Source: Bugula neritina (Eukaryota > Animalia > Bryozoa). From it: a stretch of 64,000 nt of DNA. Both the position numbers and the translations under genes were made by a program. The stretch covers positions 6,990,889-7,054,888 of the forward strand of contig OZ037772.1 in NCBI GenBank assembly GCA_964035545.1. The letters are read 5' to 3'. This document shows, piece after piece, positions 1 through 64,000 of the stretch (position 1 is the stretch's first letter; each line of letters opens with the position of its first letter). The notes beneath the pieces are model-generated. The model did no database searches. It saw only the letters and a list, made by a program, of their open reading frames with translations, and had not been told where the DNA came from.

Positions 1-570
1 AAAACAGGCATTTCCCAGCCAAAACTCTCTCTCCATCGAGTCAACCTTTGTGACCATCAAGTGGTGCTTCAACTCAAATTGTCAGCCGTTTTGGAGAAAA
101 GCTTCCAACACCAGTTCCCCACCTTCAAACTTTTATGGGCAGGATTCTGTATGCAATCTGCACCAGATGTTTCACTATGGTCACGTGCTCTCACAGGATG
201 GCGCTTCAGCCCCTGCAGTTGAGCTCAGGCATCTTTCGCTATGAGTTAAAACCGGCTCTTGACACCTTGAAGATGCTGTCTACGTCAGCACTACTCCCAT
301 AGAGTTTGGCCTGCTCTGTGAGACACAGTCATAGTTGTAGCAGAGCTACGCTAGTGGTATATACACATACAACCGCTCTTTTGCTAAACTTCGTTATAAG
401 CTGCTCGGCATCTTCTTTACCACCGAAGGTAGCATCTCTCAAGCTGTACATGTACCTGGGTATTGCCCATCTATCATTTTGAACAGGAGCTTTAGGTGGG
501 TCTGTGGCTGCAGCCTCCTCTATTGGGTAGGCGGCCTCTTCTTCTTGTGTGCCACCCGCCCGGTTGTATA
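1..570 (-). mobile_element. Degenerate Gypsy-type gag remnant (continues beyond window start)
   Basis: GC-richer than the flank. Minus-strand translation across stops and frameshifts gives gag-like segments FGGKEDAEQLITKF..VALLQL*LCLTEQAKLYG..DVDSIF, EHVTIVKHLVQIAY and LEAFLQ..LKHHLM..GNACF. Family assigned by pattern recognition only. Confidence 0.5.
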
Positions 571-660
571 ATTATGAATAATGTTTTCTAAAGTACATAT
601 ACTGTTAGCTTGCGCCATAAAAAGGACCCAAGGCTGACCACTTTCAGAAGTGATAAAAAA

Positions 661-831
<171 letters not shown>

Positions 832-1028
832 ATGAGTCAACATAACCAAACCTATAAAGTATATAAAAATTAATATTTGCAGTGGAGCGAAGAGGATGAG
901 TTGAATGAAGGGGAGCGACTTGCCAATATTCTGGCCATAGATGTATATATAGACTATATATATAGTCACAGATCATTTCAACATTGTAGATGAGTCATTC
1001 TAGAGATGAAATTATAGTAAAAATATAC

Positions 1029-1524
1029 CTGCTGATGTTGAGTACAGAACATATCTTCACACTTCACACAGTAGCATGTCGCTAGTTGACCTTGACATCC
1101 GATGGCTATACAATACAGGGTACCAGGTTGACCCGTTTCTATGGCAACATTTGGTAACTCTTCAACCTCTAATGAGTCGTACTCTTTCCTGTAACAGACT
1201 GATGGGTTTATTACAAGACCTTTAATCATTTTTGTGCAGGACAGAAGATGTGTTTAATAAAAATATATTATTTTCTTCAAATGATTCCTAGCTAAAACTT
1301 GATAGAATGGTTAATAGTAAATAATTTCTTTTTAAAAGTTTATAAGAGCATATTACTCATTCACAAGTAGGGCAGGTCACAGTTTTATGTTTACTGTAAT
1401 GTCCTTGAATACAAGTCAAACAGAATACATGCTGACAAGGCAGCTCTCTGGGATCTCTCATGTCATCTCTTTTACAGACACAATAACCACACTCATACCA
1501 TTCTGGTAGTTCCTGGGCAGCCAT
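1029..1524 (-). pseudogene. TRIM array copy 0: exon 1 (RING, 1361-1524) and exon 2 (B-box 1, 1029-1188); remainder absent or outside the window
   Basis: ATG at 1524 gives MAAQELPEWYECGYCVCKRDDMRDPRELPCQHVFCLTCIQGHYSKHKTVTCPTC (C3HC4). The intron 1 donor reads ATGAGT instead of GTGAGT, so read-through hits TGA. Exon 2 is 160 nt with AG/GT boundaries as in the paralogs. Confidence 0.8.
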
Positions 1525-2721
1525 CTTTGATTGCTTTAAGAATGAAAATGTTTGAGGGACTTTATAAGGTATAAAGACATGTAGTATTGAAATGTTATAG
1601 CAATACTTGTACAGAATACAAAGGCAACTGTGTGTATAACAAGTTGTAAAATATGGATAAAAAACAGTTTTAAAGCACCTAAATTTTTATCTTGAGAGAA
1701 TCAAGTTCAATACTGTTTATGCATTTTCTAAAAGTTATCATCAAGTTCTAAACATCAGCATTTGGTTTCATTCTACATACTTATAGCACTCACCTCTGTG
1801 CCTTTTGGTGGGTCTTGTTTGTAATCAAGTTTGAACTCAAACCTTGGCAGTAGCCTAACTGTCTAGTAAGCAGTTTCATTTTTCAGTATTTTTGTAGCCT
1901 CTCTTCCAAATATTATATAGCGCCTTTACATAATCATGTTATTGTCTTTCAAGGTTTTGTAAGAGTGGTTATATTAACTTTTTGTAATTGGGCTAAGTAG
2001 AGAATTTCTCCATTGTAAAAATTATTGTTCTTATTCAAACGCACAATTAAGTCTATATTGTTATAATAAGCTAACCATGTTTATATTTAAAACCAGAATA
2101 ACATGCCTTCAATAGAGAAAATACCAGCCACCTTTGTCCTTTTTTGTAAAAGGAACAGTTTGAATAACAGTTTGCATAACTCTATAGATCTGTAGATAAT
2201 ATATATCAATAACTGAATATAACATATACTTAGTTCAACATTGCTCAAAACTTAGTTACCCAATCAATAACAATGGACAAAGAGAGTTTCAGTTTTTAGC
2301 AACGTAGCACGTCACCTTTTTGTATATGATTGAATAAAATACTCTGCAAAACTTCCGTAGTATGTGCGTTCTAGCTCTATTAAAGTCGTTGCAGTAAAAG
2401 CGCATGGTGGTTTTATACTTTATAGCAAGGCTATTAGTGTATTGACAAAATTCATATCTATCCACCTGGCTAAGCTAGTTTTTTTTTAAACTCAGGCTGA
2501 CTGCAGTATTCTAAACAGTATTGAATAAAGTTTTGGCATTGCCATCTACAATTAAATAGCTCATTTGTTTCATATGTAATGAGTCCAAAAACATGGGAAT
2601 GACTTTTTTACCTCACTATTTACAACAACTAGGTTCAAGGTCACTCCAGGGTCAGGGTATCAGCGCCTGGTAACCTTTGGCGAAATGAAGACATCTTAGC
2701 AATAAATAACACACTTAGGGC

Positions 2722-2735
2722 GCTTTCGGTTTCCC
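2722..2735 (-). promoter_or_regulatory. ISRE/IRF-E-like motif GGGAAACCGAAAGC upstream of copy 0
   Basis: Matches GAAANNGAAA(G/C)(T/C). About 1.2 kb upstream of the ATG and conserved at 21873-21886. Function untested. Confidence 0.4.
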
Positions 2736-4092
2736 TACGCGTAGCCTACTGGGCCTACTAGGATATTTGAAAAGAATTATCCATACTTTGCATTAGCAAA
2801 CTCTCTCCCCCCATTCTATTGGTATAAAATTGAATAACTCTTAGTCATGAAAATCTATAATTTTGTTACCTGCTGATATAATTTGAATTGGTCAGTTGCT
2901 GGTGTCTCCACAGCAACTGAAACGTCTAAGCACTGCAGTGTCCTTAATATTTCTAGTCTAGATAAAAAATGTTATTGCAATCTAGTACTGTAGATTGTGG
3001 TGTATTATAATTAGAGGAAATGTTACAAAGTTTATCTAAAACAAGCTCAGGTTTCCCTGCAGATTTTGTATGTTTAATTTTTCTCTTAGAATAAAGAAGG
3101 TTTTTTAAGGGTTTATCAGATTCTGCAAGAAATAAAACTACAAGGTCTGAAATAATATAATGATACTTTCGCTATGTTCATCAAAGTTGTAGCTTCTAAA
3201 TATGTTATCATCCAAATTTTCTTCTTGTTGCATGCGAGTAATAAATTAATTTATTAATAGATGAGCTCCACTTTAGCAAACAAATGTTTTGTAAAGTCAT
3301 GGGATAATGAAAGCTTTGGTATAGGTTTTCAATGAACATATAAACACAGATATATTTTACTTTGTTGAATATAAAATGTTTTTTAAATAAGTTAAATCAA
3401 GGCATTACTAAAATATTATTAAGATGAGTCGTGTGGATTGAAATATACTTTCTATAATAAAGAAGTGCTTCTGTAGCAAAATCATTGTTACCCCTGGGCA
3501 CACTGAAGTAACTGAGTTTTGTGTTTTCTAAAGTATGTTATAAAAAACAAAATCAAATATTATATTCAAAGTTGTAGTAGTTGTTTAGATAGATATATCA
3601 ATTGCATGTATTTAACATAATGGCAAATTTCTAGATAAAAAATAACACTCTTTGAGTTGCTAAAACTTTTCAAAAACCTAAAAAAAAAATTTTAAATAAC
3701 AGAAATAATAAGCTGACTGTCAACCATTCATGGCTCGGTGCCTCGACTAGCTACAGTGCTATTGCGCCATAGGCCCTGTCATTTTGTTTATTTTTTCTCA
3801 AATATTTTTTTCCCTACTGCGACAAAATAAAAACAAACAAACAAACATAAAATTAGCATCTGTGCAGACAATGTTATAGATGCTAATTAAACTTTCTCAT
3901 GACGAAACTAAAATCAAATAGTTTGACAGCATATGCATTGTAAGTTTGATGATATTGTCATATTTTTTTTGACAAATGATACCAAATCAAAAAGAAATGG
4001 TTTTACATATATATAAGATGAGTAAAACTATATATACTAGTTAAAAATTTATATATTATGTTATATAATATATAATTCTGCGGTTTATACCA

Positions 4093-7000
4093 TCAGTTCT
4101 CCTCATACTGCACTTCAAACAGGCGCAGCTTCTGATCACCCCAACAAGGTACAGTCAATATGCCATCTTTAAAGCAGATTATTCCAACTAACTTTGGCAA
4201 TTTGTCATGAACCAGCTTTTTGAGTAAAGTACCTGTAAAATACAAAGAATATATTTTTCAGGTTGCGTAAGCCATGCAGTAGTCTAAGCATTTCTGTAAT
4301 TTCTAAACCCAATTTTTCATTATGATAGCTTCTTCATGTTTTGACTTGCTGCAGAGATTTTGTTTGATACTGTGATATTTTTATGTTAAGGACATGAATC
4401 AAAGGTAGAGGTGGATTCTTGATTTTGCTTAAAATAAACATTTTTATATAAAAAATATCACCAACATATGTAGCAGCTCTGTAGCATTTGCTATGAGTTA
4501 TCTGAATGACTTCAAATTAGTATGAGAGAGTAAATTACCCTCAGGTGAGATGATGTAAACAGCTTTGAAATCATCTGTTGCACCAACGTAGATGAGACCA
4601 TTAGAATCTGTACAGACACTGTATCCATTTTTTACACCATCACATGTCCAGACTGTAGTCAGCTTTTTATTCTCTACTTTGTACTTTATCAGTTTATCTC
4701 TACCAGCTCCTAGCAGATGACCATCTGGTAGAAAGTGTAGACCAACTGGATACACGTCAGGATGAATAGTCTCTGTTTGTTTAGTAATGAAGTCATAGAT
4801 GCTCAGCTGCTTAGTATCTGGATTCTTCACCACAACATATCTGTCAGAGACTGCCATTACTGCAGCACCATCACCTGTTCTATTAAACTGAAACAGTTGT
4901 TGGCTCTTTGTGACGTCACTAGCTAAACACATCTCTACCTTAGATATGCCATCTTCTCTGTGTAGAATGAATGCATTCTGAATAGTCTCAATTACCCCTG
5001 TTACTACCTTCTCACTTGTACTGTATTCACTCATCTCATTACCATCTCTACTCAGTAACTGTATTCCATTTCCAGTACCTATGAGTATGTCACCATCTTG
5101 TCTGTGATTGGCTGAGTAACACCAATCACTTGTCTCATGTTCAGATATGAATGTCAGTGAAGAAGGAACTGTTGTCAGACTGATGTTTAGTAGTTTACTT
5201 CTGTCCTCACCTTCAATATACTCGTATGATGTAAAACTGGTCATGTATGTATGTATGTATGCATCTGACAGGTCATTCTTATGCAAAATCATTTTGCAAG
5301 CTTATTTTAAATTTCTTTATTAAACTAGCAACTTTTACAAATAATAGTTTAACTTAGTTTTTACAGCGTGTTTTTAGAAATTATTGTGCAAATTGAAAGC
5401 CGCCTACAGTCTTAGCATTATATTGAAATCTATAGAAAACTGAAAACATCACTGTGACATTGTTGTATTATAGTATATTTTTGTTTTATATTATCCTTCT
5501 CATATAGCAGTAACTAAGTTAAATTTTTATTAATCTGCATCTGTTTTTGGTTACATCGACAAAGAATTTGGTTCATAAAAAATTTTGTCCATGTTTATTT
5601 TCGCTACCATTTTTTTCTAGTTTGTTTAGTAAATTATTGTCCACGTATCTACCAGAATATGGAGGGGGAGAAAGAAAATATAATTCACAAACAATATACT
5701 TTATAACACTATGACTAAATTAAAGCATTTTGAAACGAAGCAGATTTTCCGGGCATACATGCATCCTCATATTAGTTTTTGAAGAAAAACAACTTTTATA
5801 TACCTCAGAATGGCAAAGCATATGCATCCTCCCATTAAAAATTAAAAAAGACAACCTATGTAGCCCAGAATGGTAAAATAATAGTTTTCTGTGTTGACAG
5901 CTTACCTGTGTGTATCAGAGTTGGTGGATCAGCAAGTTCACAATCATCCAGCTTATCTGCCTCATGTTTGTCCAGCTCTTCTGCTATTCTCTTTTTCTGC
6001 CTGATCTGCTCAGTCACATGGCCATCTTTTAGCAGACGATGGATCTCAGCTTGTGTCTTCTCCAACCCATCTTCTTTTGTCATCAGCTTGGTGTGAAAGC
6101 CTTCAACCTTGGCTGTCATTTTTTCTTTGTGGTTTCTAACTTTGTCTATCATTCCTTGACTCTCCAGCCTTATTTTTTGTATCTGCATAGAATTTATAAC
6201 CAATTTTTTACCATTTCTAATTGTCAACTGATTTCCAGAACATTGGGCAAAGAATTCAATGTTGAGAATAACCATTATATTATTGTCTCTCAAATACACA
6301 AAGCACAAAACTTCATATAGGGGTTTGTAAATAGTGAATACAACCATATCTAAAATGTCATGCAATCTGGTTAAATTTCTGGCATGTTTTTTGAAAACTT
6401 GTTTAGTAGATTCCCACATTGCTTAAACTCATGAATGTTTTATTGCTTTGAGAAGGCTTATAATCTTACTATAGTATGATTTGCCATTAGGTAACTCTTT
6501 GTTATGAAGAGAACATTTATTTTTATATTGAAGTACTTCCATAAAATAATTCCATAGAATGACTGTACCCACCATCTCATCTCTAACTTTTTCTATCTCT
6601 GCTGCCATGGCTCCACATTTCTCTCCCTGAACATCCAACTCTTTCCATGCCTTCTTGTCCAGGGAATACACTTTATCTATTTTTTGTGAAACTCTCTCCA
6701 GCTTCCCTCTGAGATATTCATTTACTTCCACTTTCAGGGATGTAAGAGACTTGAAGTCATGTTGACCTCCATCTGAAATGTACAGCAATATTTTATCACA
6801 GTGCTTTTTTATTAATGACTGTATACATGAAAAGCTATATCTTACTCTATTTTTGACCAAAGTATACAATATGGTGTAATAAAGTTTTTGTTTTAGCTTG
6901 GATAATATGCACAGTTTTAGGGTTGTATATATAGATTGTACTAAAAACACTCTGAATAGTAAAGACAATTTTAACTAGAAAGAGTAAGCAAAACAACCGA

Positions 7001-9192
7001 TTTCAAAATGTGTTCTTTTCAACACAAAGAAAAACACCAGAACAATGTTTTCATCTTTTTGAAATACTTATTTTTAATCTTAGCCATTTACAAAATAAAA
7101 GAGAAAGAACATTTTTTTATATTCCTTTTTTTCAGGAAGCCAAAACTATGCTACTCAGGAAGTGTGAAGTGTTATAATGAATATCTCCCTTGTGTTAGCC
7201 ACAAAATATGAAATATGCCTCTATGGCACCCCTAAACATAGCTTTCCTTTCTATGATAATAAGGACCAAAAGCTCTAGCTACTTTTAAAACTCTGGCAGA
7301 TTTTGCTCGTGCATCATATGAGATTTAGTATGCTCTAAGTAAATACTTGACTATTTTTCAAAGTACAGATAATACAGACATTTCTTATAACTCAACTAGG
7401 TACTTTTATCAGCTTTTTAAAATTCATCATTATATACTGACATTCAACGTGGAGTAGTTAAAGTAACTGAAGAACTTCACATGTGTTATAGTCAGCTCAA
7501 TGAATACAGCTAGTGATACTGTAAGAAAGACCAAATAGCACTTCAACGTCTGTGGTTTACTAGCAAATGCTCATTAACAGGTAATCTAGAATAATTAACT
7601 TTCCTAAATAATTGATAGGGTACTACAACATTACCTGTGCAGTCTTCTCCATCAATCTCACACTCAACGCAGATCAGTTTGTCACACTTCTTACAAGCTA
7701 TCACCAGAACCTCTTTATGATGTTCACATGTTGGTTTATTAAAGTTTGTTGGTGAGCTCTTGTAGATATCAATGCCTACAACTTTGTGAGCCTCACCAAG
7801 AATTGTCTTATGGTCCTACAGCAATAATAATATAAAAAGCGACTTAAAATAAGATATTTACAATGGTAAAACTATAAAAGAATCAAATTCATTCATACCT
7901 GCGCATATACTGGCATATACATACATCAAAACCTGTACTAGCGTGTTATTGAAGTCACTCGTTGATATTGTCTATGAAGCAAGTGGAACATGCATAACTA
8001 ATTAATATTCTACATGAATCAATTTGGAGATGCAGTAGTTGAACTATACCTGCTGATGTTGAGTACAGAACATAACTTCACACTTCACACAGTAGCATAC
8101 AGCTATTTGACCTTGACATTCATCAGCTGTGCAGTACAGAGTACCAGAGTCACCAGATTCAATGGTAACCTTTGGCAGACCTTCAATCTCCAGTGAGTCG
8201 TAAACTTTCCTGTAACATATTATTGAGTTTAACTGTACAGCTTTCGGACAGTTGTGTGTGCATGTACAGGTCACGTTATATATAATGTTTCGGAAATAAC
8301 ACCTCATCCTATAATCGCTTGTTGACGGTAATTGTTTAAAATGAAAACTTCTGACAAGGTGCGTTACTTCAAATCACTCCATATAATTATACATCTCAAT
8401 CCGGGAAAATTGGGTGGAGTAATTGAATAAATATCAATAGAGCATAACTGTTTTTAATCAGGACTTATCAGATACTTTTATATCATTTTCTCAACTGCTA
8501 CATCTCTCTTAAGGAAGTTCTAAAACTAGACTGCAGCGTCTCGTAACATCATTTATATATAGAGTTGAAGAGTCACTTTTTCTTAATTATGTTTCAACTT
8601 GTTATTGTTTTTTTATCTGCTGCAATTCACTTGTTGGGTTTGTAATTTACCCGAATAAAGTAATTATTATAATATATTTGATTCAAACACACAAGAAACT
8701 ATCTCTCAGGAAAAAAAATCACCAAAACTAGCAGTTAACTTTTAGCAAAACTTTTCGTAAAAAAACAAAAAAACTTTAAAAACCTAACTCCGCAGTTAAT
8801 CTTAAACAAACGCAAAACAAATTTGAAAAATTAGTGTGACACAGCAAAATTGAATTTAATAAAACTTTCTATAAAAAAGATATCTAATGAATATTATTGC
8901 AGTTAAAAAAACTTTTTTTCATTTTCTCAACCAACACAACCAGCAATGTTTTTTCGATTCTTTTATTTTGTAGTTGTCCACGTTTACTTTAGAGTATTGT
9001 GTAGATTATACTTTTTACTCACCCACAAGTTTTAGTAGGGCATGTCACAGTTTTATGTTTACTGTAATGTCCTTGAATACAACTCAAACAGAATACATGC
9101 TGACAAGGCAGCTCTCTTGGATCTCTCATGTCATCTCTCTTAGAGACACAATAACCACACTCATACCATTCTGGTAGTTTCTGGGCAGCCAT
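4093..9192 (-). CDS. TRIM gene A: RING-Bbox-Bbox-coiled coil-NHL-like beta-propeller E3 ligase, 599 aa, intact
   Basis: Exons 9023-9192, 8050-8209, 7635-7815, 6573-6772, 5906-6182, 4539-5210, 4093-4232. All introns GT-AG with compatible phases (2,0,1,0,1,1); total 1800 nt. RING CGYC..CQH..CLSC..CPTKTC; B-boxes CTADEC..CVKC..CTQH..H..H and CEHH..CKKC..CVEC; heptad-rich exons 4-5; six beta-blade repeats (e.g. YPVGLHFLPDGHLL, YSVCTDSNGLIYV) ending LRLFEVQYEEN*. Confidence 0.9.
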
Positions 9193-10945
9193 CTTTTTTA
9201 ATTTCTGACCTATAACAACAAAACACTCAATTTTTTTTAAACAGCCTGCATGCTCCTATGTTGTCATATCACTGTGTAAATTATATAAACATAAAAGCCA
9301 TATTACTTTAAAAAGTATTCAATCTTTATGCTATTTCAAGTCAGAACAACTTGATTCAAACTATCAGCAAAAAACAGAAAATGAAAACTTACCTTTTCAG
9401 ATTTTAAATTAAAATTACAGGTATAGTTAGTACGTGGTTATACTAAAACAGTTGACTGTGAAATAAATTATTGACAAAGTGCAGTAAGCAGTTTTTTTTA
9501 TCAGTGTGGCCTCTGTTCTTAGTTAATCTTTATTCAGATGCTAAACCTTAATCTAAAACTAGTTAACTAGTCAAACATTTGTTTGTATTTAGGCTATATA
9601 GAAAGTTCCCAGTCTACAAATCAGATAAACTTAGTATGTTTACATTGCTATAGTGAGTTATCAGTTATCACCTCATCATGTGATGGGAGCAAAGGGTAAA
9701 ATATATAAGCAATAATTTTCGTTCTCTCATCCAATGTAGCCTTTGATCACTATGTAAATACATGCATACGCTATTTCTTATCAATGCATCAAGGTAAACT
9801 TACTAAAAATGCTATATTAGAGAGTGCTAAGACTTAAGTATGAACTGATAAACTAGCGTAAATCAACTGCGGCTATAAATTATTATTATTATAATTAAGC
9901 GAGCAGAGTTTGTAGCATTTTGTTATAGCGAGACACCATTACAATACAACCAACTGAACCAGTCCATGTTTTACTGAGTATAAACTGATAAACTGGCATA
10001 ATTAAACTGGGGCTATAAATTATTAATAATTATGTTGCAAGCAGAGTTCCTAGCATCCTGGGATTTTTACACCATTACAATGCAACCAACTGCACCAGTC
10101 CATGTTTTACTTAATCTTTGCTTTATATTCATCCCTGGGAAAATACCTAGTCATGGGTGTCAGCAATCATCATTCTTCAACTGGTTGCTGCCTGCCAGTT
10201 GTTTACTCAATAATTAGAAAGGTGTTTGCTGCTGTTGACTAATATCTACTGATAACTGTTGTAAGAGTATTCGCAGTAATGCAAATTATAGTTCAAAAAA
10301 TGTGATTATATAACTGAACAAAGTAAATTCACAGAGTATGCATGATATCCTTTTATATATAAGTATATTTTAATTATTTTTTGACGCAAAATCAGTACAG
10401 AGTAAGTTTATATCCTACTGTATGGAGATACAGGAGAGTATTTGGTAGCAGAGTATTTTTCACTGTGTTTCTCAAAGTTTTCCGGTGGTTTCATAATCTA
10501 ATATCATATTTACTCAACTCAACATATAACATGTTTGTTTTGTGCTCTCATAGGGTAAGGTAGATGAGTTTTGTTTGCACTTTGAGTAGTATAACTACAG
10601 CTAGAACTTTGAATGCTTGCATATTATATTAAATATAAACCATGCTTTCATTCCCATTTCAGTAGCTACTCAAAGCATACTTAAAATTACACAAGTCCTG
10701 CATACAAAATGAAAGGAGTGGTACCCAGTTAACATGTAGTTTCAACATTAGTATTGTGCCAGTATTGGCAAAATGAGAATGTTTCTGTTACTGATTCAAT
10801 TAGTTTATTTCAAAACATTGGAGTTATCATAACAAATTTTAACCCACTTGCAGGAAGTTTTTACTCTTGAAGAAAGTCTATAAGTTTATATGTATATTAG
10901 AGGTTAAAGTACAAAATTAGAGCTATATATTCTTGCTGAATCGCA

Positions 10946-10963
10946 GAAAATGAAACAGAAAAG
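10946..10963 (+). promoter_or_regulatory. Triple GAAA (IRF-like) motif GAAAATGAAACAGAAAAG upstream of gene A
   Basis: Three GAAA half-sites with 2-nt spacing, about 1.75 kb upstream of the ATG. The paralog at 41636-41653 reads GAAAGTGAAACAGAAAAG. A chance match is possible in this AT-rich background. Confidence 0.3.
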
Positions 10964-11246
10964 AGTGAGGCAAGTATAGAAAAGCTAAACTAAAAGCAAG
11001 ATAGCTAATAACACAAAAAATTCATAACAAAAGAAAGCAGCTTTATATAAAAAAGCTGCTTTTGGACAATACCATTACCATTCTCTTCTTTAGATCACAC
11101 AATGAAAGCAAGTGAGTTCCCAGTGAACGAAGTGCATGCTCATAGAATGAATTGAGAATTTATTATGTAGTCAATGTAACAAGCTGCACACTATTTTATT
11201 TGACTTGAATTAAGGAGCTATCTTTTAACTTTGGATTATGCTAATA

Positions 11247-11586
11247 CAGGGGTGACCAATGTCTTTGGAACAAGGGCCACTGAAACTGAATGTCATGTGG
11301 TGAGGGCTATATTGTAAAATTTAGCTTAGGCTAAGGGCCACAGAATCCAAATAACAGCTTTATTCCAAATTCCTATAAATCATTACGCAATAAAGTCCCA
11401 ATAGTTACTGCTGGCCGCATGCTTTTAGCATATATGAACAAAGACGTTTGAAAGGTGGTTTTCCCACTCCAATTTATATACATGTGCAACATAATTTTAT
11501 GTGTTTTGCGTTTGAGGACCACATAAATGCAAATGTAAGCTGGGGCCACATTTAGACCTAGGGGCAGCTTGTTGAACAGACCTCTG
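11247..11586. mobile_element. hAT (Charlie-like) MITE
   Basis: Termini CAGGGGTGACCAA...TTGAACAGACCTCTG, flanked by an 8-bp TSD TGCTAATA/TGCCAATA (7/8). Non-coding. Confidence 0.7.
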
Positions 11587-12282
11587 TGCCAATAGAAATG
11601 AATGCGAAATAAGTTGGCTGAAAATCGCTGGGTGCCGTAATATATAAATAACTAATGTTTAGCTCGTATAAGCTTTCACAAACTTTATAAACTGATAGCT
11701 GCATTTTTTGCCAACATTATTTGATACTGATTTAACTCAATAATATTAGCTTTGATTAGTTAGACCAGGAAGTTAAAAGCTAATGCAACGTTCATGTTTT
11801 ACATAAAGGACTGTTACCTAACAATTATTTTCACGCGTCTATGCTAAATGCATGTAATGCAGTTTTTTGACGGAAAAGTTGAAGACATTCTCATTAAGTC
11901 ATTTAGAAAGCTTCCTGAGTTTGTAACAACAATGCATTTACATGCACATACTGAGATGTATCAAATATAATATACTGTTTATAATATATTCTTAATACGT
12001 GTAGAGTCACTGTTGAGTCGGTCTATAGCTAGAACTCGAAAGATATAAAATACTTTACTATTACTACAATAAAACTATTCATCACACAGTTCAAGTCCAT
12101 CTCTCCTCTCTCTAGTTAGACAAGGAGTTATGTTCTTTATTTATTTGATCCAAAACCTAACAAATTGTTACAATAATAAAATGTGATTATACTAATTGCA
12201 TCTAAAAAAATAAAACTATCCAATATATATTGTCTTTTAGGTTTACAAAAGTGTTATAAATTTTAGGTAATAAAATTATATA

Positions 12283-12893
12283 CAAGACAATGAATGGAGT
12301 AGAAGCTTGCAGCCTCTCTTGAAAAGAAAAACTGTATGTCACAGAGGACGACATGGAAAGTAATGCTTACAGTATTTTGAGATAAAAAGGTGCTATATAA
12401 CTTTGGACTTCAAGAGCTAAGATAACGATGTGAACCCTGAAAACTACTGTGAGCTCTTGACTGTGGTTTAGCAAGACATAAGAAGCAAGAGAGCAGACCT
12501 CTAAAATATAGGAGTTGTGTTCTACCAAAACAATGCTCACCCACATACTACTGTGTGAACAACGGCTAAAATTGAAGAACTGGGTTGGGGGGTGTTAGTA
12601 CACCATCCTTATAATCCAAATTTTGCACCAAGTGATTTCCATCTTTTTGGACCATTAAAGAGCCACATGAGAGACAAGCACTTTGCTACTGATGCAGCAG
12701 TCATTGAAGCTGAGCGCAACTGGTTCAAAACTCAGAATTCTATTCTGCAGGGATTGAGAACCTTGTATGAAAGTGAAACAAGTGTATAAAGAAAAAAGAA
12801 GACTACATTGAAAAGTGAAGATTTGTAAAGCTCCATTTTATTCTAATACAAAATTAATACAAAATTCCCACTAATTATTGACTGACCCTCTTA
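12283..12893 (+). mobile_element. Degenerate mariner transposase 3' fragment with right terminal repeat
   Basis: Broken translation GKVMLTVF*DKK, QNNAHPHT, EELGW.VLVHHPYNPNFAPSDFHLFGPLK (YSPDLAPSD motif of mariner), DYIEK*. Terminus ATTATTGACTGACCCTC-TTA. Confidence 0.85.
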
Positions 12894-13038
12894 CATGATT
12901 ATATTACAATCTATCAACTTTCAGTAATCTAATTAGCAAGTGATTTAATTGCTTGCCCTTGAAGTAAAAATCAACCTAAGTATGTAATATGTGACAGTAT
13001 TCAATGCGTAGTAATAAAGTAAGTACGTTTTGTAATGT

Positions 13039-13945
13039 TTATTCACTCCAGCAAGGAGAAGCTAGTACGCCGTCTTCTATACTGATTGCACTATTTATAA
13101 CTCTTGGCAACTTGTCATGACTAAGCTTTTTTAGTGAGACACCTGTAAAATATAATCAAGAAATTGTTGTAAGCAATCGATCAATATTCTCTTAGAAAAT
13201 CATAGAGTATGTATAATCAGAGGTATAAAATCTGGTTATATAATGTCAATGCATTGATAATCCTCTTTTGTAAACTATCAACAACACATAATATGTGTTG
13301 TTGATAGTTTACAAAAGAGGATTATCAATGCATTGACATATTATATTTACAAGGCATAGGATGTTTTAATTTGGAATGTATTTTACAAATAACAAATGCA
13401 GTAAGTACTTTACATGTATTGTATATGTGTTAACGATGTTGTGTGAAAATGTGTGAAAATTTCAGGAATTTTCAAATTGATAAATGTTGCAGCAATAAAT
13501 TTGAAGTTTGAAAAATTTTAAGTTTATCTCTTTTTTTGCTAATTAAGTTGGATGGCCGTATTCAAATCACTACTTAATAGATCGAAGCTTTATCCACAGG
13601 AGAGATAATGTAGATAGCTTTTACATAGTTAACTGCACAAACATAGATAAGCCCATTAGAATCCGAGCAGACTCCACTGCCTTTGTTCAAACCATCACAT
13701 GTCCAGACTGTTGTCAGCTTTCCATTCTCTACTTTGTACTTTATCAGTTTGTTTCTACCAACTCCTAGCAGATGACCATCTGGTAGAAAGTGTAGACCAA
13801 CTGGATGCACATTAGAATAAATAGTCTCTGTCTGTTTAGTGATGAAGTCATAGATGATCAGCAGTTTAGTATCTGAACTCTTCACCACCACATGTCTGTC
13901 GGAGACTGCCGTTGTTGATGCACTAGTGCCTGTTTTAATAAAATG
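13039..13945 (-). pseudogene. Orphan TRIM propeller fragment: 3' half of exon 6 (about 13594-13945) plus exon 7 (13039-13142)
   Basis: Translates AVSDRHVVV..YDFITKQTETI..HPVGLHFLPDGHLLG..YIISPV. The donor is mutated GT to AT. Exon 7 (GVSLKKLSHDKLPRVINSAISIEDGVLASPCWSE*) has a premature TAA. Confidence 0.85.
13243..13339. repeat. Perfect palindrome, 48-bp arms with 1-nt spacer
   Basis: 13243-13290 is the exact reverse complement of 13292-13339. Confidence 0.95.
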
Positions 13946-14175
13946 CAACTTATAATACTCTTCTGGCCTGTAAGAGGGTATGTAAAGTTACTCATGAAGT
14001 TTGTTTATGACATCTTGTTTTTTATAAAAACATTTCTTTTAATTTTACTGAATAAAACCAGGTTATGCAACCCGTAACATTCAGATAATATAATGTTATA
14101 TGTCGATCAACGTCAAAAAACTATTTATTTGATACTAGAAACAATTGTGGAAAAGCATTTGAGTGGAATACGATA

Positions 14176-14313
<138 letters not shown>

Positions 14314-14692
14314 GTAAAAATTTGCGTTTATGTCTACACGTGGTGGAAAGCTCTTTTCGTTTGTTGAGGGAAGATAATTCCGGTTGTTTTAAAATTATAT
14401 ACTTCTCATAGTTGCATAAATTACATCTATTGGTTAGGTTTGAGTATGATTTGCAAATCTTTAAAATATTCCATTTTAAGCTGAATTTCGTTTTGTTGTC
14501 TTTTAAATTCCAGATGTGTCTGCTGAGTTGCGTGCTGTTAGCTTTATCTGCATGTAGGAAAGAGGCTTTGTGGTTATTGAATCTGGTTTTGAAGGTAGTC
14601 GAACAGAGTCCTATGTATGAATGGCTGGAATTATTGTCATGCCTTGTTACAGTTGCTTGGTATATTACGTCTTTGTATAAGCATTTACCATT
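14314..14692 (-). mobile_element. Penelope-like element fragment (C-terminal GIY-YIG endonuclease)
   Basis: Open frame [69 protein letters not shown]. Bounded on both sides by TA repeats and absent at the paralogous TA tract at 57794-57928. Confidence 0.85.
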
Positions 14693-17600
14693 TATATATA
14701 TATATAAAGCAATTATTACTTTCTTATAATATGTTAATAGCATTTTGATAGGTTTTTTTCTGACAATAATGATGAATTGTGTCATTCCTTAGAAATGTTA
14801 CACTAATTTTCAACATAATTAAGCTGTTATTTATTATGTTAGTTGAAATATTAATTCATAAACAACAAATAGTTTCGCAATCGTGAGGAGTTTATTAGGA
14901 TATAATACTTTATTGACATAGTATAAATCACGAGCAAATGATGAAACATTTTTAGGCATTGCAATTGGACATATACTCACGGTGTAATATTATAAAACAA
15001 ATTTGGTATTAAAAGAATCTTTAAAATGCTTAGTAATTATAAGTATTACAATATGTTACATTAAGATATGCATATACACTTATAGGCATTACGAATTTAT
15101 AGTGATACATGAATTATATAAGATGTAATAATGATACTACATTTACTTTTTATATAATCATAAACATATTGTTATTTTAGTTAAAGGGCGAAAGGCTTTA
15201 AAAAGCTACATACACAGATGTGCAGTTTCATGGCAAGATGGAATTATTTTTAAAGTACTATATATAAGTCAAATAACCAATGTGCAATAATCAGCAATCA
15301 ACAGCTAGTTCAATTGACTACTTCAAACATGTTCAGGTTGTTATTTTGAAGAGATACAGCTTCCTGTCATCCCAACCAGGTACAGCCAGTATTCCATCTC
15401 TGATACTTGGTTCTCCGGCAAATACAGTTGGTAACTTATCATGAGTCAGTGTCTTGAGAAGGCCATCTGTTTAAAAAAAGCATAAAATACAGTGGTAATG
15501 ATGTTGAATTACACTAAGTTTTATACAGCAAAATAAAAACATCTGCTACATTATAGCAATTTACTCTAGGAACCAAGAATTATATTATCCATTCAACGAA
15601 AGTTTGATATGTTACATAAAAAGAGTATTGAGTACATTTGAGCCACTAATTTTCATACTATAGTAATTATTGATATTAGCAAAATTAGTGTTATTTCCGA
15701 CTTAAGTTTGGCTCAAAGCTCATATATCTAATACACTTTAATTTATCCATCTCTTGTATTCAGGGGCTCTCACTTGTTTCTACATATTTTTTCTATTATA
15801 CCTGAATAATATATGCTAATTGATTTTTATTATAAACCGTACCTGATGGAGAAAGGATGTGAAGGGATTTCAAACTTTTTCCAGAAACATAGATGAAACC
15901 ATTAGAGTCTGCACAGACACTGTATCCGTCTGTTACATCATCACATGTCCAGACTGTAGTCAGCTTCCCATTCTCTATTTTGTACTTTATCAGTTTACCT
16001 CCACCAACTCCTAGCAGATGACCATCTGGTAGAAAGTGTAGACCAAAGGGATACACGTCAGGATGAATAGTCTCTGTCTGTTTAGTGATGAAGTCATAGA
16101 TGATCAGCTGTTTAGTATCTGGATGATCCACAACAACATATCTGTCAGTGACTGCCATTACTGCTGCACCATCACCTGTTCTATCAAACTGAAACAGTTG
16201 TTGTCTCTTTGTGATGTCACCAGCTAGACACATATCTACCCTAGATATGCCATCTTCTCTGTGTAGAATGAATGCATTCTGAATAGTCTCAATTACCCCT
16301 GTTACTACCTTCTCACTTGTACTGTATTCACTCATCTCATTACCATCTCTACTCAGTAACTGTATTCCATTTCCAGTACCTATGAGTATGTCACCATCTT
16401 GTCTGTGATTGGCTGAGTAACACCCACCACTTGTCTCATGCTCAGATATGAATGTCAGTGAAGAAGGAACTGTTACTAGACTGACATTCAGCAGTCTACT
16501 TGTGTCCTCACCTTCAATATAATATGATGTAAAACTGGTCAAGTATGCTTCTGACTAATCATTCTTATGCAAAATCCTTTTACAAGCTTATTAGAAATTT
16601 ATTTATTAAACTAGCAGCTTTTGCAAATAATAGTTTAACTTGGCTTTTACAGCGTGCTTTTAGAAATCATTGTCCAAATTGAAAGCCGCCTACAGTTTTA
16701 GCATTCTATTGACATCTATAGAAAACTAAAAACATCACTGTGTCATTGTTATATTACAGTATATTGTTGTTTTATATTATCATTGTCATATAGCAGTAAA
16801 TCAGTTAAATTTTTATTAATCTGCATCTGTTTTGGTTACATTGACAAAGAATTTGGTTCATAAAATATATTGTCCATGTTTATTTTTGTTACCATTTTTT
16901 CTAGTTTGTTTAGTAAATTATTGTCCACATATCTACCAGAACATGGAGGGGGAGAAAGAAAATATAATTCACAAACAATATACTTTATAACATTATGACT
17001 AAATTAAAGCATTTTAAATCGAGGCAGATTTGCCGGGCACACAAGCATTCTCATATTAGTTTTTGGAGAAAAACAACCTTTATATACTTCAGAATGGCAT
17101 AGGATATGCATCCTCCCATTAAAAATTAAAAAAACAACCTATGTAGCCCAGAATGGTAAAATAATAGTTTTCTGTGTTGACAGCTTACTTTTCTGTATAA
17201 GTGTTCAAGTTAGAACTCTGATTTTATATGTTTACTGATAAAGCGATGCAAAACATATATCTCATGAAATGAAGACAGCTTACCTGTGTGTATCAGAGTT
17301 GGTGGATCAGCAAGTTCACAATCATCCAGTTTATCTGCCTCATGTTTGTCCAGCTTTTCTGCTATTCTCTTTTTCTGCCTGATCTGCTCAGTTACATGAC
17401 CATCTTTTAGAAGTCGAGTTAACTCAGTTTGTGTTTTTTTTCAACCCATCTTCTTTTGTCATCAGCTTGGTGTGAAAGCCTTCAACCTTGGCTGTCATTT
17501 TTTCTTTGTGGTCTCTAACTTTGTCTATCATTCCTTGACTCTCCAGCCTTATTTTTTGTATCTGCATAAAATATATAACCAGTTTTTTACCATTTCTAAT

Positions 17601-17698
17601 TGTCAACTGATTTCCAGAACATTGAACAAAGAATTCCATGTTGACAATAACCATTATATTATTGTCTCTCAAATATACAAAGCATAAAACGTTATATT

Positions 17699-17752
17699 GG
17701 GATTTGTAAATAGTGAATACAACCATGGTTGTATTCACTATTTACAAATCCC
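17699..17752. repeat. Perfect palindrome, 27-bp arms, in gene B intron 4
   Basis: GGGATTTGTAAATAGTGAATACAACCA|TGGTTGTATTCACTATTTACAAATCCC. Paralogous introns carry only the left arm. Confidence 0.95.
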
Positions 17753-18477
17753 TATCTAAAATGTCATGCAATCTGGTAAAATTTCTGGCAGGTTTTTTGA
17801 AAACTTGTTTAGTAGATTTCCACATTGCTTAAACTCATGAATGTTTTATTGCTTTGAGAAGCCTAATAATCTTATCATAATATGATTTGCCATTAGGTAA
17901 TTTTTGTTATGAAAAGAACATTTATTTTATATTGAAATACTTCCAGAAAATAATTCCGTAGAATGACTGTACCCACCATCTCATCTCTAACTTTTTCTAT
18001 CTCTGCTGCCATGGCTCCACATTTCTCTTCCTGAACATCCAAATATCTCCATGCCTTCTTGTCCAGGGAATACACTTCATCTATCTTCTGTGAAACTCTC
18101 TCCAGCTTCCCTCTGAGATATTCATTTACTTCCACTTTCAGGGATGTAAGAGACTTGAAGTTATGTTGACCACCATCTAAAATGTACAGCAATATCTTAT
18201 CACAGCGTTTTTTAATAATGACTGTATCTGAAAAGCTATATCTTACTCTATTTTTGAACAAAGTATATATGGTGTTATCTTGAAATAGAATTTTTGTCTT
18301 AGCTTGGATAATATGCACAGTGTTAGAGTTGTATATTGTACCTTCGACACTGTAAATAATAAAGTGATGTCTTCAATAGAAAAAGTAAGCAAAACAATTG
18401 ACTTCAAAATGTGTTCTTTTTAAAACAAAGAAAAACACCAGCACAATGTTTTATCTTTTTGAAATACTTATTTTTAA

Positions 18478-19123
18478 CCCTTACGCGATCAATGGACCAT
18501 ATATGGTCTTTTAGGTAAATAAACAATAGCGCTTACTTTAAACTTCCAGTTTTCAACCGAAAAGCCTAAATTTTTTTGTAATAGATGTTGATAGGGCAGC
18601 TTCGTAATTTTGGGATAATTAGAGCCATTAACTTTTAATAAATTAATAGCTACCAAGCCAGCTAGTTGCTTTTCAATTTAATCCCTAAATTTTGAAATTG
18701 TCGGTAAATTTTAACGCTACTTTCAAACGCATGAAACTGCTGTCAAATTATAGAGAGCCAGTTTAATTTATTCAGATTACATTTAGAAGAACATCTAAAT
18801 AAACAGAAATGTTAAAGTCACTATATTTTGAATCATATTATAAATTAATTGTATCATTTTTAATTTTCAATTTCAAAATGGCGGTTTTGAGAGGTCAAAC
18901 TAAAATGACTGATTTTAGCTAGCATTGAGGTTTCTTGCCACTTTAACAAGCTTTTTATAAAAGATAATACTCTTAAAATTATAATACCCAGTTTATATAA
19001 GGCCAAAATCAAGTGTAACTTTTAAAAATGAAATTGAAAGTTATGCAAAATTTGTTAGCAAATTTCGCGATAAACTCAAACGAGGCTTAAAATTACGTAA
19101 CTTCAAAGTTGATCGCGAAAGGG
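18478..19123. mobile_element. piggyBac-type MITE in gene B intron 3
   Basis: TTAA TSD on both sides. TIR CCCTTACGCGATCAA / TTGATCGCGAAAGGG (14/15). The empty TTAA site is present in gene A near 7075. Confidence 0.9.
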
Positions 19124-21180
19124 TTAATTTTAGCCATCTACAAAAAAAAGGAGAAAGAATATTTTTTAAATTCCTCATTTTCTGGAAGCCAAAACTAGTG
19201 CTACTCAGAAAGTGTGAAGTGTTATAATGAATATCTCCATTGTGTTAGCCACAAAATATAAAATATGCCTCTATGGCACCACTGAACATATAGCTTTCCT
19301 TTCCATCATAATAATGACCAGAAGCTCTAACTACTTTTGAAACTCTGGCAGAATTTGCTCTTGCGTCATAAAAGTTCTCATATGCTCTAAGTAAATACTT
19401 GACTATTTTTTTAAGTACAGATAATACAGAAATTTCTTATATATAACCCAACTAGGTATTCTTGTCAGCTTTTTAAAATTCATCATTATTTTATTAATAT
19501 CCAATGTGAAGTAGTTAAAGGAACAAATTTTCACATGTGTTATAGTCAGCACAACAAATACAGCTATTGATACTGTAAGAAGAACCAAATTGCACTTCAA
19601 CTTCTGTGTTTATTAACAACTGCTTATTGACAGGTAATCTAGAATAATTAATTTTCTTAAATAGTTAGCAAGTTACTACAATATTACCTGTGCAGTCATA
19701 TCCGTCAATCTCACACTCAAAGCAGATCAGCTTATCACATTTCTTACAAGCTCTCACTAGAACCTCTTGATGATGTTCACATGTTGGTTTATCATAAGTA
19801 GCAGGTGATCTCTTGTAGACATCAATGTCCACTATCTTGTGAGAATCTCCATGAAGTTTGTTATGTACCTACAGCAAAAATTTTTAAACTGTTATGCCTG
19901 CATTATCCTAAACTAATTATAATATTGTACATGAGCTATTTTAGATTTGAAGTAGTAAGAATATACCTGCTGATGTTGAGTACAAAACATAACTTCACAC
20001 TTCACACAGTAACGTGTAGCTATTTGACCTTGACATTCATGAGCTGTACAGTACAGAGTACCAGAATCACCAGTTTCTATGGTAACCTTTGGTAAACCTT
20101 CAATCTCCAGTGATACAAACACTTCACTGCAACATATTACTAAGTTAACTATAATACATATTTCAAACAGTTGTGTGTGCAGGTCGCTTCATGTATATAA
20201 TATCTCGGAGGTAACAGCAATCCTATAATCACTTGTTGACTCTTATTGTTTGAAATGGGATTTTCTGATAAGGTACAATATTTCAAATTACTCAATGTAA
20301 TTAAACAACTCACTCAGGGATATTTGGGTGTAGTAATTTCAAAAACTTTCAATAGAGCACAACTTTTTATATTAAACTTTTATCAGAGGCTTCTCTCGTT
20401 TTTTCAAATACTGCTCCTGTACCCTTTCATACAGGTTCTTGCAAGATTATAGTATAACTTGTAATATATGAGCTATTTATAAAATGTGTAGGTTATACAT
20501 AGTACTCACCCACAAGTAGGGCAGGTCACAGTTCTATGTTTACTGTAATGTCCTTGAATACAACTCAAACAGAATACATGCTGACAAGGCAGCTCTCTTG
20601 GATCTCTCATGTCATCCCTCTTAGAGACACAATAACCACACTCATACCAATCTGGTAGTTGCTGGGCAGCCATCTTTAATTGCTTTATGAATCAAAAAGT
20701 TTGGGTAACTTTATAAGGTATAAAGACATTTGGTATTAAAGCGTTTATATACCATTACTTGTACAAAATACCAAGGCAACTGTGTTTATAACAAGTTGTA
20801 AAATTTATTAATTAAAACAACCTTAAAGCACCTAACTTTTTATCATGAGAAAATCAAGCTCAGCAACTATAATAATCATACTATAATAGTAACTAGTATG
20901 CATTTTCTAATATTTATCATTAGGTTCTAGAGATCAGTTATATTTGGTTTTATTCTACATATTTTAGCACTCACCTTTATTCCTCTTGGTTGGTCCTGTT
21001 TGTAGTCAAGTTTGAAATCAAATCATTGCAGTTCCCTAACTGTCTAGTAAGCAGTTTCATTTTTTAATGTTTTTGTAGCCTCCCTTCCAAACTTTATAAA
21101 GCTCCTTTACATAATCACATCACGCTTTATCAGGGTATAGTAAGAGTGGTTATATTAACCTTTTATAATTGGGCTAAATA

Positions 21181-21191
21181 GGGAATTTCCC
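21181..21191. promoter_or_regulatory. kappaB-like motif GGGAATTTCCC upstream of gene B
   Basis: Matches GGGRNNYYCC on both strands, about 0.5 kb upstream of the ATG. The paralogous site at 2000-2010 is GAGAATTTCTC. Confidence 0.35.
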
Positions 21192-21872
21192 AATTGTAAA
21201 ATTATTGTTCTCAAGTTCAATCCCACAATCAAGGCTATATTGTTTTAATAAGCAAACCATGTTTATATTTTAAATCATAATAAAATGTATTCAATAGAAA
21301 AACACTAGTCCCTTTTGTTTTTTGTAAAAGGATCAGTCTGCATAACTCTGTAGATCTGTAAATAATACATCAACATATATTTAGCTTGGCATTGCTCAAC
21401 ACTTAGTTACCCTATCAATAAGAATGTACACAAAGAGTTTCAGTTGTTAGCAACGTAGCACGTCACCTTTTTGTATATGATTGAATAAAATACTCTGCAA
21501 AACTTCCGTAGTATGTGCGTTGTAGCTCTATTAAAGTCGTTGCAGTAAAAGCGCATGGTGGTTTTATACTTTATAGCAAGGCTATTAGTATATTGACAAA
21601 ATTCATATCTATCCACCTGGCTGAGCTAGTTTTTTTTAAACTCAGGCTGACTGCAGTATTCTAAACAGTATTGAATAAAGTTTTGGCATTGCCATCTACA
21701 ATTGAATAGCTCATTTGTTTCATATGTATAATGAGTCCCAAAACATGGGAATGACTTGTTTACCCCACTTTTTACAACATCTAAATTCAAAGTCACTCCA
21801 GGGTCAGGGTATTATTGCCTGTAACCTTTGGTGAAATGGAGACACCTTAGCAATAAATAACACACTTAAGGC

Positions 21873-21886
21873 ACTTTCGGTTTCCC
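21873..21886 (-). promoter_or_regulatory. ISRE/IRF-E-like motif GGGAAACCGAAAGT upstream of gene B
   Basis: Consensus IRF element, conserved with 2722-2735. Confidence 0.4.
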
Positions 21887-22939
21887 TACGCGTAGCCTAC
21901 TGGGTCCACGAGGATATTTGAAATTACTTTGCATTAGCAAACTCTCTCCCCCCACTCTATTGGTATAAAATTGAATAACTCCCAGTCATGAAAATCTAAA
22001 ATTTTGACCTGCTGATATAATTTGAATTGGTCAGTTGCTGGTGTCTCCACGGCAACTGAAACGTCTAAGCACTGCAGTTTCTATAATATTTCTAGTCTAG
22101 ATAAAAATATTTATTGCAATCTAGTACTGTAGATTGTGGTGTATTATAATTAGAGGAAATGTTACAAAGTTTATTTAAAACAAGCTCAGGTTTCTCTGCA
22201 GATTTTGTATGTTTAATTTTTCTCTTAGAATAAAGAAGGTTTTTTAAGAGTTTATCAGAGTCTGCAAGAAATAAAACTACAAGGTCTGCAATAATATATG
22301 ATACTTTCGCTATGTTCATCAAAGTTGTAGCTTCTAAATATGTTATCATCCGAATTTTCTTCTTGTTGCATGCGAGTAATAAATTAATTTATTAATAGAT
22401 GAGCTCCACTTTAGCAAAAAAATGTTTTGTAAAGTCATGGGATAATGAAAGCATTAGTATAGGTTTGCAATGAACATATAAACACAAATATATTTTACTC
22501 TGTTGTATATAAAATGTTTTTTACATAAGTTAAATCAAGACATTACTAAAATATTATTAAGATGAGTCGTGTGGATTAAAATATACTTTCTATAATAAAG
22601 AGGTGCTTCTGTAGCAAAATCACTCTTACTCCTGGGCATCTAAGTTAACTGAGTTTTGTGTTTTCTAAAGTATGTTATAAGAAACAAAATCAAATATTAT
22701 ATTCAAAGTTGTAGTAGTTGTTTAGATAGATATATCAATTGTATGTATTTAACATCAAATTGGCATCTGTGCAGACAATATGTTATAGGTGCTAATTAAA
22801 CTTTCTCATGACGAAACTAAAATCAAATAGTTTGACAGCATATGCATTGTAAGTTTGATGATATTGTCATATTTTTTTGGACAAATGATACCAAATCAAA
22901 AGGAAATGGTTTTACATATATATAAGATGAGTAAAACTA

Positions 22940-25900
22940 CACAGAGAGAAATATTAGTGCAGTGCTTGCACTAAAGTTGTTCAAAGAGCCTTTTATTGTC
23001 GGTATAGCCTGCACCACACCTCTAATAGTTGTTAGACCTGCACTTATTTTGATGAAATTGAAAATTAATCCGATTAGTGTAAGCCGAAAAATATTTTGTA
23101 GTAGCTCTGAAACCACTTAGTTGTTAAGTCAACGCTACTTTTCACAAGTATTACGTAATTATCATCCCTAGGTCTGAATGAAGCTAAACAGTAATTGATA
23201 GGAGCAGAAAGTGAGATCAATGCTACAACTACATATGTTTAAGCAAAATTTTATTTACATAAGAATTATGGAACAATCCGCAGTTGTGCACCTAACAACA
23301 TTATTAGTTCACATGTGCACTAATGATGATCACAAACCTTTATAGGAAGCTAGGATAGAGTTGAACCCTACATTTGGGTCATTTCGATTGGTGCTTCCCA
23401 GTTAGATGCTATTTATACATTTTACGTGCAATTTATTTGAATACTATTGAAATATATGTGCATTTAAATAAATTTGAGTCAATTGCTTTTTATAATTGGC
23501 ACACAAATAAATTTCTTTGCTCTGCATGAACCTATTAATTTTGCATTTTCTATATTTTTCGTTTTTTGAAAAAATGTTATTATTAATGCATTTAATGGTT
23601 TTTTTCAACACAAATTTGAAAAAATTTAAATATTATTGCAATTATATCATATTAATGGTTATTTTATGTTTAGCAATTGATATGAAAGTTATAATTTTAT
23701 AAGGGTATATAGGTATATAATACTTAGTACCAAAACAAAGAATACAACCTAACTGAGGAGCATATAAGTGGAATGAAACTCCTTCAACCTACTAGCTGTT
23801 TATGATTTCGAAATTTTTTTGAACCCAAGACATTTTCAAATAGCTTGTTACCAGACTACTCTTAAACATTGCCCCACTCCGTTTATCAAAGACTTAAGTT
23901 GAATTTATCAACAAAAAATTTCAACTGCACATATCTCTTGCATGGGTAGTTTAGGCTTCACTAGTCAATTTCATTCATGGAAAGGAAAGCCAACTAATTT
24001 AAAATGTGTGTAAAAGAGAGATCAGGGAGATGCACCATTAAACTCCAATGTACTCAGTTATCAGCAAATGTGTTTCAAACAAGAAGCTTAAAATTAACAG
24101 TGAAACAAGCTAGTGAATAGTCAATTGTGGATCAGTTGAACCACTTCAAAAGCCTTGTGTAAACTTGTGTAAACTACCTGGTGGAACAAAAGAAGATGTT
24201 GCATAACAGAGCTATAGTAAGGAAATATTTAAATTGTGATTCAAAGGCAAGAAACTGGCTTACCAAGCATCGAAAGCGCAAAACAAAGGTTATTACATAA
24301 CAGCACGTAGTTTTCATTCACTGCTATTGACGGAAGAAATATTCTGCCGACATAGTGAACACCAGAGGCTCAGACTAAGAGGTTGTGCTTTGAGATTCAG
24401 TGAATTTGTGCTTCCAAACAACCTCACAACATGGAAAACATAGAATCATTTCATCACATGGGTAAAGATTGCAGCTACCTCTCAGAGATAGAAGATGATC
24501 ACTTTCTTTCAGAGTTAGGAACTGAAGTTGTCATTGCAGCAAAAGGTAAGCTCAATCATTTGCTTAACGTTGTCATTTTGATTTTATATCACAATCACAA
24601 TGACAGTATGACTATTGCTGTAGACAGATAATTGAATTTGTGCAACTATAACTTTTAAGAAACCACATTAACTGATATTTCCCAAACTACTCTATTCCTA
24701 CATCAATTTAATACAAGTTTTCCTGTAACAATATATTTTCAAAAAATGTAGCGTTTTATTTCCGCTTCACCTTCTAGCAATTTGTGCTAAATTCATTAAT
24801 TTGAATTCCCCCCCCCCCATTGTAAAAGTATTCATGTTGTTAATAATGCAGTTTAGCAGCCTACAAGTAGTTATTAGCCTTAAGCAGCTGCCAAGCTAGC
24901 TTCTTGTTTTATAGCTAAGTACCAAAATGCCAATATTAGTGGTGAGTTGGCAAAGCTGGCAAAATTTTTTATTAACTTCCGTGCTACCAGTTTATTCTTT
25001 TATTTATCTTTGCACAGCACAATTAAATATAAAAACATGTTTAAGTAGCAATATTTTTCTTGGTAGTACTTTCTTTGTTTTTCAATTTATAGACATACTG
25101 AAACTTATCAATATTTGTTATCTCGATATGAGGGGTCCATATAAAATGCTGACTCTAACTACTGTGTCATACTAATACAGTTTAAATATTACCCAACTTT
25201 TATCTTTTGTTGTAGATCCCATAACATTTTTTAAGAACATGCACTCACAGATGCTGAATAGGAGCACAAAAAAAGAATTTGACCACTACAAAACTTTGAA
25301 TCATGCTGAGACCTTCAGCCTGCAAGCAGGCGCACTCACCACTACATTACAAGCGTCACTGGGTGCTCTGGACACTACACCTCACCCACTTTTCAAGAAC
25401 TCAGCTGCCTTTTTTATACTACTCCTTCAAGCTTCCCTGACCACTCAACTCCTCTCGGAGTACTACCACACTTTACTAACCGCTGGAATTAGTTATAAAA
25501 CTTCCCCCTCTCCCCCCTCCCGTACTTGGGTTACTATCACAGACCTCAGACTTGCACACAGGTGTGCTAACCATTACACACCACAACTGCTTGGGTTATC
25601 GCTACACTACAGAGCAAGAATGTAATGACACACACTATGGTCTTAGCAGGTTCTGCTAATATTGAGAAAAGTTAACTGAATTTACAGTCGCAGAAAAATT
25701 CTGCAAATGTTTATTTTCATGTTTTTTTTCTTATTTTAATCTTTAGAAGTTATTTTTTGTTGCATTTCTTATATTCAAGTATCATATACAATAAAATCCA
25801 CATTACTATACTCTCATACTGGTTAGAAGTTATAACAAGTTAGTTCAGAGTGATCAGTAATAATTTTTGCAGAAGCTTATTTCCAACAAAAATTAGAGCA

Positions 25901-26325
25901 GCATGGAACATTTATAAGTTCAGCTTTGAATATAACTTAGTTCAGCATTGAGCATATCTAAGATCATCATTGAGCATAAATAAGATCACCATTGAACATA
26001 TATAATATCACTATTGAACATAAATAAGATCACTATTAAACATATATAATATCACTATTGAGCATAAATAAGATCACCATTGAAAATATATAAGCTCACC
26101 ATTGAACATATATAAGATCACCATTAAACATAACTTGGCTCATTGTGATAAATACAAAGAATCAACTTTACAACTCTTTATATCAACATTGATCTAACAT
26201 ACTATTCACTGTGAACAGTACCTGACACTAATTTCTGTTCACTGCTGGTCAATTTAGGGACCTAAAAAACGAGAGGTTTTAGTTGTCAGCTTATGTTCAC
26301 TCTAACACTAATATTTCTCTCTGTG
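22940..26325. mobile_element. 3.4-kb non-autonomous DNA transposon (CAC termini, TA TSD; CACTA/EnSpm-like)
   Basis: Perfect 20-bp TIR CACAGAGAGAAATATTAGTG / CACTAATATTTCTCTCTGTG with TA on both sides. Empty site at about 4021-4040 (AGTAAAACTATATATACTAG). No transposase ORF recognised; the superfamily call is tentative. Confidence 0.85.
25930..26132. repeat. Minisatellite with ~22-bp unit (ATTGAACATATATAAGATCACC-like) inside the DNA transposon
   Basis: About 8-9 degenerate tandem copies visible. Confidence 0.85.
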
Positions 26326-26392
26326 TATATATACTAGTTAAAAGTTTATATGTTATGTTATAATATGATATATAACTCTGCAGTTTATATCA

Positions 26393-27216
26393 TCAGTTTT
26401 CCTCATACTGCACTTTGAACAGGCGCAGCTTCTGATCACTCCAACAAGGTAGAGCTAATATGCCATCTTGAAAACTGATTACTCCAACTAACTTTGGCAA
26501 TTTGTCATGAACCAGGTTTTTGAGCAAAGTACCTGTAAAATACAAAGAATATATTTTTCAGGTTGCGTAAGCCTTGCAGTAGTTTAAGCATTTCTGTAAT
26601 TTTTAAACCCAATTTTTCATTATGATAGCTTCTTCATGTTTTGACTTGCTGCAGAGATTTTGTTTGATACTGTGGTATTTTTATGTTGAGGACATGAATC
26701 AAAGGTAGAGGTGGATTCTTGATTTTGCTTAAAATAAATATTTTTATATGAAAAATATCACCAACTCTGTAGCATGTGCGTTAGTTATCTGAATGACTTC
26801 AAATTAGTATGAAAGAGTAAATTACCCTCAGGTGAGATGATGTAAATGGCTTTGAAACCATCTGTTGCACCAACGTAGATGAGACCATTAGAATCTGTAC
26901 AGACACTGTATCCACCTGTTACATCATCACATGTCCAGACTGTAGTCAGCGTTTTATTCTCTAATTTGTACTTTATCAGTTTACCTTTACCAACTCCTAG
27001 CAGATGACCATCTGGTAGAAAGTGTAGACCATGTGGATACACATCAGGATGAATAGTCTCTGTCTGTTCAGTGATGAAGTCATAGATGATCAGCTGTTTA
27101 GTATCTGGATGATTCACCACAACATATCTGTCAGAGACTGCCATTCCTGCTACACCAAGACCTGTTCTATCAAACTGAAACAGTTGTTTTCTCTTTGTGA
27201 TGTCACCAGCTAAACA
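26393..27216 (-). pseudogene. Orphan TRIM propeller cassette: 3' ~60% of exon 6 (26826-27216) plus intact exon 7 (26393-26532)
   Basis: Open frame CLAGDITKRKQLFQFDRTGLGVAGMAVSDRY...YIISPE, with intact GT donor, AG acceptor and an A-type exon 7 ending VQYEEN*. The 5' end breaks off into a CCA repeat. Confidence 0.9.
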
Positions 27217-27337
27217 CCACCACCACCGCTACTGCCACCACCACCACCGCTACTGCCACTACCACCACCACCACTGCCACCACCACCACCGCCACTGCCA
27301 CCACCAATGCAACCAATTTAATCAATGCAACCACCAG
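27215..27337. repeat. (CCA)n-based trinucleotide/low-complexity repeat
   Basis: CACCACCACCACCGCTACTGC-type units. Source of the spurious His-rich ORF. Confidence 0.9.
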
Positions 27338-28400
27338 CTACATAAAATGATGTACTGCACTATTATAGCACAAGCACTTATAACAAATGCTGCAAAGCAT
27401 CTTACGTTAAAATATTATGGCTATACTTCATATATTGAAAATATATTTATGTGAAAAGTAGTTGAGTACTGCAGTATAGTATTAGAGCTAATAATTGAGA
27501 TAATATTTATTTTTCCTGAAGTTATCTGTCCCTGCATACTTAGAATATTTGTTTCTGTTGTGCGGTTATCACTTTTTCATCAGCTATAGTTCAATCAGTT
27601 TATCTTGTCTTTGACATTGAGTTGGTTAACTTGAACTTGTGCACTGGACCGATATTCTAGTAAAGCACATGCTGCAAACCACAGAGGTCAAAGTGCATAC
27701 ATATAAGTTGTTTTTTCCAATATGCTTAAACCAAGTATCATTAAACAGAACTGTGATGTTTAGAGAATATGATGATATTTATAAGTAAAAGGCTACAGAA
27801 AGTTTAAAAAATTGTTCGATATATAATTCAGAAGAAAATCCCATATATAGAGTTGTGGCTCTACTTCAGTAATGACATGCAAAGACAATTTAATTTTTAT
27901 TGATTCCATAATTTGTGTAGAAACCTGCCATCAGGCAATATTGCTAATAAGTTAGTTATCTGAAATCCAAAAATAAAACTTCCAACATTTGTGAAAAAAT
28001 GATGAAACTATCATTCTATGTTAAAAGTCGCCAGCAAACAGAGAAACCAGTTCATTATAATATATGGTCTATTGTGAGTGACAGCATAATATGTTTTTGC
28101 AGATGAAAAACGCATTTAATCTCTTTAATTCTAAGCGCTGCGATGAGCATATAAAACTAGAGCAGAATCATAAGTGGTATTCCGTATTTATATAAATGCT
28201 ACAGAAAACAACCAGCAAATTAAAAAACTAATCCTTTAGCGTTGTTAGATACATGTTGTTTGTAAAAATTTTGCTTCAACATTATTGGTTAATATATAAA
28301 AGAACTAGTTGTATTGTTCTAAAATTTGGCTACAATTAGAAATAATTAAAAATGTATTTGTTGCATTTCGGTTGTCGATCATCTGTTGTTGTCATCTTCA

Positions 28401-31400
28401 TTATTTTGTACTCGTATTTATTCTAAACAAACGCAGCATATTTTCACTCCAGCAAGATAAAGCTAATGTGTCATTTTTCATGCTGATGGCTCCTACTGAC
28501 TTTGGTAGTTTGTCATGAATCAGTTTTCTGACTTGTTTACCTACAAAATAATATTAATAACTTTGTTTTTGATAATTGCTTAACAGCATATTTTTCTAAT
28601 ACTTAACATAGTTAAAAGAGTAAGCCATAATAAATTGCAGTAAATATAAGTATATGCAGTTTTAAGAGAGATATCATTTGTAATACATACGCTCCTAATT
28701 TTCTCATAATTATATACATATAAAAGAGTAATACTATGTGATAATTTTAAAACATAATATTATACATTTAGTATCATATTATTGGCCACTCAGCGATACT
28801 CTGCAATATGTCCATAAAAATGTTTTATGTGTTTCATGAGTAAAATAAGAGCTAAAACTGACAGCAAAAACATGAACATTATTATGTGGTATAAAATAGA
28901 TAGTCTATATTTATACAAGTGAGTGAGTAAACACAGAGGTAGTATGCAGAAAGTAGGGATGGATATTTTACTGCAGCTTTAATTATATATTATATAATAG
29001 TATAAATTCAATGCAATAATTTTCAAAACATAATCTTACCCATTGGAGAGATAATGTAGCATGTTTTTATGTTGTCTGCAAAAACATAGATGAGACCATT
29101 AGAATCTGCACAGAGACTGTATCCATCTGTTACACCATCACATGTCCAGACTGTAGTCAGCTTTCCATTCTCGACTTTGTACTTCATCAGTTTACCTCTA
29201 CCAACTCCTAGCAGATGACCATCTGGTAGAAAGTGTAGACCACGTGGATACACATCAGGATGAATAGTCTCTGTATGTTTAGTGATGAAGTCATAGATGA
29301 TCAGCTGTTTAGTATCTGGATTCTTCACCACAACATATCTGTCAGAGACTGCCATTACTGCTGCACCAAGACTTGTCCTATCAAACTGAAACAGTTGTTG
29401 TCTCTTTGTGATGTCCCCAGCTAAACACATGTCTACCTTAGATATGTCACCTTCTCTGTGTAGAATGAAGACATTCTGAGAAGTCTCAATCACTCCTGAT
29501 ACTCTCTTCACACTTGTACTGTATTCACTCAGCTCATTACCATCTCTACTCAGTAACTGTATTCCATTATAAGTACTTATGAGTATGTCACCATCTTCTC
29601 TGTGATTGGCTGAGAAACACCACCCACTTGTCTCATGTTCAGATATGAATGTCAGTGAAGAAGGAACTAGACTGATGTTTAGTAGTCTACTTGTGTCCTC
29701 ACCTTCAATATATAATATAAAACTGGTCATTTATGTGTATGTATGCATCTGACTAGTCATTCTTATGCAAAATAATGTTGCAAGCTTATTTTAAATCTGT
29801 TAAATTGACTAGCAACTTTTACAAATAATAGTTTAACCTAGTTTTTACAGCTTGCTTTTCACATTATTATTCAAATTGAAAGCCGCCTACAGTTTTGGTA
29901 TTATCGACATTTATGAAAAATTTAAAACATCACTGTGTCATTTTTATATTATATTGTGGTTTTATATTATCATTGTCATATAGCAGCAACTCAGTTCAAT
30001 TTTTATTAATCTGTATCTGTTTTGGTTACATTGACAAAGAAGATTTGGTTCATAAAATGAAAATATTGCAGATGTTATGACTGCTAGTTTTCAGCAAAAG
30101 ATTCTAACATAGAGGTTGATCAAGAATGAAACAATTGTATTCCATATCACATGTGCTCATGCAGCAACAACACTTGACTATTATTGTACTCTATATACTA
30201 AAACATAATGTATACCCAAGTATTATTGAACACTAGTATAATGAGCACATTTTCATTGAGTGATATTGGTTTACTATAGAAAATGTTTAGCAGATTACTC
30301 ACGCGGCACTTGAGTTGTTATTCTAACACATCTTTAAGATTGTTAAACGTGTTTTTTTGCTTAGTTGAGCATATAATTTATGTGATAAGCTATAGTTGTA
30401 CACCATTACAGCTATACTAAAGATCAAGTGCTTTGTTGAATATTCTTTGCATGTATAAGTTTTGCATTACGTTTTCTGAGCTGCAAACATTCTGAGCAAT
30501 GACTATTTAACATAATTGAGATCATTATTTAAAAATCTGCAGGCTATATTATACACACTATATATTCTAATGTTTTGAACTATTTCTGTTTAAATTAATC
30601 TTTAGACAACAACTCTATAAATTTATTATATTATCTTACGTATTGTATAGTCTCCTTATAATAAACCACAAGTAACATATTATATTATATTGTAATTGTA
30701 AAGGTGTAAAAGCCATTTCTTTGTATACTTGTGCTCTCCAGGATTTGTGGTTGGCAAAGATTATAGTTTTTGTTGCAGCCATTTTTATACTGAGATACCC
30801 TTAATCAAAAATATCACAAATACAGTAATTGTAAATAGAGTGTCCGCTGCAGGAAACCAAAAGTCAGTAGAAATTTGTTTTTACTCGTTAATTTTGGTTG
30901 CATAAATTCCTGTAATTTAGATTTTATATTCCATAGACCAATATTTTAAACCATCTGAATTTATTATTCTTATCTGCATTTTGTTTCTGTTTACTTTATC
31001 AAACATAATTTATGTAGTTTTTTTGCCGGTCTACTATAGATTTGAATTATTTAAATTACTTTAAACATATCTACAACAAAGAGCAGTGAAAAAACTCTAT
31101 ACAGCACACTGACACCTTCATTTAGTGCAAATAAAATTTTGTATAAAAATACAAGCAAAACCTCATATTATTGTCTGATTTTGAAATAGTTGTAAGTCAA
31201 TAAAAATGTAAATCTTGTAGTTGTATCTCTCTTAACAGATATTGATAACAGAAACTGAAACTATGTTGCGGTTACTATAATTATATATAGCTAATTTTTC
31301 ACAGTCTACATAGAGTTTCTGAATCGATAATTATATATTAAATTTTATTACCATTCTTGCTATATAGTCTATTTAGTAAATTACTGTGAGGGACCTGCCG

Positions 31401-34400
31401 GAATATGGAAGGGGAGAAATAAAATATAATTCACTAACAATATACTCTGTAACTTTATGACTACAAAGAATTTTGAAACAAAGCAGATTTGCATAGCATA
31501 CATCCTCCTATTAATATTGGGAAAAAACTGTAATAGAATGTCGCTATTGGCTAATGCAAATAACAAGATAAAATAGACAAAACGGCATTCTTGGGTTCAA
31601 CACTGAAATAGCACGGGCGCACGAGATCTGCTAACTAGACTTGCCAGATAATTAAAGCATCTTCTTACATGGTGTCAGAAGTGAGATAGGCAGTTATAGA
31701 GATAGTGGTAAAAGATTGGTTGGGTGAGTTAATTAACGTGTTGAGAGTAAACGAATCAAAACAGCTATGGCAGAAAGTTCTTCAACTAGAGATGAAAAGT
31801 TTGTAAAACGACTTAATTTTTCAGGTGAGACTCTTTCAACTGATTGGAAATTATTTAAAGGACAGTTTGAAATATTCAAAATAGCTAAGAAATACGGTGA
31901 TATGGGGGATGAGGAGCAGATTGCAAATTTACTTGTGTTGATGGGACCAGAGAGTGTTCTTATATACAGTCAATTTGAATTTGATGATGCAGTAGACCCC
32001 AGGAAGAAATCCCTAAGGAATGTAATATGCATGTTTGACCAGCATTTTGAACCGGTTAAAAATATAATATACGAGAGAGTAAAGTTCAATAGCATCACTC
32101 AAGGGAACAACACAATTCACCAGTTCAAAACAAAGTTGCAGTCACAAGCAGCTAATTGTGAATACAGGGCTGTTCGTGATGACTTGATTCGAGATCGGAT
32201 TGTCACAGGGGTGAATGACTCTAAATTAAGGGAATATCTCATTGACTTAGAGGATTTAACACTGTTGAAGTGTATCCAGAAGGCCAAGCAGTACGTAAGT
32301 AACCATGAGCAGGTTTTGAAAATGAGCATGTCATCTGCTAGTGACAATCTGGACTACGTTAAGAGAGACAGTGGTAATGGAAAAAAATTGAACAAAACTA
32401 TCAGGGACAGTAGTGAAAAGCGCCCTTTCTGTGGTTGGGAAGCTCATGTTAGAACTCGGTGTCCTGCCAGGTCTGCTACTTGTTTTAAATGCAAAAGTGA
32501 AGGTCATTGGAGTAAAACATGTACCAATACCGTTTCTAGAGGCGCTCAATATAGCTCAAAGGCAGAAATGGTTCACTGTGAGGAGATGGATGGACTCTTT
32601 CTTGGCGATGATTCTTTATGACTAGGCGTAATTGATTCTAAGACAGTAACCTACACTTCAAATGCTTGGTTAGTTAACATTAAAGTTGATGATGTACCTA
32701 TAAAATTTAAAATAGACACAGGGGCAGCTGTCACAGCGTTGCCTGCATTTTTATTGTATTGTTGTAATTGGGGGTCACAACCTTCTACAAAAATTTTGAG
32801 AAGAGCGGGTAACAATAGATTAAAGGTGATTGGCCAGGCTATGGTCGGTTTGCGTTTAGGAGAAAAAAAGATTCAGGAGTTAGTGTACTTTGTTGAAAGG
32901 CTACTAATGCCTCTTTTGGGAAAACCTGCTATTGGAAAACTTGATTTAATCCGTTTTGTAGATGGCATTGATCATAGTGAGCGCCATGATTGGAAGAAGG
33001 TTTATCCTTACTTGTTTCGTGGGCAGGGAGCAATGTCCACGGAAGTGAGGATCCAGATAAAAGAGGATGCTCTGCCGTTTTTTCAAGCAGTACCTCGGCA
33101 GATTGCAGCAGCTAGGAAACAGCCACTGTATGAGGAGCTTTTTCGGATGAAAAAGTTAGGAGTAATTGAACAGGTAGAAAGACCCACTGAATGGTGTTCT
33201 CCTTGTGTTGTTGTGTCTAAGAAAGATGGAACAATAAGGGTTTGTGTAGATTTTACTCGATTGAATAAAGCTGTCAAGCGCGAATACCATTCTTTGCCAA
33301 CATCTGATGAAACACTCAGTGAACTAGGAAATGCTCGTATATTCAGCAAATTGGATGCCAACTGTGGATATTGGCAGATGAAATTACACCCCGACTCATA
33401 TCACCTAACCACCTGGTAGGTACTGGTGTAAACGTCTGCCTTTTGGTATCAGTTCTGCCCTGGAGATTTTTTAACGTGAGATGATAAAGATGCTTGCCAG
33501 GAGTCAGCTGTCATACGGACGATATTTCGATTTATGCAGGGAGTCCACAGGAGCATGAGGACTGGCTACAGCAGGTTTTGAATAGACTGCAAGAAAGTGG
33601 AATCGCTCTCAATGTGGAAAAATGTGAATTCCGGAAGACTTAATTAAGATTTCTTGGTCATGTCATCAGTGCCGAGGGTATTAAAGCTGACCCAGAAAAG
33701 ACAATGGCTGTAACGAAGTTTCCAACTCCATGTAACAGGCAGGAGCTGCGCAGGCTTTTCGGCTTAGTGAACTATATGGGAAAATTATCTGCTGCTATGG
33801 CAGAAAATTCGGGAAAGCTGCGTCAATTACTTGGTAAAAACTCTGATTGGTACTGGGGCCAGTACAGGACAAAGAGTTTGCATGCTTGAAATATATGATG
33901 GCCAGCACTTCCACTTTAGTTCCGTACGGTCTTCATAGAAAAACAATGCTCAGTGCAGACTCGTCATCATTTGGCCTTGGGGCGGCGTTGCTGCAACTAG
34001 TGAATGGGGTCTGGAAGCCTGTGGCCTTTGCATCTAGGTCTTTAAGTAATGCTGAGCAGGAATACGCACAGGTGGACAAGGAAGCTCTAGCAATCTGCTG
34101 GGCTTGTAAAAAGTCCCATTACTTTTTGGCAGTTCGTCAGTTCACAATGGAGACTGATCACAAGCCTCTGCTTTCAATTCTTGGTGAGAAGGAATCAGCT
34201 AAATTACCTCTCCGGGTGCAACGGTTTAGATTATGGATGATGTCATTCACTTATGATGTGGTCTTTACACCAGGTAGAAAGTTGGTACTGGCTGATGCCC
34301 TGTCTAGGGCACCTTACTCAGAACCACAGGAAGCCCAAGGGGAACCTTTGCTGGTGCAGGAGCTAATAGATGCTATGCCTGTTTCCTCAACTCGTCTGCG

Positions 34401-37400
34401 CCCCATTCAGGCTGCCATGTGGACAGAAGATGAAGGTCGAATTCTCTTGAAATACATTATGGAGGGATGGCCTAGGACAAAGGATATCGACCCTTCTATG
34501 AAGCAATTTTGCACGTTCAGAGACAGCTTGACCACAGTTCAAAGAGTAGTATTTTTTGAAAACCGTCTATACATTCCCAAAGTCGAGAGAAACCGGGTTT
34601 TGAAGAAAATACACGATGATCACCAAGGAGAAACTAAATGTATTCGTAGGGCAGTTGATGTAGTTTGGTGGCCTGCCATGACAGCTGATATTAGATCGTT
34701 AGTGAAAGGCTGTTCCAAGTGTGGAGAATTTCGATTGAAACCTCGAGAGCCTCTGGTCTGTTCCTCTTGGCCTGAGAGACCATGTTGGGGCTTAGCAGTT
34801 GACCTATGTACCAAGGATGAACGAACATATTTAGTGGTGGTAGATTACTACAGAAGGTACATTACGGTTAATGAACTCAGTGACGCAAAAACTATAGTTT
34901 CCAAGCTCGAAACACTTTTCTGCTTGCTAGGCATTCCTAATACATTAGTCAGTGATAATGGACCACAATTTGTGTCCGATAGGTTTCAGTCTTCCCTGTC
35001 AAAATGGGATGTTAAACACATAAGTAGTTCTCCGAAGTGCCCCCAGTCAAATGGTGAGGCAAAAAGAGCTGCTCAGACGGTGAAAGGCTTGATGAAGAAA
35101 ACTGTCAACATTCAGGCTGCACTGTGTGCGTACAGAAACACACCCTTGGCAAACGGGTACCCACCAGCTGAGCTTGTGTTTGGTCGGTCTCTGAATTCTA
35201 TGGGTGTCATGCCAAACAAAAGCGTTAACTTGAGCCGGCTTCGACAGTTTGAGGCAGGTCAACGAAAGGCACACGCGTTTTATTATAACAGGAGGCATCG
35301 GGCTAGAGAAAGGGAACCAATGGAAGTAAGTCTGGCGATAAAAATTAAAGATGGAAGTCAGCTGAAATTTGGAGTTGTAATTGCGACTAAAGGCAAAGAA
35401 ATTGTATCGTCAAATGATTCGGGAGTATTGCTACGTAGATATCGCTTTCAAATATCTAAAGCAGCTGACATTTTGTTACCGACAGCAGAAGATTCTACTG
35501 TTGGTGAAAGCCAGTCCCCAGAGCAGTCCAACACTCGCCAGCCGTTTGAAGTATCTCCCTCTACACATGTGACCGGTCTAGAAACTATGGATGAAGATAG
35601 TCAATCGTCACCGACTGGGGAACCTGATAAATCTACTCGAAGAACTAGGAGTGGTCGGACAATATGGCAGCCAGAAAGGCTGGACTTATAGCCATAGTTT
35701 GGCTGCCTACTGGTTTTTTTTTGTGTCAAATTTTTTTTTCGTGTCTCTTCGATTGTCTTAAGCACTAGGAGTGCTCAAAAAAAAAAGAACAGAGAAAGGA
35801 AACATTTTATTGAAATTGAAAATTTAAAAGGACTAAAAAAAATAATAAAGGGGCTGTTGATATGGAATTTACTATTCAATTCTATGGCATTCTAAAAGTG
35901 AAACACCAAGCTTGGAGGGAGGATGTAATAGAATGTCGCTATTGGCTAACGGAAATGGCGAGATAAAATAGACAAAACAACATTCTTGGGTCCAACGCTG
36001 AAATTGCACGGGCGCACGAGATCTGCTAACTAGACTTGCCAGATAATTAAAGCATCTTTTCACAAAAGCAACCTTATATATACCCCAGAATGGCAAAAGA
36101 ATAGTTTCATGTATTGACAAGTTACCTGTGTGTATCAGAGTTGGTAGATCAGCAAGTTCACAATCAACCAAATTATCCGCATCATGTCTTTCCAGCTCTT
36201 CTGTTATTCTTTTCTTCTGTCTGATCTTCTCAGTCACATGACCATCTTTTAGAAGACGAGTTAACTCAGCTTGAGATTTTTTCAACCCATCTTCTTTTGT
36301 CATCAGCTTGGTGTGAAAGCCTTCAACCTTGGCTGTCATATTTCCTTTGTGGTTTCTAACTTTGTCTATCATCTCTTGACTCTCCTGCCTTATTCTTTGT
36401 ATCTGGAATTGATAATCAATTTTTTCACCATTTCTTGTCAGCTAATTTTCGGAACAGTGAGCAAAGGATTTGATGTTGACAATAACCATTATATTGTTGT
36501 CTCAAATATATAAAGCATGAAGCTTCATATAGAGATTTGTAAATAGTGAATACAATCATATCTAAAATGTCATGCAATCTGGTTAAATTTCTGGCATGTG
36601 TTTTGAAAACTTGTCTTGTAGATTTCCACATTGCCTAATATCATGAATGTTTTTTTGCTCTGAGAAGGCTAATATTCTTACCATGATATGATTTGCCATT
36701 AGGTAATTTTTTGTTATAAAGAGAACAAGGATTTTATATTAAAATACTTCCAGAAAATAATTCCATAGAATGACTGTACCCACCATCTCATCTCTAACTC
36801 TTTCTATCTCTGCTGTCATGACTCCACATTTCTCTCCCTGAACATCCAAATCTCTCCACGCCTTCTTGTCCAGAGAATACACTTCATCTATTTTCTGTGA
36901 TACACTCTCCAGCTTACCTCTGAGATATTCATTTACTTCCACTTTCAGAGATGTAAGAGACTTGAAGTCATGTTGACCTCCATCTAAAATGTACAGCAAT
37001 ATCTTATCACAGCGTTTTTTATTAATGACTGTATACATGAAAAGCTATATCTTACTCTATTTTTGACTAAAGTATATATGGTGTAATCATGAAATAAAGT
37101 TTTTGTTTTAGCGATGATAATATGCACAGTTTTAGGGTTGTAGATTGTACTTAAAACACTCTGAATAGTAAAGACAATCTTAACTAGAAAGAGTAAGCAA
37201 AACAACCGATTTCAAAATGTGTTCTTTTCAACACAAAGAAAAACACCAGAACAATGTTTTCATCTTTTTGAAATACTTATTTTTAATCTTAGCCATTTAC
37301 AAAATAAAAGAGAAAGAACATTTTGTTATATTCCTTTTTTTCAGGAAGCCAAAACTATGCTACTCAGGAAGTGTGAAGTGTTATAATGAATATATCCATT

Positions 37401-40017
37401 GTGTTAGCCACAGAATATGAAATATACCTCTATGCCACCACTAAACATAGCTTTCCTTTCTATGATAATAAGGACCAAAAGCTCTAGCTACTTTTAAAAC
37501 TCTGGCAGAATTTGCTCGTGCATCATATGAGATTTAGTATGCTCTAAGTAAATACTTGACTATTTTCCAAAGTACAGATAATACAGACATTTCTTATAAC
37601 TCAACTAGGTACTCTTATCAGCTTTTTAAAATCCATCATTATATACTGACATTCAACGTGGAGTAGTTAAAGTAACTGAAGAACTTCACATGTGTTATAG
37701 TCAGCTCAATGAATACAGCTAGTGATACTGTAAAAAAGACCAAATAGCACTTCAACGTCTGTGGTTTACTAGCAAATGCTCATTAACAGGTAATCTATAA
37801 TAAATAACTTTCCTAAATAATTGATAGGGTACTACAACATTACCTGTGCAGTCTTCTCCATCAATCTCACACTCAGCGCAGATCAGTTTGTCACACTTCT
37901 TACAAGCTATCACCAGAACCTCTTTATGATGTTCACATGTTGGTTTATTAAAGTTTGTTGGTGAGCTCTTGTAGATATCAATGCCTACAACTTTGTGAGC
38001 CTTACCAAGAATTGTCTTATGGTCCTACAGCAATAATAATATAAAAAGCGACTTAAAATAACATATTTACAATGGTAAAACTATAAAAGAATCAAATTCA
38101 TTCATACCTGCGCATTCGGATATATACTTTACTGCCTACGGTACCTTGTCTGGGTTGCAGAAACTCAATTAGTAGAACTTAGTACAAATAATATTAATAA
38201 TAGAAATGAAATGTGTTGTAATAGTTTGCCCCCATTGTCTTTACCTCGGTTCATTGTTACAAATAATTGTGAATGATGCCAATCTACTGCGAGTACGCTT
38301 ACCATGTAGTGTAGATTTACTAATAGTATCGTGGTTGTGGCTTTTTTAAAGTTAGCTTCAAAACGATCATTAATTATTATTTTTGATTGTATTGCAAATA
38401 AATTTATTGCTCAGTCCAAGTAGACAATGGCAGGAAAAGCATCTGGCAGACAAAGGGAAAATATGATCGCAGTTCTAATATCTGACATAAAAGTAAAATA
38501 TTGCTTGGTGTTAATTATAGATGGGGTGTAGTTATTAGTAGAAGGCATTAGATTTCACACCAGCTTCTTTGATGTGAAACATTGGTAGAGAAATTCAATA
38601 ATATACAGGAAATTATTGAGGAAATAAGCTAATTACATAAAATACTGCTTGCATAGTTTTATGTAACTTTATGAATTATCATTTCCAAATGATGAACCTG
38701 TTGCCATTTGTTAGAATACTGGTTTGCAACATATACCGGCATATACATACATCAAAACCTGTACTAGCGTGTTATTGAAGTCACTCGTTGATATTGTCTA
38801 TAAAGTAAGTGGAACATGCATAACTAATTAATATTCTACATGAATCAATTTGGAGATGCAGTAGTTGAACTTTACCTGCTGATGTTGAGTACAGAACATA
38901 ACTTCACACTTCACACAGTAGCATACAGCTATTTGACCTTGACATTCATCAGCTGTGCAGTACAGAGTACCAGAGTCACCAGATTCAATGGTAACCTTTG
39001 GCAGACCTTCAATCTCCAGTGAGTCGTAAACTTTCCTGTAACATATTATTGAGTTTAACTGTACAGCTTTCGGACAGTTGTGTGTGCATGTACAGGTCAC
39101 GTTATATATAATGTTTCGGAAATAACACCTCATCCTATAATCGCTTGTTGACGGTAATTGTTTAAAATGAAAATTTCTGACAAGGTGCGTTACTTCAAAT
39201 CACTCCATATAACTATACATCTCAATCCGGGAAAATTGGGTGGAGTAATTGAATAAATATCAATAGAGCATAACTGTTTTTAATCAGGACTTATCAGATA
39301 CTTTTATATCATTTTCTCAACTGCTACATCTCTCTTCAGGAAATTCTAAAACTAGACTGCAGCGTCTCGTAACATCAGTTATATATAGAGTTGAAGAGTC
39401 ACTTTTTCTTAATTATGTTTCAACTTGTTAATGTTTTTTTATCTGCTGCAATTCACTTTTTGGGTTTGTAATTTACCCGAATAAAGTAATTATTATAATA
39501 TATTTGATTCAAACACACAAGAAACTATCTCTCAGGAATAAAATCACCAAAACTAGCAGTTAACTTTTAGCAAAACTTTTCGTAAAAAAACAAAAAAACT
39601 TTAAAAACCTAACTCCGCAGTTAATCTTAAACAAACGCAAAACAAATTTGAAAAATTAGTGTGACACAGCAAAATTGAATTTAATAAAACTTTCTATAAA
39701 AAAGATATCTAATGAATATTATTGCAGTTAAAAAAACTTTTTTTTCTTTTCTCAACCAACACAACCAGCAATGTTTTTTCGATTCTTTTATTTTGTAGTT
39801 GTCCACGTTTACTTTAGAGTATTGTGTAGATTATACTTTTTACTCACCCACAAGTTTTAGTAGGGCAGGTCACAGTTTTATGTTTACTGTAATGTCCTTG
39901 AATACAACTCAAACAGAATACATGCTGACAAGGCAGCTCTCTTGGATCTCTCATGACATCTCTCTTAGAGACACAATAACCACACTCATACCATTCTGGT
40001 AGTTGCTGGGCAGCCAT
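28401..40017 (-). CDS. TRIM gene C: RING-Bbox-Bbox-coiled coil-NHL-like propeller, 596 aa, intact reading frame
   Basis: Exons 39848-40017, 38876-39035, 37844-38024, 36784-36983, 36126-36402, 29040-29702, 28401-28540. All introns GT-AG; total 1791 nt; ends MLRLFRINTSTK*. Intron 5 carries a 4.5-kb antisense Gypsy. Confidence 0.88.
31767..32621 (+). CDS. gag: Gypsy gag (284 aa) with CCHC zinc knuckle
   Basis: LIRDRIVTGV motif and CFKCKSEGHWSKTC knuckle; open frame. Confidence 0.85.
   Translation: MAESSSTRDEKFVKRLNFSGETLSTDWKLFKGQFEIFKIAKKYGDMGDEEQIANLLVLMGPESVLIYSQFEFDDAVDPRKKSLRNVICMFDQHFEPVKNIIYERVKFNSITQGNNTIHQFKTKLQSQAANCEYRAVRDDLIRDRIVTGVNDSKLREYLIDLEDLTLLKCIQKAKQYVSNHEQVLKMSMSSASDNLDYVKRDSGNGKKLNKTIRDSSEKRPFCGWEAHVRTRCPARSATCFKCKSEGHWSKTCTNTVSRGAQYSSKAEMVHCEEMDGLFLGDDSL
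32625..35691 (+). pseudogene. pol: Gypsy pol (protease, RT, RNase H, integrase) with stops and frameshifts
   Basis: FKIDTGA, RVCVDFTRLNKAV, SKLDANCGYWQ, ADSSSFGLGAAL, ETDHKPL, VSDNGPQF and SNGEAKR. RT core broken at about 33420-33700. Confidence 0.9.
38116..38729. other. Unclassified ~0.6-kb insertion in gene C intron 2
   Basis: Absent from the otherwise near-identical gene A intron (7900-7915). Bounded by a CAT duplication. No TIR or ORF recognised. Confidence 0.6.
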
Positions 40018-41938
40018 CTTTCTTAATTTCTGACCTATAACAACAAAACACTCATATTTTTTAAACAGCTTGCACGATCCTATGTTGTCATATCATTGTG
40101 TAAATTATATAAACATAAAAGTCATATTACTTTAAAAAGTATTTAATCTTTATGCAATTTCAAGTCAGAACAACTTGATTCAAACTATCAGTAACAAACA
40201 GAAAATGAAAACTTACCCTTTCAGATTTTAAATTATACTTACAGGTTGGTTAGTACGTGGTTATACTAAAGCAGTTGACTGTGGAATGAATTTATGACAA
40301 AGTGCAGTGGGCAGTTTTCTTTTATCAGTGTAGCCTCTGTTCTTAGTTAATCTTTATTCAGATGCTAAACCATAAACTAAAACTAGTTAACTAATCAAAC
40401 ATTTGTTTGTATTTAGGCTATATAGAAAGTTCCCAGTCTACAAATCAGATAAACTTAGTATGTTTACATTGCTATAGTGAGTTATCAGTTGCTCATGTGA
40501 TGGGAGCAAAGGGTAAAATATATAACCAATAATTTTCGTTCTGTCATATAATGTAGCCTTTGATCACTATGTAAATATACATGCATACGCTATTTCGTAT
40601 CAATGCATCAAGGTAAACTTACTAAAAGTGCTATATTTGAGAGTGCTTAGACTTAAGTATGAACTGATAAACTATAGCATAAATCAACTGCAGCTATAAA
40701 TTATTATTATTATAATTAAGCGAGCAGAGTTTGTATAGCATTATGATATAGTGAGACACCATTACAATACAACCAACTGCACCAGTCTATGTTTTACTTA
40801 GTCTTTGTTCTATATTTATATCCGAGAGAAAATATAGTCATGGGTGTCAGCAAGCATCATGATTCAACTGGTTGCTGCCTGTCAGTTGTTTAGGAAATAA
40901 TTAGAAAGGTGTTTGCTGCTGTTGACTAATATCTACTGATAACTGTTGTAAGAGTATTCGCAGTGATGCGAATTATAGTTCAAAAAATGTGATTATATAA
41001 CTTAACAAAGTAAATTCACAGAGTATACATGATATCCTTTTATATATGAGTACATTTTAATTATTTTGTGACGCAAAATCAGTACAGAGTAAGTTTATAT
41101 CCTACTGTATGGAGATACAGGAGAGTATTTGGTAGCAGAGTATTTTTCACTGTGTTTCTCAAAGTTTTCCGGTGGTTTCATAATCTAATCTCATATTTAC
41201 TCAACTCAACATATAACATGTTTGTTTTGTGCTCTCATAGGGTAAGGTAGATGAGTTTTGTTTGCACTTTGAGTAGTATAACTACAGCTAGAACTTTGAA
41301 TGCTTGCATATTATATTAAATATAAACCATGCTTTCATTACCATTTCAGTAGCTACTCAAAGCATACTTAAAATTACACAAGTCATGCACACAAAATAAA
41401 AGGAGTGGTACCCAGTTAACATGTAGTTTCAACATTAGTATTGTGCCAGTATTGGCAAAATACTAATGCTTCTGTTACTGATTCAATTAGGTTATTTAAA
41501 AGCACTGGAGTTATCATAGCAAATTTTAACCCACTTGCAGGAAGTTTCAGGATTTTACTCTTGGAGAAAGTCTATAAGTTTATATGTATATTAGAGATTA
41601 AAGTACAAAATTAGAGCTATTCTTGCTGAATCACAGAAAGTGAAACAGAAAAGTAAGTGAGGCAAATATAGAAAAGCTAAACTAAAAGCAAGATAGCTAA
41701 TAACACAAAAAATTCATAACACAAGAAAGCAGTTTTATATAAAAAAGCTGCTTTTGGACAATACCATTACCATTCTCTTCTTTAGTTCACACAATGAAAG
41801 CAATTGGGTTCCCAATGAGTGCAGTGCATGCTTATAGAGTAAATTGAGAATTTAATATGTAGTCAATGTAACAAGCTGCACACTATTTTATTTGACTTGA
41901 ATCAATGAGCTATCTTTTAACTTTGGATTATGCTAATA

Positions 41939-42291
41939 CAGGGGTGACCAATGTCTTTGGAACAAGGGCCACTGAAACTGAATGTCATGTGGTGAGGGCC
42001 ACATTGTAAAATTTAGCTTAGGCTAAGGGCCACAGAATCAGCATTTTCCAAATAACAGCTTTATTCCAGATTCCTATAAATCATTACGCAATAAAGTCCC
42101 AATAGTTACTGCTGGCCGCATGCTTTTAGCATATAATTATGAACAAAGACGTTTGAAAGGTGGTTTTCCCACTCCAATTTATATACATGTGCAACATAAT
42201 TTTATGTGTTTTGCGTTTGAGGACCACATCAATGCAAATGTAAGCTGGGGCCACATTTAGACCTAGGGGCAGCTTGTTGAACAGACCTCTG
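41939..42291. mobile_element. hAT MITE, duplicated with the segment (paralog of 11247-11586)
   Basis: Same termini, TSD and flanks as the first copy. Confidence 0.7.
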
Positions 42292-42990
42292 TGCCAATAG
42301 AAATGAATGCGAAATAAGTTGGCTGAAAATTGCTGGGTGCAGTAATATATATAAATAACAAATGTTTAGCTAGTATAAGCTTTCACAAACTTTATAAAGC
42401 GATAGCTGCATCTTTGCCAACATTATTTGATACCGATTTAACTCAATAATATTAGCTTTGATTAGTTAGACCAAGAAGTTAAAAGCTAATGCAACGTTCA
42501 TGTTTTACATAAAGGACTGTTACCTAACAATTATTTTCACGCATCTATACTAAATGCATGTAGTGCAGTTTTTTGACAGAAAGGTTGAAGACATTCCCAT
42601 TAAGTCATTTAGAAAGCTTCCTGAGTTTGTAACAACAATGCATTTACATGCACATACTGAGGTCTATCAAATATAATATACTGTTTATAATATATTCTTA
42701 ATACTTGTAGAGTCAGTGTTGAGTCGGTCTATAGCTGGAACTCGCAAGATATAAAATACTTTACTATTACTACAATAAAACTATTCATCACACAGTTCAA
42801 GACCATCTCTCTTCTCTCTAGTTAGACAAGGAGTTATGTTCTTTATTTATTTGATCCAAAACCTACCAAATTGTTACAATATTAAAATGTGATTATACTA
42901 ATTGCATCTAAAAAAATAAAACTATACAATATATATTGTCTTTTAAGTTTATAAAAATGTTATAAATTTTAGGTATAGTAAAATAATATA

Positions 42991-43600
42991 CAAGACAATG
43001 AATGGAGTAGAAGCTTGCAGCCTCTCCTGAAAAGAAGAACTGTATGTCACAGAGGACGGCATAGAAAGTAATGCTTACAGTATTTTGAGATAAAAAAGTC
43101 CTATAACTTTCGACTTCAAGATCTAAGATAACGATGTGAACTCTGAAAACTACTGTGAGCTCTTGACTGTGGTTTAGCAAGACATAAGAAGCAAGAGAGC
43201 AGACCTCTAAAATAAAGGAGTTGTGTTCTACCAAAACAATGCTCACCCACATACTACTGCGTGAACAACGGCCAAAATTGAAGAACTGGGTTGGGAGGTG
43301 TTAGTACACCATCCTTATAATCCAAATTTTACACCAAGTGATTTCTATCTTTTTGGACCATTAAAGAGCCACATGAGAGACAAGCACTTTGCTACTGATG
43401 CAGCAGTCATTGAAACTGTGCGCAACTGGTTCAAAATTCAGAATTCTATTCTGCAGGGATTGAGAACCTTGTATGAAAGTGAAACAGCTATATAGAGAAA
43501 GAAGGAGACTACATTGAAAAGTGAAGATTTGTAAAGCTCCATTTTATTATAATAAAAAATTAAAACAAAATTCCGACTAATTATTGACTGACCCTCTTGC
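42991..43600 (+). mobile_element. Degenerate mariner fragment (paralog of 12283-12893)
   Basis: EELGWEVLVHHPYNPNFTPSDFYLFGPLK, with the same flanks as the first copy. Confidence 0.85.
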
Positions 43601-44141
43601 ATGGTTATATTACAATCTATCAACTTTCAGTAATCTAATTAGCAAGTGATTTAGTTGCTTGCCCTTGAAGAACCCAAAACGAAAGTAAAAATTAACCTAA
43701 GTATGTAAAGTATATAGGCTATACACTGTACTCTAATGTTTTTGACTATTTCTGTTGAAATTATTCTCTGGGCAAAAACTCTATAAAGTAACCATATTAT
43801 CTTATGCATTGTATTATATAATCTATATAATAAAAAAGACGAAATATATCATATTCTTGTCTGATTTTGGAATAGTTATAAGTCATTTTTAAATTAATTC
43901 TTGTATCTGTCTTCACAGATATTGTTAATAGACACTAGAGTTGTTTACTATAGCTTAAAGTAGATATCCTCATAAAAATTAGGAAATTTGATGATGTATG
44001 TGAAACCGCCAAATTTTATATATGTAAATATGTATAGCAAAAGGAAGATTAATTGTACTTTGCACAAATTACATGTTACAATAAATTTTTAGTTTTAAAT
44101 TTTAATTTTTTATTCAATCTGATTTAAGAATTTGTTCATAC

Positions 44142-44262
44142 CTGTCTTTATCAAAGTTGGGGGATCAGCAAGTTTACATTCATTCAGTTTATCTGCACCC
44201 TGTCTCTCCAGCTCTTCTGTTATTCTCTTTTTCTGTCTGATCTTCTCAGTCACATGACCATC
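44142..44262 (-). pseudogene. Remnant 3' half of TRIM exon 5 from an otherwise deleted copy
   Basis: DGHVTEKIRQKKRITEELERQGADKLNECKLADPPTLIKT followed by a GTATG donor. Abuts Gypsy sequence at 44263. Confidence 0.85.
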
Positions 44263-46233
44263 CATCATCCAAGGCCCACGGTAGCTTCCGCCACCCGTGG
44301 CCTCACGCTAATCCTGTCCGGGAAAGGACTCGGAGGGTAACAGAAGAGACCTCCACAGAGTCTGCCGGTACCAAGTGGCAGGCACCACGGAGATCTCAGA
44401 GACCGAAAGGTCTACCCAATCCTCCTGCCATGCCACTCAAAACCCGGATGGAGCTAGAAGAAACCGGATGGCAGGCACCTCGGAGATCTCGGAGACCGCA
44501 AGGTCTACCCGATCCCCCAGCCTGGCCACTCCGTAACCGGTTCGCGAGGTTGCCCGAGGAGGTTGTGGAGGAGGATTCAGCTTACTCGCAAGAGTACCCC
44601 AAGCTACCCTCCCGACCTCAGAAAACCCCCGTTGTCTCTAAGACGAAGAGGAGGCCCGCTGTGCGAACCCAAGTTGTGTCTCCCCCAGAGACTGACCGCT
44701 CCAGGAGCACCCAGTCGTACGGAAGCAGCTACTTCCTGCCCGGAAAGATTTCGGGTGAAGCTGCCACATTCCTACTGGATACTGGGTGCACTACCAACCT
44801 GCTGAGTAGGCGTCTCTTTGACACTCTTGGTGCTTGAGAGCGGGCGAGCCTCGAGACGTATGAAGGTGCGCATGGTACGTTGGCGGACGGATCATGCATC
44901 CCTGTTTACGGCGTCATCTCACTGCCTGGACGCGTCCGTGATCAAGCAATTCACGAGACGTTCATAGTCGGCCAGCTGAAGGAGGACGCCATCTTGGGAA
45001 TGCCCTTTTTGGAGAAACACCAGTGTCACATTGATTTCCAGAAGTCGGTGGTGTTTATGGCTAGGAAGGAACTTGTCTGTGTTGACAAGTTTGGCAGGCC
45101 CTTGGTGGGCGGAGTCCAGGTAGTGCGGGACTGCACGGTTCCGGGGAGATCCCAGGCGACTCTCCGATGCAGAGTCAACTGCAAGGGGATCGCCGGCCTG
45201 GGGATGGTTAAGGGAACGCACGGAGGCATCCGACTAGCAAACAGCTTGAATCGGCTAGATTGTCGGCAGTGCAGTGCAGTGCATCAACCCCTTCACGGAA
45301 CCTGTCCGATTATCGGCCGGAGCGCTGGTGGGGAAGTACCACTCCATCCAGGAAGCGGACGTGGGTCCGGCACTGGAGACAGTGGCCGACACCCAGGGAA
45401 ACCCCCCTCACACCAGACGAGGAGCAGTCCCGGAGCACCTGGCTGACCTGTATGGCGGAGCATGTGGAAACTGTACGAGTAGTACTGAACGCCAAGTACT
45501 GGCTCAACTACTCGCGGAGTACAGTGATGTCTTCAGTCGTGGCGATGGAGACATGGGGCTGACTAAGGTTATCTCCCACGAGATACCTCTGGCAGCCGGC
45601 ACCACTCCCATCAGGCAGCCTACCCGACGTCTAGGCCCGGAGAAGGAGAAAGAGGTGAGCCGACAGGTACAGGATCTTCTAGACCGGGATCTGATTGAGC
45701 CTGCCCACGGTGCGTGGAGCTCTCCAGTGGTCCTGGTCAAGAAGAAGGATGGTAGCTGGAGATTCTGCGTGAACTACCGCAGACTCAACAGCGTTACCAT
45801 CTAGGACGCCTACCCTCTCCCACGGAAAGATGAGTCTCTAGATGCCCTCGTGGGTAGCAAGTACTTCAGTACTTTGGATCTGCTTAGCGGGTACTGGCAA
45901 GTGCCCTTCAGTCCTGATGCCCAGGACAAAGCAGCATTCATTACTCGCGACGGGCTCTGGAAGTGGAAAGGACTGCCATTCGGACTAACGTCCGCTCCGG
46001 CAACATTCCAACGGCTCATGGAGCAAGTCCTCAGTGGGTTACACTAGAAGACCTTCCTCATCTATCTGGACAATGTCATTGTCATCTCCCCAGACTTTTC
46101 GACTCATGTCAGTTGTCTGCGGGAGGTCTTTGACCGTCTCCGGGCAGCTGAACTGAAGCTGAAGCCCTCCAAGTGCGCACTCCTGCAGGAAGAAGTCACG
46201 TACCTTGGCTATGTGGTTGGCCGTGATGGGGTT

Positions 46234-46989
46234 CACAGGATAGTTAAGGGCATCCTCACTAAGAATATCATAAATGTCTCTCAAAATATAGTTCAGGTTC
46301 TTGAATAATATTGCTCTGCGGGTGGCATGCGTGTTGCCTACTTGTAATTGTTTAGCCTAAGATTAAACTACAACCAATAAGCAGCAACCTTCGTTAGGGC
46401 TGCGTTATCTATCAACATTCCATTATTGGTGCTACATAAACAAAGTACAAAGCAAGCTATTCATTATAGCCTGCCAGTTAGCTAGCCTGTAATTATTATG
46501 TAGGCGCCAATATCTTCTCATCCCTACGTGCTCAGTGAAGCGTGAAGTGCTGCTCGCTGCTAGTTTCTTATGAGAAAATTTGGCATTTTCAGTGTATAAA
46601 TCACCAATTTATGAGCAATCTAGCAGAGTTATTGAAAAAAGAAAAAAACTTACACTGGAGAAATATCTCAGGATTCCAGCAGTGCAATTTTTATTCAGAT
46701 ATCATGCTTTGCTGCTGAGATATTTTACTGGTACTGAAAAGTCAGCTTTTCAGGCAAAATTGGCCAAAATTGAGCAGTTTTTTGTCTATAACTTCGCAAA
46801 AAAAATGAAAATTGAAATTTCCAAAAAATTTACACTGGAGAAAAAGAAGATCTACAACATAGTTTTTAAATTTTGACTCTAGCACAATTAGGTGAGATTT
46901 TATTTTACTGTTACTGAATTCTTATATGATTACAATGCAAACCTCAGCAAGGCAGTTGCAGCTAAAAGGTTGCCCTTAACTATCCTGTG
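46234..46989. mobile_element. 756-bp non-autonomous DNA transposon nested in the Gypsy RT (CAC termini, 2-bp TT TSD; CACTA/CMC-like)
   Basis: Perfect 19-bp TIR CACAGGATAGTTAAGGGCA / TGCCCTTAACTATCCTGTG. Removing the element restores RT codons D-G-V-A-T-D. Confidence 0.9.
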
Positions 46990-49900
46990 TTGCTACCGAT
47001 CTAGAGAAGGTACAAGCTGTGAAGGAGTGGACTTTCCCCCGTGACCTCCCTGAGTTGCGTGCATTCCTGGGCCTAGTAGGGTACTACCGGCAGTACATAC
47101 CTGGTTTCGCAGGAGTGGCTCAGCCGTTAAATCGGCTGACCGCAAAGGGAGTCCGGTGGCAGTGGACACAAGAAGAGCAGCAGGCATTCGACCACCTCAA
47201 GCAACAGCTAATAGAAGCGCCAATCCTGGCGTATCCTGATCCAGCCAAGGAGTACATCCTGGACACCGACGCCAGCAACCACAGCGTGGGAGCCGTCCTG
47301 TCTCAAGTCCAGGGTGGAAGTGAGGTGGTCGTGGCTTACTATAGCAAGACTCTTGCGGCCGCCAAGAAGAACTACTGCACCACTAGGAAGGAACTCCTAG
47401 CAGTAGTCAAGGTGGTCAAGCACTTTCGGCCATATCTGTATGCGAAATCGTTCCATTTGCGAACAGACCATGCATCACTGATATGGCTGTGTAAACGTGC
47501 AGAGCCCTCGAGCCAGGTGGCTCGTTGGCTAGATATTCTTGCCGAGTTCTCTTACCGGATAGAGCACCGTGCAGGCCAGAAGCATGGGAACGCCGACGGC
47601 ATGAGCCGCCGGCCGGTAGAGGACTGTGAGTAATGCCTGCACATTGAACAGCGGGACGGGGGACCTGCTCGCCTTGACGTGGAAACGGAGCTAGTGGAGG
47701 GCACCGCCTACCGGTGGGAGCACGGTCATCTTTGGACCGAAACCCACCAGGACGGTTTCCAGGCGCTCCACGCCAACCCTACTCTGCACCAGAACGTCAA
47801 GGAGCTGTGTCGACTCCAGGAGACGCTACCCGGCGCGGTAGCGGACATCTTCCGGGCCAAGAAGAAGGGCCGACGACCTAGCGAGGAACAGCAGCGGCAG
47901 GGAGACGTTGAGTTCCAACTCCTCTGTCGTCGCTGGGATGCCCTCAAGGTCAGTCCTGGTGGCCTCCTGATGATAACGTTAGCAGCAGACAACCGCCAGC
48001 AAGAGAGGGACCACGTCGTCTGTCCACGCGCCCTCCGTCGGGAACTGATTTGAGACACCCATAAGCAGGCTCATGCTGGAGTCAGTCGGGTCATCAGGTG
48101 TCTGCGGCTGCGTTGGTATTGGCCCGGAATGACTCGGGGCGTACGACTGCGGGTACGGCAATGCGAGGTCTGCCAAGCTAGCAAGCATGGCCGCCCCACG
48201 GAAACTACTGGTCGACGCCGGCTGTACGCTGGTCCACCGTGGCAAGTAGTGGCGGTAGACCTCGTCGGGCCTATGCCGTTATCCGCCAGAGGGAACACCT
48301 GAATACTGGTGCTCACGGACCACTTTACCCGGTGGGCGGATGCTCTGGCTATTCCAGACGCAACCGCCACCACAGTGGCCCGGACCCTAGACCAAGATGT
48401 GTTCTGTTACCTCGGCTTGCCCGAGCAGATACATACGGACCAGGGCGCCCAGTTCCAGTCCCAGCTCATGGGAGACCTCTGCCGGATATGAGGGGTGAAC
48501 CAGAGTCGGACCACCCCATATCACCCGCAAGGGAATGGAGTCGTCGAGCGGAACAACAGGTAGTTGGGGGACGCCCTCAGGAGCCTGCTCCTTGGTCGAG
48601 GTCAGGAAGAATGGGATGTGGTGCTGCCGCAGATCATGCGGGCCTACCGCAGCACACCACACTTCGCCACGCAGGAGACCCCAAACTTCCTGATGCTAGG
48701 CCGAGAGACGCGGGTCCCGGAACACCTGACGTACCATGTTCCTGCCCCCGAGTCACCGGTACACGAATATGTGGAGGGTCTGCTGCACATCATGGGCAAA
48801 GCTCATGATGCGCTGCGCACCCACCAGTGGCAGACCCATACAGAGGACTCAGAGGAGCCCCCGTTGTACCAGGTGGGAGACTGGGTCTGGATGGTGAGCT
48901 ACCGTAGGCGACGGGGACAGTCGGCTAAGCTTCAGCCCAAGTTCGTCGGTCCCTACTGCGTAGTGGAGGTGCTGCCCAACCACACGTACCGTGTGGAGCG
49001 CTCTGGACAGGTCTCCGTCCAGAGCGAGCAGCGCCTCAAACCTTACCATGCCAGCCCAGACGCGGTGGGTCAGGCTCCACCCCTCCTGGAGCCCCACCGT
49101 CAGCCCAACCGTCGAGGACGGGCCACCCAGCCCCGAAAGGTGGAAATTGTGGTTCCCAGAGAGTCGGACCAAGAGCAGGCCGCCTTGATAGAGCAGCTGG
49201 AGCGACAGCAGAGAGAGGAGCGGGAACAGGAACAGCGGCATACCCTAGGACCACCACCCTCCCTGGGGGAGGACACCCCCACCCCCGTGTTGGGTAAAGG
49301 CGGGGACCCCCCTACTAGGGTAGCCCAGGAGACACCAACACCACCGGTGCCTGTTCCAATTGAGAGGAGCCAGCGGTCAAGAAGATCCCCCAGGTATCTG
49401 GCAGACTATGCTGTAGGGCACCTGGAGTGGCCCCCTCATAAGGACAACCCACCCAGTACGGACGACCACCCCATCTTGGCTGGAAATTCCCTCCATCACC
49501 CCAGAGAATTCCACCAAGAAGAAGATTTCACACAGCTAGCACGTAAGTTACAGCTTAAGTTGAATTCTAATCCTGTGATACCCCTAAGTATAATTTAAAC
49601 ACTGTTATTCAGACACTAGCATCAGCTATGGGAATTACCTCGCCAGATACCCAAACAGAGGAGCGTAAGGATACCGAGGAGGCCAGTTGATCCGACTCCC
49701 CTCCCTCACCAGCTCCTGTTTTAGCTCCCCGCAGCCAGCAGGACGACACCCCCTCTTCCGAGGTGTGTTTCGCCAGCGTTAGTGGCCCTGACCCCGAACC
49801 GGTTGAGCTCCAACTCACAGCTGGGGAGGAGCAGGGCACTCTATACCGCGACCACCTCGCAGGCAGAGACGAAGAGGAGTCTCCAATACTGGCAATGCCT

Positions 49901-50300
49901 CGGGCCCTGGTCGCCCGCCAGTATTGGATATCTGGAGCACCAGGCAGCCAGATAGAAGAACAGACTCAGCCAACCCACCCACAATTGCCCCGTCACGGGC
50001 AGAGTATGGCACTTTCTTACCGAGAGTGCGTCCTTCCTGGATAGCGCAATCGAGGCCTGGTCCCGTATCTTCGACCCAAGCACAGAAGAGATAGAAAGCC
50101 TGGTGCACCACCTCCAATGATAAAACCGGACAATTAGGGGCTGCTGGCAATAGCCACCCGAACTGTATATATTATCGTGTTACGTGTGATTAATCATAAT
50201 ACTTTTCTGTTAACCGCATATTTTTCTACGTTGTGTTTCATTTTTTTTGTGGAGTCTTGTTTTGTTATCGAAAAGGGGATGCTTTTCGATGGGGGGAGAA

Positions 50301-50834
50301 TGTAATGGATTCTCATCCTCATTATTATAATTACTGTTGCGTATATGTTTTGAATGCTGTAATTGTAGCTAAGTTGGGCTAGCTTTCTAATGCCTTATTA
50401 TTGTGATTGTTGTTAAAGCTTTCAGTATAATGTAATTTTCATGAAATACGCATTCCAGAGTTATTTCTTCTTTTTGCTATTTTATCGTTTTGCATTAATA
50501 CTGATACTGGAAATTTGTGTGGCTTTTATGAATACCTTCAATAGGTTGGCCTATTGAATTATTCGTTTTCCTTTGTCTACTTTTCTTTGTTTCTGTCAAG
50601 CTTAACTTTCTTTTGTCTGTTGGAACATTCTAGATGTGAAGTCTTGTGTATAAAAGCAGGCGAGTTTCCAGTAATAGTTCAGACTACTACTGGAGCTCGC
50701 TAGTAGTAGGGCCCTAAGCTGTATCTGATACAATAAAGGTTATCCTCATTTGTACTCAAATACTTGGCTTATTCTCTCTAACACAAAGAGTATGTCCAGG
50801 CACTAGTTGCATTCATAACCCACAGTTTACTACA
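50301..50834 (+). repeat. 3' LTR of the Gypsy element (534 bp)
   Basis: Begins TGTAA after the PPT and ends CTACA. Contains TATAAAA (about 50649) and AATAAA (about 50732). TRIM intron 5 sequence resumes at 50835. Confidence 0.85.
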
Positions 50835-51587
50835 ATAAAAAGAAAATATTGCAGATGTTATGACTGCTAGTTTTCAGCAAAAAATTCTAACATAGAGGTT
50901 GATCAAAAGTGAAACAATTGTATTCCATAGCACATGTGCTCATGCAGCAACAACACTTCACTATTTTTGTACTCTATGTTTCAAAACATAATGTACTCAA
51001 GTCTGAAGTATTATTGAACACTAGTGTAATGAGCACATTTTCATTGAGTGATATTGGTTTACTATCTAAAATGCCTAGCAGATTACTCACACGGCACTTA
51101 ATTTGCTATTCTAACACATCTTTAGGATTGTTAAACGTGTTTTTTGCTTAATTGAGCATATACTTTATATGATAAGCTATGCTTGTATACACAATTACAG
51201 CTATACTAAATATCAAGTGCTTTGTTGAATATTCTTTGCATGTATAAGTTTTGCATTACGTTTTCTGAGCTGCAAACATTCTGAGCAATGACTATTTAAC
51301 TTAATTGAGACCATCATTCAAACATCTGCAGGCTATATTATACACACTATATTCTAATGTTTTGAACTATTTCTGTTTGAATTAATTTTCCGACAACAAC
51401 TCTATAAATTTATTATATTATCTTACTTATTGTATATAGTCTCCTTATAATAAACCACAAGTAACATATTACATTATATTCTAATTGTAAAGGTGTAATA
51501 GCCATTTCTTTGTATACTTGTGCTCTCTCAGGATTTGTGGTTGGCAAAGATTATAGTTTTTGTTGCAGCCATTTTTATACTGAGATA

Positions 51588-52277
51588 CCCTTACTTGATC
51601 AATTGACCATATATGTCCCTCAAAGCGACACTATCCACAGATCAATGGACCATATATGGTCTTTTAGGTAAATAAACAATAGGGCTTACTTTAAACTTCC
51701 AGTTTTCAACCGAAAAGCCTAAAAGTTTTGGTAATTGATGTTGATAGTCCAGCTTAGTTATTTTAGGATAATTAGAGCCATTAAATTTGGTTAAATTAAT
51801 AGCTACCAAGCCAGCTAGTTGCTTTTCAATTTAATCCCTAAATTTCAAAATTGTCAGTAAATTTTACCGCTACTTTCAAATGCAAGAAACTGCTGTCAAA
51901 TTATAGAGAGCCAGTTTATTTTTTTCAGATTACATTTAGAAGAATATCTAAATAGGCAGAAATGTTAAAGTCACTTTATTTTGAATCATATTATAAATTA
52001 ATTTTATCATTTTGAATTTTCAATTTTGAAATGGCGGTTTTTAGAGGTCAAACTAAAATGACTGATTTTAGCTAGAATTAAGGTCTCTCGTCACTTTAAG
52101 AAGCTTTTTATGAAAGAAAATACTCTTAAAATTAGAATTCCCAGTTTATTTAAGGCCAAAATCAAGTGTAACTTTTTAATAATGAAATTGAAAGTTATGC
52201 AAAATTTAATAGCAAATTTCGCGATAAACTCAAACGAGGCTTAAAATTACGTAACTTCAAAGTTGATCGCGAAAGGG
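51588..52277. mobile_element. piggyBac-type MITE, second independent insertion (gene D intron 5)
   Basis: Same family as 18478-19123. Right end GATCGCGAAAGGG-TTAA; left end eroded. Empty site ACCCTTAATCAAAA at about 30797-30810. Confidence 0.85.
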
Positions 52278-53068
52278 TTAATCAAAAATATCACAAATAA
52301 AGTAATTGTAAATAGAGTGTCAGCTGCAGGAAACCAAAAGTCAGTAGAAATTCGTTTTTACTCGTTAATTTTGGTTGCATAAATTCCTGTAATTTAGATT
52401 CTATATTCCATACACTAATATTTTAAACCATCTGAATTTATCATTTTTATCTGCATTTTTTTTCTGTTTATTTTATCAAACATAATTTATGTAGGTTTGC
52501 CGGCCTACTATATAAATCTGAACGATATAAATGACTTACTTTAAACATATTTACAACAAAGAGCAGTGAAACAACTCTATACAGCACACTGACACCTTCA
52601 TTTTAAAGTGCAAATAAACTTTTGTATAAAAAAACAAGCAAAACATCATATTATTGTCTGATTTTGAAATAGTTGCAAGTCAATAAAAATGTAAATCTTG
52701 TAGTTGTATCTCTCTTAACATATATTGATAACAGAAACTAAAACTATGTTACGGTTACTATAATTGTATATAGCTAATTTTTCCTAGTCTATAACATAAA
52801 GTTTCTGAATCGATAATTATTAATTTTTATTACCATTTTTGCTATATAGTCTATTCAGTAAATTACTGTGAGGGACGTGCCGGAATATGGAAGGGGAGAA
52901 ATAAAATATAATTCACTAAAAATATACTTTATAACTTTATGACTACAAAGAATTTTGAAACAAAGCAGATTTGAATGGCATACCTTCTATTATTATTGGG
53001 AAAAATCAACCTTATATAATATACCCCAGAAAGGCGAAAGGGTAGTTTTCTGTATGGACAGCAATTAC

Positions 53069-55103
53069 CTGTCTGTATCAGAGTTGGTGGATCAGCAAGT
53101 TCACAATCATCCACTTTATCTACATCATGTCTGTCCAGCTCTTCTGTTATTCTCTTCTTCTGTCTGATCTTCTCAGTCACATGACCATCTTTTAGCAGAC
53201 CAGTTAACTCATTTTTTGTTTTCTTCAAACAATCTGTTTTTGTCATCAGCTCAGTGTGAAAGCCTTCAACTTCAGCTGTCATTTTTTCTTTGTGGTTTCT
53301 AACTTTGTCTATCATCTCTTGACTCTCTTGCCTTATTCTTTGTATCTGGAATTTAAATCAATTTTTGTATCGTTTCTTGTCAGCTAATTGCCAGAACACT
53401 AAGCAAAGAGTTCGATGTTGACAATAACCATGATATTATTGTCTCTCAAATATATAAAGCATGAAGCTTCATATAGAGATTTGTAAATAGTGAATGCAAC
53501 CATCTCTAAAATGTCATGCAATCTGGTTAAATTTCTGGCATGTTTTTTTGAATACTTGTTTAGTATAGATTTCAACATTGCCTAAACTTTTGAATGTTTT
53601 ATTGATTTGAGAAGGCTAATAATCTTATCATGATATGATTTGCCATGAGTTAATCTTTGTTATTAAAAGAACATTTATTTTATATTGAAATACTTCCAGA
53701 AAATAATTCCATAGAATGACTGTACCCACCATCTCATCTCTAACTCTTTCTATCTCTGCTGCCATGGCTCTACATTTTTCTTCCTGAACATCTAACTCTT
53801 TCCACACTTTCTTGTCCTGGGAATACACTTTATCTATCTTCTGTGATACTGTCTCTAGCTTCCCTCTGAGATATTCATTTACTTCCACTTTCAGGGATGT
53901 AAGAGACTTCAAGTCATGTTGACCTCCATCTGAAATGTACAGACATATTTTACCACAACGTTTTTAATAATGACTGTATATGAAAAGCAATCATAATCTA
54001 TTTTTGACCAAAGTACATATTATGGTATAAGTGTAATTTTGAGATTTGTGGCGTAGCCTGAATGATATACGCAGCGCTAGAGTTGTACATTGTACCTTAA
54101 ACACTGTAAATAGTAAAGTAATGTCTTAACTGGAAAGAGTAAGCAAAACCACTGATTTTGAAATATGTTTTTTTTTTCAAAAACAAAAAAAAACACTAGA
54201 ACAATGTTTTCATCTTTTGAAACACTCATTTTAATTTTAGCCCTTTACTAAATAAAGTAGAGAGAATATTTTTTAAATTCCTCATTTTCAGGAAGCCAAA
54301 ACTATAGTGCTACTCATGCAGAAAGTGTGAAGTGTTATAATGAATATCTCCATTGTGTTGTCCGCAAAATGTAAAATACGCCTCTATGGCACCCCTAAAC
54401 ATAACATTTCTTTCAACGGTAATAATGACCAGAGGCCCTGACTATTTTTAAAACTAGCAAACTAGCAAATGCTCATTAACAGGTAATCTAGAATAATTAA
54501 TTGTCTTAAATAGTTAGTAAATTACTACAATATTACTTGTGCAATCTTCCCCATCAATCTCACACTCAAAGCAAATCAGTTTATCACATTTCTTGCAAGC
54601 TCTCACCAGAACCTCTTTATGGTGTTCACATGTTGGTTTGTTGAAGTTTGTTGGTGAGCTCTTGTAGATATCAATATCCACTACTTTATGAGAGTCCCCA
54701 AGAAATGTCTTATGGACCTATAGTAATTTTTATGAAAATCAATATAAAATAACACATTTGCATTGGCAAAATTATCAAAGGACCAAGTTCATTCACACAG
54801 ATATACATACATCAAACTTTGTACTATAGCATGTTATTAAATTCACTCATTCATTTTGTTTGCAAAGCAACTTGAATCATAAACAATATTTTGATGTTGT
54901 GAATGAATTAACTTAGAGATGCAGTAGTTGAACTATAATATACCTGCTGATGTTGAATGCAGAACATAACTTCACACTTCACACAGTAGCATGTAGCTAT
55001 TTGACCTTGACATCCATCAGCTGTGCAGTACAGAGTATCAGAGTCACCAGATTCTGTGGTAACCTTTGGTAGACCTTCAATCTCTAGTGCGTCATACAAT
55101 TCC
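53069..55103 (-). pseudogene. TRIM gene D: exons 2-5 only (B-box, B-box, coiled coil); RING and propeller exons missing
   Basis: Exons 54944-55103, 54537-54717, 53730-53929 and 53069-53345 have canonical sizes and open frames. Intron 1 runs into a Gypsy fragment at about 55362 and intron 5 into an LTR at 50834. Confidence 0.85.
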
Positions 55104-55361
55104 CTGTAACATATCATTGAGTTAACTATGCAGCTATAGAACATTTTTGTGTGCAGGTCACTTCATATATCATATTTCAGAAGTAACAGTTCATCCTGTA
55201 ATCACTTGTTGACTTTAATTGCCTAAAATTGGAACTTCTGAGAATATTATTCAAATTACTCAGTATAATTATACAACTCAGTCATGGACATTTGGGTGTA
55301 GCAATTGAAAATTCTTCAATAGAGAATAACTATTTTAATACGCACTTATCAGATACTTCTC

Positions 55362-56780
55362 CATTGAGGTTCTTGGGGCCTGCTGGGTTATGGAACGATT
55401 CTCCCAGTGCATTTCAAGAATGAAGATGCTTTCATAGAAACTGATCATCCGCATCTTATGACTGTCTTTGGAAAAATTAGATAGGTTACCAGCTCGAATA
55501 CAGAGATTCAAGATTTGCCTACACTGATTTACTTATGAAATTACATATGTGAAAGAGTCAAGAAATATAACAGCAAATACTCTGTCTAGGAACACATGTT
55601 GCACACCACAAGACACAGATTATGTTAGAATTGAAAATATTGAACAACATGTAAAGAAGATGATAGTACTAAATGGCTCTGAGCAATAGTTAGAAGTTTT
55701 GCAGAAAGAACAAGGCGGAGATTCTGTGCTCTCTAGAGTTATCAGGTTTGTAGAAACTGAATGGCCTCCCTCTCTCCCATCAGCATATACATTGATCAGG
55801 CCGTTTTATGACAGGAAATTGTTGCACACTATGAATAAGGGATTCTTGATGCTATTAAATAAACTAGTTAATCCTTTATCTCAGAGAAACCAGGTGATGC
55901 AGGATCTCCATCGAGGGCATCTCGGCATCAGTAAATGTTTATCTAGAGCAAGAAACAACCTGTGGTGGCCGTCAATGTCTAATGTTATTGAAGAAATGAT
56001 AAAGTGATGTGCAAAATGTCAATCAAGAACTAAAGTAGCAAGAGAGCCCTGAGACCTACTGTAATGCTTACTAAGCCATGTCAGACGCTTTGTACAGATA
56101 TTCTTTAGTACCAAGGCTAAATGTATTTAATAGTGATCTACTGCTATTCAAAGTACTCTGAATTTGTACTCTTAAATGCAGCTAATTTCACATCGGTGGG
56201 AGCTATATCAATCATGAAGTCCATGTTTTCTAGACATGGCATCCCAGAGTTGGTGGTATCTGATAATGGACCACAGTATGCCAGCCAGGAATTTATTGCA
56301 TTTGCGGAGGACTATGGGTTTTAGCATGTTACAAGCAGTCCACACTATGTTAAAGCAAACGGAACAGCAGAACGTGTATTACAGAGTATTAAGAACATGT
56401 TAAAGAAGAAACAAGATTTGTATTTGGCATTGTTAGCTTATCGTTTCTCTCTGCTAATCGAGATGTATTTTTCAGCAGAGCTTTTTATTTGGGCGTGAAC
56501 TATGCACAACGTTGGTAATACACCCTGATGATCTGTGATCAAAGTTACCAGACCATGACAGCTTTAAGGTAGCTAACAACCAATACAAATCCAAATTGAA
56601 AGACAATAATGATAAGAAGCCAAAGATAAAATCCTTCAAGCCACATGTAGAGGAAAAGCGGGTTCTTGGTAGAGATACCACCAGAGAAAGACTAACAAGT
56701 GGGCAACTATATGAAATATCACGCAAAGTTGAAATAATTACTGAGACAGGAAATTTTGCTAGAGTAGGTTTTATGTAATA
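55362..56780 (+). mobile_element. Degenerate Gypsy pol fragment (RNase H end to integrase)
   Basis: IETDH, LHRGHLGISKCLSRARNNLWWP, FSRHGIPELVVSDNGPQY and NGTAER, with many stops. No LTR recognised. Confidence 0.85.
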
Positions 56781-57786
56781 CACTTGTCATCCCGCATATA
56801 CCTGGGGAATCTAAGAGATCTATTCGGTTTAATAATTATGAGTGTTGCTGCCGTTAACATGAGCATAAACAAAAAAGATTACTATGATTATACAAATGGG
56901 ATCATAAACCTTCGCTACATCACTATTTAATCACCAACATAAATCAAGTCAAAATACTGAAGCAAAAATTAAAAAGTTTTGAAGCACCTTTCAAATAATT
57001 TTAATTCTTCAACTAAAAAAATTGCTGTAAAAAATACAAATATTAAAAAATTGTTCTAACATGATTTGATAGCAAAATTTAAAAGAGGTTTTAGTTTATT
57101 ATTCGGTTCAACAAACTTTGCATTTTTATTGCTCACTGGCAAAAACATTATTGAAGTTTGAATAAATAAAATTTTACTTCACACAGAAGCAGCTAAGGTA
57201 AAACACTCAAATAGTTAATGATCAATAATTAATCAAACTGCTGTGATATTACCCACCAAAACAGCAATTAGATAGCCTTAAAACATAATTCATCAGTGAT
57301 TGTGCAAATGAAATAATTTGCAGAGTTGAAGTCTAATTTCATAGCATGTTTGTTTAAAATTAACAAAATTGTAGAATTTTTGCCCAAATAACTAGGAAAA
57401 GCTGATCTATCCAAAAATCATAATCATAGTTACCATATAATCAAATGCAGGCTGTAGACCATTATAAAAAGAAGATAATTTATCATCATTCTATACTACT
57501 AGTTTTCATTTTTCACTCAATGAACATATATTATATTTTTCAAAATACAAATCGATATATGTAGGTTCAACATTTATGAGTTGCAGGCATGATTGTACAA
57601 ATTGAATGGCATGAAGATTTTAAAAAAGTTATGTGATTCAGCATCTCAATATAATATAATAAATTTTTGAGGAAAAAAAGCAGATTCAGTAAAAAGATCT
57701 GGTCAACATGAAGCATAGCCTACAATCTTACCTCGGGGGTAATTGTATAGCATGGAGAGTCCTATCGCCAGCCTAAATCATACAGA

Positions 57787-57928
<142 letters not shown>

Positions 57929-58554
57929 AAAGCAATTATTACTTTCTTATATGTTAATAGCATTTGAAAAAGTTTTTTTTTCTGACAATAATGATGAATT
58001 GTGCCATACTTTAGAAGTGTTACACTAATTTTCAACATAATTAAGCTGTTATTTATTATGCTAGTAGACATATTAATTCATAAACAACAAATAGTTTTGC
58101 AATCGTGAGGATTTTATTAGGATATAATATTTTATTGACATAGTATAAATCACAAGCAAATGATGAACCATTTTTAGGCATTGCAATTGGACATATATAC
58201 TCACGGTGTAACATTATAAAACAAATTTGGTATTAAAAGAATCTTTCAGATGTTTAGTAATTATAAGTATTACAATATGTTGCATTAAGATATGCATATA
58301 CACTTATAGCCATTACGAATTTATAGCGATACATGAAATATATAAGATGTAATAATAATACTACATTTTTTTTTATATAATACTAAACATGTTATTTTAG
58401 TTAAAGGGCAGAAGGTTTGAAGAAGCTACATAAACAGATGTGCAGTTTCATGACAAGATGGAAATATTTTTTTAAAGTTCTATATATAAGTCAAATAACC
58501 AACAGGCAATAATCAACAATCAGCAGCTAGTTCAATTGACAACTTCAAACAAGT

Positions 58555-61500
58555 TCAGGTTGTTATTTTGAAGAGATACAGCTTCCTGTCATCCCAACCA
58601 GGTACAGCCAGTATTCCATCTCTGATACTCGGTACTCCGGCAAATACAGTTGGTAACTTATCATGAGTCAGTGTCTTGAGAGGAGCACCTGTTTATTAGA
58701 TACACAAAATACAGTAGTAATGATGTTGAATTACACTAAGTTTTATACAGCAAAATAAAAACATCTGCTACATTATAGCAATACTTTATGAACCAAGAAT
58801 TATATTATTCATTCAATAAAAGTTTGATATGTTACATAACATTTCAGTAAAATTAGTGTTATTTCCAACTTAAGTTTGGCTCGAAGCTCATATATCCAAT
58901 ACACTTTAATTTATCCATCTTTTGTATTTAGGGGTTCTCACTTGTTTCTATATATTTTATCTATAATGCCTGAATGATATATTCTAATTGATTTTTATTA
59001 CAAACGGTACCTGATAGAGAAATGATATGAATGGATTTCAAGCTTTTTCCGGAAACATAGATGAAACCATTAGAATCTGTCCAGACACTGTATCCTTCTT
59101 TTACATCATCACATGTCCAGACTGTAGTCAGCTTTCCATTCTCTACTTTGTACTTTATCAGTTTATATCCATCAACTCCTAGCAGATGACCATCTGGTAG
59201 AAAGTGTAGACCAATTGGATACACATCAGGATGAATAGTCTCTGTCTGTTTAGTGATGAAGTCATAGATGATCAGCTGTTTAGTATCTGGAGGATTCACC
59301 ACAACATATCTGTCAGAGACTGCCATTACTGGTACCTTGTTATTTGTTCTATCAAACTGAAACAGTTGTTGTCTCTTTGTGATGTCACCAGCTAGACACA
59401 TCTCTACCTTATCTATGTCACCTTCTCTGTGTAGAATGAAGACATTCTGAGGAGTCTCAATTAGTCCTGTTACTCTCTTCTCACTTGTACTGTATTCACT
59501 CAGCTCATTACCATCTCTACTCAGTAACTGTATTCCATTATCAGTACCTATGAGTATGTCACCATCTTGTCTGTGATTGGCTGAGTAACACCACCCACTT
59601 GTCTCATGTTCAGATATGAATGTCAGTGAAGAAGGAACTAGACTGATGTTTAGTAGTCTACTTGTGTCCTCACCTTTAATATATAATATAAAACTGGTCA
59701 TTTATGTGTATGTATGCATCTGACTAGTCATTCTTATGCAAAATAATTTTGCAAGCTTATTTTAAATTTATCAAGTAGACTAGAAACTTTTACAAATAGT
59801 AGTTTAACCTAGATTTTACAGTGTGCTTTTCAAATTATTATTCAAATTGAAAGCCGCCTACATTTTTGGTATTATCGAAATTTATAAAAAATTTAAAACG
59901 TCATTGTGCCATTTTTATATTATATTGTGGTTTTATATTATCATTGTCATATAGAAGTAACTCAGTTCAATTTATATTAATCTGTATCCGCCTTTGGTTA
60001 GATCGAAAAAGAAGATTTGGTTCATAAAAAGAAATTATTGCAGATGTTATGACTGCTAGTTTTCAGCAAGAGATTCTAACATAGAGGTTGATCAAGAATG
60101 AAACAATTGTATTCCATATGACATGTGCTCATGCAGCAACAACACTTTACTATTATTGTACTCTATGTTTCAAAATATATTGTACTCAAGTATTATTGAA
60201 CACTAGTGTAATGAGCACATTTTCATTGAGTGATATTGGTTTACTATAGAAAATTCCTATATATAGCAGATCACTCACATGGCACTTAAATTGTTATTCT
60301 AACCCATCTTTAAGATTGTTAAATGTGTTTTTTTGCTTAAGTGAGCAGTTAATTTATTTAATAAGCTTTGCTTGTAAATATAATTGCAGTTAGTAAACCT
60401 CAAGTGCTTTGTTGGATATCGTTTGCGCATGCATAAGTTTCACATTAAATTTTCTGGGCTGCAAAAATTCTGAGCAATGATTATAATTTATTTGAGATTA
60501 TTATTCAAAAATATGCAGGCTATATTATTTTATATACGTTATATTATAATGTTTTGAACTATTTTTGTTTAAATGATTCTTTAGACAAAAAACCTATAAT
60601 ATTTTTATATTATCTGACGTATTGTATAGTCTCCTTATAATTAACCACAAGTAAATTATATTATACTCTCATTCTAAAGATGTATTAGTCCTCTCTTTGT
60701 TTACCTGGGCTATCTCAGGCTTGGTGGTTGACAAGGATAAAATTTTGTTGCAGCCAATTTTATACTGAGATACTCTTAATCAAAAATCTCACAAATATAG
60801 TAATCTTAAATAGAGTGTCAGCTGCAGGAAACCAAAAGTCAGTAGAAATTTGTTTTTACTCGTTAATTTTGGTTGCATAAATTCCTGTAATTTAGATTTT
60901 ATATTCCATACACTAATATTTTAAACCATCTGAATTTATCATTTTTATCCGCATTTTCTTTCTGCATGTTTACTTTTTCAAACATAATTTATGTAGGTTT
61001 GCCGGCCTACTACATAAATCTGAACGATATAAATGACTTACTTTAAACATATCTAAAACAAAGAGCAGTGAAAGAATTCTATACAGCAAACTGACACCTT
61101 CATTTCGTGCAAATAAAATTTTGTATAAAAAAACAAGCAAAACATCATATTATTGTCTGATTTTGAAATAGTTGCAAGTCAATAAAAATGTAAATCTTGT
61201 AGTTGTATCTCTCTTAACAGATATTGATAACAGAAACTGAAACTATGTTGTGGTTACTATAATTATATATAGCTAATTTTTCCCAGTCTACATAGAGTTT
61301 CTGAATTGATAATTATTAATTTTTATTACCATTTTTGCTATAGTCTATTCAGTAAATTACTGTGCAGGACCTGCCAAAATATGGAGGGGAGAAATAAAAT
61401 ATACATTACTCACTAACAATATGCTTTATAACTTTATGACTACAAAGCACTTTGAAACAAAGCAGATTTGCATTGCATACCTCCTATTATTATTGGGAAG

Positions 61501-63867
61501 AAACAACCTCATATATACCCTAGAAAGGCATAAGATTAGTTTTCTGTGTTGACAGCTTACCTGTGTGTATCAGAGTTGGTGGATCAGCAAGTTCACAATC
61601 ATCCAGTTTATCTGCATCATGTCTCTCCAGCTCTTCTGTTATTCTCTTCTTCTGTCTGATCTTCTCAGTCACATGACCATCTTTTAGCAGCCCAGTTAAC
61701 TCAGCTTGAGTTTTTTTCAACCCATCTTCTTTTTTCATCAGCTTGGTGTGAAAACCTTCAACCTTGCCTGTCAAATTTTCTTTGTGGTTTCTAACTTTGT
61801 CTATCATCTCTTGACTCTCCTGCCTTATTCTTTGTATCTGGAATTAATAATCAATTTTTTCACCGTTTCTTGTCAGCTAATTTCCAGAACACTGAACAGA
61901 GAAGATTGAATGTTGACAATAACCATTATATTATTGTCTCAAATATATAAAACATGAAGCTTCATATAGGGATTTGTAAATAGTAAATACAACCATCTCT
62001 AATATGTCATGCAATCTGGCTAACTTTCTGGCATGTTTTTTTGAAAACTTGTTTATAGTAGATTTCCACATTGCCTTATTTCATGAATGTTTTTTGCTTT
62101 GAGAAGGCTAATAATCTTATCATGATATGATTTGCCATTAGGCAATTTTTTGTTATAAAGAGAACAAGGATTTTATATTGAAATACTTCCAGAAAATAAT
62201 TCCATATATAGAATGACTGTACCCACCATCTCATCTCTAACTCTTTCTATCTCTGCTGTCATGACTCCACATTTCTCTTCCTGAACATCCAACTCTCTCC
62301 ACGCCTTCTTGTCCAGAGAATACACTTCATCTATTTTTTGTGAAACTCTCTCCAGTTTACCTCTGAGATACTCATTCACTTCCACTTTCAGGGATGTAAG
62401 AGACTTGAAGTCATGTTGACCTCCATCTACAATGTACATCAAAATCTTACCACAACATTCTTTATTCCTGACTGTATATGAAAAGCTATCATATACGCTA
62501 TTTTTTGATAAAAGTACACTTTATAAGTGTACTTTTGAGATATGATGTTCAGCATAGCTTGGATAATATACAGTATTAGGGTTGTATTGTACTCAAAACA
62601 CTTTAAATAGTAAAGTAATGTATGCCTTAACTGGAAAGAGTAAACAAAACAACTGACTTCCAAATACATTTTTTTCAAGAAAAAAGAAAAAACATTATAG
62701 AACAATCGTTTTGCCTTTTTGAAATACTTTTTTTTAATCTTAGCCATTTACAAAATAAAGAAGAAAAAATATGTTTCAAATTCCTTATTTTTAGAAGGCC
62801 AAAACTAGTGCTACTCAGAAAGTGTGAAGTGTTATAATGAATATCTCCATTGTGTTATCCACAAAATGCCAACTAAGCCTATATGGCACCACTAAACATA
62901 CCAAGAACGCCTTCATGATGACAATGACCAGAAGCCTTAGCTACTTTTAAAACTCTGGCAAAATTTTCTTGTGCATCATAGGAAATATAATATGCTTTTA
63001 GTAAATGCTTGACTATTTTCAAGTACAGATATTACAGACATAATTTCTTATAACTCAACCACCTTTACCAGCTTTTTAAAAGTCATCATTATTAATTTAT
63101 TAAAATTCAATGTGAAGTAGTTAAAGTAACTGAAGAACATCACATGTGTTATAGTCAGCTCATGAGTACAGCTGGTGATACTGTAAGAAGGAGCAATTAG
63201 CGCTTCAACTTCTGTGGTTTCTTAACAACTGATCATTAACAGGTAATCTACAATAATTAACTTTCCTCTAATAGTTGGTATAACTTATAAGTTACTACAA
63301 TATTACCTGTACAATCTTCTTCATCAATCTCACATTCAAAGCAGATCAGTTTATCACACTTCTTGCAAGCTCTCACCAAAACTTCTTTATGGTGTTCACA
63401 TGTTGGTTTATTGAAGTTTGTTGGTGAGCTCTTGTAGACATCAATACTCACTACTTTGTGAGAATCCCCAAGAAATGTCTTATGAACCTATAGTAGTTTT
63501 TGTGAAAATCAATATAAATAACATATTCACATTGGCAAACTTATCAAAGAATCAAATTTCTTCACGCAGATATAATATATACTTCAGCATTTGTACTATA
63601 TAACATATTGTAGATTTCATTTAATGATTTTGTCTATAAAGCAAGTAGAACCATTACCATTAATATTGTAAATAAATCAATTTGGAGATGCAGTAGTTGA
63701 ACTATACCTGTTGATGTTGAGTACAGAACATAACTTCACACTTTACACAGTAGCATGTAGCTATTTGACCTTGACATCCATCAGCTGTGCAGTACAGAGT
63801 ACCAGAGTCACCAGAGTCTATGGTAACCTTTGGTAGACCTTCAATCTCCAGTGAGTCGTAAACTTTC
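58555..63867 (-). CDS. TRIM gene E, exons 2-7 intact (RING exon expected beyond window end)
   Basis: Exons 63708-63867, 63307-63487, 62227-62426, 61561-61837, 59011-59673, 58555-58688. All introns GT-AG with canonical sizes and open frames; ends KLYLFKITT*. Confidence 0.88.
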
Positions 63868-64000
63868 CTGTAACATATTATTGAGTTTAACAATACAGCT
63901 TTTGGACAGTTGTGTGTGCATGTACAGGTCACTTTATATATCATGTTTTGGAAGTAACAGCCCATCCTATAATCACTTGTTGACGGTAATTGTTTAAAAT

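Follow-up and report, generated by a model that had tools for sequence, protein, structure and literature searches.

A tandem array of TRIM-propeller genes in the bryozoan Bugula neritina as a candidate recognition repertoire

The window analysed here is a 64-kb stretch of Bugula neritina DNA (G000:C8:6990889-7054888; positions below are those of the window unless prefixed C8), and it holds nine whole or partial copies of a single 7-exon gene, all on the minus strand. We favour, with moderate confidence, the reading that this array segment is a lineage-specific, fast-turnover tandem TRIM family of candidate E3 ligases, in which a divergent six-bladed propeller forms the putative substrate-binding end, and that it acts as a recognition repertoire. 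[quoted passage not shown] Sequence comparison gives a near-constant RING end and one fast-varying propeller face, a pattern in keeping with a diversified recognition repertoire. Broken copies are numerous, and part of the family may be in decay.

Organisation and extent of the array

Two of the nine copies are intact (599 and 596 aa), one is disrupted only by a homopolymer frameshift, two are cut by the edges of the window, one lacks its 5' and 3' ends, and three are fragments. These nine delimited minus-strand units agree with the initial annotation, which described nine same-strand copies ranging from intact to fragment and whose end coordinates (1029 and 63867) are both exact exon ends. 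At the left edge, gene0 (1029..1524) comprises a RING exon (1524-1361) and a B-box exon (1188-1029), its remainder lying beyond the window. Gene1 (4093..9192) is an intact TRIM-propeller gene with seven exons and a CDS of 1800 nt without internal stop, encoding 599 aa. Its exons correspond to the RING (9192-9023), a B-box1-like region (8209-8050), the end of B-box1 together with B-box2 (7815-7635), coiled coil 1 (6772-6573), coiled coil 2 (6182-5906), propeller blades 1-5 (5210-4539), and blade 6 with the stop codon (4232-4093). The splice junctions of gene1 are GT-AG throughout, and the same junctions are kept in ~20 paralogues (55-80% aa identity). Furthermore, the gene1 protein is collinear over residues 1-596 with the RefSeq protein XP_067933727.1 of Watersipora subatra (619 aa, "TRIM25-like"; 33% identity, E 4e-110).

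Gene2 (15333..20673) retains all seven exons (20673-20510, 20126-19967, 19868-19688, 18176-17977, 17561-17284, 16511-15843 and 15466-15333); its sole defect is an exon 5 that is 1 nt over length (A8 vs A7 at 17434-17441), which makes the copy a pseudogene unless the extra A is a read error in the homopolymer. Gene3 (28401..40017) is intact, with a CDS of 1791 nt (596 aa), zero stops and every projected splice site present (exons 40017-39848, 39035-38876, 38024-37844, 36983-36784, 36402-36126, 29702-29040 and 28540-28401). Gene4 (53069..55103) is truncated to exons 2-5 (55103-54944, 54717-54537, 53929-53730 and 53345-53069), all four of them open; both the upstream RING exon and the downstream propeller exon are absent. 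Exons 2-7 of gene5 (58555..63867) are open (63867-63708, 63487-63307, 62426-62227, 61837-61561, 59673-59011 and 58688-58555), and its RING exon was located ~700 bp past the right edge of the window (C8:7055574-7055732). The three fragments are fragA (13039..14020), an exon 6 3' part (14020-13598; 62% aa identity, one stop) with a partial exon 7 (13142-13039), 1.3 kb downstream of gene2; fragB (26393..27216), an exon 6 3' part from residue 94 (27216-26826) with exon 7 (26532-26393), both open, 1.2 kb downstream of gene3; and an isolated piece of exon 5 (residues 50-92; 44143..44271).

Two retroelements, both on the plus strand, lie within the array. A Ty3/Gypsy-type LTR retrotransposon of 4.5 kb with interrupted internal ORFs (31529..36064) occupies intron 5 of gene3, the ORF of which is intact despite the insertion. 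Its LTRs (31529-31669 and 35924-36064) are direct repeats of 141 nt with 91% identity, its Pfam domains are zf-CCHC, RT_RNaseH, Integrase_H2C2 and rve, and the sequence on either side of it aligns collinearly with intron 5 of gene4 and gene5. The second, a degenerate Ty3/Gypsy-like element (approximately 44300..50830), stands out by a GC content of ~0.5 vs 0.32 and has ORFs with RT_RNaseH and integrase SH3 domains; no direct repeats were found and LTRs were undetected. It adjoins the isolated exon 5 fragment and occupies the expected site of gene4 exons 6-7, where intron 5 homology stops at the element (~50835).

The RING exon has only 54-56 whole codons and is therefore missing from the 60-aa ORF list. 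The initial annotation had noted that this exon falls below 60 codons and had suggested that automated annotation might fragment such genes. Both points hold: the public B. neritina annotation contains propeller-only proteins of 220-280 aa, and family counts taken from such annotations are thus wrong.

The window is part of a ~0.6 Mb cluster (C8 6.63-7.22 Mb) with 30 RING exons (89-100% identity) and ~35 propeller exons. A second cluster lies at 9.31-9.42 Mb, and the genome as a whole has at least 121 related RING exons. Of 13 units in the neighbouring 200 kb, 9 are intact full-length ORFs with every splice site kept. Among the public B. neritina proteins retrieved, none matched the window copies at more than 88%, and no exon 6 relatives were confirmed in the metagenome contigs scanned. 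An assembly artefact, in which haplotypes or collapsed repeats were wrongly placed in tandem, could be suggested by blocks that are 94-96% identical (e.g., 7904-12964 vs 38730-43670), since such identity is within the heterozygosity range of marine invertebrates. However, divergence between copies is mosaic and amounts to 4-20%, and exon 7 types, retroelement insertions and truncations differ among them, while the same organisation runs on for 0.6 Mb in both orientations. For both EB796_015750 and EB796_015754, two paralogues from an independent GenBank assembly of B. neritina, the longest contig listed measures 61,249 bp, taken as one shared contig. The only sequencing run found to contain this stretch consists of DNA contigs covering introns and exons alike, and summed contig depth in its exon bins is 10-30x that in intron bins, the pattern that many real paralogues should produce. 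Such an artefact is accordingly very improbable.

Domain composition and propeller fold

Exon 1 exceeds the Pfam cut-offs for zf-RING_UBOX (32.3 bits; cut-off 25.2), zf-RING_2 (29.7; 27.3) and zf-C3HC4 (28.1; 21). All eight RING zinc ligands are invariant across 12 copies, and the best PDB sequence match of the RING is TRIM2. Exon 3 matches zf-B_box (29.2 bits; cut-off 24.1), and an upstream Cys/His pattern in exons 2-3 resembles B-box1, with a Pfam score of only E 0.16. The AlphaFold model of the Watersipora homologue has a helix at residues 185-298 (114 residues, pLDDT 85-91) and another at 301-320, and gene1 exons 4-5 align to this helical region free of gaps. RING, B-box and a predicted long coiled coil are thus found in R-B-CC order in one polypeptide, the features of TRIM/RBCC proteins. 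No exon has a Pfam match to SPRY or PRY, and the C-terminal domain is a propeller.

In the same AlphaFold model, the Watersipora homologue ends in a closed six-bladed propeller with pLDDT > 90. The propeller model of P0021 (pLDDT 81.9, pTM 0.80) aligns with six-bladed propellers at Z 17-19.5 in VIA-align. Its scores against the NHL domains of TRIM2, TRIM71, Mei-P26 and Brat are Z 17.2-17.8 (rmsd 2.7-3.2 A over 207-216 residues), and those against YWTD (19.5) and SGL lactonases (17.8) are equal to or above the NHL values. Foldseek against the PDB, which was less informative than VIA-align, returned only generic WD40, Kelch and designed propellers (TM ~0.55). At the sequence level, the Pfam NHL model (PF01436) had no match on exon 6, exon 7 or P0021 even at E up to 1, and the Pfam matches on propeller exons were sub-threshold and generic to propellers. 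A propeller profile searched against PDB sequences gave nothing significant (Thin, E 0.43; TRIM3, E 0.71). The initial description of the propeller as "NHL-like" is therefore retained at the fold level only, because the Pfam NHL model has no match, and it fails by sequence. The modelled P0021 propeller is predicted to have a fold class in common with NHL domains, but the match is not specific to them, since YWTD and lactonase propellers reach equal or greater scores.

Sequence variation, selection and exon mosaicism

Codon analyses used 12-16 copies for each of the seven exons, including 15 exon 6 copies with full coordinates. The dN/dS values from exon 1 to exon 7 are 0.21, 0.38, 0.18, 0.25, 0.39, 0.66 and 0.39, the propeller exon 6 having the highest of all. 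The RING exon is near-invariant (dN 0.027). Within the window, N-terminal exons have dN of 0.02-0.09 vs 0.10-0.38 for exons 6-7, whereas across the wider cluster the coiled-coil exon 4 is among the most diverged exons (dN 0.36, dS ~2 between groups). Exon 6 identity is 88% vs 73-77% for the flanking introns.

Variation in exon 6 clusters on a single propeller face. This is the side of the D-A and B-C loops, which by convention counts as the top and as the side that binds ligands; it was assigned here by strand order rather than by coordinates. These loops have a pairwise dN/dS of 1.23 (bootstrap 0.78-2.03; permutation vs rest p 0.007), with structural classes that follow DSSP only but were set after the alignment had been inspected. 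Counts on a tree of the 15 copies, certainly violated by recombination, give 1.40 for the same loops (N 199 : S 39; Fisher vs rest p 2e-6). Elsewhere in exon 6 the values are 0.51-0.57 for strands and 0.53 for bottom loops. The most variable site (N 18.8 : S 1.2) has 8 residues across the 15 copies. In P0021 numbering, the hot positions are 42-44, 46, 61, 83, 104, 127-129, 143, 170, 186, 209 and 226-227. Variability falls on the same face, at the same sites, in 33 public B. neritina sequences (entropy 1.38 vs 0.58 and 0.64; p 7e-10 and 4e-6). The propeller scaffold is under purifying selection (~0.5), and in each blade the D-A and B-C loops change at or above the neutral rate. The dN excess of the top face over dS is modest (tree counts, binomial one-sided p 0.026 against neutral) with a bootstrap interval that spans 1, and relaxed constraint on that face alone would look similar.

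The initial annotation had contrasted conserved N-terminal exons with a locally hypervariable propeller. In the window this stands, with the variation placed on one propeller face, but cluster-wide it does not extend to exon 4, which is deeply diverged. Its division into a constant and a variable half is too simple, given the deep cluster-wide divergence of the coiled-coil exons and the exon-mosaic make-up of the genes. As for positive selection on the recognition domain, the top loops clearly exceed the rest of exon 6, but their excess over neutrality is small.

Synonymous divergence is very unequal among exons, spreading from 0.1 to 2 (between-group dS is 2.0 for exon 4, 0.19 for exon 6 and 0.10 for exon 1), and therefore points to exon-level gene conversion in the array. 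By sequence comparison, RING and propeller exons are shown to have been exchanged or homogenised over 0.4 Mb, with coiled-coil exon 4 retaining two old types. With such large differences between exons, the array is a clear-cut system for studying gene conversion in multigene families. A bolder version, which we consider improbable, is that diversity arises mainly through exon-level gene conversion, in a germline intracellular TRIM repertoire independent of that of vertebrates with the propeller face replacing SPRY loops. By analogy with chicken immunoglobulin pseudo-V segments, the orphan modules of exon 6 3' half plus exon 7 would then serve as donor cassettes.

Proposed function and known systems

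In the proposed mechanism, the coiled coil would dimerise and the RING would recruit an E2, while the propeller face of each paralogue would bind a different ligand, either protein or RNA, which would then be ubiquitinated or sequestered. With a distinct ligand for each face, the array could be understood as a repertoire of recognition specificities. Such a repertoire would be germline-encoded, and copy gain and loss, gene conversion and selection acting on the binding face would keep it diverse. An immune role is suggested by analogy with TRIM5 and finTRIM, and on the same analogy the likeliest ligands may be non-self or selfish molecules (e.g., viruses or retroelements), a suggestion we make tentatively.

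The array might instead reflect neutral birth-and-death, in which unequal crossing-over and retroelements generate copies that become pseudogenes, the loops are merely tolerant and there is no repertoire function. In its favour are the small number of certainly intact units (2 of the 9 in the window), the two retroelements inside the array, a fairly high dN/dS even in strands (~0.5) and a top-loop interval that includes 1. However, the intact proportion in the neighbouring 200 kb, where splice sites are kept, is much higher, the RING is strongly constrained, exon 6 is more conserved than the introns, and the same architecture persists in Watersipora, a distant cheilostome. Bottom loops are constrained like strands, and free loops therefore fail to explain the pattern. 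We regard the neutral account as unlikely. Somewhat less likely again is a set of endogenous regulators comparable to LIN-41, Brat, Mei-P26 and TRIM2/3/32, binding host RNA or protein in development or homeostasis, with paralogues subfunctionalised (e.g., by zooid type). The TRIM-NHL proteins known so far regulate RNA in development and are not immune receptors. The superposition on the NHL domains of TRIM2, TRIM71, Mei-P26 and Brat, the position of TRIM2 as nearest PDB RING, and language-model features nearest to mollusc clusters in which 18-62% of members have Pfam NHL all agree with such a role. Canonical TRIM-NHL genes are, however, few and slow-evolving, whereas this family has tens of young copies, a fast binding face and frequent pseudogenes; the lack of matches above 88% in the retrieved public set and of any Pfam NHL match also speak against it.

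In TRIM5 and finTRIM genes, surface loops of the C-terminal recognition domain are variable, with dN/dS at or above 1. TRIM5alpha and, in fish, the finTRIM and btr clusters belong to the vertebrate "group 2" TRIMs (Sardiello et al., 2008, PMC2533329; Boudinot et al., 2011, PMC3137616). In the classical view, group 2 is absent from invertebrates, which have only conserved, slowly evolving TRIMs, and non-SPRY TRIMs fall within the conserved "group 1" (Sardiello et al., 2008, PMC2533329). The bryozoan family resembles group 2 in its RING/B-box/coiled-coil chassis, its conserved N-terminal half and its variation in recognition-domain surface loops. As in TRIM5 and finTRIM, the family has expanded in tandem within its lineage and includes pseudogenes, with nine units in the 64 kb of the window, ~30-35 in the 0.6 Mb cluster and further clusters elsewhere in the genome. 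It differs in its bryozoan host, in bearing a six-bladed propeller instead of B30.2/SPRY and in its prominent exon-level mosaicism. To our knowledge, recognition-domain diversification by TRIMs under pathogen pressure is known only for SPRY-bearing vertebrate genes, and we know of almost no immune genetics in Bryozoa. If the preferred reading is true, a frozen RING with a fast propeller face would represent the same evolutionary solution on another recognition scaffold, and comparative immunology would gain a testable candidate receptor family in Bryozoa.

TRIM-NHL proteins form class VII, or subfamily C, which comprises TRIM2, TRIM3, TRIM32, TRIM71/LIN-41, Brat, Mei-P26 and Abba/Thin (Marin, 2012, PMC3503706). 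The bryozoan proteins share with them RING, B-box(es), coiled coil and a C-terminal six-bladed propeller of equal size and, like TRIM32, have no filamin domain. In contrast, the bryozoan genes exist in tens to hundreds of copies where TRIM-NHL genes number a handful, their presumed binding face is fast-evolving and the Pfam NHL model finds no match. A literature search, in which many matches concerned trimming software, returned no description of bryozoan TRIM expansions that carry propellers, nor of selection acting on such genes, and no analysis of lophotrochozoan TRIM/NHL-like expansion families. Among lophotrochozoans, the nearest ESM Atlas clusters are mollusc "hypothetical proteins" (language-model features 0.94), a relation that is a lead from such features without alignment or E-value. 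The Watersipora protein shares the full-length architecture; its gene, however, is intronless and has no further copy in the 10 kb on either side, whereas the array genes have seven exons and stand in tandem.

Gene structure and predicted fold

The model of gene1 (9192-4093, minus strand) was assembled by hand from the sequence. Exon 1 (9192-9023) encodes the RING, exons 2 and 3 (8209-8050 and 7815-7635) the B-boxes, exons 4 and 5 (6772-6573 and 6182-5906) the coiled coil, exon 6 (5210-4539) propeller blades 1-5, and exon 7 (4232-4093) blade 6 and the stop. Junctions are GT-AG throughout, and the coding sequence of 1800 nt contains no internal stop, giving a protein of 599 aa. Projection of these junctions onto about 20 paralogues (55-80% amino acid identity) from the other window copies and 200 kb of the same cluster revealed AG/GT at the exact expected position in almost every exon. 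The predicted exon 6-exon 7 junction is also present in the GenBank B. neritina protein EB796_008252 (P0021). In Watersipora subatra, all 619 residues of XP_067933727.1, named 'TRIM25-like', align with gene1 1-596 (33% identity, E 4e-110). Because this collinear protein is one uninterrupted ORF in the W. subatra genome (L025:10001-11860, OY755160.1), the seven exons do encode one protein. The W. subatra gene is intronless, whereas the B. neritina genes have seven exons and stand in tandem; no further copy of the former was found within 10 kb either side.

The RING/B-box and propeller architecture proposed in the initial annotation was borne out in the spliced genes. Exon 1 scored above cut-off with three Pfam RING models and exon 3 with zf-B_box, and the closest solved structure to the RING is that of TRIM2 (E 8e-6). 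AlphaFold predicted one 114-residue helix (185-298, pLDDT 85-91), a return helix and a closed propeller (pLDDT >90) for the Watersipora homologue, and the P0021 model is a six-bladed propeller (pLDDT 81.9, pTM 0.80). The term 'NHL-like' is appropriate as a description of fold, but family membership is not supported: no Pfam family scored above cut-off for the propeller and a 66-sequence propeller profile had no significant match among PDB sequences. Foldseek with the propeller model returned generic propellers only. VIA-align placed YWTD propellers at the top (nidogen, Z 19.5), with NHL domains (TRIM2, TRIM71, Mei-P26, Brat, Lin41) and SGL lactonases at Z 17.2-17.8, within two Z units.

Composition and extent of the array

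The nine same-strand units described initially were recovered at their positions by translated-ORF and Cys/His-pattern searches, all as copies of one gene on the minus strand. Compared with itself, the window is a mosaic of blocks with 80-96% identity between them, and its top protein matches are 'hypothetical protein EB796_*' entries of B. neritina. At the left edge, gene0 has its first two exons only. Besides gene1, gene3 is intact (596 aa). In gene2 all exons are present and open, the sole defect being one extra A in exon 5 (A8 at 17434-17441, minus strand; A7 in genes 1, 3 and 5), which may be a true frameshift (pseudogene) or a homopolymer read or assembly error. Gene4 retains exons 2-5 only, and gene5 has open exons 2-7 with its RING exon approximately 700 bp past the right edge. 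An isolated exon 5 piece lies at 44271-44143 (-). The adjoining 200 kb of the cluster holds 13 units, nine of them full-length genes with open reading frames.

The family extends well beyond the window, which spans C8:6990889-7054888 in this assembly of 216 Mb and 321 contigs. The propeller exon has approximately 35 matches (64-100% identity) in both orientations at 6.63-7.21 Mb of the chromosome contig (C8), a second cluster at 9.31-9.42 Mb (~50% identity) and weaker families elsewhere in the genome. The RING exon has 30 matches in the first cluster (89-100% identity), and related RING exons number at least 121 genome-wide (150 of 315 candidates scored). Among 1.84 billion representatives searched with a profile, 572 clusters matched at E <=0.001; the best 150 of these are mostly single-exon ORFs of 200-300 aa, and the named full-length members looked up among them were from Watersipora. 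The expectation that annotation splits these genes was correct: the B. neritina GenBank proteins of this family recovered by a search restricted to lengths of 145-462 aa are propeller-only fragments of 220-280 aa.

Exon histories, selection and interpretation

Window copies were compared with copies ~0.3 Mb away by synonymous divergence between groups. Between-group dS was ~2.0 for exon 4, 0.74 for exon 3 and 0.53 for exon 5, and 0.19 for exon 6 and 0.10 for exon 1, the last two not above within-group values. Between these two sub-arrays, the spread in dS from one exon of a gene to another is 20-fold. Two old types, independent of array position, occur for exon 7 and for the last exon 6 loop. 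Together, these differences show that the genes are exon mosaics: exons for the RING and the propeller have been swapped or homogenised throughout the cluster, whereas coiled-coil exons retain deep lineages.

Pairwise Nei-Gojobori estimates (12-16 copies per exon) gave dN, dS and dN/dS of 0.027, 0.13 and 0.21 for exon 1; 0.151, 0.40 and 0.38 for exon 2; 0.107, 0.61 and 0.18 for exon 3; 0.20, 0.81 and 0.25 for exon 4; 0.150, 0.39 and 0.39 for exon 5; 0.12, 0.18 and 0.66 for exon 6; and 0.28, 0.71 and 0.39 for exon 7. The proposed contrast of constant RING and variable propeller therefore holds for a near-frozen RING and for the highest dN/dS in exon 6, but other exons exceed exon 6 in amino-acid divergence. 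Exon 6 is also more conserved than the adjoining introns (88% vs 73-77%).

Exon 6 codons were classed from the DSSP strands of the P0021 model as strands, D-A and B-C loops (one face, 'top' by convention) or A-B and C-D loops (the opposite face), the faces following from strand order rather than coordinates. Top-face loops (46 codons) had a pairwise dN/dS of 1.23 (bootstrap 0.78-2.03, the lower bound taking in neutrality), compared with 0.51 for strands (123 codons) and 0.54 for bottom-face loops (35 codons; permutation p 0.007 for top-face loops above the rest of exon 6). Tree counts gave 1.40 (N 199 : S 39), 0.57 and 0.53, respectively, with p 2e-6 against the rest of exon 6 (Fisher) and p 0.026 against neutral expectation (one-sided binomial); these exon 6 estimates, pairwise and tree-based, come from a small sample whose tree is violated by recombination and whose alignment was seen before the classes were set. 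The hottest positions fall mostly in top-face loops, where each blade has one or two of them; the most extreme is P0021 position 61 (18.8 non-synonymous vs 1.2 synonymous changes; eight residues among 15 copies). Among 33 public B. neritina sequences, the matching face and positions are variable (mean entropy 1.38 vs 0.58 and 0.64; p 7e-10 and 4e-6).

The catalytic module is intact, the scaffold is constrained and one face changes fast; copies are numerous and young, and pseudogenes and gene conversion occur among them. This combination is characteristic of a diversifying recognition family. On this sequence evidence, the array is somewhat more probably than otherwise a set of diversified recognition ligases; if so, an immune role, suggested by analogy, would be rather less likely than not. 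The array pattern resembles that of TRIM5 and finTRIM clusters, although the scaffold here is a propeller. Sardiello et al. (2008, PMC2533329) described such dynamics only for SPRY-bearing vertebrate TRIMs, the non-SPRY group being conserved in their analysis, and a literature search found no paper on propeller-based TRIM expansion in bryozoans.

Neutral birth-and-death of the array, which the pairwise top-face interval accommodates, is unlikely. That the genes are endogenous TRIM-NHL-type regulators is a shade less likely again; NHL TRIMs are an old, small subfamily (Marin, 2012, PMC3503706). An assembly artefact is extremely improbable, given that copies differ by 4-20% in sequence, carry different exon 7 types and are not alike in their truncations or their retroelement insertions, and that the array organisation runs on over 0.6 Mb. 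Furthermore, for the paralogues EB796_015750 and EB796_015754 of an independent GenBank assembly, the longest contig given is 61,249 bp in both cases (taken as one shared contig), and in a DNA run summed depth is 10-30 times as great in exon bins as in intron bins.

Insertions, orphan modules and repeats

The window is AT-rich (GC ~0.32), with two insertions at GC 0.43-0.5. A 4.5 kb Ty3/Gypsy-type LTR retrotransposon (31529-36064, plus strand) lies within gene3 intron 5, ~60 nt downstream of exon 5. Its 141-nt LTRs are 91% identical and its gag/RT/RNase H/integrase ORFs are interrupted; the gene3 ORF is intact despite it. A second, degenerate Gypsy-like element (~44300-50830, plus strand; GC ~0.5 vs 0.32 background), in which LTRs were looked for and none found, occupies the expected place of gene4 exons 6-7, with the exon 5 piece on its other side.

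Some complete genes are followed, 1-2 kb downstream, by orphan modules consisting of the 3' part of exon 6 with exon 7, or of exon 7 by itself. In the window, fragA (14020-13039, minus strand) and fragB (27216-26393, minus strand), both of the former kind, are 1.2-1.3 kb downstream of gene2 and gene3, respectively; others are in cluster A (C8 ~6684768-6684898 and ~6812406-6812540). Unequal crossing-over may have left these modules behind, or they may serve as alternative 3' exons or as donors in gene conversion. Between fragA and gene2, a 216-aa ORF (14135-14785, minus strand) without a Pfam match, alongside a (TA)n-type microsatellite, probably belongs to a further mobile element. At 520-969, a long TA-rich microsatellite gives rise to minus-strand 'YIYIYI' ORFs that are spurious.

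Follow-up and report, generated by a model that had tools for sequence, protein, structure and literature searches.

The 64-kb stretch of Bugula neritina DNA studied here, which we call the window, repeats a propeller exon in which single codons and short strings change from copy to copy between near-identical flanks. The question that it raises is whether these codons belong to one surface that selection has diversified for recognition, or whether relaxed constraint, reshuffling of old variants or decay of the array would account for them. The original prediction, made from the DNA alone, placed them at top-face loops of an NHL-type propeller and proposed a CDR-like variable surface under diversifying selection.

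A tandem array of TRIM-like genes

We consider it probable, jointly with the explanation developed below, that the window covers part of an extensive tandem family of genes for TRIM-type E3 ubiquitin ligases in a bryozoan (Bugula). At least five TRIM-like genes and two orphan cassettes lie within its 64 kb (Table 1). The propeller exon, exon 6, occurs in six copies, all on the minus strand: complete in genes A, B, C and E, and partial in the orphans o26 and o13. Its reading frame is open in the four full copies and in o26. The architecture is TRIM-like: a RING is followed by B-box-like zinc fingers, a putative coiled coil and an NHL-like propeller of six blades. The RING exon matched Pfam zf-RING_UBOX, zf-RING_2 and zf-C3HC4, all above cut-offs, and is conserved in genes A, B and C and in a partial gene at the window start. 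Translations of the B-box-like exons show Cys/His spacing, and their Pfam matches were sub-threshold (zf-B_box, E 0.0075, 16.8 bits vs a cut-off of 24.1; ANCHR-like B-box, E 0.13), the scan being weakened because the domain is split across exons. Charged heptad-like sequence is abundant in the putative coiled-coil exons, which matched no Pfam family. The dN/dS was 0.24 for RING plus B-box and 0.38 for the coiled coil, and this ligase module is under purifying selection.

Table 1. Positions of genes, exons, variable codons and mobile elements in the window.
Feature	Position	Strand	Basis or remark
Gene A, TRIM-like	4096..9192	-	ORFs, Pfam RING match, phase-1 splice sites from alignment
Gene A RING exon	about 9019-9192	-	Pfam RING, E 1e-7
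Gene A B-box-like exons	about 8047-8193 and 7630-7704	-	sub-threshold B-box matches
Gene A putative coiled-coil exons	within 6429-6968 and 5856-6419	-	ORFs
Gene A exon 6	4539-5210	-	propeller blades 1-5
Gene A exon 7	4096-4238	-	last blade
Gene A hypervariable codons 61, 83, 128	5071-5073, 5005-5007, 4870-4872	-	
Gene A hypervariable codons 144, 186, 209	4822-4824, 4696-4698, 4627-4629	-	
Gene A hypervariable codon 170	4744-4746	-	P-x-G position
Orphan o13 (near 13.6 kb)	12997..13948	-	
o13 exon 6 fragment	13598-13948	-	decayed
o13 exon 7 relic	12997-13146	-	with stop
Gene B exon 6	15843..16511	-	codon 170 TTT at 16045-16047
Gene B exon 7	15342-15470	-	
Gene B coiled-coil exon 5, extra A	17436..17446	-	homopolymer run
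Orphan o26 (near 26.8 kb)	26396..27216	-	
o26 exon 6	26826-27216	-	5'-truncated, blades 3-5
o26 exon 7	26396-26536	-	intact
Gene C exon 6	29040..29702	-	codon 170 CGT at 29242-29244
Gene C exon 7	28419-28541	-	
LTR retrotransposon in gene C intron 5	31767..35691	+	gag zinc knuckle, RT, RNase H, integrase
Coiled-coil exon fragment	44140-44262		adjoins Ty3/gypsy-like retroelement
Ty3/gypsy-like retroelement	44430..50044	+	GC-rich (49-60%), downstream of gene D
Gene D	about 53037-55126		
Gene E exon 6	59011..59673	-	codon 170 ATT at 59213-59215
Gene E exon 7	58564-58692	-	

The single extra A in gene B shifts the frame (+1), which points either to a pseudogene lesion or to an error in the assembly. 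No propeller exon was found for gene D within the 64-kb window, and the RING exon of gene E lies past the window end. Exon 6 of o26 begins at a GGT-rich simple repeat and retains an intact splice donor; o26 has a 3' cassette type in common with gene A, and the intron 6 sequences of the two are 96% identical. In o13, the frame is closed by a stop immediately upstream of the start of homology, and the splice donor has changed from GT to GA. The frameshift in gene B and the decay of o13 suggest that part of the array is dying. As a separate observation, an ISRE-like core, GAAANNGAAAC, occurs 6 times vs 0.78 expected, and a GGGAATTTCC site lies 0.5 kb upstream of the gene B start codon. Some of these sites are perhaps paralogous copies of each other, and together they give no more than a motif hint of induction by infection or interferon-like signalling.

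The database contains 77 clusters of family proteins, almost all of which derive from Bugula neritina or its metagenomes. DNA runs covered exon 6 about 10-30 times as deeply as the introns on either side, a comparison that serves as a rough guide only. A 26-nt exact DNA probe against metagenome contigs and a search for related loci gave no further paralogue DNA. Contigs from a run presumed to be RNA covered exons only, with no depth on exon 7, and contain joints close to where exons 5 and 6, or exons 1 and 2, of paralogues meet.

Propeller fold and location of the variable loops

The AlphaFold (AF2) model of the propeller (pLDDT 86.8) has 24 strands in 6 blades. When it was compared with 48,161 chains by VIA-align, the five best matches were the TRIM-NHL domains of Brat, Mei-P26, TRIM2, Lin41 and NHL-2, and TRIM71 was found at rank 7. 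The TRIM-NHL matches had Z scores of 24-26, with rmsd of 2.6-3.1 Å for Brat (Z 26.1, 2.6 Å over 241 residues), Mei-P26, TRIM2 and NHL-2, and of 5.5 Å for Lin41, where the match extends over filamin plus NHL. Other six-bladed propellers followed close behind, at Z about 23. Foldseek against the PDB returned only 7-bladed WD40 proteins (TM about 0.6) and was set aside as uninformative. A search of Pfam with E up to 1 found no NHL match (PF01436) and gave nothing beyond weak matches to generic propellers, and a 60-member family profile against the PDB reached TRIM3 and Thin NHL at a non-significant E of 0.6-0.8. As modelled, the propeller is NHL-like by fold only, not by sequence.

The top surface of an NHL propeller is formed by the b-c and d-a loops, and in Brat it binds RNA (PMC4015489). 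We assigned faces from the strand topology of the model, not from measured distances. Every variable string listed in the original prediction was exact in the six exon 6 copies. These comprised P[V/F/R/I/H/V]G, with codons GTT/TTT/CGT/ATT/CAT/GTT, after which all six copies agree over 37 nt; T[GDGAAV...], VVV[KN/DH/KN/NP/NH/KS], LLG[AGRD...]K, CD[GVKN...]G and IYV[GATDD...]; and, in the four full exons, T[G/G/Y/D]NG. The placement of these strings on the top face agreed with the model, in which all seven patches are predicted to fall within d-a or b-c loops or to border on them; by strand topology, the variable sites cluster on one face and are not scattered. Two variable loops had been overlooked, at residues 42-44 (ETS[DW/GG/GW]) and at residue 83 (EK[V/V/R/R]V). 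The scaffold had been called invariant, which was an overstatement: each pair of full copies has 17-27 non-synonymous differences outside the top loops (dN/dS about 0.5).

The same pattern was observed among 54 family members, for which database protein positions past residue 235 were dropped as intron read-through. Entropy was 1.34 bits in the top loops, 2.5 times that in bottom loops (0.54; Mann-Whitney p = 4e-6) or strands (0.56; p = 1e-8). Of the 204 positions compared, 43 are in top loops, and these included 9 of the 10 most variable (hypergeometric p = 3e-6). This clustering is far beyond chance, and no part of the propeller domain is less conserved than the top loops. Independent contigs from GenBank and JGI vary at the same positions.

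Selection, recombination and alternative explanations

The propeller scaffold is a gene-conversion and recombination mosaic: AICc favoured 5 segments, free rather than shared topology gained 237 lnL units, and Rmin was 40. The original prediction called for recombination-aware site models to test for selection, and selection was supported only in part. The M2a/M1a likelihood ratio was 66 with 5 segments and 26 with 9 segments (chi-square p 5e-15 and 2e-6). When null data were simulated with recombination but no positive selection, the 9-segment analysis yielded 3.8-37.6, and 1 of 8 null simulations rose above the M2a/M1a value for 25-codon segments. Recombination inflates this statistic, and we rejected it as decisive proof because the nulls had reached 16-38 in the 9-segment analysis.

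Neutral simulation identified codons with excess amino-acid states or diversity. Codons 61, 83, 128 and 170 gave p <= 0.0008, and codons 209, 144 and 186 gave p < 0.01, the last two being weaker. Codons 61 and 170 each have 8-9 amino-acid states. The test is conservative under recombination: it flagged nothing falsely at p < 0.01 in four null data sets simulated with heavy recombination. Residues 42-44 were flagged by tree-based site models only. In a FEL-like per-site test, only codon 170 stood out (p = 0.005), a value that fails correction for 226 sites. The IYV patch was not above neutral in the simulation. It belongs to the old 3' cassette types, of which about five discrete ones are common to the window and GenBank B. 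neritina contigs, and the sites of this 3' module were not above neutral once its long tree was used. Diversifying selection, as predicted, finds partial support, at codons 61, 83, 128, 170 and 209, and more weakly at 144 and 186, but not at the IYV patch nor in the class value for the six window copies.

That class value, a top-loop dN/dS of 1.16 (CI 0.68-2.08), is indistinguishable from 1. In a codon set of 18 sequences, extended through 12 exact-protein look-ups, pooled dN/dS was 1.53 in the top loops (bootstrap CI 1.04-2.36) vs 0.46 in the rest of the propeller. A maximum-likelihood partition with a shared synonymous rate gave 1.71 vs 0.49 (p = 4e-7); we downgraded this value because giving the top loops their own synonymous rate reduced it to 1.35, with p = 0.096 against 1. 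Intron divergence was close to exon dS and was taken as the neutral baseline. For each of the six pairs of full copies in the window, dN in the top loops (0.15-0.33) exceeded the divergence of the upstream intron (0.08-0.18). Cross-validated sites, picked on a disjoint set of 36 proteins, had dN 3-4 times flanking dS and 3.5-5.4 times exon-wide dS. The dS at the hypervariable codons themselves is unusable, as NG86 path averaging inflates multi-hit codons.

It is unlikely, in our judgement, that relaxed constraint is the whole story, with top loops at a dN/dS of about 1, conversion making the flanks look invariant and inflating tree tests, and no adaptive diversification. The window-only class value, the class test at p = 0.096 and the likelihood ratios of up to 37.6 reached by recombination nulls are what such a process would give. 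Opposed to it are the four to seven codons whose number of states or diversity exceeds the neutral level in a test that is conservative under recombination, the excess of dN at cross-validated sites, which is also well over intron divergence, and the excess over introns in every full-copy pair. We give still less weight to the idea that ancient alleles or cassettes were reshuffled by conversion while the scaffold was homogenised, so that the excess over local dS reflects deeper loop genealogies and not a raised substitution rate. The handful of 3' module types with no excess over neutrality, the reappearance of loop motifs such as NKVP in distant paralogues and the high Rmin would all fit, but a few cassettes would not readily yield the number of states seen at codons 61 and 170. 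Moreover, diverse loops amid homogenised flanks themselves require selection for diversity, which makes this reading a variant of the main one and not a neutral alternative.

We regard it as very improbable that the array is simply decaying under neutrality, or that paralogues were collapsed or misassembled. The frameshift in the A-run of gene B, the stop and lost donor of o13, and retrotransposons in and near genes would be in keeping with it. Against it, exon 6 is open in five of the six copies, the variable positions are repeated in independent contigs, and the low dN/dS of RING plus B-box, the coiled coil and the propeller core (0.5) indicates that the genes are constrained.

A candidate recognition repertoire on a TRIM chassis

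The explanation that we favour, and hold to be probably correct as a whole, combines a conserved E3 chassis, a propeller diversified on its top face, loop shuffling and a recognition repertoire. The ligase module would be kept by purifying selection, and variability would reside in the top face, with its 12 d-a and b-c loops. In each loop, roughly one residue at the apex (61, 83, 128, 170 and 209; more weakly 144 and 186) may be replaced faster, or held more diverse, than neutral drift predicts. Short tracts would be exchanged among copies by gene conversion or unequal recombination, so that loop variants may be recombined into new combinations, and the 3' module (the blade 5 hairpin plus exon 7, which is blade 6) would circulate as about five old cassette types. 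As a putative function, the genes would encode in the germline a range of surfaces that recognise substrates or ligands, all carried on the same E3 chassis, following the logic of TRIM5alpha and fish finTRIM with a propeller in place of the B30.2 domain. What the analysis shows is the architecture, the fold, where the variability lies, the recombination mosaic and an excess of amino-acid diversity at a few codons; ligand binding at the top face and an immune or non-self role are inferred. More tentatively, and with somewhat less than even confidence, we propose a germline repertoire of about 100 Bugula genes with 12 CDR-like top loops, serving intracellular non-self recognition (viruses or symbionts). 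New specificities would arise by apex substitution plus combinatorial gene conversion among paralogues and orphan cassettes, a lophotrochozoan propeller counterpart of TRIM5/finTRIM.

Fish finTRIM/btr/trim35 and primate TRIM5alpha form tandem arrays or multigene families of RING-B-box-coiled-coil ligases, as the Bugula genes are predicted to do, with a conserved N-terminal module, and their positively selected sites are likewise concentrated in variable loops of the C-terminal recognition domain (PMC3137616). In finTRIM and TRIM5alpha this domain is B30.2 (PRY/SPRY) and the antiviral role has been demonstrated, whereas in Bugula the domain is a six-bladed NHL-like propeller and such a role is only inferred. 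The canonical TRIM-NHL proteins (Brat, Mei-P26, LIN-41/TRIM71, TRIM2/3 and NHL-2) have in common with the Bugula genes the overall RBCC-propeller layout, as predicted for the latter, and bind ligands on the top face, that of the b-c and d-a loops, where the Bugula variability sits. However, they are single-copy conserved developmental regulators as against dozens of Bugula copies, for which no Pfam NHL match was obtained. Their top face is electropositive and binds RNA, whereas the net charge of the Bugula top loops, counted from sequence, ranges from -6 to +4 in 19 copies and is negative in most of them. The Bugula genes showed no filamin domain. TRIM56 also carries an NHL-like C-terminal domain on a TRIM chassis; an antiviral role dependent on RNA binding is reported for it (PMC6623546). 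It is a single vertebrate gene in contrast to the Bugula tandem family, and neither a hypervariable surface nor tandem expansion was reported in the TRIM56 literature that we searched. Our literature searches also returned no report of a TRIM family with a hypervariable NHL-type propeller face, nor of TRIM genes in bryozoans.

Vertebrates are known to have diversifying TRIM families that are built on B30.2 domains. If the top face of the Bugula propeller is a diversified binding surface, it would be a second TRIM recognition fold recruited for repertoire-type evolution, and would offer a tractable system in which gene conversion shuffles loops on a rigid scaffold. To our knowledge, bryozoan immunity is almost unstudied, and the best-known bryozoan species carries a defensive bacterial symbiont. 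On the same condition, the family would point to an innate recognition system in Bryozoa.

Organisation of the gene array

The window is a stretch of AT-rich eukaryotic DNA, with a GC content of about 35%. Motif search followed by in-frame extension identified one open exon, exon 6, in six copies that all lie on the minus strand: full in genes A, B, C and E and partial in two orphan copies near 26.8 kb (o26) and 13.6 kb (o13). Comparison of the window with itself revealed paralogous genes in tandem, with 78-97% identity over exons and introns. In gene A, exon 6 is preceded by a RING exon, whose Pfam matches exceeded the cut-off, two exons whose Cys/His patterns are B-box-like, with scores below threshold only, and two charged, coiled-coil-like exons. 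A short exon 7 follows, and the introns on both sides of exon 6 are in phase 1. The array extends on both sides, as indicated by the RING and B-box exons of another member whose 3' part precedes the window start.

The nearest database proteins were "hypothetical protein EB796_*" entries of B. neritina, together with B. neritina symbiont metagenome contigs; 77 protein clusters were matched, the top one at 83% identity. In three runs belonging to two studies, contig depth at ≥90% identity over exon 6 (4531-5238) and the RING exon was 10-30 times that of the flanking introns, contig-derived depth being a rough guide only. This excess is consistent with a family of dozens of copies whose exons are conserved. 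In contigs of one run that the tool guessed to be RNA, exon bins alone were covered, with no depth on exon 7, and joints were seen close to the boundaries between exons 5 and 6 and between exons 1 and 2. Most joints were at 90-95% identity, indicating that these contigs come from paralogues. Based on the exon-only coverage and the joints, it appears that family members are transcribed, with splicing that roughly follows the gene models.

An ISRE-like core, GAAANNGAAAC, occurred 6 times, as compared to 0.78 expected, with copies 1.6-3.6 kb upstream of the A and C start codons and at corresponding positions within the fifth intron of both C and E. A palindromic kB-like site, GGGAATTTCC, lies 0.5 kb upstream of the gene B start codon. 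Paralogy may account for part of this set, some sites being copies of others.

Features of the window and loops of the modelled propeller (P0021, a database family member)
Feature	Position	Strand or numbering
Exon 6 of A, full	4539-5210	-
Exon 6 of B, full	15843-16511	-
Exon 6 of C, full	29040-29702	-
Exon 6 of E, full	59011-59673	-
Exon 6 of o26, partial	26826-27216	-
Exon 6 of o13, partial	13598-13948	-
o26 region	26396-27300	-
o13 region	12997-14100	-
RING and B-box exons, further member	1026-1524	-
A-run, gene B exon 5	17436-17446	-
LTR retrotransposon	31767-35691	+
Ty3/gypsy-like element	44430-50044	
Coiled-coil exon fragment	44140-44262	
Gene D	about 53037-55126	
ISRE-like GAAANNGAAAC	10946, 12769, 31251, 41636, 43475, 61233	
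kB-like GGGAATTTCC	21181	
d-a loops	41-44, 79-83, 125-131, 164-170, 206-209, 246-257	P0021
b-c turns	61-62, 101-102, 144-149, 185-186, 226-229, 270-272	P0021

Orphan copies and lesions

The 5' end of o26 is cut off by a GGT-rich simple repeat. Its frame is open, its donor and exon 7 are intact, its cassette type is that of gene A, and its intron 6 is 96% identical to gene A's. The copy may serve as a donor in gene conversion or supply an alternative 3' end. The o13 copy is a decayed relic, in which a stop closes the frame just 5' of the homology start, the donor GT is changed to GA and a further stop lies within the exon 7 relic; a long (TA)n microsatellite is immediately upstream. Partial or orphan propeller-exon copies also stand beside full genes in GenBank and JGI Bugula contigs (L004, 11843-11923 and 14549-14823; L014, 9605-10257), so orphan cassettes recur across the family. 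In gene B, one extra A in the A-run of coiled-coil exon 5 shifts the frame; either a genuine pseudogene lesion or a misassembled homopolymer may account for this. An inserted LTR retrotransposon (with gag zinc knuckle, RT, RNase H and integrase) lengthens intron 5 of gene C to about 6 kb. For gene D, no propeller exon was found within the window. Downstream of gene D lies a GC-rich (49-60%) Ty3/gypsy-like element; a coiled-coil exon fragment adjoins this element, suggesting that a gene copy may have been disrupted by its insertion.

Propeller fold and location of the variable residues

Pfam did not find an NHL repeat in the propeller sequence, and a 60-sequence family profile found no significant PDB relative. 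The model of P0021 (281 aa, exon 7 included) has a pLDDT of 86.8 and 24 strands. Foldseek matched it only to generic WD40 structures, which was uninformative. Exhaustive structural alignment placed TRIM-NHL domains first: Brat was the best match (Z 26.1, rmsd 2.6 Å over 241 residues), followed by Mei-P26, TRIM2, Lin41 and NHL-2; TRIM71 ranked seventh, and other six-bladed propellers scored about 3 Z units lower. This ranking, taken with the negative Pfam and PDB searches, indicates that the modelled propeller resembles NHL domains in fold but not in sequence.

Strand assignment relied on the repeated motif P-x-G-hhhh..DG-hhhhh-turn-hhhhh and on the closure of blade 6 by the N-terminal strand. 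In Brat, the b-c and d-a loops define the top surface, where RNA is bound (PMC4015489). The original prediction had placed hypervariable codons on top-face loops within an invariant scaffold. Its variable strings were all exact, and all seven patches fell in or at the edge of d-a or b-c loops, faces being assigned by topology (strand order), not measured distances. The P-x-G codon reads GTT/TTT/CGT/ATT/CAT/GTT, and the next 37 nt are identical in all six copies. The scaffold, however, is less constant than claimed, with 17-27 non-synonymous differences outside the variable loops per full-copy pair (dN/dS about 0.5).

Entropy was compared over positions 32-235 of 54 family members, later positions of database proteins being left out because of intron read-through. 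Mean entropy was 1.34 bits in top loops, as compared to 0.54 in bottom loops (Mann-Whitney p = 4e-6) and 0.56 in strands (p = 1e-8), and top loops held 9 of the 10 most variable positions (p = 3e-6). Variability usually peaked at the residue immediately preceding strand a or at the one opening the b-c turn. Top-loop net charge ranged from -6 to +4; TRIM-NHL proteins that bind RNA, by contrast, have an electropositive top face.

Recombination and tests of selection in the propeller exon

The codon alignment comprised 18 sequences, including 12 extra genomic copies obtained by exact-protein look-up. A GARD-like scan preferred five segments by AICc; a free topology per segment gained 237 log-likelihood units over a shared topology with free branch lengths, and Hudson-Kaplan Rmin was 40 in 678 nt. 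Among the window copies, A clusters with B in the 5' half; over the 3' tail and exon 7, the pairs are A-o26 and B-E. About five discrete types of the 3' module (the b5-c5 hairpin and exon 7) occur, and GenBank contigs share them. The propeller exon is a mosaic.

Pooled dN/dS was estimated pairwise (NG86), without trees, on the structure-defined partition. The top-loop value was 1.53 in the 18 copies (95% CI 1.04-2.36) and 1.16 in the six window copies (0.68-2.08), the latter not distinguishable from 1. Values were 0.46-0.50 for the rest of the propeller, 0.38 for the coiled coil and 0.24 for RING plus B-box. Intron divergence, the neutral baseline, was 0.08-0.18, near exon dS, and was exceeded by top-loop dN in all six full-copy pairs. 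Maximum-likelihood partition models on the five segment trees gave 1.71 for top loops versus 0.49; when top loops had their own synonymous rate, the estimate was 1.35 (p = 0.096 against 1).

Site-class models favored M2a over M1a, with likelihood-ratio statistics of 66 (five segments) and 26 (nine 25-codon segments), and their selected sites were mostly in top loops (8 of 10 and 10 of 11, respectively). However, null simulations lacking positive selection, with 20 independent genealogies and the same nine-segment pipeline, gave statistics of 3.8-37.6, one of eight above the observed 26. The M2a/M1a p-values were therefore not relied on.

We also used a tree-light test, in which amino-acid state counts and diversity were compared with strictly neutral codons simulated along the segment trees under the synonymous rate that had been fitted. 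Seven codons, all in top loops, exceeded neutrality: 61, 128 and 170 (p 0.0002 or less), 83 (p = 0.0008), 209 (p = 0.003 by state count, 0.0008 by diversity), 144 (p = 0.002) and 186 (p = 0.006). The test is conservative, since no site fell below 0.01 in four heavy-recombination null data sets. At sites picked for their entropy in 36 proteins that do not overlap the codon set, dN was 3-4 times flanking dS and 3.5-5.4 times exon-wide dS. The b5-c5 patch (IYV[...]), for which diversifying selection had also been originally proposed, was not above neutral because its segment's tree is long and old.

The best-supported reading is a conserved E3-ligase chassis bearing a propeller with a diversified top face, on which a few apex residues would change faster than neutral and gene conversion would reshuffle the loop variants. 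The same logic is found in TRIM5alpha and finTRIM proteins on B30.2 loops (PMC3137616), whereas the Bugula family would apply it to a different fold. We infer that the Bugula TRIM-like family may have an immune role.
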